Below, piece by piece: positions 1 through 64,000 of a stretch of DNA of 64,000 bases. Below the pieces are notes generated by a model, which worked only from the letters and a program-made list of their open reading frames with translations, was not told where the DNA came from and ran no database searches. The stretch is from Heptranchias perlo. Lineage: Eukaryota. The DNA lies in contig NC_090362.1 of assembly GCF_035084215.1 (NCBI RefSeq), positions 5,890,001 through 5,954,000 of the forward strand, in the 5' to 3' direction. Within the stretch, counting starts at the first letter, position 1, and each line of letters starts with the position of its first letter. Both the position numbers and the translations under genes were made by a program.

Positions 1-344
1 CTCCCCCCACTCTTCCCCCCCCCCCCCCACCTTGCAGAGGATTAACATGGGAGACAATTTAAATGTTGCGTCACAAGATCACAATATCAATACCGTTGAG
101 AGAGTGTTAGCTCCACCCCCACGTGCCATCTAACTGGACCTTGGATAAATCGAAGGTCCCGCTCCTCATTACCTTACCAGCAACAACAGTCCCAGTGTTG
201 ATCAGTCTTTGTGTGAAGAAATTCTTCCCGATGTCTGTTCAAATTTCATTCCACCAGTGTTAGCTCAAACCCCTTGTTCTAGTATCTTGCATTACCTTCA
301 AGTGGATTCGATTTGCTGTATCCACACTGTTTAATATCATTTAT

Positions 345-1395
345 TTGATCATTCTTCAGTATGTGGGCGTCGCTGACAATTCCGGCATTTATTGCCCATC
401 CCTAGTTGCCCCTTGAAAAGGTGGTGATGGGACTTCTTCTTGAAATGCTGCAGTCCATGTGGTGAAGGTGTTCCCACAATGCTTTTAGGTCTGGAGTTCC
501 AGTATTTTGACTCAGGGACACTGAAGAAACTGCTGGTGTATGTCCAAGCCGGAATGCTTTGTGACTTGGATGGGAACTTGGAGGTGAAGGTTTTCCCACG
601 TACCTGCTGCCCTTGTCCATCTAGGTGCTGGAGGTCATGGGTTTAGGAAGTGTTGCCAAAGAAGCCTTGACGAGTTGTTTCAGTGCATCCTGTAGACAGT
701 ACACACTGCAGCCATGTGCGCCGGTGGTGGAGGGAGTGGATGTTTCAGGTGGTAGATGAATGGGCTGCCCATTAAGGGGACTGCTTTGTCCTGGATGGTG
801 TTGAGCTTCTTGAATGTTGTTGCAGCTGTACCCATCCAGGTAACTGGAGAGTATTCCATAACACTCCTGACATGTGCCTTGTAGGTGTTGGAGAAGCTTT
901 GGGGAGTCGGGAGGTGAGCCACTCGCTGCAGAATACCCAGCCTCTGACCTGCTCTAGTAGCCATATCATTTATGTGGCTTATCTAGTTGAGTTTCTGGTC
1001 AATGCTGACCCCACGCCCCCCAAGGATGTTGACGGTGCGGGATTTGGTGATGGTTATACCACTGAATGTCAAGGGGAGGTTGTTAGGCTCTCTCTTGAAG
1101 ATGGTCATTGCCTGGCAAATATGGGGTGCAAATGTTACTTGCCACTGATCAGCCCAAGCCTGGATGTTGTCCAGGTCTTGCTGCATGCAGGCATGGACTG
1201 CTTCATTATCTGAGGAATTGCGAATGGAACTGAACACTGAAAAAATCAGTGACCTTATGAAGGAGGAAAGGTCATTGATGAAGCAGCTGAAGATAATTGG
1301 GATTGGATGACGCATGAGGAACTACTGCAGCGATGTCCCCCTGGGGATGAGGTGTTGGCCTCCAAAATCATCCACAACCATCTTCCTTTATGCCT
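345..1395 (-). mobile_element. Degenerate non-LTR retrotransposon 3' fragment (CR1-superfamily-like RT C-terminus); copy at ~19745-20775
   Basis: MQQDLDNIQAWADQWQVTFAP..., IDQKLN, YKAHVRSVMEYSP. Related fragments at 1830-2150, 10690-11310, 16370-17290 (+) and 62905-63210. Confidence 0.8.
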
Positions 1396-3999
1396 GAAAA
1401 TCCACTTCATTGACCAAGCTTTTGGTCACACTTTCTATTACCTCTTTCTTTAGCTCAGATTCCAATGTTTGCTCACAGCTCTGTGGGACGGGCATGTTGG
1501 GAACAGTTTGGTTTTTGAACCAGTTCCTCTTTATCATCTTTTTACTTAGAAATCTTGAATCAGAGGAACAAATGAAAAAGAGGAAGTCTGCTTAATGTGA
1601 TCAACAGAAATCTAACTCGAGGTTTATTAGTTGCAGTTCCCCCACCCAAATAAAGGTCCCACCAGCCTAGAAATACCTGAAAACTGTTATTGCAGATCAC
1701 AATAAAAATGGGGCAATCATTAACCAGCAGCAATACCCAAGACAGAATCCATTTGTACATTCGGCTGAATCTCACACCCACTTCTACATCCAACGAGCTG
1801 TAAATAGCCGAGCCTTTTACACTTGCTTCACTTGAGAAGGTGGTGCTGGGCCTTCTTCTTGAACCGCTGCAGTCCGTGTGGTGAAGGTGCTCGCACAGAG
1901 CTATTAGGTCGGGAATTCCAGGATTTTGACCCAACAACAATGAAGGAGACGTGGCAATAGGAACAGTATGTGACTTGGAGGGGAGCTTAGAGATGATGGT
2001 GTTCCCAGGACATTGCTGCTCTTATCCATCTGGGTGGTAGAGGGAGGGAGTTACTGTAAATGGTACATACCGAAGCCATAGTGTGCCAGTGGTGGAGGGT
2101 TGGACATTGAGCCTGGTGACAGGGGCACCAATCAAGTGAACTGCTGGGTTCTGGATTGAGGAAGAGTCACAAGGGAAGAGATACTCACATCAAAGCTAGA
2201 ATACACAGTGAAGGAGAGGCCAGAAAGCAAAAGGTTGCACTGACTCTTTGGGTTTTGCAGTGTAAGTATAGAGTACTTGGATATATTTGTCTGAAGCAGA
2301 GAACACTGTCCAGGGAGAGTTTTGTTGGCTGGTCTATAATCAATTTGTAAATATAAAAGAGACACTGGAACGTCAGCATCATGGCAGCCATTTAAAAAGG
2401 GAATTCCCTGTTTTGGGGAGGGATCCAGGTGGGAGAGACCCACCCTGGGAGAGCTCAGTGTTAGTTATGGTATTTCTGCAGGATATTGAAATCAAATATT
2501 AATATTGCAGTGATTTTTTTTGTGACACAAATGATATCACCTCACATGTGCCTGTGAACAAAGAACAATTTCACGAGGTCGGTCTTTATTTTGTGCGATG
2601 GTGTAAAACGGGTGATAACGAATCGTCAGCCCGTTTTACATCAATCCCCATTTTTATTTCCATTGACTTCAAATCTGTCCTGAAGCAGTGTATCAATGGA
2701 AGGCAGGGAATGGTGGGGTCCACAATAACACATCAGGGGGAATTCACTGACCCTGCCCCTCTCCCCCGGCAGTGAGCTCTGCTTAAAGGAGACGCAATTG
2801 AGTTGGGCCCATTCCCTGACCCCTGCCCCATGTTTGAGCATGGCTGCCCACTGGTGAATTTACCAGTGAAGTCCTTTTATGTTACTCAATGGCCCCATGC
2901 ATTGTTCAACATTTCCAACATCAAAATATAAACTTCTAATTTCAATGTAGTTACACTGTTTTCTGCTTTGAAAAACACTGTTTAGAGACAGGCTGGGGGC
3001 AGACAATTAGTGACGAACTTTCCCTTACACCATCGTGAATTTCCACCTCAGTGTCCTCATTAATAGGGCCACTTGTCCCTCTCCCCCTCCCTCCCTCCTC
3101 ACTCTCCCCATTGCCTCCACCCGCCCCCACCTCCCCCGTGGGATGACGCCACGAGCACTGGGAACTCGAGCCAAATGACAATTCTTCATGTGTGAGTGTC
3201 GGCTGTGACTCTTTGCCCGCTGTCTGATCTTGAGACCATCACAACTGGGGGCCTGATCTTGTTCTCATCCAATAGCCACACATTTGTTACAGGATCCCTA
3301 GGGCACCAATCAGTGCTGGGATCCCTGGCCGAACTTTTTCTTCCCCAATCCTGGGGTACTGAGGCTGATTGTAGAGTCCCCGCTGAGATCAGTTCATTCA
3401 TCGAATTAGTTTGGCATAAAATTCCTGCTCGACAAATAACACTGCTCATCATTTGTTATATTTTTCAAACATTGTTTATTGAATGACTTCTAATCGCAAT
3501 AAAGCTGCATTTTGCTTATCACACACCAGCAATGCGTTGTTCTATCTGAACAGAGTCCAAGGGGGTGAAATTGGTCTTCGCCAGTAGCGCAAAACTCATA
3601 TTGAATCGACCGCCTGTTTCACACCGCGCCACAGTTACCTTTCCGTCAAAATTAAAACTGACGAAGACTGATTTCAGTCCCGAGCGTTGAGCTGTTACAT
3701 TCTTCAACTGCTGGTTCCCATCTCCCACATCCTGAGTCGGTGAGAGTGGAAACTCTCATTGAGTCTGTCGCCGTGTTTGTGTCGATCGCCACAAAACTTC
3801 CGACCAAAAGCCAAAGAGCTGCTGCCGGAAGTTTAATATCGTTTGCAGAACACTTTGAGAAGATTTATCCGCACACAATCCTGTGCTTCAAGGGGCTTCA
3901 ATGTTACAATCTGTGGAAACACATTTGCATTTCAGGGGGTCGGTTCCACATCTTTGCTCTGTGTGGTTTTCCTTCCCTAAAAATTAATGGATGGATTGA

Positions 4000-4398
4000 A
4001 AGAAGAAAGACTTGCATTTGTGTAGCGCCTTTCACAACCTCAGAACATCACAAAGCACTTTACAGCCAATGAAATACTTTTGAAGTGTAGTCACTGTTGT
4101 AATGTAGGAAAAGCAACAGCCAATTTGCACACAGCAAGATCCCACAAACATCAATGTGATAATCATCAGATAATCTGCTTTCAGCTGTTGGCTGAGGGAT
4201 AAATATTGGTCAGGGCACCAGGGAGAGGTCCCCTGCTCTTCTTCGATTAGTGCCATGGGATCTTTTACATCTACCTGAGAGGGCAGACGGGGCCTCGCTT
4301 TGACGTCTCGTCCAAAAGACAGCACCTCAGGCGGTGCAGCTCCCCCTCACTACTGCACTGGGAGTGTCAGCCTAGATTATGTGCTCAAATCTCTGGAT
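4000..4398 (-). mobile_element. Deu-domain tRNA-SINE (SacSINE1/AmnSINE-like), 5'-truncated; copy 23379-23777
   Basis: Reverse complement of the body and tail of the full-length copy at 56356-56793. Confidence 0.8.
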
Positions 4399-6467
4399 TG
4401 CCGTGTGGAGCGAGCGAAACTCTGCTCCCAAATTCCCGATACGTGTGAGGTTCCACAGAGGGAGCGTGAATCCATAAAGTCATCTCTACACGCTCCCACA
4501 TTCAGCACAGATCCCTGTATTCTGCTCCAACAACACACCTTGATCCCAGCTTCTGAAAAGATCCCCCTACAACACCAATGTGATTTTTTGTTTCCCACAC
4601 CAGCCATCATTACAATCAGCCTCTCCCCCTCCCGTTACTCCACACCATCCCGACTCACACTGGGAATTCAGTGGGGTGCTGAGCTTGTGCACTGTGAGGC
4701 CGTGTGTGAGAACTGGGCTGGGCTGGGCCTGGCCAAACTCATTGCAAGTCGCTATGCTGCAGGCAGTGGAGAGATGAGACTGTCATCCAGACATTCTGGA
4801 CTGGTTTCAAGCCCAGGTACCAGAGGTGAGACGGTATCATGCTAAAACTGCCCTCACTGTAGCACAGACTGGCACTCAGAGAGGTCACAAGGTCAGGTGG
4901 TACAGGAAAAGCAAAGGCTCACACTGGGGCCCTGCTCTGTGTTTGGGGTCAATCCACCTTGTTGATGCTGAGTGAAAGAAATTGGCTCTGTGCCAAACCT
5001 GTGCTGTACCTGACCTGGGACTTCGGAACGCTGGCACTTGGGCCTAGAATTGGATCACACCCGAGTTGGGGTGAGATCCGGGTGCAGCGCACACCACACA
5101 CGCCTAATGATCACGGCCACAGCAAATCGGTCCGCTGGCCTCACTTCTTTATTACCAGAGAGCTGCGGGACCCAGTCACAGCCACAGAGATAGCTCACTG
5201 ATCGTCAGGGAGGGAGCAAGATTGGCCGACTGGGACCTAAGGTGATTGCGGGGGTAGGGGGTTGGTGAGGCAATGGGGAGGGGACGAGCGGTGACTGGTA
5301 GAGGCTCGCGATATTAATGTGGGGTCGGGAGGAGTGTTCATGCTTCCTCCTGATTCACATTCAGGTAAGGATTTTATTCTAAACTTACCGTTTTGCTGGC
5401 GGCCTCCAGCGGTCCCTACAAGGAGCCCTGGTTAGGCCGCATGGAGATCTGGTAATCCTGAATTCAGCAGGCCTGAAGCCTGCAGCATTGAGGGCAAACC
5501 ATTCTATGGTTTGGGTCCAAAAACAAGCTGTAGGCCTCTTATTGGAATATTCAGGGGGCCTAACCCCCATTTCAGGCAGCAGCCATGGACGCCTCTACAG
5601 CGACCGAACCAAAATGGCGTCAGATGTGTTTCTGACGCTATTCGGGAATGGAGGGTTTGGCCCCCTAAATTGGACCTGTTTTGCACCCATTATTCACCCG
5701 CAAAACGGGTGCAACCAGGTCTGATTTCCCCCCCGGGGGTCTGCAGTGGGAACGTGTTCAATCCCTGGTGCTAACCGTGATGAGCATAAAGTATATATTG
5801 TTTTAATCTTGTGCCACAAGAGTTTAATAAAAGTTAACCGTTCCCCTTTCCCCTTTACTCGATTACGCTCAGGGATCCACTGTTTGAGCATAAATAGGAT
5901 TTTCTTCCATTTTTAACGGGTAAGGTTTCTGATCCTCTTCCACCGGGTGGGACTCTGTCACCCTGTCCCCAGGGATCACTGACCCCGGGCAGCCTATCAG
6001 AGAATAAGTGTGTTCATTGGACGAAGCAACGGGCTCCTCCTTACTGTCCTCTTTGGGCTGAGATTGGCCGTCTGGTTTGAGTTCAATTGCTGACGAGGTT
6101 TCAATCTGATGTCCATGGTCCGTGTGGTCTCTGCCTAGATATTAAGAGAGGAGATCACGTTTGATGGGTTTCACTTGCAGTCGGGGAGAAATAATGAAAG
6201 GGGATTGACTCGTTACATGAGATTAAGGTCCAGGAGCTTTATAACAGGCACAGTATTGGCTGAGAGGATTATACTGAAAGATTGCAACTACTTACATTTC
6301 ACTCCCTGGATTTCAGTTTCGCCTCCATCACTAGGAAAACAGAAAATTAAACATGTGAGGAATGAGAAACATAAGATTCAATCGATATTAAACAGCTGTA
6401 AGTGGGGACTGGATTAGATTACTTACTCCCCAGGGTCTGGACTTGTGTCCAGCCCAGACAGAAACTC

Positions 6468-7672
6468 TCCCTCTCTTTTTCTGTCTCTCTCTCTCTGCCT
6501 GTCTGTCGTTATCTCTGTCTCTGTCTCTCTGTCTCAGTCTCTGATGCTCTCTCTTTCTGTCTGTCTGTCTCCCTCTCTGTCTCTCTCTGTCCATCTCCCT
6601 GTCTCTCTCTCTTTCTGTCTGCCTATCTCCCTCACTCTGCCTACCTCTGTCGCTCTCCCTCTCTCTCTCTGTCTCTGTTGATCTCTCTGTCTGTCTGTCT
6701 CCCACTAAGTCTCTCTCTCACTCAGTCCCTCTCTCTCACTCTCTCATTTTCTGTCTGTCTATCTCTGCCTCTCTGTCTCTCTCTCTCTGTTTGTCTCTGT
6801 CTCTCTCTATGTGTCTGTGTTTCTCTCTGTCTGTCTGTCTCCATCTGTCTGTCTCTCTGTCTGTCTCTTTCTGTCTGTCTCTTGCTCTGTCTCTCTCCCC
6901 GTCAGTCTCTTTCACTCTGTCTGTCCCTCTCTCTGACTCTCTCTCTCCGTCTCTCTCCCTCTCGCTATCTCTCTCTCTCTGTCTCTCTCTCTGTCTCTGT
7001 GAACAATCCTCTCTGCAATGAGTTGCCACAGTACCAATCCAGTTCCTTGCCTAAAACTGCCCATAATTCGGGACAATTTAGGACTGAATTGATCGTTTTA
7101 TTCAGACAAGCTAAAATATTGATATGAGAAAAGTTTTTTGAACAAATAAGTTCCTTCAATCACAAGGAAAGGAGATATTCTGATGTTGGGATAAAGGAGC
7201 ACTATCAGGGCAGAGGGCAGAGTGCTTTACATGGCCTCTGGCCATTCTGTACCTGGCTTGGGACTGTTTGGTCGTGAGATTAGATGCAAAAACTGGAAAT
7301 GCTTTGGACTGGGTGATGCAATAGATTAGACCGTCCTTTCATATCTTCTTCTCAAAGCAAGTCCAGACTACTGAGAATAAAGGTCCTCTTTCTATCTCTC
7401 GCTGTCTCGCTCTCTCTGACTCTATCTCTTTGTCTGTCTCTGTATCTGTTTCTGTGTCTGCCTCTTTGCGTCTCTCTCTTTCTCTTTGTCTGTCTCCTCT
7501 CTCTGTGTCTCTCTCCATCTCTCCCTCTCGCTCTGTCACTCCCTCTCACTCTGTCTCTCTGTCCAAGTCTCTCTTCCTGTCTGTCTCTCTCTTCCTGTCT
7601 GTCTCTCTCTCTTCCTGTCTGTCTCTCTCGCTTCCTGTCTGTCTCTCTCTTCCTGTCTGTCTCTCTCTCTCT
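6468..7672. repeat. Two CT/CTGT low-complexity microsatellite tracts (6468-7000, 7388-7672); copies 25847-26473 and 26860-27142
   Basis: Polypyrimidine (ct)n/(ctgt)n sequence. Confidence 0.95.
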
Positions 7673-7734
7673 TAAGGGTCCTTGATGAAATGGGTTTGGT
7701 CATCTTGATTCAGTTTGTAGCTCATGTGGGCCCA

Positions 7735-9266
7735 CAGTACAAAATTATCCCTCAATGTTTACAATCATTTTCCAAACTTCACTGGATACAGGCTTAGTGC
7801 CGGAGGATTGGAGGACTGCTAATGTTGTACCGTTGTTTAAAAAGGGAGCGAAGGATAGACTGAGTAATTACAGGCCAGTCAGCCTAACCTCGGTGGTGGG
7901 GCAATTATTGGAATCAATTCTGAGGGACAGGATAAACTGTCACTTAGAAAGGCACGGATTAATCAAGGACAGTCAGCACGGATTTGTTAAGTGGAGGTCG
8001 TGTCTGACTAACTTGATTGAATTTTTCGAGGAGGTGACAAGGAGGATCAATGAGGGTAGCGCAATTGATGTAGTCTACATGGATTTTAGCAAGGCTTTTG
8101 ACAAGGTCCCACACGGCAGATTGGTCAAAAATGTAAAGGCCCATGGGATCCAAGGGAATGTGGCAAATTGGATCCAAAATTGGCTCAGTGGCAGAAAGCA
8201 AAGGGTAATGGTCGACGGGTGTTTTTGCGACTGGTAGGCTGTTTCCAGTGGGGTGCCGCAGGGCTCGGTACTAGTTCCTTTGCTTTTTGTGCTATGCATT
8301 AACAATTTAGACTTAAACGTAGGGGCATGATTAAGACATTTGTGGATGACACAAGATAGGCCGTGTGGTTGATAGTGAGGAGGAAAGCTGTAGACTGCAG
8401 CAAGATATCAACGGACTGGTCAGATGGGCAGAAAAGTGGCAAATGGAGTTCAATCCAGAGAAGTGTGAGGTAATGCATTTGGAGAGAGCAAAAAAGGCAA
8501 AAGAATACACAATAAATGGGAGGATACTGAGAGGTGCAGAGGAAATGAAGGACCTTGGAGTGCATGTCCACAGATCCCTGAAGTAGCAGGACACGTAGAT
8601 AAGGTGATTAAGGCGGCATATGGAATGCTTTCCTTTATTAGCCAAGGCATAGAATATAAAAGCAGGGATGTTATGCTCGAACTGTATAAAACACTAGTTA
8701 GGCCACAGCTTGAGTACTGCGCAAAGTTCTGGTCACCACATTACAGGAAGGATGTAACTGCACTTGAGAGGGTGCAGAGGAGATTTACGAGGATGTTGCC
8801 AGAACTGGAGAATTTTAGCTATGATGACAGATTGGATAGGCTGGGGTTGTTTTCCTTGGAACAGAGGAGGCTGAGGGGTGATTTAATTGAGGTGTACAAA
8901 ATTATGAGGGGCCTCGATCGACAGGATAGGAAGGACCTATTTCCCTTAGTGGAGGGGTCAATAACCAGGGGGCATAGATTTAAAGTGATTGGTAGAAGGA
9001 TTAGAGCGGAAATTAGGAAATTTTTTTTCACCCAGGGGGTGGTGGGGGTCTGGAACTCAATGCCCGAAAGGGTGGTAGAGGCAGAAACCCTCAACTCATT
9101 TAAAAAATACCTGGATGTGCACCTGAAGAGCCGTGACCCGCAGGGCTACGGACCAAATGCGGGAAAGTGGGATTAGGCTGGGTGGCTCGTTTGTCAGCCG
9201 GCGTGGACACGATGGGCCGAATGGCCTCCTTCTGTGCCATAAATTTTCGATGATTCTATGATTCTA
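7735..9266 (+). mobile_element. CR1/HER1-type LINE, 5'-truncated, disrupted RT; copy 27205-28736
   Basis: NYRPVSLTS, QHGF, YMDFSKAFDKVPH, GVPQGSV, RPQLEYC; 3' tail attctatgattct. Copy A has an extra TAG at 8235. Confidence 0.93.
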
Positions 9267-9569
9267 ATTGGCAATTTCATTCAAACAGCCCATGAGGTGT
9301 GAGAAGTGGAGATGTCCTTGCTCCCTCCTGAGTTTGGAGTTGAGGAGCATTGTTAGGACAGTCCTCAGGGAGCTTTACACTATGTCCAATCTGTGCAGTC
9401 CCTGACCTGGAGTGCTCGAAATGATACTGGGTGGCCAAAATGGAAAAGTAACTCATTTACCAGCACGGACTCCCCTCACCTTCATTACATTAACAATCTT
9501 CGAACCCTCCCTCCCAAAATAAACATTGTCAGTGTTGAACATTGCTGGGGTAACAGCTGTCAGCTCTTC

Positions 9570-10008
9570 TTACCCTTTGACCATTGGCTCTTTGATCACA
9601 CAGTACACGTGCTCTGTGGACACAGAGTTTCGGCCAGTGCTCTCCGATCCTTCACCTGGCCTTGTCTGGCCAGTTGGTGTTTGAACTCTCGTCACCGCGT
9701 ACGCTACAAGCTCGCTGTCATCTCTCTGGTCCCTTATGGGCACCACAGCAGGCGGGAAACCTGGACAGAAGGATGGGAACACGAAGTGTGCTTTTAGTTT
9801 CAAGTTACAAAGGGACACACTCGGAAGATCTGGGCAGTAATTCTGGATACTTACATTCAGCTTCCTGCATCAGCTGCACATCGCCGCCCCTACAGTTATT
9901 GGAGAAATGCAACAATGAAATGTTTCATTAAATGAGCAAAACTATACAGAAAGTCTGCACGAAAACTGAGTGAATCACATCCCTACCTCGGTCCTGGTGC
10001 TGAGAGCC
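9570..10008 (-). CDS. Copy A cytoplasmic exons (10008-9987, 9889-9855, 9760-9570) ending ...ELVAYAVT...TEHVYCVIKEPMVKG*
   Basis: The 22-nt and 35-nt exons restore frame (phase 1>2>1). The terminal exon coincides with ORF 9570..9818 after acceptor ccttctgtccAG. Confidence 0.78.
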
Positions 10009-13000
10009 CTTCACAATTCATGGGATAAGATCGGAAAGATAAATTTAAACATCATTGTAATGAGTCTGCATTTAAATACAATTTTCTGGTTTTAAATTGA
10101 ACATTTTAAAGCTCTCGCTTACCTTTCACAGATTGTCTGTTCCTTCTGATGATGCAAATTACCCCAACTATGCAAATGAGCACAACCGCGCACACGACAT
10201 ACACAAATTTGTCAGTGGCACCAGTGTAAGGATCTGCAGAGGAGAAGCAACATTATGTTCAGTCTGTGCAATCCCGTGTTTTGTGGGACAGCTGATTACA
10301 CTGGTTACCTGGGCTGAAGAACAAAGGTTAGAATAGGTTTCAGGTTAGAATCTGGAATAGTACAATGGCAAAAGAAGAAAATCAAACCAATTTATAATGG
10401 GTACAAACTGTACAACTGATCTAGAATCTCTCAGCTTGAATTATTACTACTTAAATGATCACATTATATTTTAGATTGTATCACTTATTTTCAGTATTTG
10501 TAGGGGTTATGCTGCTGGTCACTGCAGATGTTTGATGATGTTCTCCAGCGTCATTCTCTCTTAGAATTCTAGATGTTGAGGTGGAGGTGTCTGAAGATTC
10601 TGCACTCGGCTCTGTCACAGTAAGGGAGACATTTGCTGCTATCTTCCAGACACGATTCCCAGAACTAGATCCAGCAATGTCTCCTTCTCCATTGTTTCTT
10701 AACTCTAACCAAGGTGATGCTAATGCTATCAAATGGAGATTGCTGGGCTCCCTCTTGGAGATGGTCATTGTCTGGCACTTGTGTGGTGCAAATGTTACTT
10801 GCCACTTATCAGCCCAAGTCTGGATGTTGTCCAGGTCTTGCAGCATGCGGGCATGAACTGCTTCATTATCTGTGGAATTTTGAATGGAGCTAAACACTGA
10901 AAACATCACCGAGCAGCCCCATTTCTGACCTTATGATGGAGGGAGGGTCATTGATGAAACAGCTGAAGAGAGTTAGGACTCGGACGCTGCCATGAGGAAC
11001 TCCTGCAGCGATGTCCCCCTGGATACTGGTGGTGCCGGGCCTTTTTCTTGAACAGTGCAGTCCGTGTGGTGAAGGTGCTCCCACAGTTCTGTTATGTCGG
11101 GAATTCCAGGAATTTGACCCAATGACAATGAAGGATAAGTGGCAATAGGAACAGTATGTGACTTGGAGGGGAGCTTAGAGATGATCATGTTCCCAGGACA
11201 TTGCTGCTCTTATCCTTCTTGATGGTCGAGGGAGGGAGTTGCTGTAGATGGTACATACTGAAGCCATAGTGTGCCAGTGGTGGATTGGACATTGAGCCTG
11301 GTGACAGAGAGGGATCCAGGTGGGAGAGCCCCACCCTGGGAGAGCTCAGTGTTAGTTATGGCATTTCTGCAGGATATTGAAATCCAATATTAATATTGCA
11401 GTGATTTATTTTGTGACACAAATGATATCACCTCACTATGTGCCTGTGAACAAAGAACAATTTCACGAGGTCGGTCTTTATTTTGTGAGATGGTGTAAAA
11501 CAGGTGATAACGAATCGTCAGCCCGTTTTACATCAATCCCCATTTTTATTTCCATTGACTTCAAATCTGTCCTGAAGCAGTGTATCAATGGAAGGCAGGG
11601 AATGGTGGGGTCCACAATAACACATCAGGGGGAATTCACTGACCCTGCCCCTCTCCCCCGACAGTGAGCTCTGCTTAAAGTAGATGCAATTGATTTGGGC
11701 CCATTCCCTGACCCCTGCCCCATGTTTGAGCATGGCTGCCCACTGGTGAATTTACCAGTGATGTCCTTTTATGTTACTCAATGGCCCCATGCATTGTTCA
11801 ACATTTCCAACAGCAAAATATAAACTTCTAATTTCAATGTAGTCACACTGTTTTCTGCTTTTAAAAACACTGTTTAGAGACAGGCTGGGGGCAGACAATT
11901 AGTGACGAACTTTCCCTTACACCATCGTGAATTTCCACCTCAGCGTCCTCATTAATAGGGCCACCTGCCCCTCTCCCCCTCCCCCTTCTCCCCACAGCAA
12001 CCTCTCTCACTCTCCCCATTCCCCCTCACTCCCCTTCCTCCCCCTCTCTCCTCCAGGTTACCTGGGACGAAGAACAAACTTTACCGGTTAGAATCTGGAA
12101 TAGCACAATAACGAAGGAAAGAAATGGAACCAACTTATAATGGGTACAAACTGGTTTCTCTCAGCTTGAATTATTTATATTAAATGAGTCACATATTTTA
12201 GATTGTATCACTTACTTTCAGTATTTGCAGGGGTTATGCTGCTGTTCACTGAGGATATTCCAGATGTTGAGGTGGAGGTGTCTGAAGATTCTGCACTCGG
12301 CCCTGTCACAGCAAGGGAGACGTTTGCTGCAATCTTCCAGACAGGTTTCCCTGAATCCTGAACATGTACAACACAGAGATACCTCCCTATGTCTACCCTG
12401 TGAGCTGAGTGTATAGTAAGGTTGTGAGACTGGCTTCTATCAGTAGGATTGTGTGAGTTTTGGTTGGAAATTCGTTGTTCCGATTTTCTATCCACACAGC
12501 AGTGTGTGTTAGAATGTGAATTATAATCCTCAATGTGAACAGAATGCAGACACTTGCTGATGTTTCCAGATGTGATCCAAAACAGAGTGAAGGGCAGGCT
12601 TTTTCTATTCTCAAACTGACAGGGTAAAGTCACACTCTCTCCTTCTGACACTGTCATCAACATAGAGTTTTCTTTGGTGGGAAATATTTCATCTGAATCT
12701 ATAAACAACATTGAAAAAAATATTTGTTAATATAATAATCTCCCCTAATAATCTCCAGTGTGGTACTTTGTCAAAAGATTTCCTAAAGTCCATGTACACC
12801 ACATCCACTACACTTCACCATGTCTGATAGCTCCTCAAAGCTTGGTCAAGCATGTTCCTCTTGAAATCCGTGCTGGCTACTCCCCAATACCTCCCCTGTT
12901 ACCTCCCCTGATACCTTCCCCGATACCTCCCTGATACCTCTCCTGATAGCTCCCCTGTTACCTCCCCTGTACCTCCCCTGATACCTTCCCTGTACCTCCC

Positions 13001-16000
13001 CTGATACCTTCCCCAATACCTCCCTGATACCTCTCCTGATAGCTCCCCTGTTACCTCCCTGATACCTCCCGAATGCCTTCCCCAATACCTCCCCAATACC
13101 TCAAATGACACCACCCCGTTACCTCCCCGATACTTCCCCTGATACCTCCCCGATAACCCCTGCTACCTCCCTGATATCTCCCCCAGTTACCTTCCCCTGA
13201 TACATCTCTTGATACCTCCCGATATCGCCCCGGGACACGTACCACTTTGGATTATCACAAAGAATAAGTTGTGGTTTTCACATCCATCTCCTGTCAGTGT
13301 GACCAAGGACAGACAATCCGATGATCCATTTCCTGTGGAATCCTGAGCCGTGCAGGTAAATACCATAGAGTTTGATGTCTTCACATCGAATGTCAGTGAC
13401 TGAGACTCCATTCGATCTTCATTTGTTTTATGTTTTTTACACTCTGGCTGATTTTGTTTTTTGCTCTTCTGAGGATTGTTGTTTCCACAAGATTCAATTT
13501 TCATCCCTTTTTTCTTACATTTTGTTTTGCCCATTTCTGTTCCGAGATCACTGGTACTCCACCAGGTTACTTTATTCCCAGCACCAGCGGGTACGTTGCA
13601 TTGCAGAGTGGTGAAATCCCCTGGTCCTCGAGAGAAGAGATAAGTGGATCCTACAGGGAAAGGGCAGAATCAGATAGAGATAAATAACATTCCATACAGG
13701 AAAGGTCATTAAACACTCAGTGTGAAACAAAGCCTCTCACAGTAAATGAAGGAATGGTATTTTTTAAAACTGCACAATGGCTTGTAATAGGCCAGTTTAT
13801 TGTTGTTCCTTTCACAAAATTCTTTGCCACAGTCTCTAAATTAGCAAATCCACTTGGTGTTACAAATTACTTTTGTGTCAAATTACATTTTCCAAATTGT
13901 TTCATTGACGCTTGTTGACAACGTCTTCATTATTTTTTGAGATCTACTAGATCACCCTGCAGGAAGCGGATGATTACAGACATCAGTTAATGTCAGGATT
14001 AGATCGGGCTGTGATGCCCCCCATGGTCCAGCAGCCTGCTGATTCTGACTGTCGAGACTTGTATATGAAGAATGGCCACTCGCACGAGGTGCTGGAGGGC
14101 GGCTGGCACCCGGGGAACAGTAATCCGGCACCTGGGCCTGGAATCGTGCTGATCAGGAAAGAGTTCAACTTATTGGTCAGTCTCCTGTAACGTTGCACAT
14201 GGAGACTCAAGACTGGTGCAATCTCTAGTTGGGGCGGGGTTAAAAGGAGGGTGATAATTGGACCAGGGTGCACCGTCATAATGCAGTCCTTGGCGTGTAA
14301 TTGGCAAATGAATTTCAATATAGATAAGTGTGAGGTGGTACATTTTGGTAGGAAGAATAAGGAGGGCCACAAACTCCTTGGATAGTAGGAGTCCAAATGT
14401 GGCAGAGGAGCAGAGGGATCTGAGGGTACAGATACACAAATCACTAAAAGTAGTGACACAGGTTAATAAGGTCATAAAAAAGCAAACCAAGCACTGGGAT
14501 TCATTTCTAGAGGGATAGAATTGAAAAGCAGAGAAGTTATGTTAAAATTGCATACAACCTTGGTTCGGCCACACCTGAAATACTGTGAACAGTTCTGGTC
14601 TCCATATTATAAAAATGATATAGAGGCACTGGAGAAAGTGCAAAAAAGATTTACTAGGATGATACCAGAACTGAGAGGTTATACCTAGCAGGAAAGATTG
14701 AACAGGCTGGGGCTCTTTTCTCTCGAAAAGAGAAGGCTGAGGGATGACCTGATTGAGGTCTATAAAATTATGAAAGGGTTTGATAGGGTAGACGTAGAGA
14801 AGATGTTTCCACTTGTGGGTGAGACCAGAGCTAGGGGCCATAAATATAAGATAGTCACTAAGAAATCCAACAGGCAATTCAGGAGAAGTTTCTTTACCCA
14901 GAAGTGGTTAGAATTTAGAACTTGCTACCACAAGGAGTAGTTGAGGTAACTAGGCATAAATGCATTTAAGGGGAAGCTAGATAAACACGTGAGGGAGAAA
15001 GGAATAGAAGGATATGTTGATGGGGTTAGATGAAGTAGGGAGGGAGGGGGCTCATGTGGCATATAAACACAGACATGGACCTGTTGGGCTGAATGGCCTG
15101 TATCTGTGCTGCACATTCTATATACAATATACCTTGATTTTATATTACTATTTTTAGTTAAATATCAAAACTTACAACAATCTGGGAAGCAGAGAAGTAG
15201 AGTCAGTTGGAGCACAGGAACTTCTCTGGAGAACAGACTGAGGAGCCGGGAAACACAAATCCGAGTGCTACAGTGCAACCACTGGTGGGAGGGGGTAATT
15301 GCAGTGTGACAAGTTTAAAAGGAACAAAAGAGGATGTCTAAAAGTGCTTTACAGCCAATGAACGACTTTTGAAGTGTAGTCACTGTTGTAACGTAGGAAA
15401 CAAGGCAGCCAATTTACTCCCAGCAAGATCCCACAAACAGCAATGTGATAATGACCAGATAACCCGTCAGTTATGCTGGTTGAGGGATAAATATTGGCCA
15501 GGTCACCAGGGAGAATTCCTCTGCTCTTCTTCGAAAAAGTGTCAGTGGATCTTTTACATCCACCTGAGAGGGTTGACGGAGCCTCACTTTCACGTCTCAT
15601 CTGAAAGACGGCACCTCAGACAGTGAAAGAGGCCATTCAGCACATCTTTCCTGTGCCAGCTCTTTAAAAGAACTATCCAATTAATCTCACTCCCCTGCTC
15701 TTTCCCCATAGCCCTGAAAATTATCCAAATCCCTTTTGAAAGACACAATCGAATCTGCTTCCACCGTTCTTTCAGGCAGTACAATCCAGATTATAATAAC
15801 TCGCTGCGTAAAGATTGCTCCTCGTGTCGCCTCTTGTTCTTTTGCCAATTATCTTAAATCTGTGTCCTCTGGTCACCGACCCTCCTGCCAGTGGAAACAG
15901 TTTCTCCTTATTTATTCCATCAAAACCATGCAAAATATTGAACATCTCTATTAAATCCCCCTGAACTTTCTCTGCTGTAAGTTGACCCACCCTCTCTACT

Positions 16001-18971
16001 ACACAAAGTCTGCATAGAGACCCCACCTGACACAAAGTCTGGGTAAAGATTCCATATTACACAGAGTCTGAATAAAGAACTCCCCCATTACAGTGAGTCT
16101 GGATAGAGAACCCCATTACACAAAGTCTGGATAAAGACCCCTCCCCCATTGCACAGAGTCTGGATAGAGATCCCCCATTACACAGAGTCTGGATAGAGAT
16201 CCCCCATGACACAGAGTCTGGATAGAGATCCCCCATTACACAGAGTCTGGATAGAGATCTCCCATTACACAGAGTCTGGATAGAGATCCCCCATGACACA
16301 GAGTCTGGATAGAGATCCCCCATTACACAGAGTCTGGATAGAGATCTCCCATTACACAGCCGGGGGAGAATCATACAAAGGATGGTTGTGGTTGTTGGAG
16401 GTATATAAGCTGAGTTCAAGGATATCACTGCCGGGCGTCTTCAGGGCAGGGTCCAAAGCCCAACTATCTTCAGCTGCTTCGTCAATGACTTTCCCTCCAT
16501 CATGAAGTAAGAAATAGGACTGTTTGCTGATGTTTTCAGTGTTCAGCTCCATTCTCAATTCCTCAGATAATGAAGCAGTCCGTGCCCGCATACAGCAAGA
16601 CCTGGACAACATCCAGGCTTGGGCTGAGAAGTGACAAGTAACATTCGCAACACATAAGTGTCAGGCAATGACCATCTCCAACAAGAGAGAGTCTAACCAC
16701 CTCCACTTGGCATTCAATAGCGATACCATCACTGAGTCCCCCACCATCAACAATTTGGGGGATCACCATTGACCTGAAACTCGATGGGACCAGCTACATA
16801 AATGCCGTGGCTATTACAGCAGAAGAGAAGCTGGTATTTTGCAACAAGTGGCTCACCTCCTCACTCACCAAAGCCTCTCCAGCATCTATAAGTCATAAGT
16901 CAGGAGTGAGATGAAATATGCTCTATTTGCCTGATTGGGAGCAGCTGCAATAACACTAAAGAAGCTCGACACCATCCAGGCCAAAGCTGTCTGCAGACCC
17001 ATGACCTCCGCCACCGAGATGGACAAGGGCAGCAGGTGCTTGGGAAACCATCACCTGCAAGTTTACCTTCAACTCACACAACGTCCCGACTTGGACATAT
17101 ATTGCTGTTCCTTCATTGTTGCTGGGTCAAAATCCTGGAATTCCCTACAGAACTGCATTGTGGGAGCACGTTCACCACATGGACTGCAGAAGGAGGCCCA
17201 CCAGCACCTTCTCGAGGGCAATTAGGGATGGGCAACAAATGCCGGAATTGCCAGTGACGTCCACATCCCAAAGAATGATAAAAATAAATATGAAGCAATC
17301 ATCTACTTAATGAAGGAAATTAATTTAAAGATGTGCCATTCAATACTGGTTCCTAAGCTTTGGTGTGATTGTATTAACTGATAATGGGTGCAAGGACATC
17401 AGTTAGTCCTGTAAACGGAAATATCTTTGTAAATATTGTCTTTTTAATTGGGGTTTCTGTAGAAGGAGGAAATTAGCTGGTGCTGAATGGTACAGAACCA
17501 AAGACAGACTCAAAATTACAGGGTATCACTTGGTGGAATAGCAATTTTTTGTAAATTATTGCTAAGATAATGAAGTGGAGATGCCGGTGATGGACTGGGG
17601 TTGACAATTGTAAACAATTTTACAACACCAAGTTATAGTCCAGCAATTTTATTTTAAATTCACAAGCTTTTGGAGGCTTCCTCCTTCGTCAGATAATGAA
17701 GTAAGAGAGTTATATTGAACTCGGTAGTTCAATGGAAAAAGATCTCATTAGTCAGGAAACCAGCTTATTACCTAAAGTTATCAATAAGAGATAATTTAAA
17801 TAGATTCTCCTTATATGGAGTTGTATTTTAACTTTTGGTATAATATTGTAACCATCGCTAGTGGTTGGATGAACTTTTAAGTGTTTGTTAAGCATTATTG
17901 CATGTACTGCACGCTTAATAAATCTATGAACACTTATGCTCAATATTTCAAGAATCTTATTGATTTTGAGGATTAGATAGAACATCTCATCATAAATAAA
18001 AACCATCCTCTAACAGAGGATGAGACCGGAATGCTACCAGGGATGAGGGAATTCAGTTATGTGGAAAGACTGGAGAAGCTGGGATTGTTTTCCTTAGAAC
18101 AGAGAAGGTTAAGGGGAGATTTAACAGAAGTGGTCAAAATTATGAAAGGTATTGATAGCGTAAATAAAGAGAAACTGTTTCCATTGGCAGGAAGGTCGGT
18201 AACCAAAGGACACAGATTTCAGATAATTGGCAAAAGAACCAGGGGAGATGAGGAAATAAGAATTTAAACAGCGAATTTACGATCTGGAATGCACTGCCTG
18301 AAAGGGTGGTGGAAACAGATTCAATAGCAACTTTCAAAAGGGATGAATACTAGAAAGACAAAATTTGCAGCGCTATGAGGAAAAAGCAGGCAAGTGGGAC
18401 TAAGTGGACAGCTCTTTCAAAGAGCCGGCACAGACACGATGGGCTGAATGGCCTCCTTCTGTGTTGTATCATTCTATGAGAAGGAGGCATTTCAGCCCAT
18501 TGTATCAGTGCTGGCTCTTTACCAGAACAATCTCATTGCCCCGCTCTCCCCACAGTCCTGTATCTTTCTCTGCTTCAAATGTTTATCCCATTCTCACTTA
18601 AAAGATGCAATGATCTCGGCCTCAACCAGTCCCTGTGGAAAACATTCCAAACTCCAACAACCCTCTGTGTAAAGACATTTCTCCAAACCTCTCTCCTCAC
18701 TCTCTTAGTGACAAGTTTAAACTGACGACTCACGATTAAACCTTTAAACGGCACAGCAAGGACTGTGATACGAGCACATTAAACACCCGCAGGAGAACAG
18801 CACCGATGGGAATCGATATCTTTCAATCTTTATATTTCTCCATTGAGATACAGATCGACACTGAAATTTCCAGACAAGAAATATGTTGAAGATTAACTGA
18901 AAGTATTAATCCTTACCTGTAGCATATTGGAACAGAAGGAACAGACCCACAAACAAAGCACTGAGCATCAT
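9570..18971 (-). CDS. IgSF type I membrane receptor gene, copy A (8 exons: 18971-18917, 13650-13243, 12698-12216, 12094-12062 [in-frame TAA], 10233-10123, 10008-9987, 9889-9855, 9760-9570)
   Basis: All exons have AG acceptors and GT donors with compatible phases (1,1,1,1,1,2,1). Translation gives leader, two Ig-like domains, S/T stalk, TM and a Tyr-motif tail. The same structure recurs in unit B. Confidence 0.85.
10123..10233 (-). CDS. Copy A transmembrane exon DPYTGATDKFVYVVCAVVLICIVGVICIIRRNRQSVK
   Basis: Acceptor cttctcctctgcAG, donor GTAAGC. About 20 hydrophobic residues followed by a basic stop-transfer RRNR, with no charged residue in the TM. Confidence 0.88.
10309..10655 (-). pseudogene. 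Dead relic of the 3' part of an Ig2/stalk exon plus a frameshifted micro-exon copy, inside intron 4 (unit A)
   Basis: VWKIAANVSLTVTEPSAESSDTSTSTS... matches the exon 3 C-terminus. The 5' end is cut off by a CR1 fragment, the donor is mutated GTAAGT>ATAAGT, and the micro-exon copy is 43 nt. Confidence 0.8.
12062..12094 (-). CDS. Copy A 33-nt micro-exon containing in-frame TAA (12083-12081)
   Basis: ctattccAG|AT TCT AAC CGG TAA AGT TTG TTC TTC GTC CCA G|GTAAC. The homologous exon in copy B is open, with AAA at that codon. Confidence 0.65.
12216..12698 (-). CDS. Copy A exon 3, V-type Ig domain 2 plus Ser/Thr-rich stalk (161 codons)
   Basis: VSEGESVTLPC...LFW...HNLTIHSAHRVDIGRYLC is a canonical V-set pattern. 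Acceptor ttgtttatAG, donor GTAAGT, phase 1-1. Confidence 0.92.
12880..13230. repeat. ~12-bp minisatellite (gatacctcccct)n in intron 2; shorter copy 32720-32950
   Basis: Tandem degenerate 11-12-mers. Confidence 0.9.
13243..13650 (-). CDS. Copy A exon 2, atypical Ig-like domain 1 (136 codons)
   Basis: Acceptor ccctttccctgtAG, donor GTACGT, phase 1-1. Ig motifs TTLQC...VTWW...SLTFDVKTSNSMVFTC. Confidence 0.8.
14291..15120 (+). mobile_element. CR1 LINE 3' fragment, present only in unit A intron 1
   Basis: LGLFSLEKRRLRDDLIEVYKIMKG; the empty site is at ~34010 in unit B. Confidence 0.88.
15340..15975 (-). mobile_element. Deu-SINE fragment followed by a CR1 3' end
   Basis: SINE body 15340-15625; GDLIEMFNILHGFDGINKEKLFPLAG at 15625-15975. 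Confidence 0.8.
16000..16358. repeat. 28-30-bp minisatellite (cattacacagagtctggatagagatccc)n, ~12 units
   Basis: Tandem units; same family as 46205-49100. Confidence 0.92.
17577..17690 (-). mobile_element. Solo Penelope pseudo-LTR fragment with degenerate hammerhead motif and 12-bp TSD AGATAATGAAGT
   Basis: Similar to the reverse complement of 52779-52896; direct repeats at 17565-17576 and 17691-17702. Confidence 0.8.
18020..18480 (+). mobile_element. CR1 LINE 3' end
   Basis: YVERLEKLGLFSLEQRRLRGDL; tail gggctgaatggcctccttctgtg...attctatg. Confidence 0.88.
18917..18971 (-). CDS. Copy A exon 1, signal peptide MMLSALFVGLFLLFQYAT(G)
   Basis: ATG at 18971, hydrophobic core, phase-1 donor G|GTAAGG typical of IgSF leader exons. 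Confidence 0.85.
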
Positions 18972-19075
18972 TTCAGATTCCGAAATGGATTTTGCTCTTC
19001 AGAAGCTGGGCGGCTGTTTCACCATCGCGTTCTGATCTGTGAGAGAAAAAGAGAAGTGTAACTTTTCGAGGTGGT

Positions 19076-19099
19076 GGAAGGGAAAAGCAACTTCCTGTT
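19076..19099. promoter_or_regulatory. Putative proximal promoter of copy A: Ets-IRF composite-like GGAAGGGAAA and ETS site ACTTCCTGTT
   Basis: About 105-130 bp upstream of the ATG, matches GGAAnnGAAA and AGGAAGT, conserved in copy B. No TATA box seen. Confidence 0.45.
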
Positions 19100-22000
19100 C
19101 GATCACCTCAGAGGACAGGTGTAACCTGACGTTGAATTAATGGACCTGGGAACAGCAATTGGGCTGTTTGTTCAACCCTCCAACCAGAGAAGGGACTGGA
19201 GAGGTGAATACAAAGTGCAAACTATGAGTGTGCCACTGTGCATCACAGTGATAGTGAGTAACACACCCAACAGATACGTTAACGGCCCCCTAGCATGATG
19301 TAGATAATAACAGTCTGGAGTACAAGAGCTTTTAGTCAACAGTAACATCAGATCAACGCCCCCCAACCCACTCTCCCACTCTCCCCCACCCTACTGCTCC
19401 CCCCACTCTTCCCCCCCCCCCCCCCCCCGCTTGCAGAGGATTAACATGGGAGACAATTTAAATGTTGCGTCACAAGATCACAATATCAATACCGTTGAGA
19501 GAGTGTTAGCTCCTCCCCCATCGTGCCATCTAACTGGACCTTGGATAAATCGAAGGTCCCGCTCCTCATTACCTTACCAGCAACAACAGTCCCAGTGTTG
19601 ATCAGTCTTTGTGTGAAGAAATTCTTCCCGATGTCTCTGTTCAAATTTCATTCCACCAGTGATAGCTCAAACCCCTTGTTCTAGTATCTTGCATTACCTT
19701 CAAGTGGATTCAATTTGCTGTATCCACACTGTTTAATATAATTTATTTTATCGTTCTTCAGTATGTGGGCGTTGCTGACAATTCCGGCATTTATTGCCCA
19801 TCCCTAGTTGCCCCTTGAAAAGGTGGTGATGGGACTTCTTCTTGAAATGCTGCAGTCCGTGTGGTGAAGGTGTTCCCACAATGCTTTTAGGTCTGGAGTT
19901 CCAGTATTTTGACTCAGGGACACTGAAGAAACTGCTGGTGTATGTCCAAGCCGGAATGCTTTGTGACTTGGATGGGAACTTGGAGGTGAAGGTTTTCCCA
20001 CGTACCTGCTGCCCTTGTCCATCTAGGTGCTGGAGGTCATGGGTTTAGGAAGTGTTGCCAAAGAAGCCTTGACGAGTTGTTTCACTGCAGCCATGTGCGC
20101 CGGTGGTGGAGGGAGTGGATGTTTCAGGTGGTAGATGAATGGGCTGCCCATTAAGGGGACTGCTTTGTCCTGGATGGTGTTGAGCTTCTTGAATGTTGTT
20201 GCAGCTGTACCCATCCAGGCAACTGGAGAGTATTCCATAACACTCCTGACATGTGCCTTGTAAGTGTTGGAGAAGCTTTGGGGAGTCGGGAGGTGAGCCA
20301 CTCGCTGCAGAATACCCAGCCTCTGACCTGCTCTAGTAGCCATATCATTTATGTGGCTTATCCAGTTGAGTTTCTGGTCAATGCTGACCCCACGCCCCCC
20401 AAGGATGTTGACGGTGTGGGATTTGGTGATGGTTATACCACTGAATGTCAAGGGGAGGTTGTTAGGCTCTCTCTTGAAGATGGTCATTGCCTGGCAAATA
20501 TGGCGTGCAAATGTTACTTGCCACTTATCAGCCCAAGCCTGGATGTTGTCCAGGTCTTGCTGCATGCAGGCATGGACTGCTTCATTATCTGAGGAATTGC
20601 GAATGGAACTGAACACTGAAAAAATCAGTGACCTTATGAAGGAGGAAAGGTCATTGATGAAGCAGCTGAAGATAATTGGGATTGGATGACGCATGAGGAA
20701 ATCCTGCAGCGATGTCCCCCTAGGGATGAGGTGTTGGCCTCCAAAATCATCCACAACCATCTTCCTTTATGCCTGAAAATCCACTTCATTGACCAAGCTT
20801 TTGGTCACACTTTCTATTATCTCCTTCTCTAGATCAGATTCCAATGTTTGCTCACAGCTCTGTGGGACGGGCATGTTGGGAACAGTTCAGTTTTTGAACC
20901 AGTTCCTCTTTATCATCTTTTTACTTAGAAATCTTGAATCAGAGGAACAAATGAAAAAGAGCAAGTCTGCTGAATGTGATCAACAGAAATCTAACTCGAG
21001 GTTTATTGGTTGCAGTTCCCCCACCCAAAGAAAGGTCCCATCAGCATAGAAATACCTGAAAACTGTTATTGCAGATCACAATAAAAATGGGGCAATCATT
21101 AACCAGCAGCAATACCCAAGACAGAATCCATTTGTACATTCGGCTGAATCTCACACCCACTTCTACATCCAACGAGCTGTAAATAGCCGAGCCTTTTACA
21201 CTTGCTTCACTTGAGAAGGTGGTGCTGGGCCTTCTTCTTGAACCGCTGCAGTCCGTGTGGTGAAGGTGCTCGCACAGAGCTATTAGGTCGGGAATTCCAG
21301 GATTTTGACCCAACAACAATGAAGGAGACGTGGCAATAGGAACAGTATGTGACTTGGAGGGGAGCTTAGAGATGATGGTGTTCCCAGGACATTGCTGCTC
21401 TTATCCATCTGGGTGGTAGAGGGAGGGAGTTACTGTAAATGGTACATACCGAAGCCATAGTGTGCCAGTGGTGGAGGGTTGGACATTGAGCCTGGTGACA
21501 GGGGCACCAATCAAGTGAACTGCTGGGTTCTGGATTGAGGAAGAGTCACAAGGGAAGAGATACTCACATCAAAGCTCGAATACGCAGTGAAGGAGAGGCC
21601 AGAAAGCAAAACGTTGCACTGACTCTTTGGGTTTTGTGGTCTAAGTATAGAGTACTTGGATATATTTGTCTGAAGCAGAGAACACTGTCCAGGGAGAGTT
21701 TTGTTGGCTGGTCTATAATCAATTTGTAAATATAAAAGAGACACTGGAACGTCAGTATCATGGCAGCCATTTAAAAAGGGAATTCCCTGTTTTGGGGAGG
21801 GATCCAGGTGGGAGAGCCCCACCCTGGGAGAGCTCAGTGTTCGTTATGGCATTTCTGCAGGATATTGAAATCAAATATTAATATTGCAGTGATTTTTTTT
21901 GTGACACAAATGATATCACCTCACATGTGCCTGTGAACAAAGAACAATTTCACGAGGTCGGTCTTTATTTTGTGCGATGGTGTAAAACGGGTGATAACGA

Positions 22001-25000
22001 ATCGTCAGCCCGTTTTACATCAATCCCCATTTTTATTTCCATTGACTTCAAATCTGTCCTGAAGCAGTGTATCAATGGAAGGCAGGGAATGGTGGGGTCC
22101 ACAATAACACATCAGGGGGAATTCACTGACCCTGCCCCTCTCCCCCGGCAGTGAGCTCTGCTTAAAGGAGACGCAATTGAGTTGGGCCCATTCCCTGACC
22201 CCTGCCCCATGTTTGAGCATGGCTGCCCACTGGTGAATTTACCAGTGAAGTCCTTTTATGTTACTCAATGGCCCCATGCATTGTTCAACATTTCCAACAT
22301 CAAAATATAAACTTCTAATTTCAATGTAGTTACACTGTTTTCTGCTTTGAAAAACACTGTTTAGAGACAGGCTGGGGGCAGACAATTAGTGACGAACTTT
22401 CCCTTACACCATCGTGAATTTCCACCTCAGTGTCCTCATTAATAGGGCCACTTGTCCCTCTCCCCCTCCCTCCCTCCTCACTCTCCCCATTGCCTCCACC
22501 CGCCCCCACCTCCCCCGTGGGATGACGCCACGAGCACTGGGAACTCGAGCCAAATGACAATTCTTCATGTGTGAGTGTCGGCTGTGACTCTTTGCCCGCT
22601 GTCTGATCTTGAGACCATCACAACTGGGGGCCTGATCTTGTTCTCATCCAATAGCCACACATTTGTTACAGGATCCCTAGGGCACCAATCAGTGCTGGGA
22701 TCCCTGGCCGAACTTTTTCTTCCCCAATCCTGGGGTACTGAGGCTGATTGTAGAGTCCCCGCTGAGATCAGTTCATTCATCGAATTAGTTTGGCATAAAA
22801 TTCCTGCTCGACAAATAACACTGCTCATCATTTGTTATATTTTTCAAACATTGTTTATTGAATGACTTCTAATCGCAATAAAGCTGCATTTTGCTTATCA
22901 CACACCAGCAATGCGTTGTTCTATCTGAACAGAGTCCAAGGGGGTGAAATTGGTCTTCGCCAGTAGCGCAAAACTCATATTGAATCGACCGCCTGTTTCA
23001 CACCGCGCCACAGTTACCTTTCCGTCAAAATTAAAACTGACGAAGACTGATTTCAGTCCCGAGCGTTGAGCTGTTACATTCTTCAACTGCTGGTTCCCAT
23101 CTCCCACATCCTGAGTCGGTGAGAGTGGAAACTCTCATTGAGTCTGTCGCCGTGTTTGTGTCGATCGCCACAAAACTTCCGACCAAAAGCCAAAGAGCTG
23201 CTGCCGGAAGTTTAATATCGTTTGCAGAACACTTTGAGAAGATTTATCCGCACACAATCCTGTGCTTCAAGGGGCTTCAATGTTACAATCTGTGGAAACA
23301 CATTTGCATTTCAGGGGGTCGGTTCCACATCTTTGCTCTGTGTGGTTTTCCTTCCCTAAAAATTAATGGATGGATTGAAAGAAGAAAGACTTGCATTTGT
23401 GTAGCGCCTTTCACAACCTCAGAACATCACAAAGCACTTTACAGCCAATGAAATACTTTTGAAGTGTAGTCACTGTTGTAATGTAGGAAAAGCAACAGCC
23501 AATTTGCACACAGCAAGATCCCACAAACATCAATGTGATAATCATCAGATAATCTGCTTTCAGCTGTTGGCTGAGGGATAAATATTGGTCAGGGCACCAG
23601 GGAGAGGTCCCCTGCTCTTCTTCGATTAGTGCCATGGGATCTTTTACATCTACCTGAGAGGGCAGACGGGGCCTCGCTTTGACGTCTCGTCCAAAAGACA
23701 GCACCTCAGGCGGTGCAGCTCCCCCTCACTACTGCACTGGGAGTGTCAGCCTAGATTATGTGCTCAAATCTCTGGATTGCCGTGTGGAGCGAGCGAAACT
23801 CTGCTCCCAAATTCCCGATACGTGTGAGGTTCCACAGAGGGAGCGTGAATCCATAAAGTCATCTCTACACGCTCCCACATTCAGCACAGATCCCTGTATT
23901 CTGCTCCAACAACACACCTTGATCCCAGCTTCTGAAAAGATCCCCCTACAACACCAATGTGATTTTTTGTTTCCCACACCAGCCATCATTACAATCAGCC
24001 TCTCCCCCTCCCGTTACTCCACACCATCCCGACTCACACTGGGAATTCAGTGGGGTGCTGAGCTTGTGCACTGTGAGGCCGTGTGTGAGAACTGGGCTGG
24101 GCTGGGCCTGGCCAAACTCATTGCAAGTCGCTATGCTGCAGGCAGTGGAGAGATGAGACTGTCATCCAGACATTCTGGACTGGTTTCAAGCCCAGGTACC
24201 AGAGGTGAGACGGTATCATGCTAAAACTGCCCTCACTGTAGCACAGACTGGCACTCAGAGAGGTCACAAGGTCAGGTGGTACAGGAAAAGCAAAGGCTCA
24301 CACTGGGGCCCTGCTCTGTGTTTGGGGTCAATCCACCTTGTTGATGCTGAGTGAAAGAAATTGGCTCTGTGCCAAACCTGTGCTGTACCTGACCTGGGAC
24401 TTCGGAACGCTGGCACTTGGGCCTAGAATTGGATCACACCCGAGTTGGGGTGAGATCCGGGTGCAGCGCACACCACACACGCCTAATGATCACGGCCACA
24501 GCAAATCGGTCCGCTGGCCTCACTTCTTTATTACCAGAGAGCTGCGGGACCCAGTCACAGCCACAGAGATAGCTCACTGATCGTCAGGGAGGGAGCAAGA
24601 TTGGCCGACTGGGACCTAAGGTGATTGCGGGGGTAGGGGGTTGGTGAGGCAATGGGGAGGGGACGAGCGGTGACTGGTAGAGGCTCGCGATATTAATGTG
24701 GGGTCGGGAGGAGTGTTCATGCTTCCTCCTGATTCACATTCAGGTAAGGATTTTATTCTAAACTTACCGTTTTGCTGGCGGCCTCCAGCGGTCCCTACAA
24801 GGAGCCCTGGTTAGGCCGCATGGAGATCTGGTAATCCTGAATTCAGCAGGCCTGAAGCCTGCAGCATTGAGGGCAAACCATTCTATGGTTTGGGTCCAAA
24901 AACAAGCTGTAGGCCTCTTATTGGAATATTCAGGGGGCCTAACCCCCATTTCAGGCAGCAGCCATGGACGCCTCTACAGCGACCGAACCAAAATGGCGTC

Positions 25001-25954
25001 AGATGTGTTTCTGACGCTATTCGGGAATGGAGGGTTTGGCCCCCTAAATTGGACCTGTTTTGCACCCATTATTCACCCGCAAAACGGGTGCAACCAGGTC
25101 TGATTTCCCCCCCGGGGGTCTGCAGTGGGAACGTGTTCAATCCCTGGTGCTAACCGTGATGAGCATAAAGTATATATTGTTTTAATCTTGTGCCACAAGA
25201 GTTTAATAAAAGTTATCCGTTCCCCTTTCCCCTTTACTCGATTACGCTCAGGGATCCACTGTTTGAGCATAAATAGGATTTTCTTCCATTTTTAACGGGT
25301 AAGGTTTCTGATCCTCTTCCACCGGGTGGGACTCTGTCACCCTGTCCCCAGGGATCACTGACCCCGGGCAGCCTATCAGAGAATAAGTGTGTTCATTGGA
25401 CGAAGCAACGGGCTCCTCCTTACTGTCCTCTTTGGGCTGAGATTGGCCGTCTGGTTTGAGTTCAATTGCTGACGAGGTTTCAATCTGATGTCCATGGTCC
25501 GTGTGGTCTCTGCCTAGATATTAAGAGAGGAGATCACGTTTGATGGGTTTCACTTGCAGTCGGGGAGAAATAATGAAAGGGGATTGACTCGTTACATGAG
25601 ATTAAGGTCCAGGAGCTTTATAACAGGCACAGTATTGGCTGAGAGGATTATACTGAAAGATTGCAACTACTTACATTTCACTCCCTGGATTTCAGTTTCG
25701 CCTCCATCACTAGGAAAACAGAAAATTAAACATGTGAGGAATGAGAAACATAAGATTCAATCGATATTAAACAGCTGTAAGTGGGGACTGGATTAGATTA
25801 CTTACTCCCCAGGGTCTGGACTTGTGTCCAGCCCAGACAGAAACTCTCCCTCTCTTTTTCTGTCTCTCTCTCTCTGCCTGTCTGTCGTTATCTCTGTCTC
25901 TGTCTCTCTGTCTCAGTCTCTGATGCTCTCTTTCTGTCTGTCTGTCTCCCTCTC

Positions 25955-26103
25955 NNNNNNNNNNNNNNNNNNNNNNNNNNNNNNNNNNNNNNNNNNNNNN
26001 NNNNNNNNNNNNNNNNNNNNNNNNNNNNNNNNNNNNNNNNNNNNNNNNNNNNNNNNNNNNNNNNNNNNNNNNNNNNNNNNNNNNNNNNNNNNNNNNNNNN
26101 NNN
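25955..26103. other. Assembly gap (149 N) inside the CT microsatellite of unit B
   Basis: Run of N. Confidence 1.
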
Positions 26104-29039
26104 CACTCTGCCTACCTCTGTCGCTCTCCCTCTCTCTCTCTGTCTCTGTTGATCTCTCTGTCTGTCTGTCTCCCACTAAGTCTCTCTCTCACTCAGTCCC
26201 TCTCTCTCACTCTCTCATTTTCTGTCTGTCTATCTCTGCCTCTCTGTCTCTCTCTCTCTGTTTGTCTCTGTCTCTCTCTCTATGTGTCTGTGTTTCTCTC
26301 TGTCTGTCTGTCTCCATCTGTCTGTCTCTCTGTCTGTCTCTTTCTGTCTGTCTCTTGCTCTGTCTCTCTCCCCGTCAGTCTCTTTCACTCTGTCTATCCC
26401 TCTCTCTGACTCTCTCTCTCCGTCTCTCTCCCTCTCGCTATCTCTCTCTCTGTCTCTCTCTCTCTGTCTCTGTGAACAATCCTCTCTGCAATGAGTTGCC
26501 ACAGTACCAATCCAGTTCCTTGCCTAAAACTGCCCATAATTCGGGACAATTTAGGACTGAATTGATCGTTTTATTCAGACAAGCTAAAATATTGATATGA
26601 GAAAAGTTTTTTGAACAAATAAGTTCCTTCAATCACAAGGAAAGGAGATATTCTGATGTTGGGATAAAGGAGCACTATCAGGGCAGAGGGCAGAGTGCTT
26701 TACATGGCCTCTGGCCATTCTGTACCTGGCTTGGGACTGTTTGGTCGTGAGATTAGATGCAAAAACTGGAAATGCTTTGGACTGGGTGATGCAATAGATT
26801 AGACCGTCCTTTCATATCTTCTTCTCAAAGCAAGTCCAGACTACTGAGAATAAAGGTCCTCTTTCTATCTCTCGCTGTCTCGCTCTCTCTGACTCTATCT
26901 CTTTGTCTGTCTCTGTATCTGTTTCTGTGTCTGCCTCTTTGCGTCTCTCTCTTTCTCTGTCTCCTTCTCTCTCTGTGTCTCTCTCCATCTCTCCCTCTCG
27001 CTCTGTCACTCCCTCTCACTCTGTCTCTCTGTCCAAGTCTCTCTTCCTGTCTGTCTCTCTCTTCCTGTCTGTCTCTCTCTCTTCCTGTCTGTCTCTCTCT
27101 CTTCCTGTCTGTCTCTCTCTTCCTGTCTGTCTCTCTCTCTCTTAAGGGTCCTTGATGAAATGGGTTTGGTCATCTTGATTCAGTTTGTAGCTCATGTGGG
27201 CCCACAGTACAAAATTATCCCTCAATGTTTACAATCATTTTCCAAACTTCACTGGATACAGGCTTAGTGCCGGAGGATTGGAGGACTGCTAATGTTGTAC
27301 CGTTGTTTAAAAAGGGAGCGAAGGATAGACTGAGTAATTACAGGCCAGTCAGCCTAACCTCGGTGGTGGGGCAATTATTGGAATCAATTCTGAGGGACAG
27401 GATAAACTGTCACTTAGAAAGGCACGGATTAATCAAGGACAGTCAGCACGGATTTGTTAAGTGGAGGTCGTGTCTGACTAACTTGATTGAATTTTTCGAG
27501 GAGGTGACAAGGAGGATCAATGAGGGTAGCGCAATTGATGTAGTCTACATGGATTTTAGCAAGGCTTTTGACAAGGTCCCACACGGCAGATTGGTCAAAA
27601 ATGTAAAGGCCCATGGGATCCAAGGGAATGTGGCAAATTGGATCCAAAATTGGCTCAGTGGCAGAAAGCAAAGGGTAATGGTCGACGGGTGTTTTTGCGA
27701 CTGGAAGGCTGTTTCCAGTGGGGTGCCGCAGGGCTCGGTACTAGTTCCTTTGCTTTTTGTGCTATGCATTAACAATTTAGACTTAAACGTAGGGGCATGA
27801 TTAAGACATTTGTGGATGACACAAGATAGGCCGTGTGGTTGATAGTGAGGAGGAAAGCTGTAGACTGCAGCAAGATATCAACGGACTGGTCAGATGGGCA
27901 GAAAAGTGGCAAATGGAGTTCAATCCAGAGAAGTGTGAGGTAATGCATTTGGAGAGAGCAAAAAAGGCAAAAGAATACACAATAAATGGGAGGATACTGA
28001 GAGGTGCAGAGGAAATGAAGGACCTTGGAGTGCATGTCCACAGATCCCTGAAGTAGCAGGACACGTAGATAAGGTGATTAAGGCGGCATATGGAATGCTT
28101 TCCTTTATTAGCCAAGGCATAGAATATAAAAGCAGGGATGTTATGCTCGAACTGTATAAAACACTAGTTAGGCCACAGCTTGAGTACTGCGCAAAGTTCT
28201 GGTCACCACATTACAGGAAGGATGTAACTGCACTCGAGAGGGTGCAGAGGAGATTTACGAGGATGTTGCCAGAACTGGAGAATTTTAGCTATGATGACAG
28301 ATTGGATAGGCTGGGGTTGTTTTCCTTGGAACAGAGGAGGCTGAGGGGTGATTTAATTGAGGTGTACAAAATTATGAGGGGCCTCGATCGACTGGATAGG
28401 AAGGACCTATTTCCCTTAGTGGAGGGGTCAATAACCAGGGGGCATAGATTTAAAGTGATTGGTAGAAGGATTAGAGCGGAAATTAGGAAAAAAAATTTCA
28501 CCCAGGGGGTGGTGGGGGTCTGGAACTCAATGCCCGAAAGGGTGGTAGAGGCAGAAACCCTCAACTCATTTAAAAAATACCTGGATGTGCACCTGAAGAG
28601 CCGTGACCCGCAGGGCTACGGACCAAATGCGGGAAAGTGGGATTAGGCTGGGTGGCTTGTTTCTCAGCCGGCGTGGACACGATGGGCCGAATGGCCTCTT
28701 TCTGTGCCATAAATTTTCGATGATTCTATGATTCTAATTGGCAATTTCATTCAAACAGCCCATGAGGTGTGAGAAGTGGAGATGTCCTTGCTCCCTCCTG
28801 AGTTTGGAGTTGAGGAGCATTGTTAGGACAGTCCTCAGGGAGCTTTACACTATGTCCAATCTGTGCAGTCCCTGACCTGGAGTGCTCGAAATGATACTGG
28901 GTGGCCAAAATGGAAAAGTAACTCATTTACCAGCACGGACTCCCCTCACCTTCATTACATTAACAATCTTCGAACCCTCCCTCCCAAAATAAACATTGTC
29001 AGTGTTGAACATTGCTGGGGTAACAGCTGTCAGCTCTTC

Positions 29040-32000
29040 TTACCCTTTGACCATTGGCTCTTTGATCACACAGTACACGTGCTCTGTGGACACAGAGTTT
29101 CGGCCAGTGCTCTCCGATCCTTCACCTGGCCTTGTCTGGCCAGTTGGTGTTTGAACTCTCGTCACCGCGTACGCTACAAGCTCGCTGTCATCTCTCTGGT
29201 CCCGTATGGGCACCACAGCAGGCGGGAAACCTGGACAGAAGGATGGGAACACGAAGTGTGCTTTTAGTTTCAAGTTACAAAGGGACACACTCGGAAGATC
29301 TGGGCAGTAATTCTGGATACTTACATTCAGCTTCCTGCATCAGCTGCACATCGCCGCCCCTACAGTTATTGGAGAAATGAAACAATGAAATGTTTCATTA
29401 AATGAGCAAAACTATACAGAAAGTCTGCACGAAAATTGAGTGAATCACATCCCTACCTCGGTCCTGGTGCTGAGAGCCCTTCACAATTCATGGGATAAGA
29501 TCGGAAAGATAAATTTAAACATCATTGTAATGAGTCTGTATTTAAATACAATTTTCTGGTTTTAAATTGAACATTTTAAAGCTCTCGCTTACCTTTCGCA
29601 GATTGTCTGTTCCTTCTGATGATGCAAATTACCCCAACTATGCAAATAAGCACAACCGCGCACACGACATACACAAATTTGTCAGTGGCACCAGTGTAAG
29701 GATCTGCAGAGGAGAAGCAACATTATGTTCAGTCTGTGCAATCCCGTGTTTTGTGGGACAGCTGATTACACTGGTTACCTGGGCTGAAGAACAAAGGTTA
29801 GAATAGGTTTCAGGTTAGAATCTGGAATAGTACAATGGCAAAAGAAGAAAATCAAACCAATTTATAATGGGTACAAACTGTACAACTGATCTAGAATCTC
29901 TCAGCTTGAATTATTACTACTTAAATGATCACATTATATTTTAGATTGTATCACTTATTTTCAGTATTTGTAGGGGTTATGCTGCTGGTCACTGCAGATG
30001 TTTGATGATGTTCTCCAGCGTCATTCTCTCTTAGAATTCCAGATGTTGAGGTGGAGGTGTCTGAAGATTCTGCACTCGGCTCTTGTCACAGTAAGGGAGA
30101 CATTTGCTGCTATCTTCCAGACACGATTCCCAGAACTAGATCCAGCAATGTCTCCTTCCCCATTGGGCCGGAAACATACTGATCAAGAAAGTTCTCCTGA
30201 ACACACTTCAGAAATTCCTCCCCCTCTTTGCCCTTTACACTATTACTATCCCAGTCTATATTAGGATAGTTGAAGTCCCCCATTATCACTATTCTATAGT
30301 TCTTGCACCTCTCTGTAATTTCCCTGCAAATTTGCATATTGGTGGCCTTTAGAATATATCCATTAGTGTCATGGCGCCTCCATTGTTTCTTAACTCTAAC
30401 CAAGGTGATGCTAATGCTATCAAATGGAGATTGCTGGGCTCCCTCTTGGAGATGGTCATTGTCTGGCACTTGTGCAGTGCAAATGTTACTTGCCACTTAT
30501 CAGCCCAAGTCTGGATGTTGTCCAGGTCTTGCAGCATGCGGGCATGAACTGCTTCATTATCTGTGGAATTTTGAATGGAGCTAAACACTGAAAACATCAC
30601 CGAGCAGCCCCATTTCTGACCTTATGATGGAGGGAGGGTCATTGATGAAACAGCTGAAGAGAGTTAGGACTCGGACGCTGCCATGAGGAACTCCTGCAGC
30701 GATGTCCCCCTGGATACTGGTGGTGCTGGGCCTTTTTCTTGAACCGTGCAGTCCGTGTGGTGAAGGTGCTCCCACAGTACTGTTAGGTCGGGAATTCCAA
30801 GAATTTGATCCAATGACAATGAAGGATAAGTGGCAATAGGAACAGTATGTGGCTTGGAGGGGAGCTTAGAGATGATCATGTTACCAGGACATTGCTGCTC
30901 TTATCCTTCTTGGTGGTAGAGGGAGGGAGTTGCTGTAGATGGTACATACTGAAGCCATTGTGTGCCAGTGGTCCATTGGACATTGAGCCTGGTAACAGGG
31001 AGGGATCCAGGTGGGAGAGCCCAACCTTGGGAGAGCTCAGTGTTAGTTATGGCATTTCTGCAGGATTTGAAATCCAATATTAATATTGCAGTGATTTATT
31101 TTGTGACATAAATGATATCACCTCACTATGTGCCTGTGAACAAAAAACAATTTCACGAGGTCGGTCTTTATTTTGTGAGATGGTGTAAAACAGGTGATAA
31201 CGAATCGTCAGCCCGTTTTACATCAATCCCCATTTTTATTTCCATTGACTTCAAATCTGCCCTGAAGCAGTGTATCAATGGAAGGCAGGGAATGGTGGGG
31301 TCCACAATAACACATCAGGGGGAATTCACTGACCCTGCCCCTCTCCCCCGGCAGTGAGCTCTGCTTAGAGGAGATGCAATTGTATTGGGCCCATTCCCTG
31401 ACCCCTGCTCCATGTTTGAGCATGGCTGCCCACTGGTGAATTTACCAGTGAAGTCCTTTTATGTTACTCAATAGCCCCATGCATTGTTCAACATTTCCAA
31501 CATCAAAATATAAACTTCTAATTTCAATGTAGTTACACTGTTTTCTGCTTTTAAAAACACTGTTTAGAGACAGGCTGGGGGCAGACAATTAGTGACGAAC
31601 TTTCCCTTACACTATCCTGGATTTCCACCTCAGCCTCCTCATAAATAGGGCCACCTGCCGCTCTCCCCCTCCCCCCTCTTCCCTCTCCCCCCAGCGACCT
31701 CTCTCACTCTCCCCCCTTCTTCCCCCTCTCCCCTCCAGGTTACCTGGAATGAAGAACAATATTTTCCGGTTAGAATCTGGAATAGTACAATAACGAAGGA
31801 AAGAAATGGAACATACTTATAATGGGTACAAACTGGATTCTCTCAGCTTGAATTATTTATATCAAATGATCACATTATATTTTAGATTGTATCACTTACT
31901 TTCAGTATTTGCAGGGGTTATGCTGCTGTTCACTGAGGATATTCCAGATGTTGAGGTGGAGGTGTCTGAAGATTCTGCACTCGGCCCTGTCACAGCAAGG

Positions 32001-35000
32001 GAGACGTTTGCTGCAATCTTCCAGACAGGTTTCCCTGAATCCTGAACATTTACAGCACAGAGATACCTCCCTGTGTCTACCCTGTGAGCTGAGTGTATAG
32101 TAAGGTTGTGAGACTGGCTTCTATCAGTCGGATTGTGTGAGCTTTGGTTGGAAATTCGTTGTTCCGATTTTCTATCCACACAGCAGCGTGTGTTAGAATG
32201 TGAATTATAATCCTCAATGTGAACAGAATGCAGACACTTGCTGATGTTTCCAGATGTGATCCAAAACAGAGTGAAGGGCAGGCTTTTGTTATTCTCAAAC
32301 TGACAGGCTAAAGTCACATTTTCTCCCTCTGACACTGTCATTGACAAGGAATTTATTTCGGTGGATAATATTTCATCTGAATCTATAAACAACATTGAAA
32401 AGAATATTTGTTAATATAATAATCATTGAAGCATGGAATCATAGAAGTTTACAACATGGAAACAGGCCCTTCGGCCCAACATGTCCATATCGCCCAGTTT
32501 ATACCACTAAGCTAGTCCCAATTGCCTGCACTTGGCCCATATCCCTCTATACCCATCTTACCCATGTAACATAATCTCCCCTAATAATCTCCAGTGTGGT
32601 ACTTTGTCAAAGGATTTCCTAAAGTCGATGTACACCACGTCCACTACACTTCACCATGCCTGATAGCTCCTCAAAGCTTGGTCAAGCATGTTCCTCTTGA
32701 AATCCGTGCTGGCTACTCTCCAATACCTCCCCTGTTACCTCCCTGATACCTTCCCTGATACCTCCCCGATACCTCCACTGATACCTCCCCTGATACCTCC
32801 CCTGATACCTCCCCAATACCTACAATCACACCGCCCCGTTACCTCCCCGATACTTCCCCTGATACCTCCCCGATAACCCCTGCTACCTCCCTGGTATCTC
32901 CCTCAGTTACCTCCCCGATACTTGTCCTGATACCTCCCCTGATATCGCCCCGGGACACGTACCACTTTGGATTATCACAAAGAATAAGGTGTGGTTTTCA
33001 CATCCATCTCCCGTCAGTGTGACCCAGGACAGACAATCCGATGATCCATTTCCTGTGGAATCCTGAGCCGTGCAGGTAAATACCATAGAGTTTGATGTCT
33101 TCACATCGAATGTCAGTGACTGAGACTCCATTTGATCTTCATTTGTTTCATGTTTTCTACACTCTGGCTGATTTTGGTTATTGCTGTCCTGAGGATTGTT
33201 GTTTCCATTAGATTTAATTTTCATCCTTTGTTTCTCACATTTTGTTTTGCCCATTTCTGTTCCGAGATCACTGGTACTCCACCAGGTTACTTTATTCCCA
33301 GCACCAGTGGGTACGTTGCATTGCAGAGTGGTGAAATCCCCTGGTCCTCGAGAGAAGAAATAAGTGGATCCTACAGGGAAAGAGCAGAATCAGATAGAGA
33401 TAAATAACATTCCATACAGGAAAGGTCATTAAACACTCAGTGTGAAACAAAGCCTCTCACAGTAAATGAAGGAATGGTATTTTTTAAACTGCACAATGGC
33501 TTGTAATAGGCCAGTTTATTGTTGTTCCTTTCACAAAATTCTTTGCCACAGTCTCTAAATTAGCAAATCCACTTGGTGTTACAAATTACTTTTGTGTCAA
33601 ATTACATTTTCCAAATAGTTTCATTGACGCTTGTTGACAACGTCTTCATTATTTTTTGAGATCTACAAGATCACCCTGCAGGAAGCAGATGATTACAGAC
33701 ATCAGTTAATGTCAGGATTAGGTCGGCTGTGATGCCCCCCATGGTCCAGCAGCCTGCTGATTCTGACTGTCGAGACTTGTATATGAAGAATGGCCACTCG
33801 CACGAGGTGCTGGAGGGCGGCTGGCACCCGGGGAACAGTAATCCGGCACCTGGGCCTGGAATCGTGCTGATCAGGAAAGAGTTCAACTTATTGGTCAGTC
33901 TCCTGTAACGTTGCACATGGAGACTCAAGACTGGTGCAATCTTTAGTTGGAACAGGGTTAAAAGGAGGGTGATAATTGGACCAGGGTGCACCGTCATAAT
34001 GCAGTCCTTACTTTAATATAATATACCTTGATTTTATATTACTATTTTTAGTTAAATGTCAACACTTACAACAATTTGGAAAGCAAAGAAGTGGAATCAA
34101 TCGGAGCACGGGAACTTCTCTGGAGAACAGACTGAGGAGCCGGGAAACACAAATCCGAGCGCTACAGTGCAGCCACTGGTGGGAAGGGGTAATTGCAGTG
34201 TGACAAGTTTAAAAGGAAGAAAGAGGATGTCCAAAAGCACTTTACAGCCAATGAAGTACTTTTGAATTGTCGTCACTGTTGTAATGTAGGAAACAAGGCA
34301 GCCAATTTGTGCGCAGCAAGGTCAAACATCAATGTGATAATGACCAGAGAACCCGTTAGTTATGCTGGTTGAGAGATAAATATTGGCCAGGACACCAGGG
34401 AGAACTCTTTCGAAATAACAACAACATCAACTTCCATTTATATAGCATCTTTAACATAGTAAAACGTCCCAAAGCACTTCACAGGAGCGATTGTCAAACA
34501 AAATTTGACTCCAAGCCACATAAGGAGACATTAGGACAGGTGACCAAAAGCTGGGTCAAAGAGGTAGGTTTTAAGTAGCGTCTTAAAGGAGGAGAGAGAG
34601 ATGGAGAGGTGGAGAGGTTTCGGGAGGGAATTCTACAGCTTAGGGCCTCGATAGCTGAAGGCACTGCCGCCAATGTTGAAGCAATTAAAATCGGGGATGC
34701 ACAAGAGGCAAGAATTGGAGAAGCGCAGAGATCTTGGAGGGTTGTGGGGCTGGAGGAGGTTACAGAGATGGGGAAGGGCGAGTCCATGGACGGATTTGAA
34801 AACAAGGATGAGAATTTTAAAATCAAGGCATTACCAGACCAGGAGCCAATATAGGTCAGCGAGAACAGAGGTGATGGGTGAACGGGACTTGATGCGAGTT
34901 AAGGCAGCAGAGTTTTGGATGAGCTCAAGTTTATGGAGGGTGGAAGATGGAAGGCCGGTTAACAGAGCGTTGGAATAGTCAAGTCTCGAGGTAACAAAGG

Positions 35001-38000
35001 CATGGATGAGGGTTTCAGCAGCAGATGAGCTGAGGCAGGGACCGGAAACGGGTGATGTTATGGAGGTGAAAGTAGGCAGTCTTGGTGAAGGAGCGGATAT
35101 GTGATCAGAAGCTCATCTCAGGGTCAAATAGGACACTATGGTTGCGAACGGTCTGGTTCAGCCTCAGACAGTGGCCAGGGAGGGGGATGGAGTCGATGGC
35201 CAGGGATCGGAGTTTGTGGCAAGGACCAAAGACAATGGTTTAGGTCTCCCCACTATTTAGTTGGACGAAATTTTTGCTCATCCAATATTGGATTTTGGAC
35301 AAGCAGCATGACAAATCAGAGACAGTGGAGGGGTCAAGGGAGTTGGTGGAGCGGTAGAGCTGGGTGTCGTCAGTGAACATGTGGAACCTGACATTGTGTT
35401 TGCAGATGATGTTGCCGAGGGGGCAGCATGTAGATGAGAACTAGGAGGGGGCCAAGGATAGATCCTTGGGGGACTCCAGAGGTAATGGTGCGAGAGCGGG
35501 AAGAGAAGCCATTACAGATGATTCTCTGGCTACTACTGGATAGATAGGAATGGAACCAGGTGACCACAGTCCCTCCCAGCTGGACGATGGAGGAGAGGCG
35601 TTGGAGGAGGATGGTGTAGTTAACTGTGTCAAAGGCTGCAGGCAGGCCAAGAAGGATGAGGAGAGATAGTTTACCATGGTCACAGTCACATAGGATGTCA
35701 TTTATGATTTTCAAAATCATGAAGGGTCTAGACAGAGTAGATAGAGAGAAACTGTTCCCATTGGCAGAAGGGTCAAGAACCAGAGGATATAGATTTAAGG
35801 TGATTGGCAAAAGAACCAAAGGTGACATAAGGAAAAACTTTTTTACGCAGCGAGTTGTTGGGATCTGGAATGCACTGCCCGAGGGATGGTAGAGGCAGAT
35901 TCAATGATGGCCTTCAAAGGGAACTGGATAAGTTCTTGAAACGAAAAAATGAGCAGGGCTACGGGGATAAGGCAGGGGAGTGGGACTAGCTGGATTGATT
36001 GTGCATAGAGCCATCGCGGACTCAATGGGCTGAATGGCCTCCTTCCGTGCTGTAACCTTTCTATAATTCTATGATTCTATGATAAGGGTCATTTCAGAAC
36101 TGTGGCAGGGGAGGAAAACTGATTGGAGGGATTCAAACATGGAGTTGCAGGAAAGATGAGCACAGTTTTGGGAAGCAACAACACGTTCAAGGACTTTGGA
36201 GAGGAAAGGGAGGTTGGAGATGAGACGGTAGTTTGCAAGGACAGAGGGGTCAAGGGTGTTTTTTTTAGGAGGGGGTGATGACGTCAGATTTAAAGGGGAG
36301 GGGGACAGTAGCTGAGGAGAGGGAACCGTTAACAATATCAGCTAACATGGAGGCCAGGAAGGAAAGTTGGTTGGTCAGCAGTTTAGTGGGGATAGGATTG
36401 TGGGAGCAGGAGGTAGGTCTCATGATCAAGATGTGCTCAGACAGGGAGATAGGAGAGAAACTAAAGAAAGATGCGAGTTCAGGGCTAGGGAAGGGGAAGT
36501 TTGGATTAGTGGCTAGGGGAAGGGAGGGAAGCGGCAGAGGCAGCTGACCAGATGGTCTCAATCTTAATGACAAAGTAGTCCATGAGCTCCTCGCACTTGT
36601 TGATGAAGGTGAGGGTGGAGGGGGCAGGGGAGAGGGGTTTAAGAAGGCGGTTTGTAATGGAGAATAGAAGCCGTGGGTTATCTTTGCATTCCAGGATGAT
36701 CCTGGAATAGTGTGCAGTTTTAGCAGAGGAGAGCAGGACCTGATAGTGCTTTATGTGGTCCAGCCAGATGTGGCGATGAATGGCTAAACCTGTTGTCCAC
36801 CATAAATATTCAAGTCTGCGTCCCTTGGATTTAAGGGAGTGGAGATGAGGGCCTTACCAGGGGGAATCAACAGGGTGAGAGAGAGTAATGGTTTTAATGG
36901 TGACAAGGTGGAGGTGGGGGTGTGATTCAGCAGATCGGTAGCTGCAGAAATATCGTGGTGAATAGAGGGTGAAAGGTAGACAGTTGGGAATTTGAAAGTG
37001 CCGTTCTAAGAGACTTGGGGAGGGTTTTTTCCAGGGGCAGAGACATAAGGAAGTGGAGCTGGGAGGGGGAAGGGAGATATGTATGGAGAGGGATACAAGA
37101 AAGTGATCAGAGATGGCGTTTTCCACGATGGACACAATGGGAGTAGAGAGGCCACGTGAGATGGCAAGGTCGAGGTGGTGGCCGTGAATGTGGGTAGGGG
37201 AGTTTATATGGAGGGAGAGATTAAGGTTGGATAGGAGAGCAATGAACTCAGAGGAGAGAGAGTATGATGAGTTGAGATGGAGGTTGAAATCACCAAGGAT
37301 GAGAAGTTGTTCGATGCAGAGGCTGAGTAAGGAAAGCAGTGAAGATATCTCGATGAGAAACTTGGCGTAGTACTTGGGTGGGCGGTAGAGAACGAGGATT
37401 TTAAAGGAGAGGTGAGAGGGGTGGAACAAGGTGAGATGCTCAAAGGAGGAGAAGGTGCCAGAGGAGTAGGGGGCAGACCAAAGTGTGATTTGGTGATAAG
37501 GGCCACACCACCACCGCGGTGGTCTGGGCAAGGCAAGTGGTGGAAGATTTGGTCAGGCGGGGAGGCTTCATTAAGGTGGAAGGTGTCATCACCTGTCAGC
37601 CAGTCAAGACCATGATGTCGATGCAATCATCCACAACAAGCTCATGGATGGCAAGGGCCTTGTCCACAAGTGAACGGACATTCTGGAGGGAGATGCGGAG
37701 ATGGACGGTGATAGCTGATCCGCTGGCAGAGTCCACCAGGATCAGCGTTGGGTGGGGTGAGTGGGGCAGGAAGATTAGTGGGCACGCTGGGCGAGAAAGT
37801 TGGTGAGGGAGTAGGATGGGGTAGGTGGGGTTGCTGCTCGTAAGGAGGTAGCGACAAGTGCCTCGATGGGCCCTTCAGAGGATGCCAAGAGGCACAGAGG
37901 GAAGCTTATCTAAGAGGGAGTCAAGCCTGGGATGGCGGCAGGAGAGTAGGAAGGTCGAGGACTGCTGAAGGGTTGGGGTAAGGGTTTGGAGGGCAGAGTA

Positions 38001-41000
38001 CCCGAGAGAGCAGAAATGAAAGGAGGCATGGTGACAGGAGAGAGGGGCCTAGGAGGGGTAAAGAGAAAAGAAGAAAAAAGGTGAAAAAAGGGAAATGGTA
38101 GCGATTTCCTCTTTTTTCAATTGAAATAGTGCTATGGGATCTTTTACGTCCACCTGAGAGGGCAGATGGGGCCTTGGTTCAATGTCTCACCCAAAAGACG
38201 GCATCTCAGATGGTGAAAGAGGCCATTCAGCCCATTATGCCTGTGCCAGCTCTTTGATAGAGCTATCCAATTAGTCCCATTCCCTTGCTCCTTCCCCAAA
38301 GCCCTGCAAATTTTTCCTTTTCAAGTATTTATCCAATTCCCTTTTGAAAGTTATGATTTAATCTGTTTCCACCACCCTTTCAGGCAGCGCATTCCAGATC
38401 ATAACAACTCGCTGCACAAAAAATTCTCCTCATCTCCCCTCTGGTTCTTTTGCCAATCATCATAAATTTGTGTCCTGTGGTTACCGACCCTTCTGCCACT
38501 GGAAACAGTTTCTCCTTATTTACTTTCTCAAAACCCTTCATATTTTTGAACACCTCTATTAAATCTCCCCTTAACCTTCTCTGCTCTAAGGAGAACAATT
38601 CCAGTGTATCTTGGAATGAATCAATATTTGCAGAGGGTCCCTTGGAACATATTAATATGTTCAGAGGGCCCCTTGGAATGTAACAATTTTTGTAGAGAGT
38701 CCCTTGGAATGTATCAATATTTGCAGGGGGGGGGCTCTTGGAATGTATCAATGTTTGCAGGGGGTCTCTTGGAACGTATCAATATTTGCAGAGTCCCTTG
38801 GAATTTATCAATATTTGCAGAGGGTCCCTTGGAATATATCGATATTTGCAGAGGGTCCCTTGGAATATATCAATATTTGCAGAGGGTCCCTTGGAATATA
38901 TCAATATTTGCAGAGGGTCCCTTGGAATGTATCAATATTTGCAGAGGGTCCCTTGGAATGTATCAATATTTGCAGAGGGTCCCTTGGAATGTATCAATGT
39001 TTGCAGGGGGTCTCTTGGAATATATCAATATTTGCAGAGGGTCCCTTGGAATGTATCAATATTTGCAGAGGGTCCAATGATTGGGAAAGCAATTCCAGAG
39101 AATACAATTTTATGAAAGGTAACCATTCACAATGCAGCCTCAATAATGATCCTGTAACTCCAATGAAACTGCTCGAGACAATTAACTGGTAGAAATGTTG
39201 AATTGTCACTAATCGCCAAAATGGATAGCAAGCTGGCTACTAAACAGAAAACAGAGTGTAGGGGTTAAGGGTAGTTACTCAGATTGGCAGAAGGTGGAAA
39301 GTGGTGCTCCACAAGGATCGGTGCTGGGACCACTGTTTTTCACAATTTATATAAACAATTTGGACTCGGGAATCAGAAGTACAATTTCAAAAGTTGCAAA
39401 TGGCACCAAATTGTGGGGGGGGGGGGGGAGTATAGTCAATACTGAGGAAGACTGTGACAAAATACAAGAAGACATTAATAAACTTGCAGAATGGGCGTGT
39501 AATTGGCAAATTCATTTCAATATAGATTTGTGTGAGGTGGTGCATTTTGGTAGGAAGGATAAAGAGGCCACATTTTGCTTGGATAATAAGAGCCTAAATG
39601 GTGTAGAAGAGCAAAGGGATCTAGCGATACAGATACACAAATCACTAAAAGTAGCAACAAAAAAAAGTGAACCAAGCACTGGGGTTCATTTCTAGAGGGA
39701 TAGAATTGAAATGCAGAGAAATGTTCAACTTATATGGAATGGTAGTTAGACCACACTTAGAGTACTGAGCATAGTTCTGGTCTCCATATTATAAAAAGGA
39801 TATAGAGGCTTTAGAGAAGGTGCAAAAAAGATTTACTAGGATGAAACCAGAACTGAAAGGATATACTTATCAGGAAAGAATGAACAGGGTGGGGCTCTTT
39901 TCTCTAGAAAAGAGAAGACTGATGGATGACCTGATCGAGGTCTTTAAGATTATGATAGGGTTTGATAGGGTAGATGTAGAAAAAATGTTTCCACTTATGG
40001 GGGAGTCCAAAACTAGAGGTCATAAATATAAGACAGTCACCAATAAATCTACCTTCCCACCTTCCTTACCCAGAAAGTAGTTAGAATATGGAACTCGCTA
40101 CCACAAGGAGTAGTTGAAGGGAATAGCATAAATGCATTTAAGGGGAAGCTAGATAAACACATAAGGGAGAAAGGTTATGCTGATAGGGTTAGATGAAGTA
40201 GGGAGGGAGGAGGCTTGTGTGGAGCATAAACACCGGCTTAGACCTGTTGGGCCGAACGGCCTGTTTCTGTGCTGTAGATTCTATATAATCCAACTGTGCC
40301 ATGAGTGATAGCAAATGGCTGAAAGGCAGCAGAGAAAATCCCAAGTGAACTAGAAGAACTGCATGTGCCCAACCCATATTGACAGTCCTGAGTTTCCTGC
40401 CCGATGACTGTCTGAAGAACATTCTGAGCCTGACCGAAACCTGGTTCACTAACAGGACATTACACTGCCCCTCTCACCTACACCTTCCACCACCTCTCCC
40501 ACCCAAACCACCATGGACAAGGTGTGCCATTCATCCCCCGAGCTCAACTCAGCCTGGCCCCTTACTCCTCCAGCACCTTTTCTTCACATTCCTCCTCCTC
40601 CTCCAAGTTCTCATTGCTTACTGCCCTCATGACCTGCTCTCCCCAAGTACTTCCTTGTCAAAATCTTTTCCTTATTCTGTTTGCTTCATCTTTAGAACAA
40701 GTGACTCCTCAAACTCAGTGATATTCACCTGCACCTAAAGTCCGCCTGCCCCCTTCTGCCCTCCTGTCCTCACTCATCCTTACCCTTGATCTGCTCCACT
40801 TCCTTGGTAGTTGCTCTACCCCCTTCAAAACTGCTGTCACAACTTCTTATTAAAAAACCTACCCTTAGCTCAGCCCTTTGGTACTCTCCTCTCCAGTTAC
40901 CACCCCACCTCCAACCTCCTCTTCCAGGCTAAGAAGCTCAAACACATCCACCTGCCCCATCGCTCTCTGTTGATCCAAATCCAAACTCACCTGCCTCACA

Positions 41001-44000
41001 CTCCCTGTTCAACCAGCTCTGCACCCACCTTACTCACCACTCCCTGTTCAAATGACCTCAGTATGTTTTCTGTGATGCCCAGATCACCAAGACCAGCCTT
41101 GTCAAAATTACCAACAATATCCTGAGTGATTATAACCACATTATCCTCCTCAGCCATTCCAAGACCCTTGACACAATCGTCCACTCCATTCTGCTCCAAT
41201 GCCTCTCCAACAGCCCACCTCGGTGGCACTGTCCTTACATAGATCCACTCCTATCTGTCTCAGTGGAGCCAGCACATCCTCTGTAATTGCTCTCCTCCCA
41301 TGTCTAATGGTCACCCCCAGCCCACCCAAGGCTCCATCCTTGGCCCTCTCCTATATTCCTCTCAAGAACTCTATCACAGAGTCAGCTTCCATATGTAGCC
41401 AAGTCGATACACCACTTTACCTCTCCACAACTGCTCTCAATTCCAAGACCGATGCTATACTGTCTGATTTCGTATCTGGCATCAAGTTGTGGACAAACCA
41501 GAATTTTCCCAAGCTCAACATTGGCAAAATCAAAGCCATCCCGATCGGCTCCAATACACACTGACCCCATTTGACCCTGAGCTGAACTTCAAATCCACAT
41601 CCACTCCACCACCAATATGTCCTGACTCCACCTCCCAGATATCGCCTGCCTCCATTCCTATCTCACCCTCAGTGCCGCTGGAACCCTCACCCACACCTTC
41701 ATCTCCTTGACGACTGACTTCTGCAATGCTTTCCTCATCGGCCTTCTGAACTTCACCGATCACAGACTCCAGCTCAGCTGGATCAGATCCTATCCCACAC
41801 GGCATCCTGCTCACCTATCACTCCTGCCCTCACTGACCTCCCCCCATGCATTGAATTCAAAACCCTCCTTTACCATTCCCTCCACGGTCTCATCTGATTT
41901 TGGCCTCCTATTCTCCCAGTGCATTGATTTAAAAAAAAACTTTTGCGCAGCGAATAGTTATGATCTGGAATGCGCTGCCTGAAAGGGTTGTGGAAGCAGA
42001 TTCAATCGTGGCTTTCAAAAGGGAATTGGATAAATACTTGAAGGGAAAAAATTTGCAGGGCTACAGGGAAAGAGTTGGGGAATGAGACTAACTGGATTAC
42101 TCTTACAAAGAGCCGGCTTGATGGGATGAATGGCCTCCTTCTGTGCTGTAACAATTCTATGATTCTATAATTCTATAACCCTCCCTCTCGTTCACCCCCA
42201 CTCACTCAGCCCTCGGCCATGCCCCCACACTCCGTGATTCCCTCCCTTAACCCCTCCACCCTCCACCCCTTGGCACATCTTTGACATCTACAAAGGCTTC
42301 CTTAAAATCTACCTCTCCAATCGAGCCTTTTGTCACTTCCACTCACTCGCCTCTTATCTCGAGTCACATTCTTCCCCGTACTTCCATATTTGCAAAACGC
42401 CATCAAACCTTGCCCCACATTAAGGGCTCCGTATAAATAAAAGTTCTTCTTTTGAAAGTGTGGCTCAGTGGGTAGCACTCTTACCTCTGAGTCAGAAGGT
42501 CATGGGTTCAAGTCCCATTCCAGAGACTTGAGCACATAATCTAGGCTGACACTTCAGTGCAGCACTGTCAGAGATGCCGTCTTATGGATGAAATGTTAAA
42601 CCGAGGCCCTGTCTGCCTTCTCAGCTGGGTGTAAAAGATCCCAATGGCAATATTTCAAAGAAGATCAGGGGAGTTCATCCTGGTCAACATTTATTCCTCG
42701 CCAACATCACTAAAACACACTGGGGGGGAAAAAATCGATAGGGTCTATTATTGAGCGGGGGTAGCACGATCCGCTATTAACCTGCGCCCAATGGCCCCTG
42801 CGCAGGTAGGACGAGAATTTTGTCTGGCCTCAGTACTTACCTGCAAGCTGCATTGAAATCCAGGCCTTTCACGTCGATTCAATGGAATTCTCCACCAGCA
42901 GGGGGAGCCCCAATCTCTTAAAGGGAGGATTTCTCTTAAAATCTCTTAAAGGTAGACGGGACCTGTTATTTGCTAAAAATAACAGTCTGCTGCCTGCACA
43001 GAGTCTGAATGGAGATCAGACATCACACACGTAAAACACAGGTGCAGGTCCCGTCCCTATGTTTACACACTGGTGAGTTATGTTAAAACATTGAATAAAG
43101 GTTGCGCACTACTAAATCTCACATCCTCCAATCTGCATGCCACAATTCACCAATCTGCCGATCTGTATTTGTACCGGCCTGCAAGAGTGCATACACCAAG
43201 GTTCTCTGATGACGCAAGAGATGGATAGAAGGAGGGACACCCTATATCTACGGGGGGGGGGGGGGGGAGGGCGGGAGGAGGCCCTCCAGACATATGCTCC
43301 CGAGGCAATGGGAGGCAATAGGGGATGAAGTCAATGCCAGGAGCACAGCACCACGAACATGGATGCAGTGAAGGAAGAAGTTCAATGCTTTGACACAAGT
43401 GGTCAAGGTGAGTGAGGTCAAGTGGTGTCTCCTACCAACTGCACCACGAGCTGCATCCACTGCTCCACGCAATACACCCCCCATCACCCACATACCAACA
43501 AACTCGTTCAAATCAGTACTCAACTCTTTCAATCAGATGCTTCCTCTCACCCTTATGCATTACCACTGTTGCAAGCTGCCCACCCACAACCCACAGGTCA
43601 CACACAGTGGCAACTATTCAACCATGACAGGCACATCACTCAGACACATGTCCCGCTTTCTTGCAGGAGAGGGTGGTACATATCAGGAGGCAGCAAGTGG
43701 CAGTGGCATTTAGCCCCTTGAGCCTGTTCTGCCATTCAATGAGATGATGGCGGACCTGTGATCTAACTCCATATACCCACCTTAGCCCCATATCCCTTAA
43801 TACCCTTGGTTCACAGAAATCTATCAATCTCAGATTTAGAATTCACAATTGAGCTAGTATCAACTGTGGTTGGCAGAAGCGCATTCCAAACTTCTCCCAC
43901 CCTTTGCATCTGGAAGCGTTTCCTAAATTCACTCCTGCACGTCCTGGCTCTAAATGTTAGGCTATGTCCCTGTGTCCTAGTATTCAAGTAAAGCACCTTT

Positions 44001-47000
44001 CACAACCTCAGGACGTGCCAAAGTGCTTTACAGCCAATGAAATACTATCACTAGGAGAGCTCCAAAAACAAATGTCTCGGCAGCCAGAAGCAATAATCCA
44101 GCCACTAACCTGTAAATCCTGCATGGTCCTTTTAAATAGCTCTGGTGGGGGTCCTCCAGGCACTCTTAAGACACGTTTAGATGGTCGGGGTTAAGACTGT
44201 GCGTTGAGTTGAACGTTAAGTGTGAAAATGGTGTCTATCACTTTAAATCAGCATTGCACACTGATTGTATCCATTTTCTCCTTACTTTACATGCAGCCGG
44301 CGTTCGGTATTTGCACATGCGCTAACTCCTATACCAAGATGGCGTCTGGGGCACATCACACTGGAAACGTGTGTGCGCAGCCAAGACACCATCTTGGCAC
44401 CTCGAGAGGCCGCGTAGCGCCGAAACAACGGGTGCTACACGGCCCAATTTAGAGCCCATTATCTCATTGCTGTTTGTGGGATCTTACTGTTTGCAAATTT
44501 GCTGCCATGTTTCCTATATTACAACAATGACTGCACTTTAAATAGTATTTCATTGGCTGTATAGCGCTTTAGCACGTCCTGAGGTTGTGAAAGGTGCTTT
44601 ACAACTGCAAATCTTTCTTCCTTTTCTTGTAATTTTTTTTCTTGTAATGAGAAGGTTTCGGATCAACGCACCAAGCTTATCAGAAAGATCATTTCCGAAG
44701 TGTGCTGGAAGGCTCATATCCTGCTGGTTAAGATGTTAACTGTGTTGACGAAGGGTTGAGCTCTGATTGGGTGGGTTAAGTTCCTGAACAGGTGGGTTAC
44801 ATAGAGCGACTGATAGGGATCTCTGTTTGCAAATTGAGCATCTGGCACAAGCAATTCCCCCTGAAAGGGCTCTGACAGATTGCATCCAGCAACTCTTCCG
44901 CACACTGATCCAGTGACGTAATTCCATCGTCACTTGTATCTGCTACCAGTTGTAAGACTACAAATATGGAAAATACTGTAAAAACACTGTAAAACTGCAA
45001 GACATGAAACAGGCTGCGCGATATGAAACAGTTAACCCCAGGTGCCAGTCAAAGAGACTCCAGCCCATGATCAGTTTCGGAGACTCATTTGCATCAAACA
45101 ATGAGGCCGCGGCGAAGACACATTAACATCGAGACAATGTATAATCAAACTGACCTTCTGAGCCATGTTCAGTCTTGGACGAGAACAGAAGGCCTTTCAC
45201 ACCTAAACAAGATGTGGCGATGCCGGTGATGGACTGGGGTGGACAAATGAAAGGAGTCTTACAACACCAGATTATAGTCCAACAGCTTTATTTGGAATCA
45301 CAAGCTTTCGGAGCTTTCCTCCTTTGGAGCTTTCCTCCTTCCTCACCTGACAAAGGAGGAAAGCTCTGAAAGCTTGTGATTCCAAATAAAGCTGTTGGAC
45401 TATAACCTGGTGTTGTAAGACTCCTTACACCTAAACAATGCTGTGAGCCAAGGGCCCATCACAGTGAGGAATACCGCATTGTCCTGATGCTCTGCAGGTA
45501 GCGGGGAGGAGATAAGGAGTCGTCTCTCGACTTCACAGCTCTGCACAACTAAGGAATTTTGAATCGCCGTGATGCCCAAATGAAGAGGTGTGAATGTCAA
45601 GCAATCCAACAGATTGAAAGCTCAAACCATGGATGAGGCCCAGGTGGGGGTTTGCATGACTGGAACATTATAAGCAGGTACAACAGCAGCACGTGGAGGC
45701 TGAAGTCAGGTGAAGAGGGACGGAGACCAGTCACCTCCAGATCCGGGCCTACAATCAACATCGGTAATGACTAGCTACATGGGTGATTGTAAGTTCCAGG
45801 CAAACCACTAAGGGGTTTGCACTGCGGAGGCTGCAGTCAAGGGAAGAAGGAGGGAAACCGGTCATTTCCAGGTCCAGGCCTACGATCAGCATCGGTAACG
45901 ACTAGCCGCATGGGTGATTGTACGTTTTAGTCAAATTATAGAAGGGTTTGTACTGACGTTTTGTTGGCCTAATAAACTAACAAGTTTGGGTTGAGCTAGA
46001 GCCTGTTTGTCGCGTGCAATTTTGTTCTTGTGTTTCCGAGGTCCAAGAATCGGTGTAAGGCGGAAGGGAAAGGTACACCTTACACAGTATTGCACTACAG
46101 CTCAAGTAAAAACTGAATCACACCTCGCAGTCAGTCTCGATTGTAGCTCAGGCATCAGCCATGTTTGGACTGAGGATGGGAGAAGTCATCACTTCCCATT
46201 CCAGGAAGAGTCTGGATACAGACCCACCCATTACACAGAGTCTGGATACTGACCCCCTCATTACACAGAGTCTGGATACTGACCCCCTCATTACACAGAG
46301 TCTGGATACTGACCCCCTCATTACACAGAGTCTGGATACTGACCCCCTCATTACACAGAGTCTGGATACAGACCCGCCCATTACACAGAGTCTGGATACT
46401 GACCCCCTCATTACACAGAGTCTGGATACTGACCCCCTCATTACACAGAGTCTGGATACTGACCCCCTCATTACACAGAGTCTGGATACTGACCCCCTCA
46501 TTACACAGAGTCTGGATACTGACCCCCTCATTACACAGAGTCTGGATACTGACCCCCTCATTACACAGAGTCTGGATACTGACCCCCTCATTACACAGAG
46601 TCTGGATACAGACCCGCCCATTACACAGAGTCTGGATACTGACCCCCTCATTACACAGAGTCTGGATACTGACCCCCTCATTACACAGAGTCTGGATACT
46701 GACCCCCTCATTACACAGAGTCTGGATACTGACCCTCATTACACAGAGTCTGGATACTGACGCCCTCATTACACAGAGTCTGGATACTGACCCCCTCATT
46801 ACACAGAGTCTGGATACTGACCCCCTCATTACACAGAGTCTGGATGCAGACCCGCCCATTACACAGAGTCTGGATACTGACCCCCTCATTACACAGAGTC
46901 TGGATACAGACCCGCCCATTACACAGAGTCTGGATACTGACCCCCTCATTACACAGAGTCTGGATACTGACCCCCTCATTACACAGAGTCTGGATACTGA

Positions 47001-49966
47001 CCCCCTCATTACACAGAGTCTGGATACAGACCCGCCCATTACACAGAGTCTGGATACTGACCCCCTCATTACACAGAGTCTGGATACAGACCCGCCCATT
47101 ACACAGAGTCTGGATACTGACCCCCTCATTACACAGAGTCTGGATACTGACCCCCTCATTACACAGAGTCTGGATACTGACCCCCTCATTACACAGAGTC
47201 TGGATACTGACCCCCTCATTACACAGAGTCTGGATACTGACCCCCTCATTACACAGAGTCTGGATACTGACCCCCTCATTACACAGAGTCTGGATACTGA
47301 CCCCCTCATTACACAGAGTCTGGATACTGACCCCCTCATTACACAGAGTCTGGATACTGACCCCCTCATTACACAGAGTCTGGATACTGACCCCCTCATT
47401 ACACAGAGTCTGGATACTGACCCCCTCATTACACAGAGTCTGGATACTGACCCCCTCATTACACAGAGTCTGGATACTGACCCCCTCATTACACAGAGTC
47501 TGGATACTGACCCCCTCATTACACAGAGTCTGGATACTGACCCCCTCATTACACAGAGTCTGGATACTGACCCCCTCATTACACAGAGTCTGGATACTGA
47601 CCCCCTCATTACACAGAGTCTGGATACAGATCCCATTACACAGAGTCTGGATACTGACCCCCTCATTACACAGAGTCTGGATACTGACCCCCTCATTACA
47701 CAGAGTCTGGATACTGACCCCCTCATTACACAGAGTCTGGATACTGACCCCCTCATTACACAGAGTCTGGATACTGACCCCCTCATTACACAGAGTCTGG
47801 ATACTGACCCCCTCATTACACAGAGTCTGGATACTGACCCCCTCATTACACAGAGTCTGGATACTGACCCCCTCATTACACAGAGTCTGGATACTGACCC
47901 CCTCATTACACAGAGTCTGGATACTGACCCCCTCATTACACAGAGTCTGGATACTGACCCCCTCATTACACAGAGTCTGGATACTGACCCCCTCATTACA
48001 CAGAGTCTGGATACTGACCCCCTCATTACACAGAGTCTGGATACTGACCCCCTCATTACACAGAGTCTGGATACTGACCCCCTCATTACACAGAGTCTGG
48101 ATACTGACCCCCTCATTACACAGAGTCTGGATACTGACCCCCTCATTACACAGAGTCTGGATACTGACCCCCTCATTGCACAGAGTCTGGATACTGACCC
48201 CCTCATTACACAGAGTCTGGATACTGACCCCCTCATTACACAGAGTCTGGATACAGATCCCATTACACAGACTCTGGATACTGACCCCCTCATTACACAG
48301 AGTCTGGATACTGACCCCCTCATTACACAGAGTCTGGATACTGACCCCCTCATTACACAGAGTCTGGATACTGACCCCCTCATTACACAGAGTCTGGATA
48401 CTGACCCCCTCATTACGTAGAGTCTGGATACTGACCCCCCCATTACACAGAGTCTGGATACTGACCCCCTCATTACACAGAGTCTGGATACTGACCCCCT
48501 CATTACACAGAGTCTGGATACAGATCCCATTACACAGACTCTGGATACTGACCCCCTCATTACACAGAGTCTGGATACTGACCCCCTCATTACACAGAGT
48601 CTGGATACAGATCCCATTACACAGACTCTGGATACTGACCCTCATTACACAGAATCTGGATAGAGACGCCCCATTACACAGAGTCTCGGTACAGACCCGC
48701 CCATTACACAGAGTCTGGGTACAGACCCCCATTACACAGTGTCTGGATACAGACCCCCATTACACAGAGTCTGGATACAGACCCCCATTACACAGAGTCT
48801 GGATACAGACCCCCATTACACAGAGTCTGGATACAGACTCCCATTACACAGAATCTGGGTATCGACCCCCATTACATAGAGTCTGGATACGGACCCCCCC
48901 CCAATACTCAGAGTCTGGATAGAGACCCCCCATTACACAGGGTCTGGATAGAGATGCCCCATTACACAAGGTCTGGATAGAGACCCCCCATTACACAAGG
49001 TCTGGATAGAGACCCCCCATTACACAGAGTCTGGGTACAGACCCAAATTACATAGAGTCTGGATACAGACCCCCCCCATTACACAGTCTGGATAGAGACC
49101 CCACCCCCCAATCACAGTGTCAGTTCCCATTTTCTAACATAACAATCACAAAATGGGCATGTCTGTAATTTACACAGGCATCCCAAGGTGCTGAATTCAA
49201 GCCCCGGTCCCTTTGCTGCCGTGGGCCCTGCCCAGTGGGGTCTTCACCCTTTACAATTCTCCGCACTTTGTAATGGTGTGAGGCTCGGCCAAGTCATCCA
49301 ATATTATTGTTACTTTAGAATTCTCAGTGACAGAGTCTGAACACTAAATCTTCCACAATTTAATTCTGAAAGCGAAGAATAATTCTGCAGTAAGGGCATT
49401 TGGGATACAATCAGTGCTGTTCTCATACAATTATTTAGCACACTTACACCGACTTCAACTCTGCACTGTTTTATCACAGGAGTTGAATCATAGAAGTTTA
49501 CGGTACAGAAGGAAGCCATTCAAGCCTTCGTGCCAGTGCTGGCTCTTTGCCAGAACAAAACTATTGCCCCGCTCTCCCTGGTTCAAATGTTTTTATGCAG
49601 TTTTTCTTTAAAAGATGCAATGAACTCTGCCTCGACCACTCCCTGTGGAAAACATTCCATACTCCAACAACCCTCTGTGTTAAGACATTTCTCTGAACCT
49701 CTGTCCTCACTCTCTTAGTGACAAGTTTAAACTGACGATTTAACCGTGCTGAAATGGCACAGCAAGGACTGTGATACAAGCACATTAAACACCCACAGGA
49801 GAACAGCACCGATATCTTTCAATCTTTATATTTCTCCGTTGAGATCTCGATCGACACTGATATTTCCAGATAAGAAATATGTTGAAGATTAACTGAAATA
49901 TTGATCCTTACCTGTAGCATGTTGGAACAGAAGGAACAGACCCACAAACAAAGCACTGAGCTTCAT
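29040..49966 (-). CDS. IgSF type I membrane receptor gene, copy B, intact 445 aa (exons 49966-49912, 33370-32963, 32382-31900, 31776-31744, 29703-29593, 29478-29457, 29359-29325, 29230-29040)
   Basis: Paralog of copy A with the same exon lengths (55, 408, 483, 33, 111, 22, 35, 191 = 1338 nt), all splice sites intact and no internal stop. Leader MKLSALFVGLFLLFQHAT(G). Confidence 0.85.
29593..29703 (-). CDS. Copy B transmembrane exon
   Basis: Offset +19470 from copy A; one amino-acid difference (QSAK vs QSVK). Confidence 0.88.
29779..30126 (-). pseudogene. Same pseudo-exon relic in unit B (additional 1-bp insertion)
   Basis: Homologous to 10309-10655. Confidence 0.8.
31744..31776 (-). CDS. 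Copy B 33-nt micro-exon (N)SNRKILFFIP
   Basis: ctattccAG...CCAG|GTAAC, open, phase 1-1. Confidence 0.7.
31900..32382 (-). CDS. Copy B exon 3, V-type Ig domain 2 plus stalk
   Basis: VTLAC...LFW...DTGRYLC; ORF 31892..32395. Confidence 0.92.
32425..32570 (-). mobile_element. Short CR1-type 3' tail insertion specific to unit B intron 2, flanked by ATAATC
   Basis: Absent at ~12735 in unit A; gaatcatagaa tail on the reverse strand. Confidence 0.7.
32963..33370 (-). CDS. Copy B exon 2, Ig-like domain 1
   Basis: Same splice sites as copy A; overlaps ORF 32907..33254. Confidence 0.8.
34415..38080 (-). mobile_element. L2-like LINE (degenerate APE endonuclease + RT) inserted into a Deu-SINE, with a nested CR1 3' end at 35705-36080 (+)
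   Basis: RGGGVALI, ILGDFNLH, PTHIHGHHLDL, SDH, NYRLISNLPFLSKVLE, AAFDTVN, GVPQGSILGP; (TTG)n-type tail. Confidence 0.88.
38605..39075. repeat. ~31-bp minisatellite (cccttggaatatatcaatatttgcagagggt)n
   Basis: About 15 tandem units. Confidence 0.92.
39210..40290 (+). mobile_element. CR1 LINE fragment (RT C-terminal half)
   Basis: SGAPQGSVLGPLFFTIYINNLD, GLFSLEKRRL. Confidence 0.88.
40380..42450 (+). mobile_element. Highly decayed L2-like LINE remnant with nested CR1 tail (41925-42175)
   Basis: ILSLTETW, DTPLYLST, IKLWTNQNFPKLNIGK; C-rich sense strand. Confidence 0.65.
42458..44620 (+). mobile_element. Deu-SINE (head 42458-42720, tail 44457-44620) split by a PIF/Harbinger-like remnant (~42722-44457) with a decayed Myb/SANT-like ORF and a nested CR1 tail
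   Basis: A box tggctcagtgg and B box ggttcaagtccc. Insert reads PRFSDDA...RRRDTLY...RRPSRH...QWEAIGDEVNARSTAPRTWMQ*RKKFNALT across frameshifts at 43180-43410. Confidence 0.7.
45211..45426. mobile_element. Palindromic mini-element made of two inverted Penelope pseudo-LTR ends, 12-bp TSD ACACCTAAACAA
   Basis: Arms ggagtcttacaacaccag...tcacaagctttc and gaaagcttgtga...ctggtgttgtaagactcc; TSDs at 45199-45210 and 45427-45438. Confidence 0.85.
46205..49100. repeat. 30-bp minisatellite (cattacacagagtctggatactgaccccct)n, ~95-100 units
   Basis: Highly homogeneous core with degenerate units at the right edge. Confidence 0.98.
49912..49966 (-). CDS. Copy B exon 1, signal peptide
   Basis: ATG at 49966, donor G|GTAAGG, near-identical to 18917-18971. 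Confidence 0.82.
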
Positions 49967-50070
49967 TTCAGATTCCGAAATGGATTTTGCTCTTCAGAAG
50001 CTGGGCGGCTGTTTCACCATCGCGTTCTGATCTGTGAGAGAAAAAGAGAAGTGTAACTTTTAGACGTGGT

Positions 50071-50094
50071 GGAAGGGAAAAGCAACTTCCTGTT
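50071..50094. promoter_or_regulatory. Putative proximal promoter of copy B, same EICE-like and ETS motifs
   Basis: ggaagggaaaagcaacttcctgtt is identical in both copies. Confidence 0.45.
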
Positions 50095-50486
50095 GATTAA
50101 TTCAGATTAAATGTGTGATCTGACGGTCTATTAATGGGCCTGAGAACACCAGTTGGGCTGTTTGTTCAACCCTCCAACCAGAGAAGGGACTGGAGAGGTG
50201 AGAGGTTCAGAAAATACAAAGTGAAAACTGTGAGTGTGCCACTGTGCACCACGGAGATAGTGAGTAACACACCCAGCTACCATGTAATTTTCTATTGGCC
50301 CACTTGGAACAGTGAACAACATCCAATATGGGAAAGATTTTAAAGACTTACTGAAACGTGCCTCTCACCATGGATGAAGGAATTGTTCTGTAAGGAAGTG
50401 GTAACACGGCACTTAGAAAATCATAATATGATTAATGTAAGGAATCTTACAACACCAGGTTATAGTCCAACAGTTTTATTTGAAAA

Positions 50487-50523
50487 TCACAAGCTTTCGG
50501 AGATTATCTCCTTCGTCAGGTGA
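50487..50523 (-). ncRNA. Minimal hammerhead ribozyme motif in the Penelope pseudo-LTR
   Basis: Reads UCAC-CUGACGA-A-GGAG(auaau)CUCC-GAAA-GCUU-GUGA: both conserved core boxes, stem II, palindromic stem III and UCAC/GUGA stem I. Confidence 0.75.
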
Positions 50524-52774
50524 GTGAGTGAAAGATTCTCAAATCGCATATCTTATCCGAAGAGGAAAGAGTCAAACTGGACTCCTCCGGAGGGTCGCTG
50601 CACTCAGCTTGACATGTATGCTCAAGCTGTCAGGAAATGCGTCAATGCCAGATTCATCAGCCGCACTCAGAAGACTGTCCAGAATGTCACCCGAGCACAA
50701 CGCAACACCATCAACGCTCTCAAGACCAACCGCAACATTGTCATCAAACCAGCGGACAAAGGAGGAGCCATCGTCATACAGAACAGAACGGACTATTGCA
50801 AAGAAGCATACCGACAACTGGACAACCAGGAACACTACAGACGGTTACCCGCAGATCCGACCAAAGAACACACCCACCAGCTCAACAAACTGATCAAGAC
50901 CTTCGATCCAGACCTTCAAAGCATCCTATGTGCTCTCATCCCACGTACTCCCTGCGTGGGAGACTTCTACTGCCTCCCAAAGATACTCAAAGCCAACACA
51001 CCCGGACGTCCTATCGTATCAGGCAACGGAACCCTGTGTGAGAACCTCTCTGGATACATCGAGGGCATCCTGAAACCCATCGTACAGGGAACCCCCAGCT
51101 TCTGTCGCGACACTACAGACTTCCTACAAAAACTCAGCACCCACGGACCAGTTGAACCAGGAACACTTCTCACCACGATGGATGTCTCGGCACGCTACAC
51201 CAGTATCCCCCACGATGACGGCATCGCTGCAACAACCTCAGTACTCAACACCAACAACAGCCAATCTCCGGACGCCATCCTACAACTCATCCGCTTCATC
51301 CTGGATCACAATGTCTTCACCTTCGATAATCAGTTCTTTACCCAAACACACGGAATAGCCATGGGGACAAAATTCGCACCCCAATACGCCAACATTTTCA
51401 TGCACAAGTTCGAGCACGACTTCTTCACTGCACAGGACCTCCAACCAACGCTATACACCAGATACATCGACGACATTTTCTTCCTATGGACCCACGGCGA
51501 AGAATCACTGAAGAGACTACACGATAACATCAACAAGTTCCATCCCACCATCAAACTCACCATGGACTACTCCTCTGAATCGGTTTCTTTCTTGGACACA
51601 CAAATCTCCATCAAAGACGGGCACCTCAGCACCTCACTCTACCGCAAGCCCACGGACAACCTCACGATGCTCCACTTTTCCAGCTTCCGCCCTAACCATG
51701 TCAAAGAGGCCATCCCCTATGGACAGGCCCTGCGACTACACAGGATCTGCTCAGACGAGGAGGAACGCGATGGACACCTACAGACGCTGAAAGACGCCCT
51801 CGTAAGAACGGGATAATACGCTTGACTTGTCGATCGACAGTTCCGACAGGCCACAGCGAAGAATCGCATAGACCTCCTCAGAAGACAAACACGGGACGCA
51901 ACCAACAGAGTACCCTTTGTCGTCCAGTACTTCCCCGGAGCGGAGAAATTACGCCATGTTCTCCGCAGCCTTCAACATGTCATCGATGACGACGAACACC
52001 TCGCTAAGGCCATCCCCACGCCTCCACTACTCGCCTTTAAACAGCCACCCAACCTCAAACAGACTATCGTTCGCAGCAAATTACCCAGCTTTCAGGAGAA
52101 CAGCGTCCACGACACCACACAACCCTGCCACAGCAACCTCTGCAAGACATGCCAGATCATCGACACAGATACCACCATCACACGAGAGGACACCACCCAC
52201 CAGGTACATGGTTCATACTCCTGTGACTCGGCCAACGTTGTCTACCTCATACGTTGCAGGAAAGGATGCCCCGGAGCATGGTACATTGGCGAGACCATGC
52301 AGACGCTGCGACAACGGATGAACGGACACCGCGCAACAATCGCCAGACAGGAGGGTTCCCTCCCAGTCGGGGAACACTTCAGCAGTCAAGAACATTCAGC
52401 CTCCGATCTTCGGGTAAGCGTTCTCCAAGGCGGCCCTCGAGACACACGACAACGCAAAATCGTCGAGCAGAAATTGATAGCCAAGTTCTGCACCCATGTG
52501 GACGGCCTCAACCGGGATCTTGGGTTCATGTCACGCTACACGTAACCCCACCAGCAGGAAGAAAAAAAGTTATCTGTTTTTAATACAACTGGACATTCTC
52601 TGCCTTTCGGGTCTCTTTCTCTCTCTGGCTTTGTAATCTGACCCTTGTGTATTCAGTATACTGGGATGTACTGTTTTCTGTGGCTAACCTGTCTGAACAC
52701 CAACGACACCTTTGATTGGTGTGATCGTGTCCCAGCCTAATATAAGATATGCGATTTGAGAACCTTTCACTCAC

Positions 52775-52811
52775 TCAACTGACGAAGGAGATAATCTCCG
52801 AAAGCTTGTGA
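52775..52811 (+). ncRNA. Second hammerhead ribozyme motif (3' pseudo-LTR; one stem I mismatch)
   Basis: tcaa-ctgacga-a-ggagataatctcc-gaaa-gctt-gtga. Confidence 0.7.
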
Positions 52812-53379
52812 TTTTCAAATAAAACTGTTGGACTATAACCTGGTGTTGTAAGATTCCTTACATTTGTCCAACCCAGTCCATCACCGGCATCTCCACATCA
52901 TAATATGATTAGGCAGAGTCACCATGGTTTTATGAAAGGGAAATCATGTTTGACAAATTTATTAGAGTTTTTTGAGGATGTAGCTAGTAGGGTAAATAAA
53001 GGGGAACCAGTGGATGAGGTATATTTGGATTGTCAAAAGGCATTCGATAAGGTGCCACATAAAAGGTTGTTACACAAGGTAAGGGCTCATGGGGTTGGGG
53101 GTAATATATTAGCATGGATAAAGGATTGGTTAAAGGAGAGAAAACAGAGAGTAGGGATGAGTAGGGAGTTTGGGTGAAAGTTCTAGTTCCTGAAACAATG
53201 GAAACAGAAAGTAATTGGTCACCAACAAATTGGGTCCCCTGGTTATTTCGGGAGTCAGCAAGAAATACCAGACAGAAGGTTTCCCTGTGGTGTCATCACC
53301 GGCCTCAGAAGATTAGATACATTTGCTAAGAGAGAGCAACTTGTACATGGTCTGTGGAGGAGGTGGGGGGGGGGGGGCG

Positions 53380-55060
53380 GTGAAGAAAGAAAGAAAGAGC
53401 ATACCAGAAATGGTGGGGAACCAAGCGGCTAATGAGAGTGAGGAACTTAAAATAATTAATATCAGTAGAGAAAAAGTACTGGAGAAACCAATGGGACTAA
53501 AAGCCCCTGGACCTGATGGCCTAGATCCTAAGGTTCTAAAAGAGGTGGCTGGAGAGATAGTGGGTGCATTGGTTGTGATCTTCCAAAATTCCCAAGATTG
53601 TAGAACGGTCCCAGTGGATTGGAAGGTGGCAAATGTAACGCTGTTATTCAAGAAGGGAGTGAGAGAGAAAATAGGGAAATATAGGCTAGTTAAGCTGACA
53701 TTGGTCATCGGGAAAATGCTGGAATCCATTATTAAGGAAGTGGTAACACGGCACTTAGAAAATCATAATATGATTAGGCAGAGTCACCATGGTTTTATGA
53801 AAGGGAAATCATGTTTGACAAATTTATTAGAATTTTTTGAGGATGTAGCTAGTAGGGTAAATAAAGGGGAACCAGTGGATGAGGTATATTTGGATAGTCA
53901 AAAGGCATTCGATAAGGTGCCACATAAAAGGTTGTTACACAAGGTAAGGGCTCATGGGGTTGGGGGTAATATATGAGCATGGATAAAGGACTGGTTAAAG
54001 GACAGAAAACAGAGAGTAGGGATGAACGGGTTATTTTCAGGTTGGCAGGCTGTAACTAATGGGGTGCCACAAGGATCGGTGCGTGGGCCTCACCTATTTA
54101 CAATCTATATTAATGACTTAGATGACGGGACCGAGTGTAATGTGTCCAAATTTGCTGACAATACAAAGCTAGGTGGGAAAGTAAGCTGTGAGGAGGACAC
54201 AAAGAGTCTGCAAAGGGATATAGACAGGTTAAGTGAGTGGGCAAGAAGTTGGCAGATGGAGTATAATGTGGGGAAATGTGAGGTTATTCACTTTGGTAGG
54301 AAGAATAGAAAAACAGAATATTTTTTAAATGGTGAGAAACTATTAAATATTGGTGTTCAGAAAGATTTGAGTGCCCTCGTACAAGAAACACGAAAAGTTA
54401 GTATGCAGGTACAACAGGCAATTAGGAAAGCAAATGGCATGTTGGCCTTTATTGCAAGGGGGTTGGAGTACAAAATAGGGAAGTCTTACTACAGTTGTAC
54501 AGGGCTTTAATGAGACCCCACCTGGAGTACTGAGTACAGTTTTGGTCTCCTTATCCAAGGAAGGATATGCTTGCCTTAGAGGCAGTGCAACGAAGGTTCA
54601 CTAGATTAATTCCTGGGATGAAAGAGTTATCCTATGATGAGAGGTTGAGTAAACTCTCTGGAGTTTAGAAGTATGAGAGGTGATCTCATTGAAACATACC
54701 AGATTCTAAGGGGTCTTGACAGGGTAGATGCGGAGAGGTTGTTTCCCCTGGCTGGAGAATCTAGAACTAGGGGGCATAATCTCAGGATAAGGGGTCAGCC
54801 ATTTAATTCTGAGATGAGGAGGAATTTCTTCACTCAGAGGGTTGTGAATCTTTTGAATTCTCTACCCCAGAGGGCTGTGGATGCTGAGTCGTTGAATATA
54901 TTCAAGGCTGAGATCAACAGATTTTTGGGAATCAAAGAATATGGGGATCGGGCGGGAAAGTGGAGTTGAAGTCGAAGATCAACCATGTTCTGATTGAATG
55001 GCGGAGCAGGCACGAGGGGCTGTATGGCCTACTCCTGCTCCTATTTCTTATGTTCTTATG
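53380..55060 (+). mobile_element. CR1 LINE, 5'-truncated, disrupted; a near-identical partial duplicate lies at 50392-50433 + 52911-53160
   Basis: KAPGPDGL, SHHGFMKGKSCLTNLLEFF, GVPQGSV, FADNTKL, RGDLIETY. Confidence 0.92.
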
Positions 55061-55274
55061 GAAGAAAGAAAGAAGGAGTACTTTTGAAGTGTAGTCACTA
55101 TTGTAATGTAGGAAACACGGCAGCCAATTTGCACACAGCAAGGTCTCATAAACAGCAATGCGGGAATGACCAGATAATCTGTTCTAGTGATGTTGGTTGA
55201 GGGATAAATATTGTCCAGGACATCGGGGAGACGTTAGGGCCCTATAACTTGCGTGGGACTCCGATTCAAATATT

Positions 55275-56345
55275 AGAACATAAGAAATAAGAGCAGGAGT
55301 AGGCCATAAGGCCCCTTGAGCCTGCTCCATGGCTGATCTTCAACCTCAACTCCACTTTCCTGCCCAATCCCCATATCCCTTGATTCCCCTAGAGTACAAA
55401 AATCTATTCATCTCAGCCTTGAACATATTCAACGACTCAGCATTCACAATCCATATTGAAATAAGTTTTCTGCCTGTTTCATTTTGTGGCCCGCTCAAAG
55501 ATCGAGTTGGGCAGACTTCAGGTATCCAATGGGTGGGAGATTGTTTTTAATCGTCGTCTGTCAACTACCCCGATTTTCAGTGGGAACTGAGCGGTATATG
55601 GGCAAAAATCACCCCCATGGTGTCTGGAGTGAAGCTGGTCTTTCATGTTAGAACATAAGAACATCAAGAAATAGGAGCAGGAGTAAGCCATACGGCCCCT
55701 CGAGCCTGCTCCACCATTCAATAAGATCATGGTTGATATTCGACTTCAACTCCACTTTCCCGCCCAATCCCCCTATCCCTTGATTCCCTTAGAGTCCAAA
55801 AATCTATCGATCTCAGTCTTGAATATATTCAATGTCTCAACATTCACAGCCCTCTGGGGTAGAGAATTCCAAATATTCACAACCCTCTGAGTGAAGAAAT
55901 TCCTCCTTATCTCAATCCTAAACATCCGACCCCTTATCCTGAGACTGTGTCCCATAGTTCTAGACTCTCCAGCCAGGGGAAATATCCTGTCAGCATCTAC
56001 CCTGTCAAGCCTTCTTTGAATCTTATATGTTTCAATGAGATCACTTCTCATTTTCTAAACTCCAGACAGTATTCTACTCAATCTCTCTTCATAGGACAAC
56101 CCTCTCATCCCAGGAATTAATCTAGTGAGCCTTTGTTGCACCACCTCTAAAGCAAGTATATCCTTCCTTAGGTAAGGAAACCAAAACTGCACACAGTACT
56201 CCAGGTGAGGTCTCACCAAAGCCCTGTACAATTGCAGCAAAACTTCCTTACCCTTTACTCTAACCTCCTTGCAATAAAGGCCAACATACCATTTGCTTTC
56301 CTAATTGCTTGTTGTACTGCATGTTAACTTGCAGTGTTTCATGTG
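55275..56345 (-). mobile_element. Two CR1 3' fragments (55275-55445, 55648-56345)
   Basis: LYRALVRPHLEYCVQFW, RSDLIETYKI; agaacataagaa tails. Confidence 0.85.
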
Positions 56346-56355
56346 CAAAGTTACC

Positions 56356-56793
56356 AGCCGTGGCTCGGTAGGTAGCTCTATTGCCTCTGAGTTAGAAGGT
56401 TGTGGGTTCAAGCTCCACTCCAGAAATTTGATTACCAAATCTAGATATACCTAGTGCAGTACTGAGAGAGTGCTGCACTGTTGGTGGTGCTGTTTTTCGG
56501 ATGAGTCGTTAAACCGAGGGCCTGAACGCCCTCTCAGGTGGATATAAAAGGTCCCATGATACTATTTGAAGAAGAGCTCTCCCTTATGTCCTGGCCAACA
56601 TTTATCCCTCAACGAACATCAAAAACTGATTATTTCATTGCTGTTTGTGGGATCTTGCTGCGTGCAAATAGGTGGTCAGGTTTCCTACAGTACAACAGTG
56701 ACTACACTTCAAAAGTATTTAATTGGCTGTAAAGCGCTTTGGGACATCCTGAGGTCATGAAAGGCGCTATATAAATGCAAGTTTTTCTTCTTC
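56356..56793 (+). mobile_element. Full-length tRNA-derived Deu-domain SINE (SacSINE1/AmnSINE-like)
   Basis: A box TGGCTCGGTAGG (56361), B box GGTTCAAGCTCC (56405), central gctgtttgtgggatcttgctg, L2-type tail aaagcgctttgggacatcctgaggtcatgaaaggcgctatataaatgcaag. Confidence 0.85.
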
Positions 56794-56799
56794 AGGCCA

Positions 56800-59700
56800 C
56801 TTGGCTTCAAATCCAACTGTGTGATGTGATAAACATCTTGTCTGTCGCTCGCTGTAAGGGTTCTTTGCCAAATGAGTTTGGGTATGCTCGATGGAGGTTC
56901 TGATGGGCACAAATCTGCTCACCAATTGGTGTGAAATTAGCACCTTCACTCAGATAGGTCACATGGCGGCCGTGTGGGAGATGGAGAAAAGCTGCAGTAG
57001 AGTTTGCTGTTCAGTTCCCCAGCAGGACTAAAATCCGATTTACCGATGGTTGTAACTGTTTGTCATGTTATACTCTTCCATTTAATTTTGACAAATCCAT
57101 ACTAACTCATCCTTTGCCATTTGGTTTTGGGAATACAGCAGATTCCATCACCCAAGAAGTCACAGCAACCATCGCGACAAGTTGCTCTTTCTCCCTTGGT
57201 ACATTGGACGTACACCAAGGAACAGAGATGAAGACAGGATCTACATCAGGATTCAGTTCGATCTGCTCCTGCGGTCCCCTGAGCCTAGTCCATTCAAGGG
57301 ATCAGATCCTTTGCCTTATCGTGGACAACCGGCATCCCCTCTGGTCATGGGTCTGAAGGCTTCTATCACTGGGGGGGGTCAGAATACTCACGGAGATCTG
57401 GCATAACACGGGTTGCATGTTCAACCAATTTCTCTTCTTTAGACAAGTGTCCCTTGATTTTGCCATTTACATTCAGGGATATCCTGGTCCATATAACGTC
57501 TTGGTTAGGTTCTGTAATCAAGGTCTCTGAACAGAGGGTCTCTATAGTGAGAATCTCTATAGTGTCGGTTTCCCCGGTGTTGGTTTCTCCGGTGTCGGAT
57601 TCTGTTGAGTCGGTTTCTCCGGAGTCGGTTTTCCCAGTGTCGGTTTCCCGATGTCAGTTTCCCCGGTGTCGGTTTTCCCGATGTCAGTTTCCCCGGTGTC
57701 GGTTTTCCCAGTGTCAGTTTCCCCAGTGTCGGTTTTCCCGATGTCGGTTTTCCCGATGTCGGTTTTCCAAGTGTCAGTTTCCCAGGTGTCGGTTTTCCCG
57801 ATGTCGGTTTCCCTGGTGTCGGTTTTCCCGATGTTGGTTTTCCCTGTTATCAGTCTTCCCCAGTGTCGGTTTTCCTGATGTCGGTTTTCCCAGTGTCAGT
57901 TTCCCCAGTGTCGGTTTTCCCAGTGTGGGATTCTCCGGTGTCGGATTCTCCGGTGTCGGTTTCCCCAGGGTCGGTTTCCCCGGTGTCGGTTTCCCTGGGG
58001 TCGGTTTCCCCGGGGTCGGTTTCCCCAGTGTCGGTTTCCCCGGTGTCGGATTCTCTGGTGTCGGTTTCCCCGGGGTCGGTTTCCCCAGTGTCGGTTTCCC
58101 CAGTGTCGGTTTCCCCGGTGTCGGATTCTCCGGTGTCGGATTCTCCGGTGTCGGTTTCCCCAGTGTCGGATTCTCCGGTGTCGGTTTCCCCGCGGTCGGT
58201 TTCCCCGGTGTCAGTTTCCCCGGGGTCGGATTCTCCGATGTCAGTTTCCCCGGGGTCGGTTTCCCCGGTTTCGGATTCTCCGATGTCGGTTTCCCTGGTG
58301 TCGGTTTCCCCGGTTTCGGATTCTCCGATGTCGGTTTCCCCGGTTTTGGATTCTCCGGTGTCGGATTCTCCGGTGTCAGTTTCCCCAGTGTCGGTTTCCC
58401 CAGTGTCAGTTTCTACGGTGTCGGCTTCCCCGGGGTCGGTTTGCCCGGTTTCGGATTCCCCGGGGTCGGATTCTCTGGTGTCGGTTTCCCCGGTGTCGGT
58501 TTCCCCGGGGTCGGTTTCCCCGGTGTCGGATTCTCAGATGTCAGTTTCCCCGGGGTCGGTTTCCCCGGTTTCGGATTCTCCGATGTCGGTTTCCCCGGTG
58601 TCGGTTTCCCTGGTTTTGGATTCTCCGGTGTCGGATTCTCCGGTGTCAGTTTCCCCGGTGTCGGTTTCCCCTGTGTCGGTTTCTCCGGTGTCGGCTTCCC
58701 CGGGGTCGGATTCTCCGGTGTCGGTTTCCCCGGGGTCGGATTCTCTGGTGTCGGTTTCTCCGATGTCGGTTTCCCAGGTGTCGGTTTCCCGGGGTCGGAT
58801 TCCTGGGGTCGGTTTTCCCGGTGTCGGTTTCCCCGGTGTCGGTTTTCCCGGGGTTGGTTCCTCCGATGTCAGTTTCCCCGGTGTCGGTTTCCCCGGGGTC
58901 GGATTCTCCGATGTCGGTTTCCCCGGTGTCGGATTCTCCGGTGTCAGTTTCCCCGGGGTCGGTTTCCCCGGTTTCGGATTCTCCGGTGTCAGTTTCCCCA
59001 GTGTCGGTTTCCACGGTGTCAGTTTCTCCGGTGTCGGTTTCCCCGGTGTCGGTTTCTCCGGTGTCGGTTACCCCAGGGTCGGATTCTCTGGTGTCGGTTT
59101 CTCCGATGTCGGTTTCCCAGGTGTCGGATTCTCCGGTGTCGGTTTCCCCGGTTTCGGTTTCCCCAGTGTCGGTTTCCCTGGGGTCGGTTTCCCCGGGGTC
59201 GGATTCTCCAATGTCAGTTTCCCCGGGGTCGGTTTCCCCGGTTTCGGATTCTCCGATGTCGGTTTCCCCGGTGTCGGTTTCCCCGGTTTCGGATTCTCCG
59301 ATGTCGGTTTCCCCGGTTTTGGATTCTCCGGTGTCGGATTCTCCGGTGTCAGTTACCCCGGTGTCGGTTTCCCCTGTGTCGGTTTCTCCGGTGTCGGTTT
59401 CCCCGGTGTCGGTTTTCCCGGTGTCGGTTTTCCCGGTGTCGGTTTTCCCGGGGTTGGTTCCTCCGATGTCGGTTTCCCCGGTGTCGGTTTCCCCGGTGTC
59501 GGATTCTCTGGTGTCGTTTTCCCCGGTGTCAGATTCTCCGGTGTCGGTTTCCCCGGGGTCGGATTCTCCGATGTCAGTTTCCCCGGGGTCGGTTTCCCCG
59601 GTTTCGGATTCTCCGATGTCGGTTTCCCCGGTGTCGGATTCTCCGGTGTCGGTTTCCCCAGTGTCAGTTTCTCCGGTGTCGGTTTCCCCGGTGTCGGTTT

Positions 59701-62700
59701 CTCCGATGTCGGTTTCCCAGGTGTCGGATTCTCCGGTGTCGGTTTCCCCGGTTTCGGTTTCCCCAGTGTCGGTTTCCCCGGGGTCGGTTTCCCCGGTGTC
59801 GGTTTCCCCGGGGTCGGATTCTCCGATGTCAGTTTCCCCGGGGTCGGTTTCCCCGGTTTCGGATTCTCCGATGTCGGTTTCCCCGGTGTCGGTTTCCCTG
59901 GTTTCGGATTCTCCGATGTCAGTTTCCCCGGTGTCGGTTTCCCTGGTTTCGGATTCTCCGGTGTCGGTTTCCCCGGTGTCGGTTTCTCCGGTGTCGGTTA
60001 CCCCGGGGTCGGATTCTCTGGTGTCGGTTTCTCCGATGTCGGTTTCCCAGGTGTCGGATTCTCCGGTGTCGGTTTCCCCGGTTTCGGTTTCCCCAGTGTC
60101 GGTTTCCCTGGGGTCGGTTTCCCCGGGGTCGGATTCTCCAATGTCAGTTTCCCCGGGGTCGGTTTCCCCGGTTTCGGATTCTCCGATGTCGGTTTCCCCG
60201 GTGTCGGTTTCCCCGGTTTCGGATTCTCCGATGTCGGCTTCCCCGGTTTTGGATTCTCCGGTGTCGGATTCTCCGGTGTCAGTTTCCACGGTGTCGGTTT
60301 CCCCTGTGTCGGTTTCTCCGGTGTCGGTTTCCCCGGTGTCGGTTTTCCCGGTGTCGGTTTTCCCGGTGTCGGTTTTCCCGGGGTTGGTTCCTCCGATGTC
60401 GGTTTCCCCGGTGTCGGTTTCCCCGGTGTCGGATTCTCTGGTGTCGTTTTCCCCGGTGTCAGATTCTCCGGTGTCGGTTTCCCCGGTGTCGGTTTCCCCG
60501 GGGTTGGATTCTCCGATGTCAGTTTCCCCGGGGTCGGTTTCCCCGGTTTCGGATTCTCCGATGTCGGTTTCCTCGGTGTCGGATTCTCCGGTGTCGGTTT
60601 CCCCAGTGTCAGTTTCTCCGGTGTCGGTTTCCCCAGTGTCGGTTTCTCCGGTGTCGGTTTCCCCGGGGTCGGATTCTCTGGTGTCGGTTTCTCTGATGTC
60701 GGTTTCCCAGGTGTTGGTTTCCCGGGGTCGGATTCCCGGGGTCGGTTTCCCCGGTGTCGGTTTTCCCAGTGTCGGTTTCCCCGGTTTCGGATTCTCCGAT
60801 GTCGGTTTCCCCGGTTTTGGATTCTCCGGTGTCGGATTCTCCGGTGTCAGTTTCCCCGGTGTCGGTTTCCCCTGTGTCGGTTTCTCCGGTGTCGGCTTCC
60901 CCGGGGTCGGATTCTCTGGTGTCGGTTTCCCCGGGGTCGGTTTCCCCAGTGTCGGTTTCTCCGGTGTCGGTTTCCCCGGGGTCGGATTCTCTGGTGTCGG
61001 TTTCCCCGCTGTCGGATTCTCCGGTGTCGGTTTACCCGGTGTCAGATTCTCCGGTGTCGGATTCTCCGATGTCGGTTTCCCCGGTGTCGGATTCTCCGGT
61101 GTCAGTTTCCCCAGTGTCGGTTTCCACGGTGTCAGTTTCTCCGGTGTCGGTTTCCGCGGTGTCGGTTTCTCCGGTGTCGGTTACCCCGGGGTCGGATTCT
61201 TTGGTGTCGGATTCTCTGGTGTCGGTTTCTCCGATGTCGGTTTCCCAGGTGTCGGATTCTCTGGTGTCGGTTTCCCCGGTTTCGGTTTCCCCAGTGTCGG
61301 TTTCCCCGGGGTCGGTTTCCCCGGTGTCGGTTTCCCCGGTGTCGGTTTCCCCGGGGTTGGTTTCTCCGATGTCGGTTTCCCCAGTGTCGGTTTTCCCGGG
61401 GTCGGTTTCTCCGATGTCAGTTTCCCCGGGGTCGGTTTCCCCGGGGTTGGTTCCTCCGATGTCGGTTTCCCCGGGGTCGGTTTCCCCAGTGTCGGTTTCC
61501 CCGGGGTCGGTTTCCCCAGTGTCGGTTTCCCCGGGGTCGGTTTCCCCGGGGTCGGTTTCCCCGGGGTTGGTTCCTCCGATGTCGGTTTCCCCGGGGTCGG
61601 TTTCCCCAGTGTCGGTTTCCCCGGGATCGGTTTCCCCGGGGTCGGTTCCTCCGATGTCGGTTTCCCCGGGGTCGGTTTCCCCAGTGTCGGTTTCCCCAGG
61701 GTCGGTTTCCCCGGGGTTGGTTCCTCCGATGTCGGTTTCCCCGGGGTCGGTTTCCCCGGGGTTGGTTCCTCCGATGTCGGTTTCCCCAGTGTCGGTTTCC
61801 CCGGGGTCGATTTCCCCGGGGTTGGTTCCTCCGATATCGGTTTCCCCGGGGTCGGTTTCCCCAGTGTCGGTTTCCCCGGGGTTGGTTTCCCCGGGGTTGG
61901 TTCCTCCGATGTCGGTTTCCCCGGGGTCGGTTTCCCCGGGGTTGGTTCCTCCGATGTCGGTTTCCCCGGGGTTGGTTCCTCCGATGTCGGTTCCTCCGAT
62001 GTCGGTTTCCCCGGGGTTGGTTCCTCCGATGTCGGTTTCCCCGGGGTTGGTTCCTCCGATGTCGGTTTCCCCAGTGTCAGCGCTGGGATTCCTGACTGTG
62101 AAGTTGACTCCATTGATTTTGAAATGCATTAAGCTGTTATGACGGGGCAACCTGAGTGTCGGGGTGGGGGGGGGCAGGTGGCGTTTGCTCTTTTTCTTGT
62201 ACGTCCTCCAGGAATGCTTGCTCCTGTTCACTCTCCTGAGTGGCACCAATGGTTTTCTGTTTCCAGCACGCTGCCTGGAAATGCCTCTTCTTCTGATGTG
62301 CGGAGATTTGTGTCCCCGGCAGGGAGGCGTCCCAAGGCCAGGGAGTTTTTTTTCAGTTCACCCTCCACATACTTTTGCCTCATATTATACTTACACGGCG
62401 ACACTTGCTGACTGCTCAGGATTTCCCCATCCCTTCAGCTGATTGGTTTGAGAATTTGAATTCAGTTTATCAATATATAAATAACTAAATAAATGCACGA
62501 ATAAATGATTCAATAGATAAATAAACAAACAAATAAATAAATAATTCTGGAATAAAGAGCTGGTGTCATTATTAAAACCCATCTAGTTCACTAATGTCCT
62601 TTAGGGAAGGAAACCTGCCGTCCTTACCCGGTCTGGGCCTATATGTGACTCCAGTCCCGCACCAATGTGGTTAGCTCTTCACTTCCCTCTGAAGTGGTCT

Positions 62701-63804
62701 AGCAAGCCACTTCAAAGAATAAGAAGAATTTACATTAGCTTTCCCATCCAGCTGATTCCTACAACTGCGTCTTGCTATTTAAGGAGCCTTTACATCGACT
62801 TCTCAGGTAGAAAGGCAGCGTTGGGCTGAAGTCTATCCAGCTGTTTTTCATCTCACAGGCCGCCTTTAACAACAATAACTTGGATTTATATAGTGCCTTT
62901 TTAAAATTCATTCTGGGGATGTGTTGCTGGCAATGCCGGCATTTATTGCTGTTCCCTAATTGCCCTTGAGATGGTGGTGGTGAGCCACCTTCTTGAACCG
63001 CTGCAGTCTGTGCGATGCAGGTTCTCCCACAGTGCTGTTCAGTCGGGAGTTCCAGAATTTTGACCCAGCGATGATGAAGGAACAGTCGATATATTTCCAA
63101 GTCAGGATGGCGTGTGACTTGGAGAGGAACTTGGAGGTGATGGTGTTCCCAAGCACCTGCTGCCCTTGTCCTTCTAGGTGGGGGAGTTTGTGGGTTTGGG
63201 AGGTGCTGTCGAAATATAGAAATACATCTCAAGGCAATGCAATCATGAGACTCCTCATTATGCAATGATACCAAACTCGCTGCCTTCTGCTAAGACGTAC
63301 AGGGCAGTGGCCAAGCTCTCTGTCACTGTCTTAAAAACTAAATTTCTACACATCAGAAAATGCCTCTCAACTCTTTCCACGGCTGTCTTGTATCAGTTTA
63401 TTTTATGCATTAAAACTTCTGGTGCCGAGCTACACGTGATGACGCTGCACTTCGGCAATTCGGGCATGTGGGTCAGTGCGCTCTATGCAGAATGAGCTAA
63501 TCTCCGTGCTTGAATTCCCAATATGTTCTCCCACCATATGTAGCCCTGTGCCAGGAATGTTGACTTGTAAAATCTACTTCAGAGTCTTCTCTCTGTCAGC
63601 AAAAATGAACAGAAAGGCCTCTGTTTCATCTTCCATTTTATTTATAGTCAGTGGGTCTGAATCCTCTTCACCTAAACTCAGCAGCTCTTCTGTAGCCTCA
63701 AATCTTTGAATAAATTGAACCCTTCCCTCAGGATTTGTCAGATTGCCTTTCTACAAGGGCCTGAGTTGAAATGGTGCCATTTTCTTTTTGACTTTCTGTC
63801 GCCA
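56800..63804 (-). mobile_element. Ancient Gypsy/Ty3 LTR-retrotransposon internal fossil (gag-protease-RT start), many stops and frameshifts, interrupted by repeats
   Basis: In order: PBS-like TGGCGACAGAAAGT; MAPFQLRPL*KGNLTNPEGRVQFIQRFE (ATG 63780); ERHFLMCRNLVF..TALYVLAEGSEFG; KKRHFQAAC knuckle; HFKINGVNFTV; KTLYGPG; IELNPDVDPV; PKPNGKG*VSMDLSKLN. Recognised from memory of Gypsy gag-pol motifs. Confidence 0.72.
57561..62080. repeat. 15-bp GC/CpG-rich minisatellite (gtcggtttccccggt)n, ~300 units
   Basis: Tandem 15-mers with recurring variant blocks; nearly stop-free in several frames. Confidence 0.98.
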
Positions 63805-64000
63805 TCATTCACTAGACCCCGTCTCCGCTGTACATCGGTGTGTTCTTAGGCCTCTCTCACCTGGCAGGTTAAATTCTGCGTGGCCCCAGATCGCTGCCGG
63901 GGCCTCACACGCAGCCACTGCAGATCAGAAAGTCGTGGACGCAATGTTCCATCCACGACAACCAAGGGAGGCATGCTTGGTGTGCGCAAGGTTTGCTCAG

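Follow-up and report, generated by a model that had tools for sequence, protein, structure and literature searches.

The window analysed here is a 64,000-nucleotide stretch of Heptranchias perlo contig NC_090362.1; self-comparison reveals in it a tandem duplication of about 19.47 kb that carries two gene copies, A and B, both on the minus strand. The two units are not equally similar along their length: positions 1-6577 and 19397-25954 are 98.9% identical, positions 6633-10694 and 26104-30165 are 99.2% identical, and positions 10687-14291 and 30378-34009 about 95%. Each copy has nine coding exons with AG/GT borders that join in phase and are equal in length in A and B (Table 1), and each encodes a type I membrane glycoprotein of 533 amino acids. 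A preliminary description had read the locus as a tandem pair of two-Ig type I receptor genes with identical exon lengths, each consisting of a leader, an Ig1 domain, an Ig2 (V) domain, a Ser/Thr stalk, an uncharged transmembrane helix and a tyrosine-bearing tail; this architecture is borne out, as is the ATG at 49966. The genes are not “hidden”, as that description had it, both being RefSeq models (XP_067829442.1 and XP_067829443.1, Heptranchias perlo “uncharacterized protein”); the exon map fits these RefSeq proteins exactly for both copies, and the records, which describe the identical genes, give neither a name nor a family nor a function.

The gene model itself had to be corrected to nine exons and a longer tail. 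The earlier model had eight exons, the eighth evidently being a 33-nt micro-exon (12062-12094 in copy A, 31744-31776 in copy B) that is skipped in RNA, and it was truncated at its 3' end. The stop codon on which it ended (9570 in copy A, 29040 in copy B) is located on a splice donor (GG|GTAAGA), and RNA continues to exons 8 and 9 (35 nt and 266 nt), lengthening the protein by 99 residues, three of them tyrosines. The true tail has five tyrosines in place of the two tyrosine motifs first described.

Table 1. Features of the two receptor gene copies in the window.
Feature	Position	Strand	Remarks
Copy A, full CDS span	5869-18971	-	
Copy A exon 1	18917-18971	-	ATG and signal peptide (MMLSALFVGLFLLFQYATG); donor in phase 1; RefSeq protein P0002 matches exactly
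Copy A exon 2	13243-13650	-	Ig1; both borders reached by RNA contigs
Copy A exon 3	12216-12698	-	Ig2 (V-set) and Ser/Thr stalk; RNA joint 10233|12216
Copy A candidate micro-exon (33 nt, intron 3)	12062-12094	-	holds TAA; unused in RNA contigs
Copy A pseudo-exon	10487-10663	-	duplicate of exon 3 3' end (stalk); donor GT mutated to AT; unspliced
Copy A exon 4	10123-10233	-	uncharged transmembrane helix (FVYVVCAVVLICIVGVICII) and RRNRQSVK
Copy A exon 5	9987-10008	-	22 nt, cytoplasmic; RNA joints at both ends
Copy A exon 6	9855-9889	-	35 nt, cytoplasmic; RNA joints at both ends
Copy A exon 7	9574-9760	-	tail with LVAYAV, HVYCVI; ends at GT donor, stop there unused
Copy A exon 8	6296-6330	-	35 nt; beyond the span first described; RNA loose end at 9574 = 6301-6330
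Copy A exon 9	5869-6134	-	266 nt; end of tail: HTYSLI, KPYPLK, NPIY, stop codon
Copy B, full CDS span	25248-49966	-	
Copy B exon 1	49912-49966	-	ATG and signal peptide (MKLSALFVGLFLLFQHATG); RNA loose end = 49914-49943
Extra 15.6 kb, intron 1 of copy B	34010-49607	.	transposon fragments and 30-bp minisatellite (46207-49102); none in copy A
Copy B exon 2	32963-33370	-	Ig1; copy-B-specific bases in RNA contigs
Copy B exon 3	31900-32382	-	Ig2 (V-set) and stalk
Copy B candidate micro-exon (33 nt)	31744-31776	-	open frame NSNRKILFFIP; absent from RNA contigs
Copy B pseudo-exon	29957-30134	-	stalk duplicate; donor GT mutated to AT, 1-nt insertion
Copy B exon 4	29593-29703	-	transmembrane helix; B-specific base (matching 10178) in all RNA contigs there
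Copy B exon 5	29457-29478	-	
Copy B exon 6	29325-29359	-	
Copy B exon 7	29044-29230	-	
Assembly gap, intron 7 of copy B	25955-26103	.	in CT-rich simple repeat; no exon affected
Copy B exon 8	25675-25709	-	far side of gap
Copy B exon 9	25248-25513	-	stop codon included

RNA contigs are limited to exons, and their CT..AC joints (GT..AG on the minus strand) fall at the predicted borders, so that RNA does cross the junctions on which the preliminary description had staked its reading. In copy A coordinates the joints are 9760|9855, 9889|9987, 10008|10123 and 10233|12216, the last with no letters between its two sides. Loose ends of the contigs connect exon 7 to exon 8, exon 2 to exon 3 and the leader to exon 2; from 9574 the contigs continue into 6301-6330 (25680-25709 in copy B). 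Two further segments were considered as coding exons and rejected: the 33-nt micro-exon, which has a TAA in copy A and is left out of every RNA contig, and the stalk duplicate at 10487-10663, which has an AT donor in both copies and a frameshift in copy B and is unspliced in RNA. The contigs carry the copy-B base at 13 of the 14 variant letters, and all of those over the transmembrane exon do so; copy B is clearly expressed. RNA signal can be assigned to copy B, while that of copy A is not separated from the signal of a near-identical neighbour with four Ig domains.

The assembly gap in copy B is placed between exons 7 and 8; it leaves the coding exons and reading frames untouched, is harmless to the coding sequence, and has flanks that are collinear with copy A in order and orientation. 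As exons 7 and 8 are nearly identical between the copies (one difference and none, respectively), RNA is no independent proof of the join across the gap. The location of the gap within unit B, together with the 99% identity to unit A of the roughly 10 kb surrounding it, raises the question of an assembly artefact in which two haplotypes of a single gene were set in tandem about the gap. Such an origin of the second copy is extremely improbable and was rejected: the 3' exons are already present twice (5869-6330 and 25248-25709) within the ungapped sequence 1-25954, the Ig exons of A and B differ by 4-5% and identity is no more than 88% in the leader region, copy B is 15.6 kb longer in its intron, self-comparison finds no long match between the regions beyond the leaders of B and A, and RefSeq holds separate models for the two genes. 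The tandem pair is two genuine adjacent receptor genes.

Each protein begins with a signal peptide, a hydrophobic leader with ATG|S at its end. A Cys-rich and divergent Ig1 comes next, followed by Ig2, which is V-set, then by the Ser/Thr stalk, the uncharged transmembrane helix and a tail of 184 residues; signal peptide, Ig fold, single transmembrane helix and cytoplasmic tail are those of a generic type I membrane receptor of the immunoglobulin superfamily (IgSF). Ig1 of copy A is Ig-like but divergent, containing an insert rich in Lys and additional cysteines (C63, C73, C89, C131, C142), and its pLDDT is only 46-79 in the whole predicted model and 39 when the domain is predicted alone. Ig2, with cysteines at 181, 204, 221, 222 and 263 in copy A, is a V-set domain by Pfam (E 1.5e-7); it is predicted with a pLDDT of 82-96, compares with the IgV domains of VSIG4, CAR, nectin and B7-2 at a VIA Z of 14, and would hold a second disulfide. 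The stalk at the end of exon 3 is 52% Ser/Thr, the transmembrane helix is modelled at 322-349, and the tail is disordered in the model. At the level of the whole model, Foldseek gives generic two-V-domain matches only (scFv, pIgR, CD226, JAML; rmsd about 10 Å), and the ESM Atlas generic V-set clusters only.

The tail motifs VAYAVT, HVYCVI, TYSLI and NPIY are conserved, and the tail motifs are invariant among 10 shark proteins. A motif scan of the tails of copies A and B found no canonical ITIM, (S/I/V/L)xYxx(I/V/L), and no ITSM or ITAM. Canonical ITIMs are present in white shark, whale shark, epaulette shark and one Scyliorhinus torazame protein (LPYSVV, VAYSVV, VAYAVV and LPYSVI); at the homologous site, Heptranchias has lost the tyrosine (FPPAVV).

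Searches were run exon by exon, and the full-length analyses used the database proteins that these returned; a representative search gave 88 matches, 40 of them with E<=1e-10. Homologues spanning the full length, none of them named, were recovered from gar, sturgeon, teleosts, amphibians, reptiles, kiwi and echidna, and several sharks have multiple copies. Every homologue whose source was looked up is “uncharacterized”, hypothetical or automatically named, and none of these matches is a skate or ray protein. Named relatives were absent from the results of word-index searches, whether these used the family alignment or a characiform member, and no mention of six LOC identifiers of family members was found in the searchable literature. 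Over 347 columns that begin in the signal peptide and reach a cytoplasmic motif, profiles built from shark and from bony-vertebrate proteins align by hhalign with a probability of 100 and E 2.9e-51, which overturns the earlier suggestion of a family particular to cartilaginous fish. The match is collinear over signal peptide, Ig1, Ig2, transmembrane helix and tail motif, as befits members of one family, which is thereby traceable at full length from sharks to echidna; against PDB sequences, the family profile matches the F-strand motif only. The family signatures are C...W...GxFAC...C..FFIVA in Ig1, PFxxYWIK..STCL..N.HCCVD..HNLTI..DSGxYLC..W in Ig2 and ECxPY[AS]V in the tail, the last without its tyrosine in Heptranchias; this conserved tail motif differs from ITIM, ITSM and ITAM. 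Judged by sequence, copies A and B are very probably long-tailed members of an unnamed receptor family conserved across jawed vertebrates.

The preliminary description had remarked on unusual cysteine patterns and had failed to place the proteins in a named family, and both observations hold: the homologues are unnamed, and the features of CD300/pIgR, DICP, NITR and SLAM that were looked for are absent. The extended CD300/pIgR/TREM-like group is said to include skate MDIR and teleost NILT. That the present genes are a divergent branch of this V-domain group, and not a separate family, is rather unlikely. Ig2 does align over its whole V domain with the V repeats of a mormyrid “polymeric immunoglobulin receptor-like” protein (24% identity, E 2e-6); it shares with the V-set domains of pIgR, CD300 and PIGRL one extra cysteine placed alike, about nine residues past the C-strand Trp (SKC against SSC), and pIgR is both the best single-sequence PDB match (E 0.005) and among the top Foldseek matches. 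However, of the two cysteines of the second disulfide in CD300/pIgR only the second is present, the hallmark “YWC” cysteine being an isoleucine (FWI), so that a second disulfide in Ig2 must use the conserved HCC cysteine that stands in place of the YWC...C pattern. The family profile ranks Robo, titin and FcεRIα over pIgR in the PDB, on the F-strand motif only; nothing corresponds to the unrelated Ig1 ahead of the V domain, to the transmembrane region or to the ECxPY[AS]V tail; and the family motifs were not found in 251,033 characters of the NILT paper supplements, files whose protein content is unconfirmed.

Far less probable still is that the genes are cartilaginous-fish DICPs (diverse immunoglobulin domain-containing proteins). 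The DICPs of ray-finned fish and coelacanth have the same gene plan, with a signal-peptide exon, a D1 exon, a D2 exon, a transmembrane exon and tail exons; as in the shark family, D1a-D2a-D1b-D2b forms exist beside D1-D2 ones and every Ig domain has four conserved cysteines, and the clusters hold inhibitory, activating and ambiguous forms (10.1101/2021.06.11.448072). By motif search and reading of the sequences, however, domain order and cysteine pattern are not those of DICPs: in bowfin (Table S1) a V-like D1 is N-terminal and a D2 of about 92 residues with CxLxCxxxC lies next to the membrane, where the shark proteins have a V-set domain of about 130 residues. YWIK, HCCV, SPYAV, DSGQY, FFIVA and DSGTY are all absent from 140,740 characters of DICP supplements, the activating DICPs shown have Arg and not Asp in the transmembrane helix, and no match is named DICP. 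The gar DICPs are labelled LG29, whereas the gar homologue of the shark family is on a different chromosome, a 61.6-Mb sequence.

The mark of an NITR is a V domain that bears a J-like FGxGTxLxV and precedes an I domain; FGxG occurs in neither protein, and here the V-set domain is membrane-proximal. SLAM/CD2 receptors have an N-terminal V domain that lacks the canonical disulfide, then a C2 domain, and the ITSM TxYxx(V/I) in the tail; here the B-F cysteine pair is present in both Ig domains, an ITSM is absent, and in VIA, NTB-A and 2B4 match no better than other IgV domains do.

Short-tailed forms of the family in Heptranchias, Heterodontus, Pristiophorus and S. torazame have an Asp in the transmembrane helix (ICIDGV/LCLDGV) and a juxtamembrane Cys; the transmembrane residue is Asn in Mustelus and His in Hemiscyllium. 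Long and short forms have ectodomains that are 99% identical in Heptranchias, 96% in Hemiscyllium, 95% in Pristiophorus, 91% in Mustelus and 90-93% in S. torazame. Ectodomain identity is 89-99% within species and 45-74% between species, a pattern that is, as far as sequences go, the signature of paired receptors. A RefSeq paralogue with four Ig domains (P0001) is on the same contig as copies A and B, and RNA contigs contain its Asp-type transmembrane exon, which is not in the window, and an Ig2-to-Ig1 junction; a short-tailed gene with an Asp in its transmembrane helix apparently sits just left of the window. The possibility of further copies on that side, raised in the preliminary description, is supported.

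Most activating receptors carry a basic transmembrane residue; an acidic one has precedents in FcεRIα and CD16. The shark family has a textbook paired-receptor design, with near-identical long and short ectodomains and a charged residue in the short form, though one that is acidic in place of the usual basic one. Like the paired IgSF clusters (KIR, SIRP, PILR, CD300 and paired Siglecs; NITR, DICP, LITR and NILT), it comprises tandem type I Ig receptors with long Tyr-motif tails beside short tails with a charged transmembrane residue, and ectodomains that are near-identical within species and diverge fast between species. Unlike them, it belongs to another sequence family, its charge is Asp and not Lys or Arg, its Heptranchias long forms lack a canonical ITIM and an ITSM, and it has been kept in tetrapods up to a monotreme.

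Gene conversion would maintain the near-identity of ectodomains within species, with transmembrane and tail types conserved between species. On the likeliest mechanism, the ectodomain would bind a fast-evolving ligand; the long tail, if phosphorylated on its tyrosines, could dock SH2 or PTB proteins or drive endocytosis, and the Asp-bearing partner might signal via a membrane adaptor. A regulatory role in immune cells seems somewhat the better reading, with ligand binding, signalling polarity and cell type all presumptive, and we infer an immune, inhibitory role for copies A and B. A broader proposal, whose chances we put a little short of even, is that of an ancient undescribed family which the last common ancestor of jawed vertebrates already had, with a two-Ig ectodomain and an ECxPY[AS]V tail, running from sharks to a monotreme and apparently missing from therian mammals: an old inhibitory/activating system whose long-tail and Asp-transmembrane pair gene conversion would have kept in sharks. 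If true, this old means of recognition would call for a ligand and for an adaptor that pairs with the acidic transmembrane residue. For comparative immunology, in which a map of the non-rearranging Ig receptors of cartilaginous fish is still missing, the family, with its full-length traceability, paired design and distinct tail motif, offers a testable case of how paired receptors originate and are kept, and of losses on the way to therian mammals.

The proteins could instead be adhesion or endocytic (cargo or transcytosis) receptors and not immune signalling receptors, which is unlikely. YxxΦ and NPIY are classic sorting and PTB motifs, and the tail, which lacks canonical ITIM, ITSM and ITAM, has YCVI, YSLI and NPIY; its strong conservation across sharks agrees with such a function. 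Against it stand the pairing of long and short forms, the charged transmembrane residue of the short form and the homogenisation of ectodomains within species. Changes between the ectodomains of A and B are mostly non-synonymous (in Ig1, 17 against 1 synonymous, an excess that is not significant at 18 changes, binomial estimate p~0.08), and the tail has zero amino-acid changes. The immune signalling reading is further favoured by the canonical ITIM at the homologous tail site of several other sharks.

The two tandem genes of the window, copy A and copy B, had been described as hidden. When the exon of the second immunoglobulin domain (Ig2) was used as query against 1.84 billion representative proteins, two Heptranchias perlo matches were returned, one of 533 aa at 100% identity across the exon and one of 683 aa at 97%. 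The 533-aa cluster has two members, XP_067829442.1 (P0002) and XP_067829443.1 (P0092), both under the label "uncharacterized protein"; 32 residues separate the two, which correspond exactly to copy A and copy B, respectively. The genes are therefore annotated in RefSeq, if unnamed. Threading these proteins onto the window gives nine coding exons per copy (55, 408, 483, 111, 22, 35, 187, 35 and 266 nt), and every intron of both copies has GT-AG borders; the identity of exon lengths between copies, already noted for an eight-exon model, extends to all nine. The span of that earlier model covers exons 1-7, but the model is too short at its 3' end and counts one exon too many; its apparent stop overlaps the splice donor GG/GTAAGA. 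The surplus exon is a 33-nt micro-exon, with a TAA in copy A and an open frame in copy B. A second rejected candidate, a stalk-like pseudo-exon in intron 3, repeats the 3'-terminal part of exon 3, bears a 1-nt insertion in copy B and has AT as its donor in both copies.

Of the words sampled from 9500-13700, 13-24% occur in four runs of a single sample. RNA contigs aligned to this stretch cover exons only and cross the predicted junctions at joints whose CT..AC ends are GT..AG on the minus strand; exon-only coverage and spliced joints together imply that the runs must be cDNA. Among the loose ends, that at 9574 is identical to exon 8 sequence of either copy and shows that exon 7 is spliced to exon 8, those at 12216, 12699 and 13243 match the ends of the adjoining exons, and that at 13652 matches the copy B leader. 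Neither the micro-exon nor the pseudo-exon is spliced into any of these contigs, and zero letters separate the two sides of the 10233/12216 joint. Copy B is expressed, as the contigs carry its bases at 13 of 14 variant letters. Contigs free of differences across the A-specific clusters also exist (records 5 and 7) and could derive from copy A or from a four-Ig paralogue that is A-like in that region; since every contig over the transmembrane (TM) exon has the copy B base at 10178, these contigs do not demonstrate transcription of copy A separately. Over a transposon fragment of intron 3, contig depth is in the thousands, against tens on the exons, which reflects transposons transcribed at other places in the genome and not the receptor gene.

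Self-comparison of the window reveals a tandem duplication whose period is ~19.47 kb, and every Ig-like open reading frame is on the minus strand. The proposed tandem pair is real and spliced. The first intron of copy B holds 15.6 kb of additional sequence. The copies diverge by 0.4-0.7% in the 3' half and by 1.4-5% in introns flanking the Ig exons. Coding changes amount to 17 non-synonymous and 1 synonymous in the first Ig domain (Ig1) and to 16 and 6 in Ig2, small counts that would be compatible with relaxed or diversifying selection. Identity along the units forms a mosaic, ~99% in the 3' half and intergenic DNA and ~95% near the Ig exons, resembling the outcome of patchwork gene conversion between paralogues. 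An assembly gap lies inside intron 7 of copy B, within a CT-rich simple repeat and 245 nt from exon 8. It touches no exon or reading frame, its flanks on each side are collinear with copy A, and exons 8-9 are already present twice in the ungapped 1-25954, so that the tandem arrangement is independent of the gap; the RNA alone cannot prove the join across it, as exon 7 differs between copies by one base and exon 8 by none.

Features of the tandem pair (nucleotide positions within the window unless residues are stated; a slash marks a splice joint)
Feature	Copy A or window	Copy B	Remark
Gene	5869-18971	25248-49966	minus strand
Unit match	1-6577	19397-25954	98.9%
Unit match	6633-10694	26104-30165	99.2%
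Unit match	10687-12740	30378-32424	~95%
Unit match	13004-14291	32723-34009	~95%
Unit match	18598-19269	49608-50275	88%
Unit boundary	19400-19430		run of ~20 G, then G-rich repeats (minus strand); ~430 bp upstream of copy A leader exon
Concentrated A/B differences	13413-13516; 12604-12682
Single sites distinguishing A from B	10178; 10128; 9734; 18926; 18967
Assembly gap		25955-26103
Apparent stop	9570	29040
Micro-exon	12062-12094	31744-31776
Pseudo-exon	10487-10663	29957-30134
RNA joints	9760/9855; 9889/9987; 10008/10123; 10233/12216
Match of loose end 9574	6301-6330	25680-25709
Match of loose end 13652		49914-49943	leader
RNA contigs fitting the four-Ig paralogue	12215-12269; 13609-13649
Exon 7 start	9755-9760	29225-29230	ECFPPAVVP
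Transposon fragment, intron 3	10769-11190
LINE reverse-transcriptase fragments, intron 7	8604-9176	28074-28646
12-bp repeat, intron 2	12880-13220	counterpart present	degenerate, ATACCTCCCCTG
30-bp minisatellite, intron 1		46207-49102	~98 copies, 94% matches
29-bp array, intron 1	16000-16359		related to 30-bp minisatellite
31-bp array	38610-39075
GC-rich satellite	57562-62078		15-bp unit GTGTCGGTTTCCCCG
Leader	residues 1-19
Ig1	residues 20-155		B-F Cys pair 36, 118; extra Cys 63, 73, 89, 131, 142; Lys-rich insert
Ig2	residues 156-285		V-set by Pfam; Cys 181 and 263, plus 204, 221, 222

In the encoded proteins, Ig1 scores under the Pfam cut-offs and is modelled with a pLDDT of 46-79, whereas Ig2 is modelled at 82-96 and matches the IgV domains of VSIG4, CAR, nectin and B7-2 (Z 14, rmsd 2.3 Å). 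The ectodomain carries five N-glycosylation sequons, and a stalk with a Ser/Thr content of 52% is present. The TM helix is uncharged, as proposed, but the tail holds five tyrosines (392, 424, 489, 517 and 527) instead of two Tyr motifs; no canonical ITIM, ITSM or ITAM was found in the tails of either copy, which contain YCVI, YSLI and NPIY. Comparison with DICP, pIgR/CD300, NITR and SLAM agrees with the initial failure to place these proteins. They share with DICPs the exon plan and the occurrence of D1-D2 and D1-D2-D1-D2 forms; however, bowfin DICPs begin with the V-like domain, have a short, Cys-rich D2 adjoining the membrane and contain none of the motifs of the present family, and gar DICPs are labelled LG29 whereas the gar homologue of the present family lies on a 61.6-Mb sequence. 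Ig2 is distantly like the V domains of pIgR/CD300 (24% identity, one extra Cys aligned) but is without the YWC Cys, and the defining features of NITR and SLAM are absent from both copies.

Homologues occur in all sharks examined, several species having more than one gene, and the family is not confined to cartilaginous fish as first suggested. It extends to sturgeon, gar, salmonids, herring relatives, conger and characiforms, and among tetrapods to newt, axolotl, tailed frog, lizards, a turtle, crocodilians, kiwi and echidna, under names that are uncharacterized, hypothetical or automatic ("Ig-like domain-containing protein"); no therian mammal is found among the named matches, about a third of 88. 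The shark and bony-vertebrate profiles match with probability 100 (E 2.9e-51) over 347 columns, from signal peptide to tail. The family alignment has in common C...W...GxFAC...C..FFIVA in Ig1, PFxxYWIK..STCL..N.HCCVD..HNLTI..DSGxYLC..W in Ig2 and KG...R...ECxPY[AS]V in the tail, with VAY[AS]VT, STEHVYC, YSxI and MEENPIY invariant within sharks. At the beginning of exon 7 the sequence is ECFPPAVVP in each of the two Heptranchias copies, in place of the ECLPYSVVP or ECVAYSVVP of other sharks. The Tyr of the ITIM-like ECxPY[AS]VV site is lost in both; it is the tyrosine of the family's one canonical ITIM.

The short-tailed members of Heptranchias, Heterodontus, Pristiophorus and Scyliorhinus torazame have three traits in common: a Cys lies next to the membrane, the TM helix contains an Asp (ICIDGV or LCLDGV, where long forms have ICIVGV), and the tail is devoid of Tyr. 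Three of the four tails terminate in a short VMEA(K/N)-type motif; the Asp position is Asn in Mustelus and His in Hemiscyllium. Long and short ectodomains are 89-99% identical within species and 45-74% between species, the pattern that gene conversion produces in paired receptors. The family is an undescribed member of the paired IgSF receptors, far older than cartilaginous fish alone, and a putative immune, inhibitory role is plausible.

Further copies to the left had been anticipated, and one RNA run supports this: its contigs join an Ig2 exon to a TM exon absent from the window, with Asp in the helix and reading NPYTRCTDRR as in the 683-aa paralogue (P0001). The same run has an Ig2-to-Ig1 junction. 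A back-splice of exons 2-3 into circular RNA would give this same junction; together with the absent TM exon, the junction fits the four-Ig paralogue XP_067829355, misnamed "serine-rich adhesin for platelets-like" in RefSeq. This short-tailed partner gene apparently sits immediately to the left of the window.

The degenerate 12-bp repeat occupies most of intron 2, between the Ig exons, and the GC-rich satellite runs for 4.5 kb with periods of 30, 45 and 75, a GC content of 61% and a very strong T-over-A skew.

What the first reader, a model, noticed from the sequence alone, without database searches (positions are those of the whole stretch)
13243..13650. Ig1 divergence is almost entirely non-synonymous and neutralises a basic loop
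Manual comparison with 32963-33370 gives 18 nucleotide differences, 17 in amino-acid-changing codons (15 residues) and one synonymous (ACA/ACG). Eleven residue changes cluster in ~35 aa: A KKKGMKIESCGNNNPQKSKKQNQPECKKHKTNEDR vs B EKQRMKIKSNGNNNPQDSNNQNQPECRKHETNEDQ. The patch is strongly basic in A and about neutral in B. The adjacent intron (13651-13980 vs 33371-33700) is much better conserved than this loop. Inference: diversifying selection on a ligand- or pathogen-contact surface.
Basis: partly seen in the sequence, partly recalled or inferred. Interest (0 to 1): 0.8.

Follow-up and report, generated by a model that had tools for sequence, protein, structure and literature searches.

The report
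Shark receptor paralog with recharged loop
Two neighbouring copies of a shark-only immune-type receptor gene differ mostly by amino-acid-changing mutations packed into one lysine-rich loop, which looks like adaptive change in one copy but cannot be proven from two sequences.

Summary
The two minus-strand, 408-nt, phase 1-1 exons differ at 18 sites: 17 non-synonymous, 1 synonymous, 15 residues changed. Thirteen of the 18 lie within 104 nt.

The window is Heptranchias perlo. The exons belong to two intact tandem genes, A (XP_067829442) and B (XP_067829443), of an uncharacterised two-Ig receptor family that my searches found only in sharks.

The differences are not consensus errors. RNA contigs carry both loop versions, and B is spliced and transcribed.

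A neighbouring four-Ig gene carries two more modules, both with the A-type loop. B is therefore the odd one of four: 19 private residue changes against 1 in its sister module.

B's loop goes from net charge +7 to 0, loses a cysteine and all three basic clusters, and B gains N-glycan sequons.

Support for omega > 1 is only nominal:
- Likelihood ratio test: omega about 6, p = 0.016-0.033.
- Nei-Gojobori with Fisher test: p = 0.08-0.14.
- Loop replacement rate (12.5%) exceeds every neutral proxy (0.6-6%).

A nearby Ig2 patch with 30% synonymous divergence shows that mosaic history occurs in this locus. The Ig1 loop lacks that signature.

Site models and structural mapping could not be done. No DNA of the other paralogs was available, and AlphaFold failed on Ig1. 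Verdict: positive selection is plausible but not proven.

The parts
13243..13650 (-). Copy A: exon for the membrane-distal, atypical Ig-like domain ('Ig1'). 408 nt, phase 1-1.
   Evidence: Open frame and splice sites. Matches residues 19-154 of XP_067829442 (P0002) at 100%. Exon limits confirmed by the RNA contig joint 12698|13243 and contig ends at 13652.
13412..13519 (-). Copy A: coding for the Cys-anchored Lys-rich insert (residues 44-79). Net charge +7, 3 Cys, three basic clusters.
   Evidence: 13 of the 18 A/B differences lie at 13413-13516.
32963..33370 (-). Copy B: the same exon, 19,720 nt downstream on the + strand.
   Evidence: 100% match to residues 19-154 of XP_067829443 (P0033). 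B-type letters read in RNA contigs of 3 of 3 RNA-like runs.
33132..33239 (-). Copy B: insert coding region. Net charge 0, 2 Cys, no basic cluster.
13651..14199 (-). 3' part of intron 1 of copy A, used as the local neutral reference (0.9% different from B).
   Evidence: 5 of 547 aligned columns differ, 2 gap columns.
12699..13242 (-). Intron between Ig1 and Ig2 of copy A. Holds a 12-nt tandem array (12880-13224) whose length differs between A and B.
   Evidence: GT..AG joint in RNA contigs of X6 and X7. TRF result. 272 gap columns against B.
12216..12698 (-). Copy A: Ig2 (V-set) exon. Its 5' patch 12604-12682 is a mosaic tract with 30% synonymous divergence from B.
   Evidence: Fold match to V-set domains at Z 12.9.
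31900..32382 (-). Copy B: Ig2 (V-set) exon.
18917..18971 (-). Copy A: coding part of the leader exon (signal peptide ending ..QYATG).
   Evidence: This A-specific leader was not seen among the RNA loose ends printed.
49912..49966 (-). Copy B: coding part of the leader exon (..QHATG). B's intron 1 is about 16.5 kb, against 5.3 kb in A.
   Evidence: Loose ends behind 13652 in X5, X6 and X7 read this leader type.
5872..10243 (-). Copy A: transmembrane and cytoplasmic exons. In-frame tblastn limits, not splice-exact: 10121-10243, 9573-9758, 6291-6329, 5872-6132. B equivalents: 29591-29713, 29043-29228, 25670-25708, 25251-25511.
   Evidence: In these four stretches, 1 non-synonymous and 2 synonymous differences between A and B.

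Best explanation
The exon encodes the membrane-distal, atypical Ig-like domain of two intact tandem paralogs, A and B. They belong to a two-Ig, single-pass receptor family that my searches found only in sharks. The genome is that of the sevengill shark Heptranchias perlo.

The domain carries a 36-residue, cysteine-anchored, lysine-rich insert. Three of the four copies of this domain in the cluster keep an identical, strongly basic insert. These are A and both modules of the neighbouring four-Ig gene.

Copy B alone has replaced 11 of the insert's 36 residues. It drops from +7 to 0 net charge and loses one cysteine and all three basic clusters. Elsewhere in its ectodomain it gains three private N-glycosylation sequons.

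Most likely this is an adaptive change of B's binding surface after duplication. It could be a loss or re-targeting of binding to a polyanionic ligand, or escape from something that exploits the basic loop. The signalling tail stayed the same.

Shown here: the differences, their clustering, B being the odd copy, B's transcription, and the excess of replacements over neutral proxies.

Inferred: that selection rather than drift fixed the changes, that the insert is an exposed loop, and what it binds.
For: - Counts: 17 non-synonymous against 1 synonymous difference, and 13 against 0 in the loop.
- Maximum-likelihood omega is 5.5-6.7, p = 0.016-0.033 for the exon. For the loop 2dlnL = 6.5, p = 0.010.
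- In neutral simulations, P(at most 1 synonymous of 18) is 0.061, 0.030 and 0.024 for kappa 1, 2 and 3.1. Local non-coding kappa is about 2.7.
- Loop pN is 12.5%. The neutral proxies are 0.63% (3' blocks, 41/6552 and 26/4059), 0.9% (intron), 1.2% (Ig1 pS), 1.1% (Ig2 outside its patch) and 2.9% (pooled pS).
- Poisson P(13 or more) runs from 3e-11 at a neutral divergence of 0.9% to 0.015 at 6.2%.
- The four-module table has 9 sites supporting ((A,C1),(C2,B)) and none in conflict. Private residue changes are A 1, C1 3, C2 1 and B 19. The Tajima relative-rate chi-square is 16.2, p = 5.7e-5.
- The Ig2 patch shows what an old or imported tract looks like here: pS 0.30, pN 0.17. With that pS, zero synonymous changes in the Ig1 loop has P = 0.001.
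- Going from A to B there are 4 sequon gains and 0 losses among 33 non-synonymous differences, P = 0.006-0.007. Three of the gains are private to B among its 19 private changes, P about 0.01. This test was chosen after seeing the data.
- B is intact at 533 aa. Its transcripts are spliced and present in 3 of 3 RNA-like runs.
Against: - The Nei-Gojobori Fisher test is not significant (p = 0.079 one-sided, 0.14 two-sided).
- Whole-exon pN does not beat pooled pS (17/320 against 10/340, p = 0.09) or the non-coding 10700-12207 stretch (p = 0.16).
- The region was chosen after the pattern was seen. A correction for about 7 exons or 13 windows erodes the nominal p values.
- The insert is the fastest part of the domain in other sharks too. 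Loop versus framework divergence is 22% vs 9% in Pristiophorus paralogs and 15% vs 4% in Mustelus. Low constraint therefore contributes.
- Any replacement of Lys lowers charge, so the direction of the change is not evidence of selection.
- Polarisation with Heterodontus gives 6 loop sites derived in B, 2 where B equals the outgroup, and 3 undecided. The relative-rate test on these is p = 0.16 (hand count).
- The locus demonstrably has mosaic tracts. The three A-type loops may therefore be identical through gene conversion rather than slow evolution.
- There is no structural model, no population data, and no DNA of C1 or C2.
Confidence: 0.5

Rival explanations
1. Relaxed constraint and drift. 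The insert is a low-complexity, probably flexible, weakly constrained segment. After duplication B's ectodomain became redundant and accumulated replacements by chance. The lack of synonymous changes reflects the few synonymous sites in Lys, Asn and Gln codons.
For: - Only 19.2 synonymous sites in the loop, so P(0 of 13) = 0.03-0.085.
- The Ig2 exon as a whole has omega 0.98.
- The loop is the most variable part of the domain in several other sharks, and its length varies from 30 to 36 residues.
- The Fisher test on Nei-Gojobori counts is not significant.
Against: - Drift cannot exceed the neutral rate. Loop pN of 12.5% is 2 to 20 times every neutral proxy measured.
- The identical A-rich tract in three other copies shows 0 residue changes. 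RNA contigs of A type are base-identical to A over 164 nt.
- B keeps a full 533-aa frame and is transcribed.
- Sequon gains exceed expectation.
Confidence: 0.25
2. Mosaic history by gene conversion. Either the B loop is an old tract, or one imported from an unseen divergent paralog. Or the basic A-type loop arose once and was spread to A, C1 and C2 by conversion while B escaped. The clustering would then reflect tract boundaries rather than a burst of change on B.
For: - The duplication is a mosaic. Divergence is 0.63% over the 3' 10.6 kb, 3.5% over non-coding 10700-14291, and 0.9% again upstream of Ig1.
- The Ig2 5' patch has pS 0.30 against 0.011 in the rest of that exon, so conversion-like tracts exist 700 nt away.
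- At 2 loop sites B matches Heterodontus.
- An RNA contig in X7 carries a fifth combination of Ig2 variants, so unassembled or allelic donors may exist.
Against: - An old or imported tract should carry synonymous differences. There are none in 19.2 sites: P = 0.001 at the Ig2 patch's pS, and about 0.08 if pS equals the loop's own pN (the second figure is hand arithmetic).
- There is no indel, although the loop's length varies among species.
- No other H. perlo protein of this family was found beyond the three genes. A search with B's Ig1 alone found nothing. Both protein searches have length and word limits.
- Even under this model, the replacements without synonymous change still need selection somewhere in the tract's history.
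Confidence: 0.2
3. Artefact. The differences are consensus errors in an A-rich tract, or A and B are two haplotypes of one gene wrongly assembled in tandem.
For: - An N run (25955-26103) lies inside the B unit.
- The A-specific base at 13588 is not seen in any of the 4 runs laid.
- The DNA run's contigs show no B-type letters in the exons.
- All runs come from one sample, probably the assembled animal.
Against: - Both loop versions occur as separate contigs in 2 RNA-like runs. The B version occurs in a third, joined to B-type Ig2 across the intron.
- The DNA run does show B-type letters in the intron, at 12883 and 12921, at depth 47.8 of 179.9. Contigs drop minority variants.
- A and B have different leader exons, first introns of 5.3 and 16.5 kb, and a private insertion at 14292-15121.
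- All differences are substitutions, not homopolymer indels.
Confidence: 0.03

Closest known systems
Fast-evolving multigene or paired IgSF immune receptors (CEACAM paired receptors, CD300A/CD300C, and KIR, LILR, PILR, SIRP by recall)
   Same: Tandem paralogs whose ectodomains are nearly identical modules joined to different membrane and tail parts. A and B have a long Tyr-bearing tail. The four-Ig neighbour has a charged transmembrane residue and a short tail. Replacements concentrate in one part of the membrane-distal domain, with conversion-like mosaic tracts. CEACAM (PMC5112662) and CD300A/C (PMC12447643) were seen only as search listings with the start of the abstract. The other families are recalled.
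   Different: - No canonical ITIM or ITSM by pattern search. Only YCVI, YSLI and NPIY are present.
- The neighbour's membrane residue is acidic, not the usual basic one.
- Ig1 fails the Pfam cut-offs and could not be folded.
- All named hits are sharks.
- Ligand and cell type are unknown.
Modular domain immune-type receptors (MDIR) of the clearnose skate
   Same: A cartilaginous-fish multigene family of activating and inhibitory IgSF receptors with variable numbers of Ig domains. This comes from passages of PMC3031540 read. The two-Ig and four-Ig forms built from the same module here resemble that modularity.
   Different: Membership could not be tested because no MDIR sequence was available from a tool. 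MDIR V domains are said to resemble CD300, TREM and pIgR. Here Ig2 matches V-set domains generically. Nectin, CD226, VSIG4 and B7-2 score Z 12.6-12.9, and pIgR D2 is merely tied at Z 12.2. Ig1 matches nothing.
Cardin-Weintraub heparin-binding consensus (XBBXBX / XBBBXXBX); the motif is recalled, not taken from a tool
   Same: The A-type insert matches both patterns, and one pattern reversed (CKKHKT, CKKKGMKI, QKSKKQ). B matches none.
   Different: A pattern match is not binding. Among the other 20 shark Ig1 sequences, 5 match the forward XBBXBX pattern and none matches XBBBXXBX. The motif is therefore not a family feature.

Membership tests
Immunoglobulin-superfamily domain (for 'Ig1') | Passes a curated Ig-domain profile | tested here: not met
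   Pfam 'ig' scores 17.4 bits for A and 14.3 for B, against a cut-off of 21.8. Ig_2 scores 15.7 against 27. No solved-structure sequence match covers residues 20-154.
Immunoglobulin-superfamily domain (for 'Ig1') | B-strand Cys and F-strand Cys, C-strand Trp, and one phase 1-1 exon per domain | tested here: met
   Cys17 and Cys98 (..FTC..) are invariant or nearly so in 19 sequences. Trp29/30 follows Cys17 by 12-13 residues in H. perlo. The other sharks have Leu-Cys there. The exon is 408 nt with phase 1 at both ends.
Immunoglobulin-superfamily domain (for 'Ig1') | Beta-sandwich fold | tested here: inconclusive
   AlphaFold2 on a 19-row alignment gave mean pLDDT 29.8. In the full-length model, residues 20-154 have pLDDT 22-38 by 10-residue block. 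The position of the insert in the fold is therefore inferred from sequence only.
V-set Ig domain (for Ig2) | Profile above cut-off and V-type fold | tested here: met
   Pfam V-set scores 27.9 (A) and 30.2 (B) against a cut-off of 26. Model residues 164-288 have pLDDT 60-85. They align to nectin-1, CD226 and VSIG4 V domains at Z 12.8-12.9, rmsd 2.4-2.8, 106-111 residues.
Paired inhibitory/activating immune receptors | Inhibitory member with ITIM or ITSM in the tail | tested here: not met
   Pattern search for [SIVL]xYxx[IVL] and TxYxx[VI] found none in the tails of P0002 and P0033. Only YCVI, YSLI and NPIY are present.
Paired inhibitory/activating immune receptors | Activating member with a short tail and a charged (normally basic) transmembrane residue | tested here: inconclusive
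   The four-Ig neighbour (P0001) has a short tail and an Asp, not Lys or Arg, in its membrane segment. Adaptor pairing cannot be tested here.
Genes under positive (diversifying) selection | dN/dS significantly above 1 | tested here: inconclusive
   Pairwise maximum-likelihood omega is 5.5-6.7, p = 0.016-0.033. Simulation gives p = 0.024-0.061. Nei-Gojobori with Fisher gives p = 0.079-0.14. The region was chosen after the pattern was seen. Site and branch-site models were not possible, because there is no DNA of the other paralogs.
MDIR / CD300-like receptors | Sequence relationship of the V domain to MDIR, CD300, pIgR or TREM | not testable with these tools
   No MDIR reference sequence was obtainable. 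Profile and fold searches show no preference for CD300 or pIgR over other V-set proteins.
Heparin/polyanion-binding basic loops | Binding of sulfated glycans | not testable with these tools
   Only the recalled consensus patterns were matched: 3 in A, C1 and C2, and 0 in B.

The most novel reading that the evidence does not exclude
The insert is a charge switch within an unnamed receptor family so far found only in sharks. The basic A-type loop is kept identical on two-Ig long-tailed and four-Ig short-tailed receptors, and binds a polyanionic self or microbial ligand such as sulfated glycans. Copy B was driven by selection to lose that binding and to add glycans. It would be a re-targeted or escape receptor that keeps the same signalling tail. 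If so, this would be an early-vertebrate example of the decoy/escape dynamics known from mammalian paired receptors, played out on a domain type with no solved or predictable structure.
Probability: 0.15. Interest if true: 0.6.

Novelty: new member of a known kind. Interest (0 to 1): 0.38.

Why it matters
Innate immune-type receptor families of cartilaginous fish are poorly described. My four literature searches found no paper on this family. Its proteins are labelled 'uncharacterized' or mis-named 'serine-rich adhesin' in the databases.

The locus offers a compact natural experiment:
- Four near-identical ectodomain modules sit in one cluster.
- Only one module has a rebuilt loop: charge +7 to 0, one cysteine lost, glycan sites gained.
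- Both forms are transcribed.

If selection is confirmed, the 11 changed residues point directly to the ligand-contact site of an otherwise unmodellable domain. They also give an easy binding test of A against B ectodomains.

If selection is not confirmed, this is an ordinary example of fast drift in a low-complexity loop of a young paralog.

Tried and rejected
- **DNA of the neighbouring paralogs.** No multi-sequence codon, site or branch-site model, GARD or GENECONV analysis was possible. I used the annotated proteins of the four modules instead.
- **Structure mapping.** Two AlphaFold2 jobs left Ig1 at pLDDT below 40 (Ig1 with a 19-row alignment; full-length protein with 24 rows). No electrostatics or site mapping was done. 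Only Ig2 could be fold-searched, and it is a generic V-set.
- **Short or fragmentary relatives of B's Ig1.** 8 candidates shared short words with the query and none scored.
- **Family naming.** The solved-structure sequence search found nothing for Ig1. ESM Atlas gave only generic V-set clusters (PD-1, CTLA-4, CD200R, TIGIT) at 0.89-0.90, a range the tool itself calls weak.
- **Literature.** Searches gave MDIR passages only. Searches gave no paper on this family. One search was badly worded and returned mostly irrelevant hits.
- **Earlier scan notes.** A search by words found nothing. A genome-wide search returned unrelated receptors.
- **Polarising the loop changes with outgroups.** The loop alignment to Pristiophorus and more distant sharks is too uncertain. 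Only Heterodontus was usable, and the result was not significant (6 against 2, p = 0.16).
- **'Consensus error in the A-rich tract'.** Rejected.
- **Relaxed constraint alone.** Not rejected, but disfavoured because the rate exceeds the neutral proxies.
- **Expression of copy A itself.** This could not be shown. Its two private markers, C at 13588 and the QYATG leader, were not seen in the contigs. The A-type loop contigs may come from the four-Ig gene.
- **Supplementary files** of papers were not requested.
Full report
**What is there**

Window 13243-13650 and 32963-33370 are the same exon on the minus strand. Each is preceded by an AG and followed by a GT. Each is 408 nt long with phase 1 at both ends. 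The frame is open from 13648 / 33368.

A self-comparison shows that the two exons sit in a tandem duplication of about 19.4-19.7 kb. Local block identities from that comparison are:
- 98.9% for 1-6577 against 19397-25954
- 99.2% for 6633-10694 against 26104-30165
- 95.2% for 10687-12740 against 30378-32424
- 95.4% for 13004-14291 against 32723-34009

Only two copies of the exon exist in the window.

**The observation**

- 18 of 408 bases differ (11 transitions, 7 transversions), with no indel.
- 15 residues change and there is 1 synonymous change (ACA/ACG, codon 119).
- 11 of the 15 residue changes fall in residues 45-79.
- 13 of the 18 base differences fall within 13413-13516. A permutation test gives p = 0.0008 for that clustering.
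- Loop net charge is +7 in A and 0 in B. Whole-domain charge is +3 against -4.
- The adjacent intron 13651-13980 differs at 4 of 329 aligned columns, and 13651-14199 at 5 of 547.

**Whose gene it is**

An exhaustive profile-free search with the A exon found 10 proteins at E up to 0.001. The best is a 683-aa protein that contains the domain twice. The second is a 533-aa protein that is 100% identical to A.

Names and cluster members identify the species as Heptranchias perlo:
- A = XP_067829442, 533 aa
- B = XP_067829443, 533 aa and intact
- the neighbour = XP_067829354 to XP_067829357, with the architecture Ig1-Ig2-Ig1-Ig2, an Asp in the membrane segment and a short tail

I call the neighbour's two modules C1 and C2. 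An earlier scan note placed that gene just left of the window.

All 23 hits of the full-length search come from sharks: Pristiophorus, Carcharodon, Scyliorhinus, Mustelus, Heterodontus, Hemiscyllium, Cetorhinus and Chiloscyllium. Most are called 'uncharacterized'.

tblastn mapped the exons of both genes in the window. A's leader is at about 18.9 kb and B's at about 49.9 kb. B's first intron is therefore about 16.5 kb and A's is 5.3 kb.

Ig2 is a V-set domain by Pfam and by fold. Ig1 falls below the Pfam cut-offs, has no solved relative, and was not folded by AlphaFold2. Calling residues 44-79 a 'loop' therefore rests on sequence logic only. They form an insert between the conserved Cys17 and Cys98, anchored by conserved cysteines.

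**Are the differences real?**

Eight runs from one sample hold the stretch. I laid one DNA run and three runs that the tool guessed to be RNA. The three behave as RNA. Depth falls only on the exons, and X6 and X7 carry a GT..AG joint from 12698 to 13243.

In X5 and X6 the segment 13383-13546 exists as two contigs. One is identical to A (depths 41 and 7.8). The other carries all 13 B letters (depths 66.7 and 9.6). In X7 a single contig carries B-type Ig1 spliced to B-type Ig2.

The A-rich-tract error idea is therefore refuted, and B is transcribed.

There are four caveats.
- All runs come from one sample, probably the assembled animal.
- The A-specific C at 13588 reads T in 4 of 4 runs. The leader seen in loose ends is the QHATG type. 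Expression of A itself is therefore unproven, and one of the 18 differences is unconfirmed.
- Two of the 18 sites (13269, 13639) were not among the rows printed.
- The DNA run's contigs show B-type letters only in the intron (12883 and 12921, depth 47.8 of 179.9), not in the exons. The tool warns that contigs drop minority variants.

**B is the odd copy**

Aligning the four modules shows that the loops of A, C1 and C2 are identical. Nine sites support ((A,C1),(C2,B)) and none conflicts. Private residue changes are A 1, C1 3, C2 1 and B 19. B's 19 split into 13 in Ig1 and 6 at the start of Ig2.

The relative-rate test of B against its sister C2 gives chi-square 16.2, p = 5.7e-5. This holds only if gene conversion has not reset C2.

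Across sharks the insert varies in length (30-36 residues) and in charge (-3 to +7). The H. perlo A type is the most basic of all, and B's neutral loop is typical of the family.

With Heterodontus as outgroup, B is derived at 6 loop sites, B equals the outgroup at 2, and 3 are undecided (hand count; p = 0.16). Outside the loop, Leu4 and Trp115 are ancestral. B's Phe4 and the Leu115 shared by A and C1 are therefore derived.

Other sharks have two more cysteines, at positions 30 and 73. All H. perlo copies replaced both. A-type Ig1 has 7 Cys and B has 6.

**Selection tests**

- Nei-Gojobori: S 85.2, N 319.8, Sd 1, Nd 17, dN/dS 4.66. Fisher p = 0.079 one-sided and 0.14 two-sided.
- My Goldman-Yang pairwise likelihood fit gives omega 5.5-6.7, with p = 0.016-0.033 under three codon-frequency settings. 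The loop alone gives p = 0.010. The rest of the exon is uninformative. The Ig2 exon gives omega 0.98.
- Simulated neutral mutations give P(at most 1 synonymous of 18) = 0.061, 0.030 and 0.024 for kappa 1, 2 and 3.1. Local non-coding kappa is about 2.7.
- Rate comparisons of the loop's 13/104 against four neutral proxies give p from 1e-7 to 0.012. The whole exon is not significantly above pooled synonymous sites (p = 0.09) or nearby non-coding DNA (p = 0.16).

The neutral background is heterogeneous:
- 0.63-0.64% in the 3' 10.6 kb
- 0.9% upstream of Ig1
- pS 0.012 in Ig1
- pS 0.011 in most of Ig2
- 3.5% on average in non-coding 10700-14291
- pS 0.30 in a 27-codon patch at the start of Ig2

That patch looks like an old or imported tract. 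It shows that mosaic history is real in this locus.

The Ig1 loop differs in kind from that patch, because it has no synonymous change. P = 0.001 if it had the patch's pS. P is about 0.08 if its pS equalled its own pN (hand arithmetic).

**Other signs of directed change in B**

Going from A to B there are 4 N-glycan sequon gains (NHT, NVT, NKS, NQS) and no loss among 33 non-synonymous differences. The expected gain per mutation is 0.022-0.024, which gives P = 0.006-0.007. Three of the gains are private to B. I noticed this after the fact, so it carries less weight.

The A-type insert matches the recalled heparin-binding consensus patterns three times, and B never does.

**Reading**

An adaptive remodelling of B's insert is the best single explanation. 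I put it at about 0.5. Drift in a weakly constrained loop gets about 0.25, a conversion mosaic about 0.2, and an artefact about 0.03.

What the insert binds is unknown. No canonical ITIM or ITSM is present, so even the signalling sign of A and B is open.

**Comparison with known systems**

The locus behaves like the multigene or paired IgSF receptor families, such as CEACAM and CD300A/C (listings only). It also recalls the skate MDIRs (passages of PMC3031540). Membership in any named family could not be shown.

This is a new member of a known kind of phenomenon, in an unnamed shark family. The scan had first-reader notes on this same window and its left neighbour.

Noticed in passing
window 12604-12682 vs 32288-32366 (start of the Ig2 exon): 16 differences in 79 nt. 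Codons 14-40 have pS 0.30 and pN 0.17, against pS 0.011 in the rest of the exon. This is a sharply bounded old or imported tract, most simply explained by gene conversion. The neighbour's module C2 is intermediate at the protein level.
   Followed up: partly
window 12215 -> 13649 (joint in run X7): An RNA contig joins the end of an Ig2 exon back to the start of an Ig1 exon. This is the d2-d3 junction of the annotated four-Ig protein. The Ig1-Ig2-Ig1-Ig2 mRNA is therefore real and not an annotation artefact.
   Followed up: partly
window 12257-12634 (run X7, contig record 24): This contig carries B/C2-type letters at five Ig2 sites. It has a letter seen in neither A nor B at 12484, and the A-type letter at 12503. 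This is a fifth combination, so it may be another allele or an unassembled copy.
   Followed up: no
window 13588: The only A-private residue difference in Ig1 (Ala21, C on the + strand) reads T in the DNA contig and in all three RNA-like runs. It may be a minority copy variant dropped by the contig builder, a heterozygous site, or a consensus error.
   Followed up: partly
Ig1 residues 30 and 73 (window about 13559-13561 and 13430-13432): Most other sharks' Ig1 sequences have Cys at both positions (..TLC.. and ..CxxCK..). All four H. perlo copies have Trp and His instead. This suggests a disulfide lost as a pair. It leaves 7 Cys in A-type Ig1 and 6 in B.
   Followed up: no
window 12880-13224 and 32571-32950: A 12-nt tandem array (unit ATACCTCCCCTG, about 29 copies) fills the Ig1-Ig2 intron. 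Its length differs between A and B, giving 272 gap columns.
   Followed up: no
window 46207-49102, and a short relative at 15989-16359: A 30-nt tandem array of about 98 copies at 94% match lies inside B's 16.5-kb first intron. A roughly 370-nt piece of the same repeat lies in A's first intron.
   Followed up: no
window 1-10694 vs 19397-30165: The transmembrane and cytoplasmic halves of A and B differ by only 0.63-0.64% in substitutions, against 3.5% in the ectodomain-coding zone. The tails are either younger or homogenised. The four mapped TM and tail stretches (203 codons) differ at one residue.
   Followed up: partly
window 7755-9176 (+): Open frames with reverse-transcriptase-like sequence lie in an intron of copy A, with a counterpart in B. 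The retroelement identification is from recall. Another insertion private to A lies at 14292-15121.
   Followed up: no
window 25955-26103: A run of 149 N lies inside the B unit.
   Followed up: no
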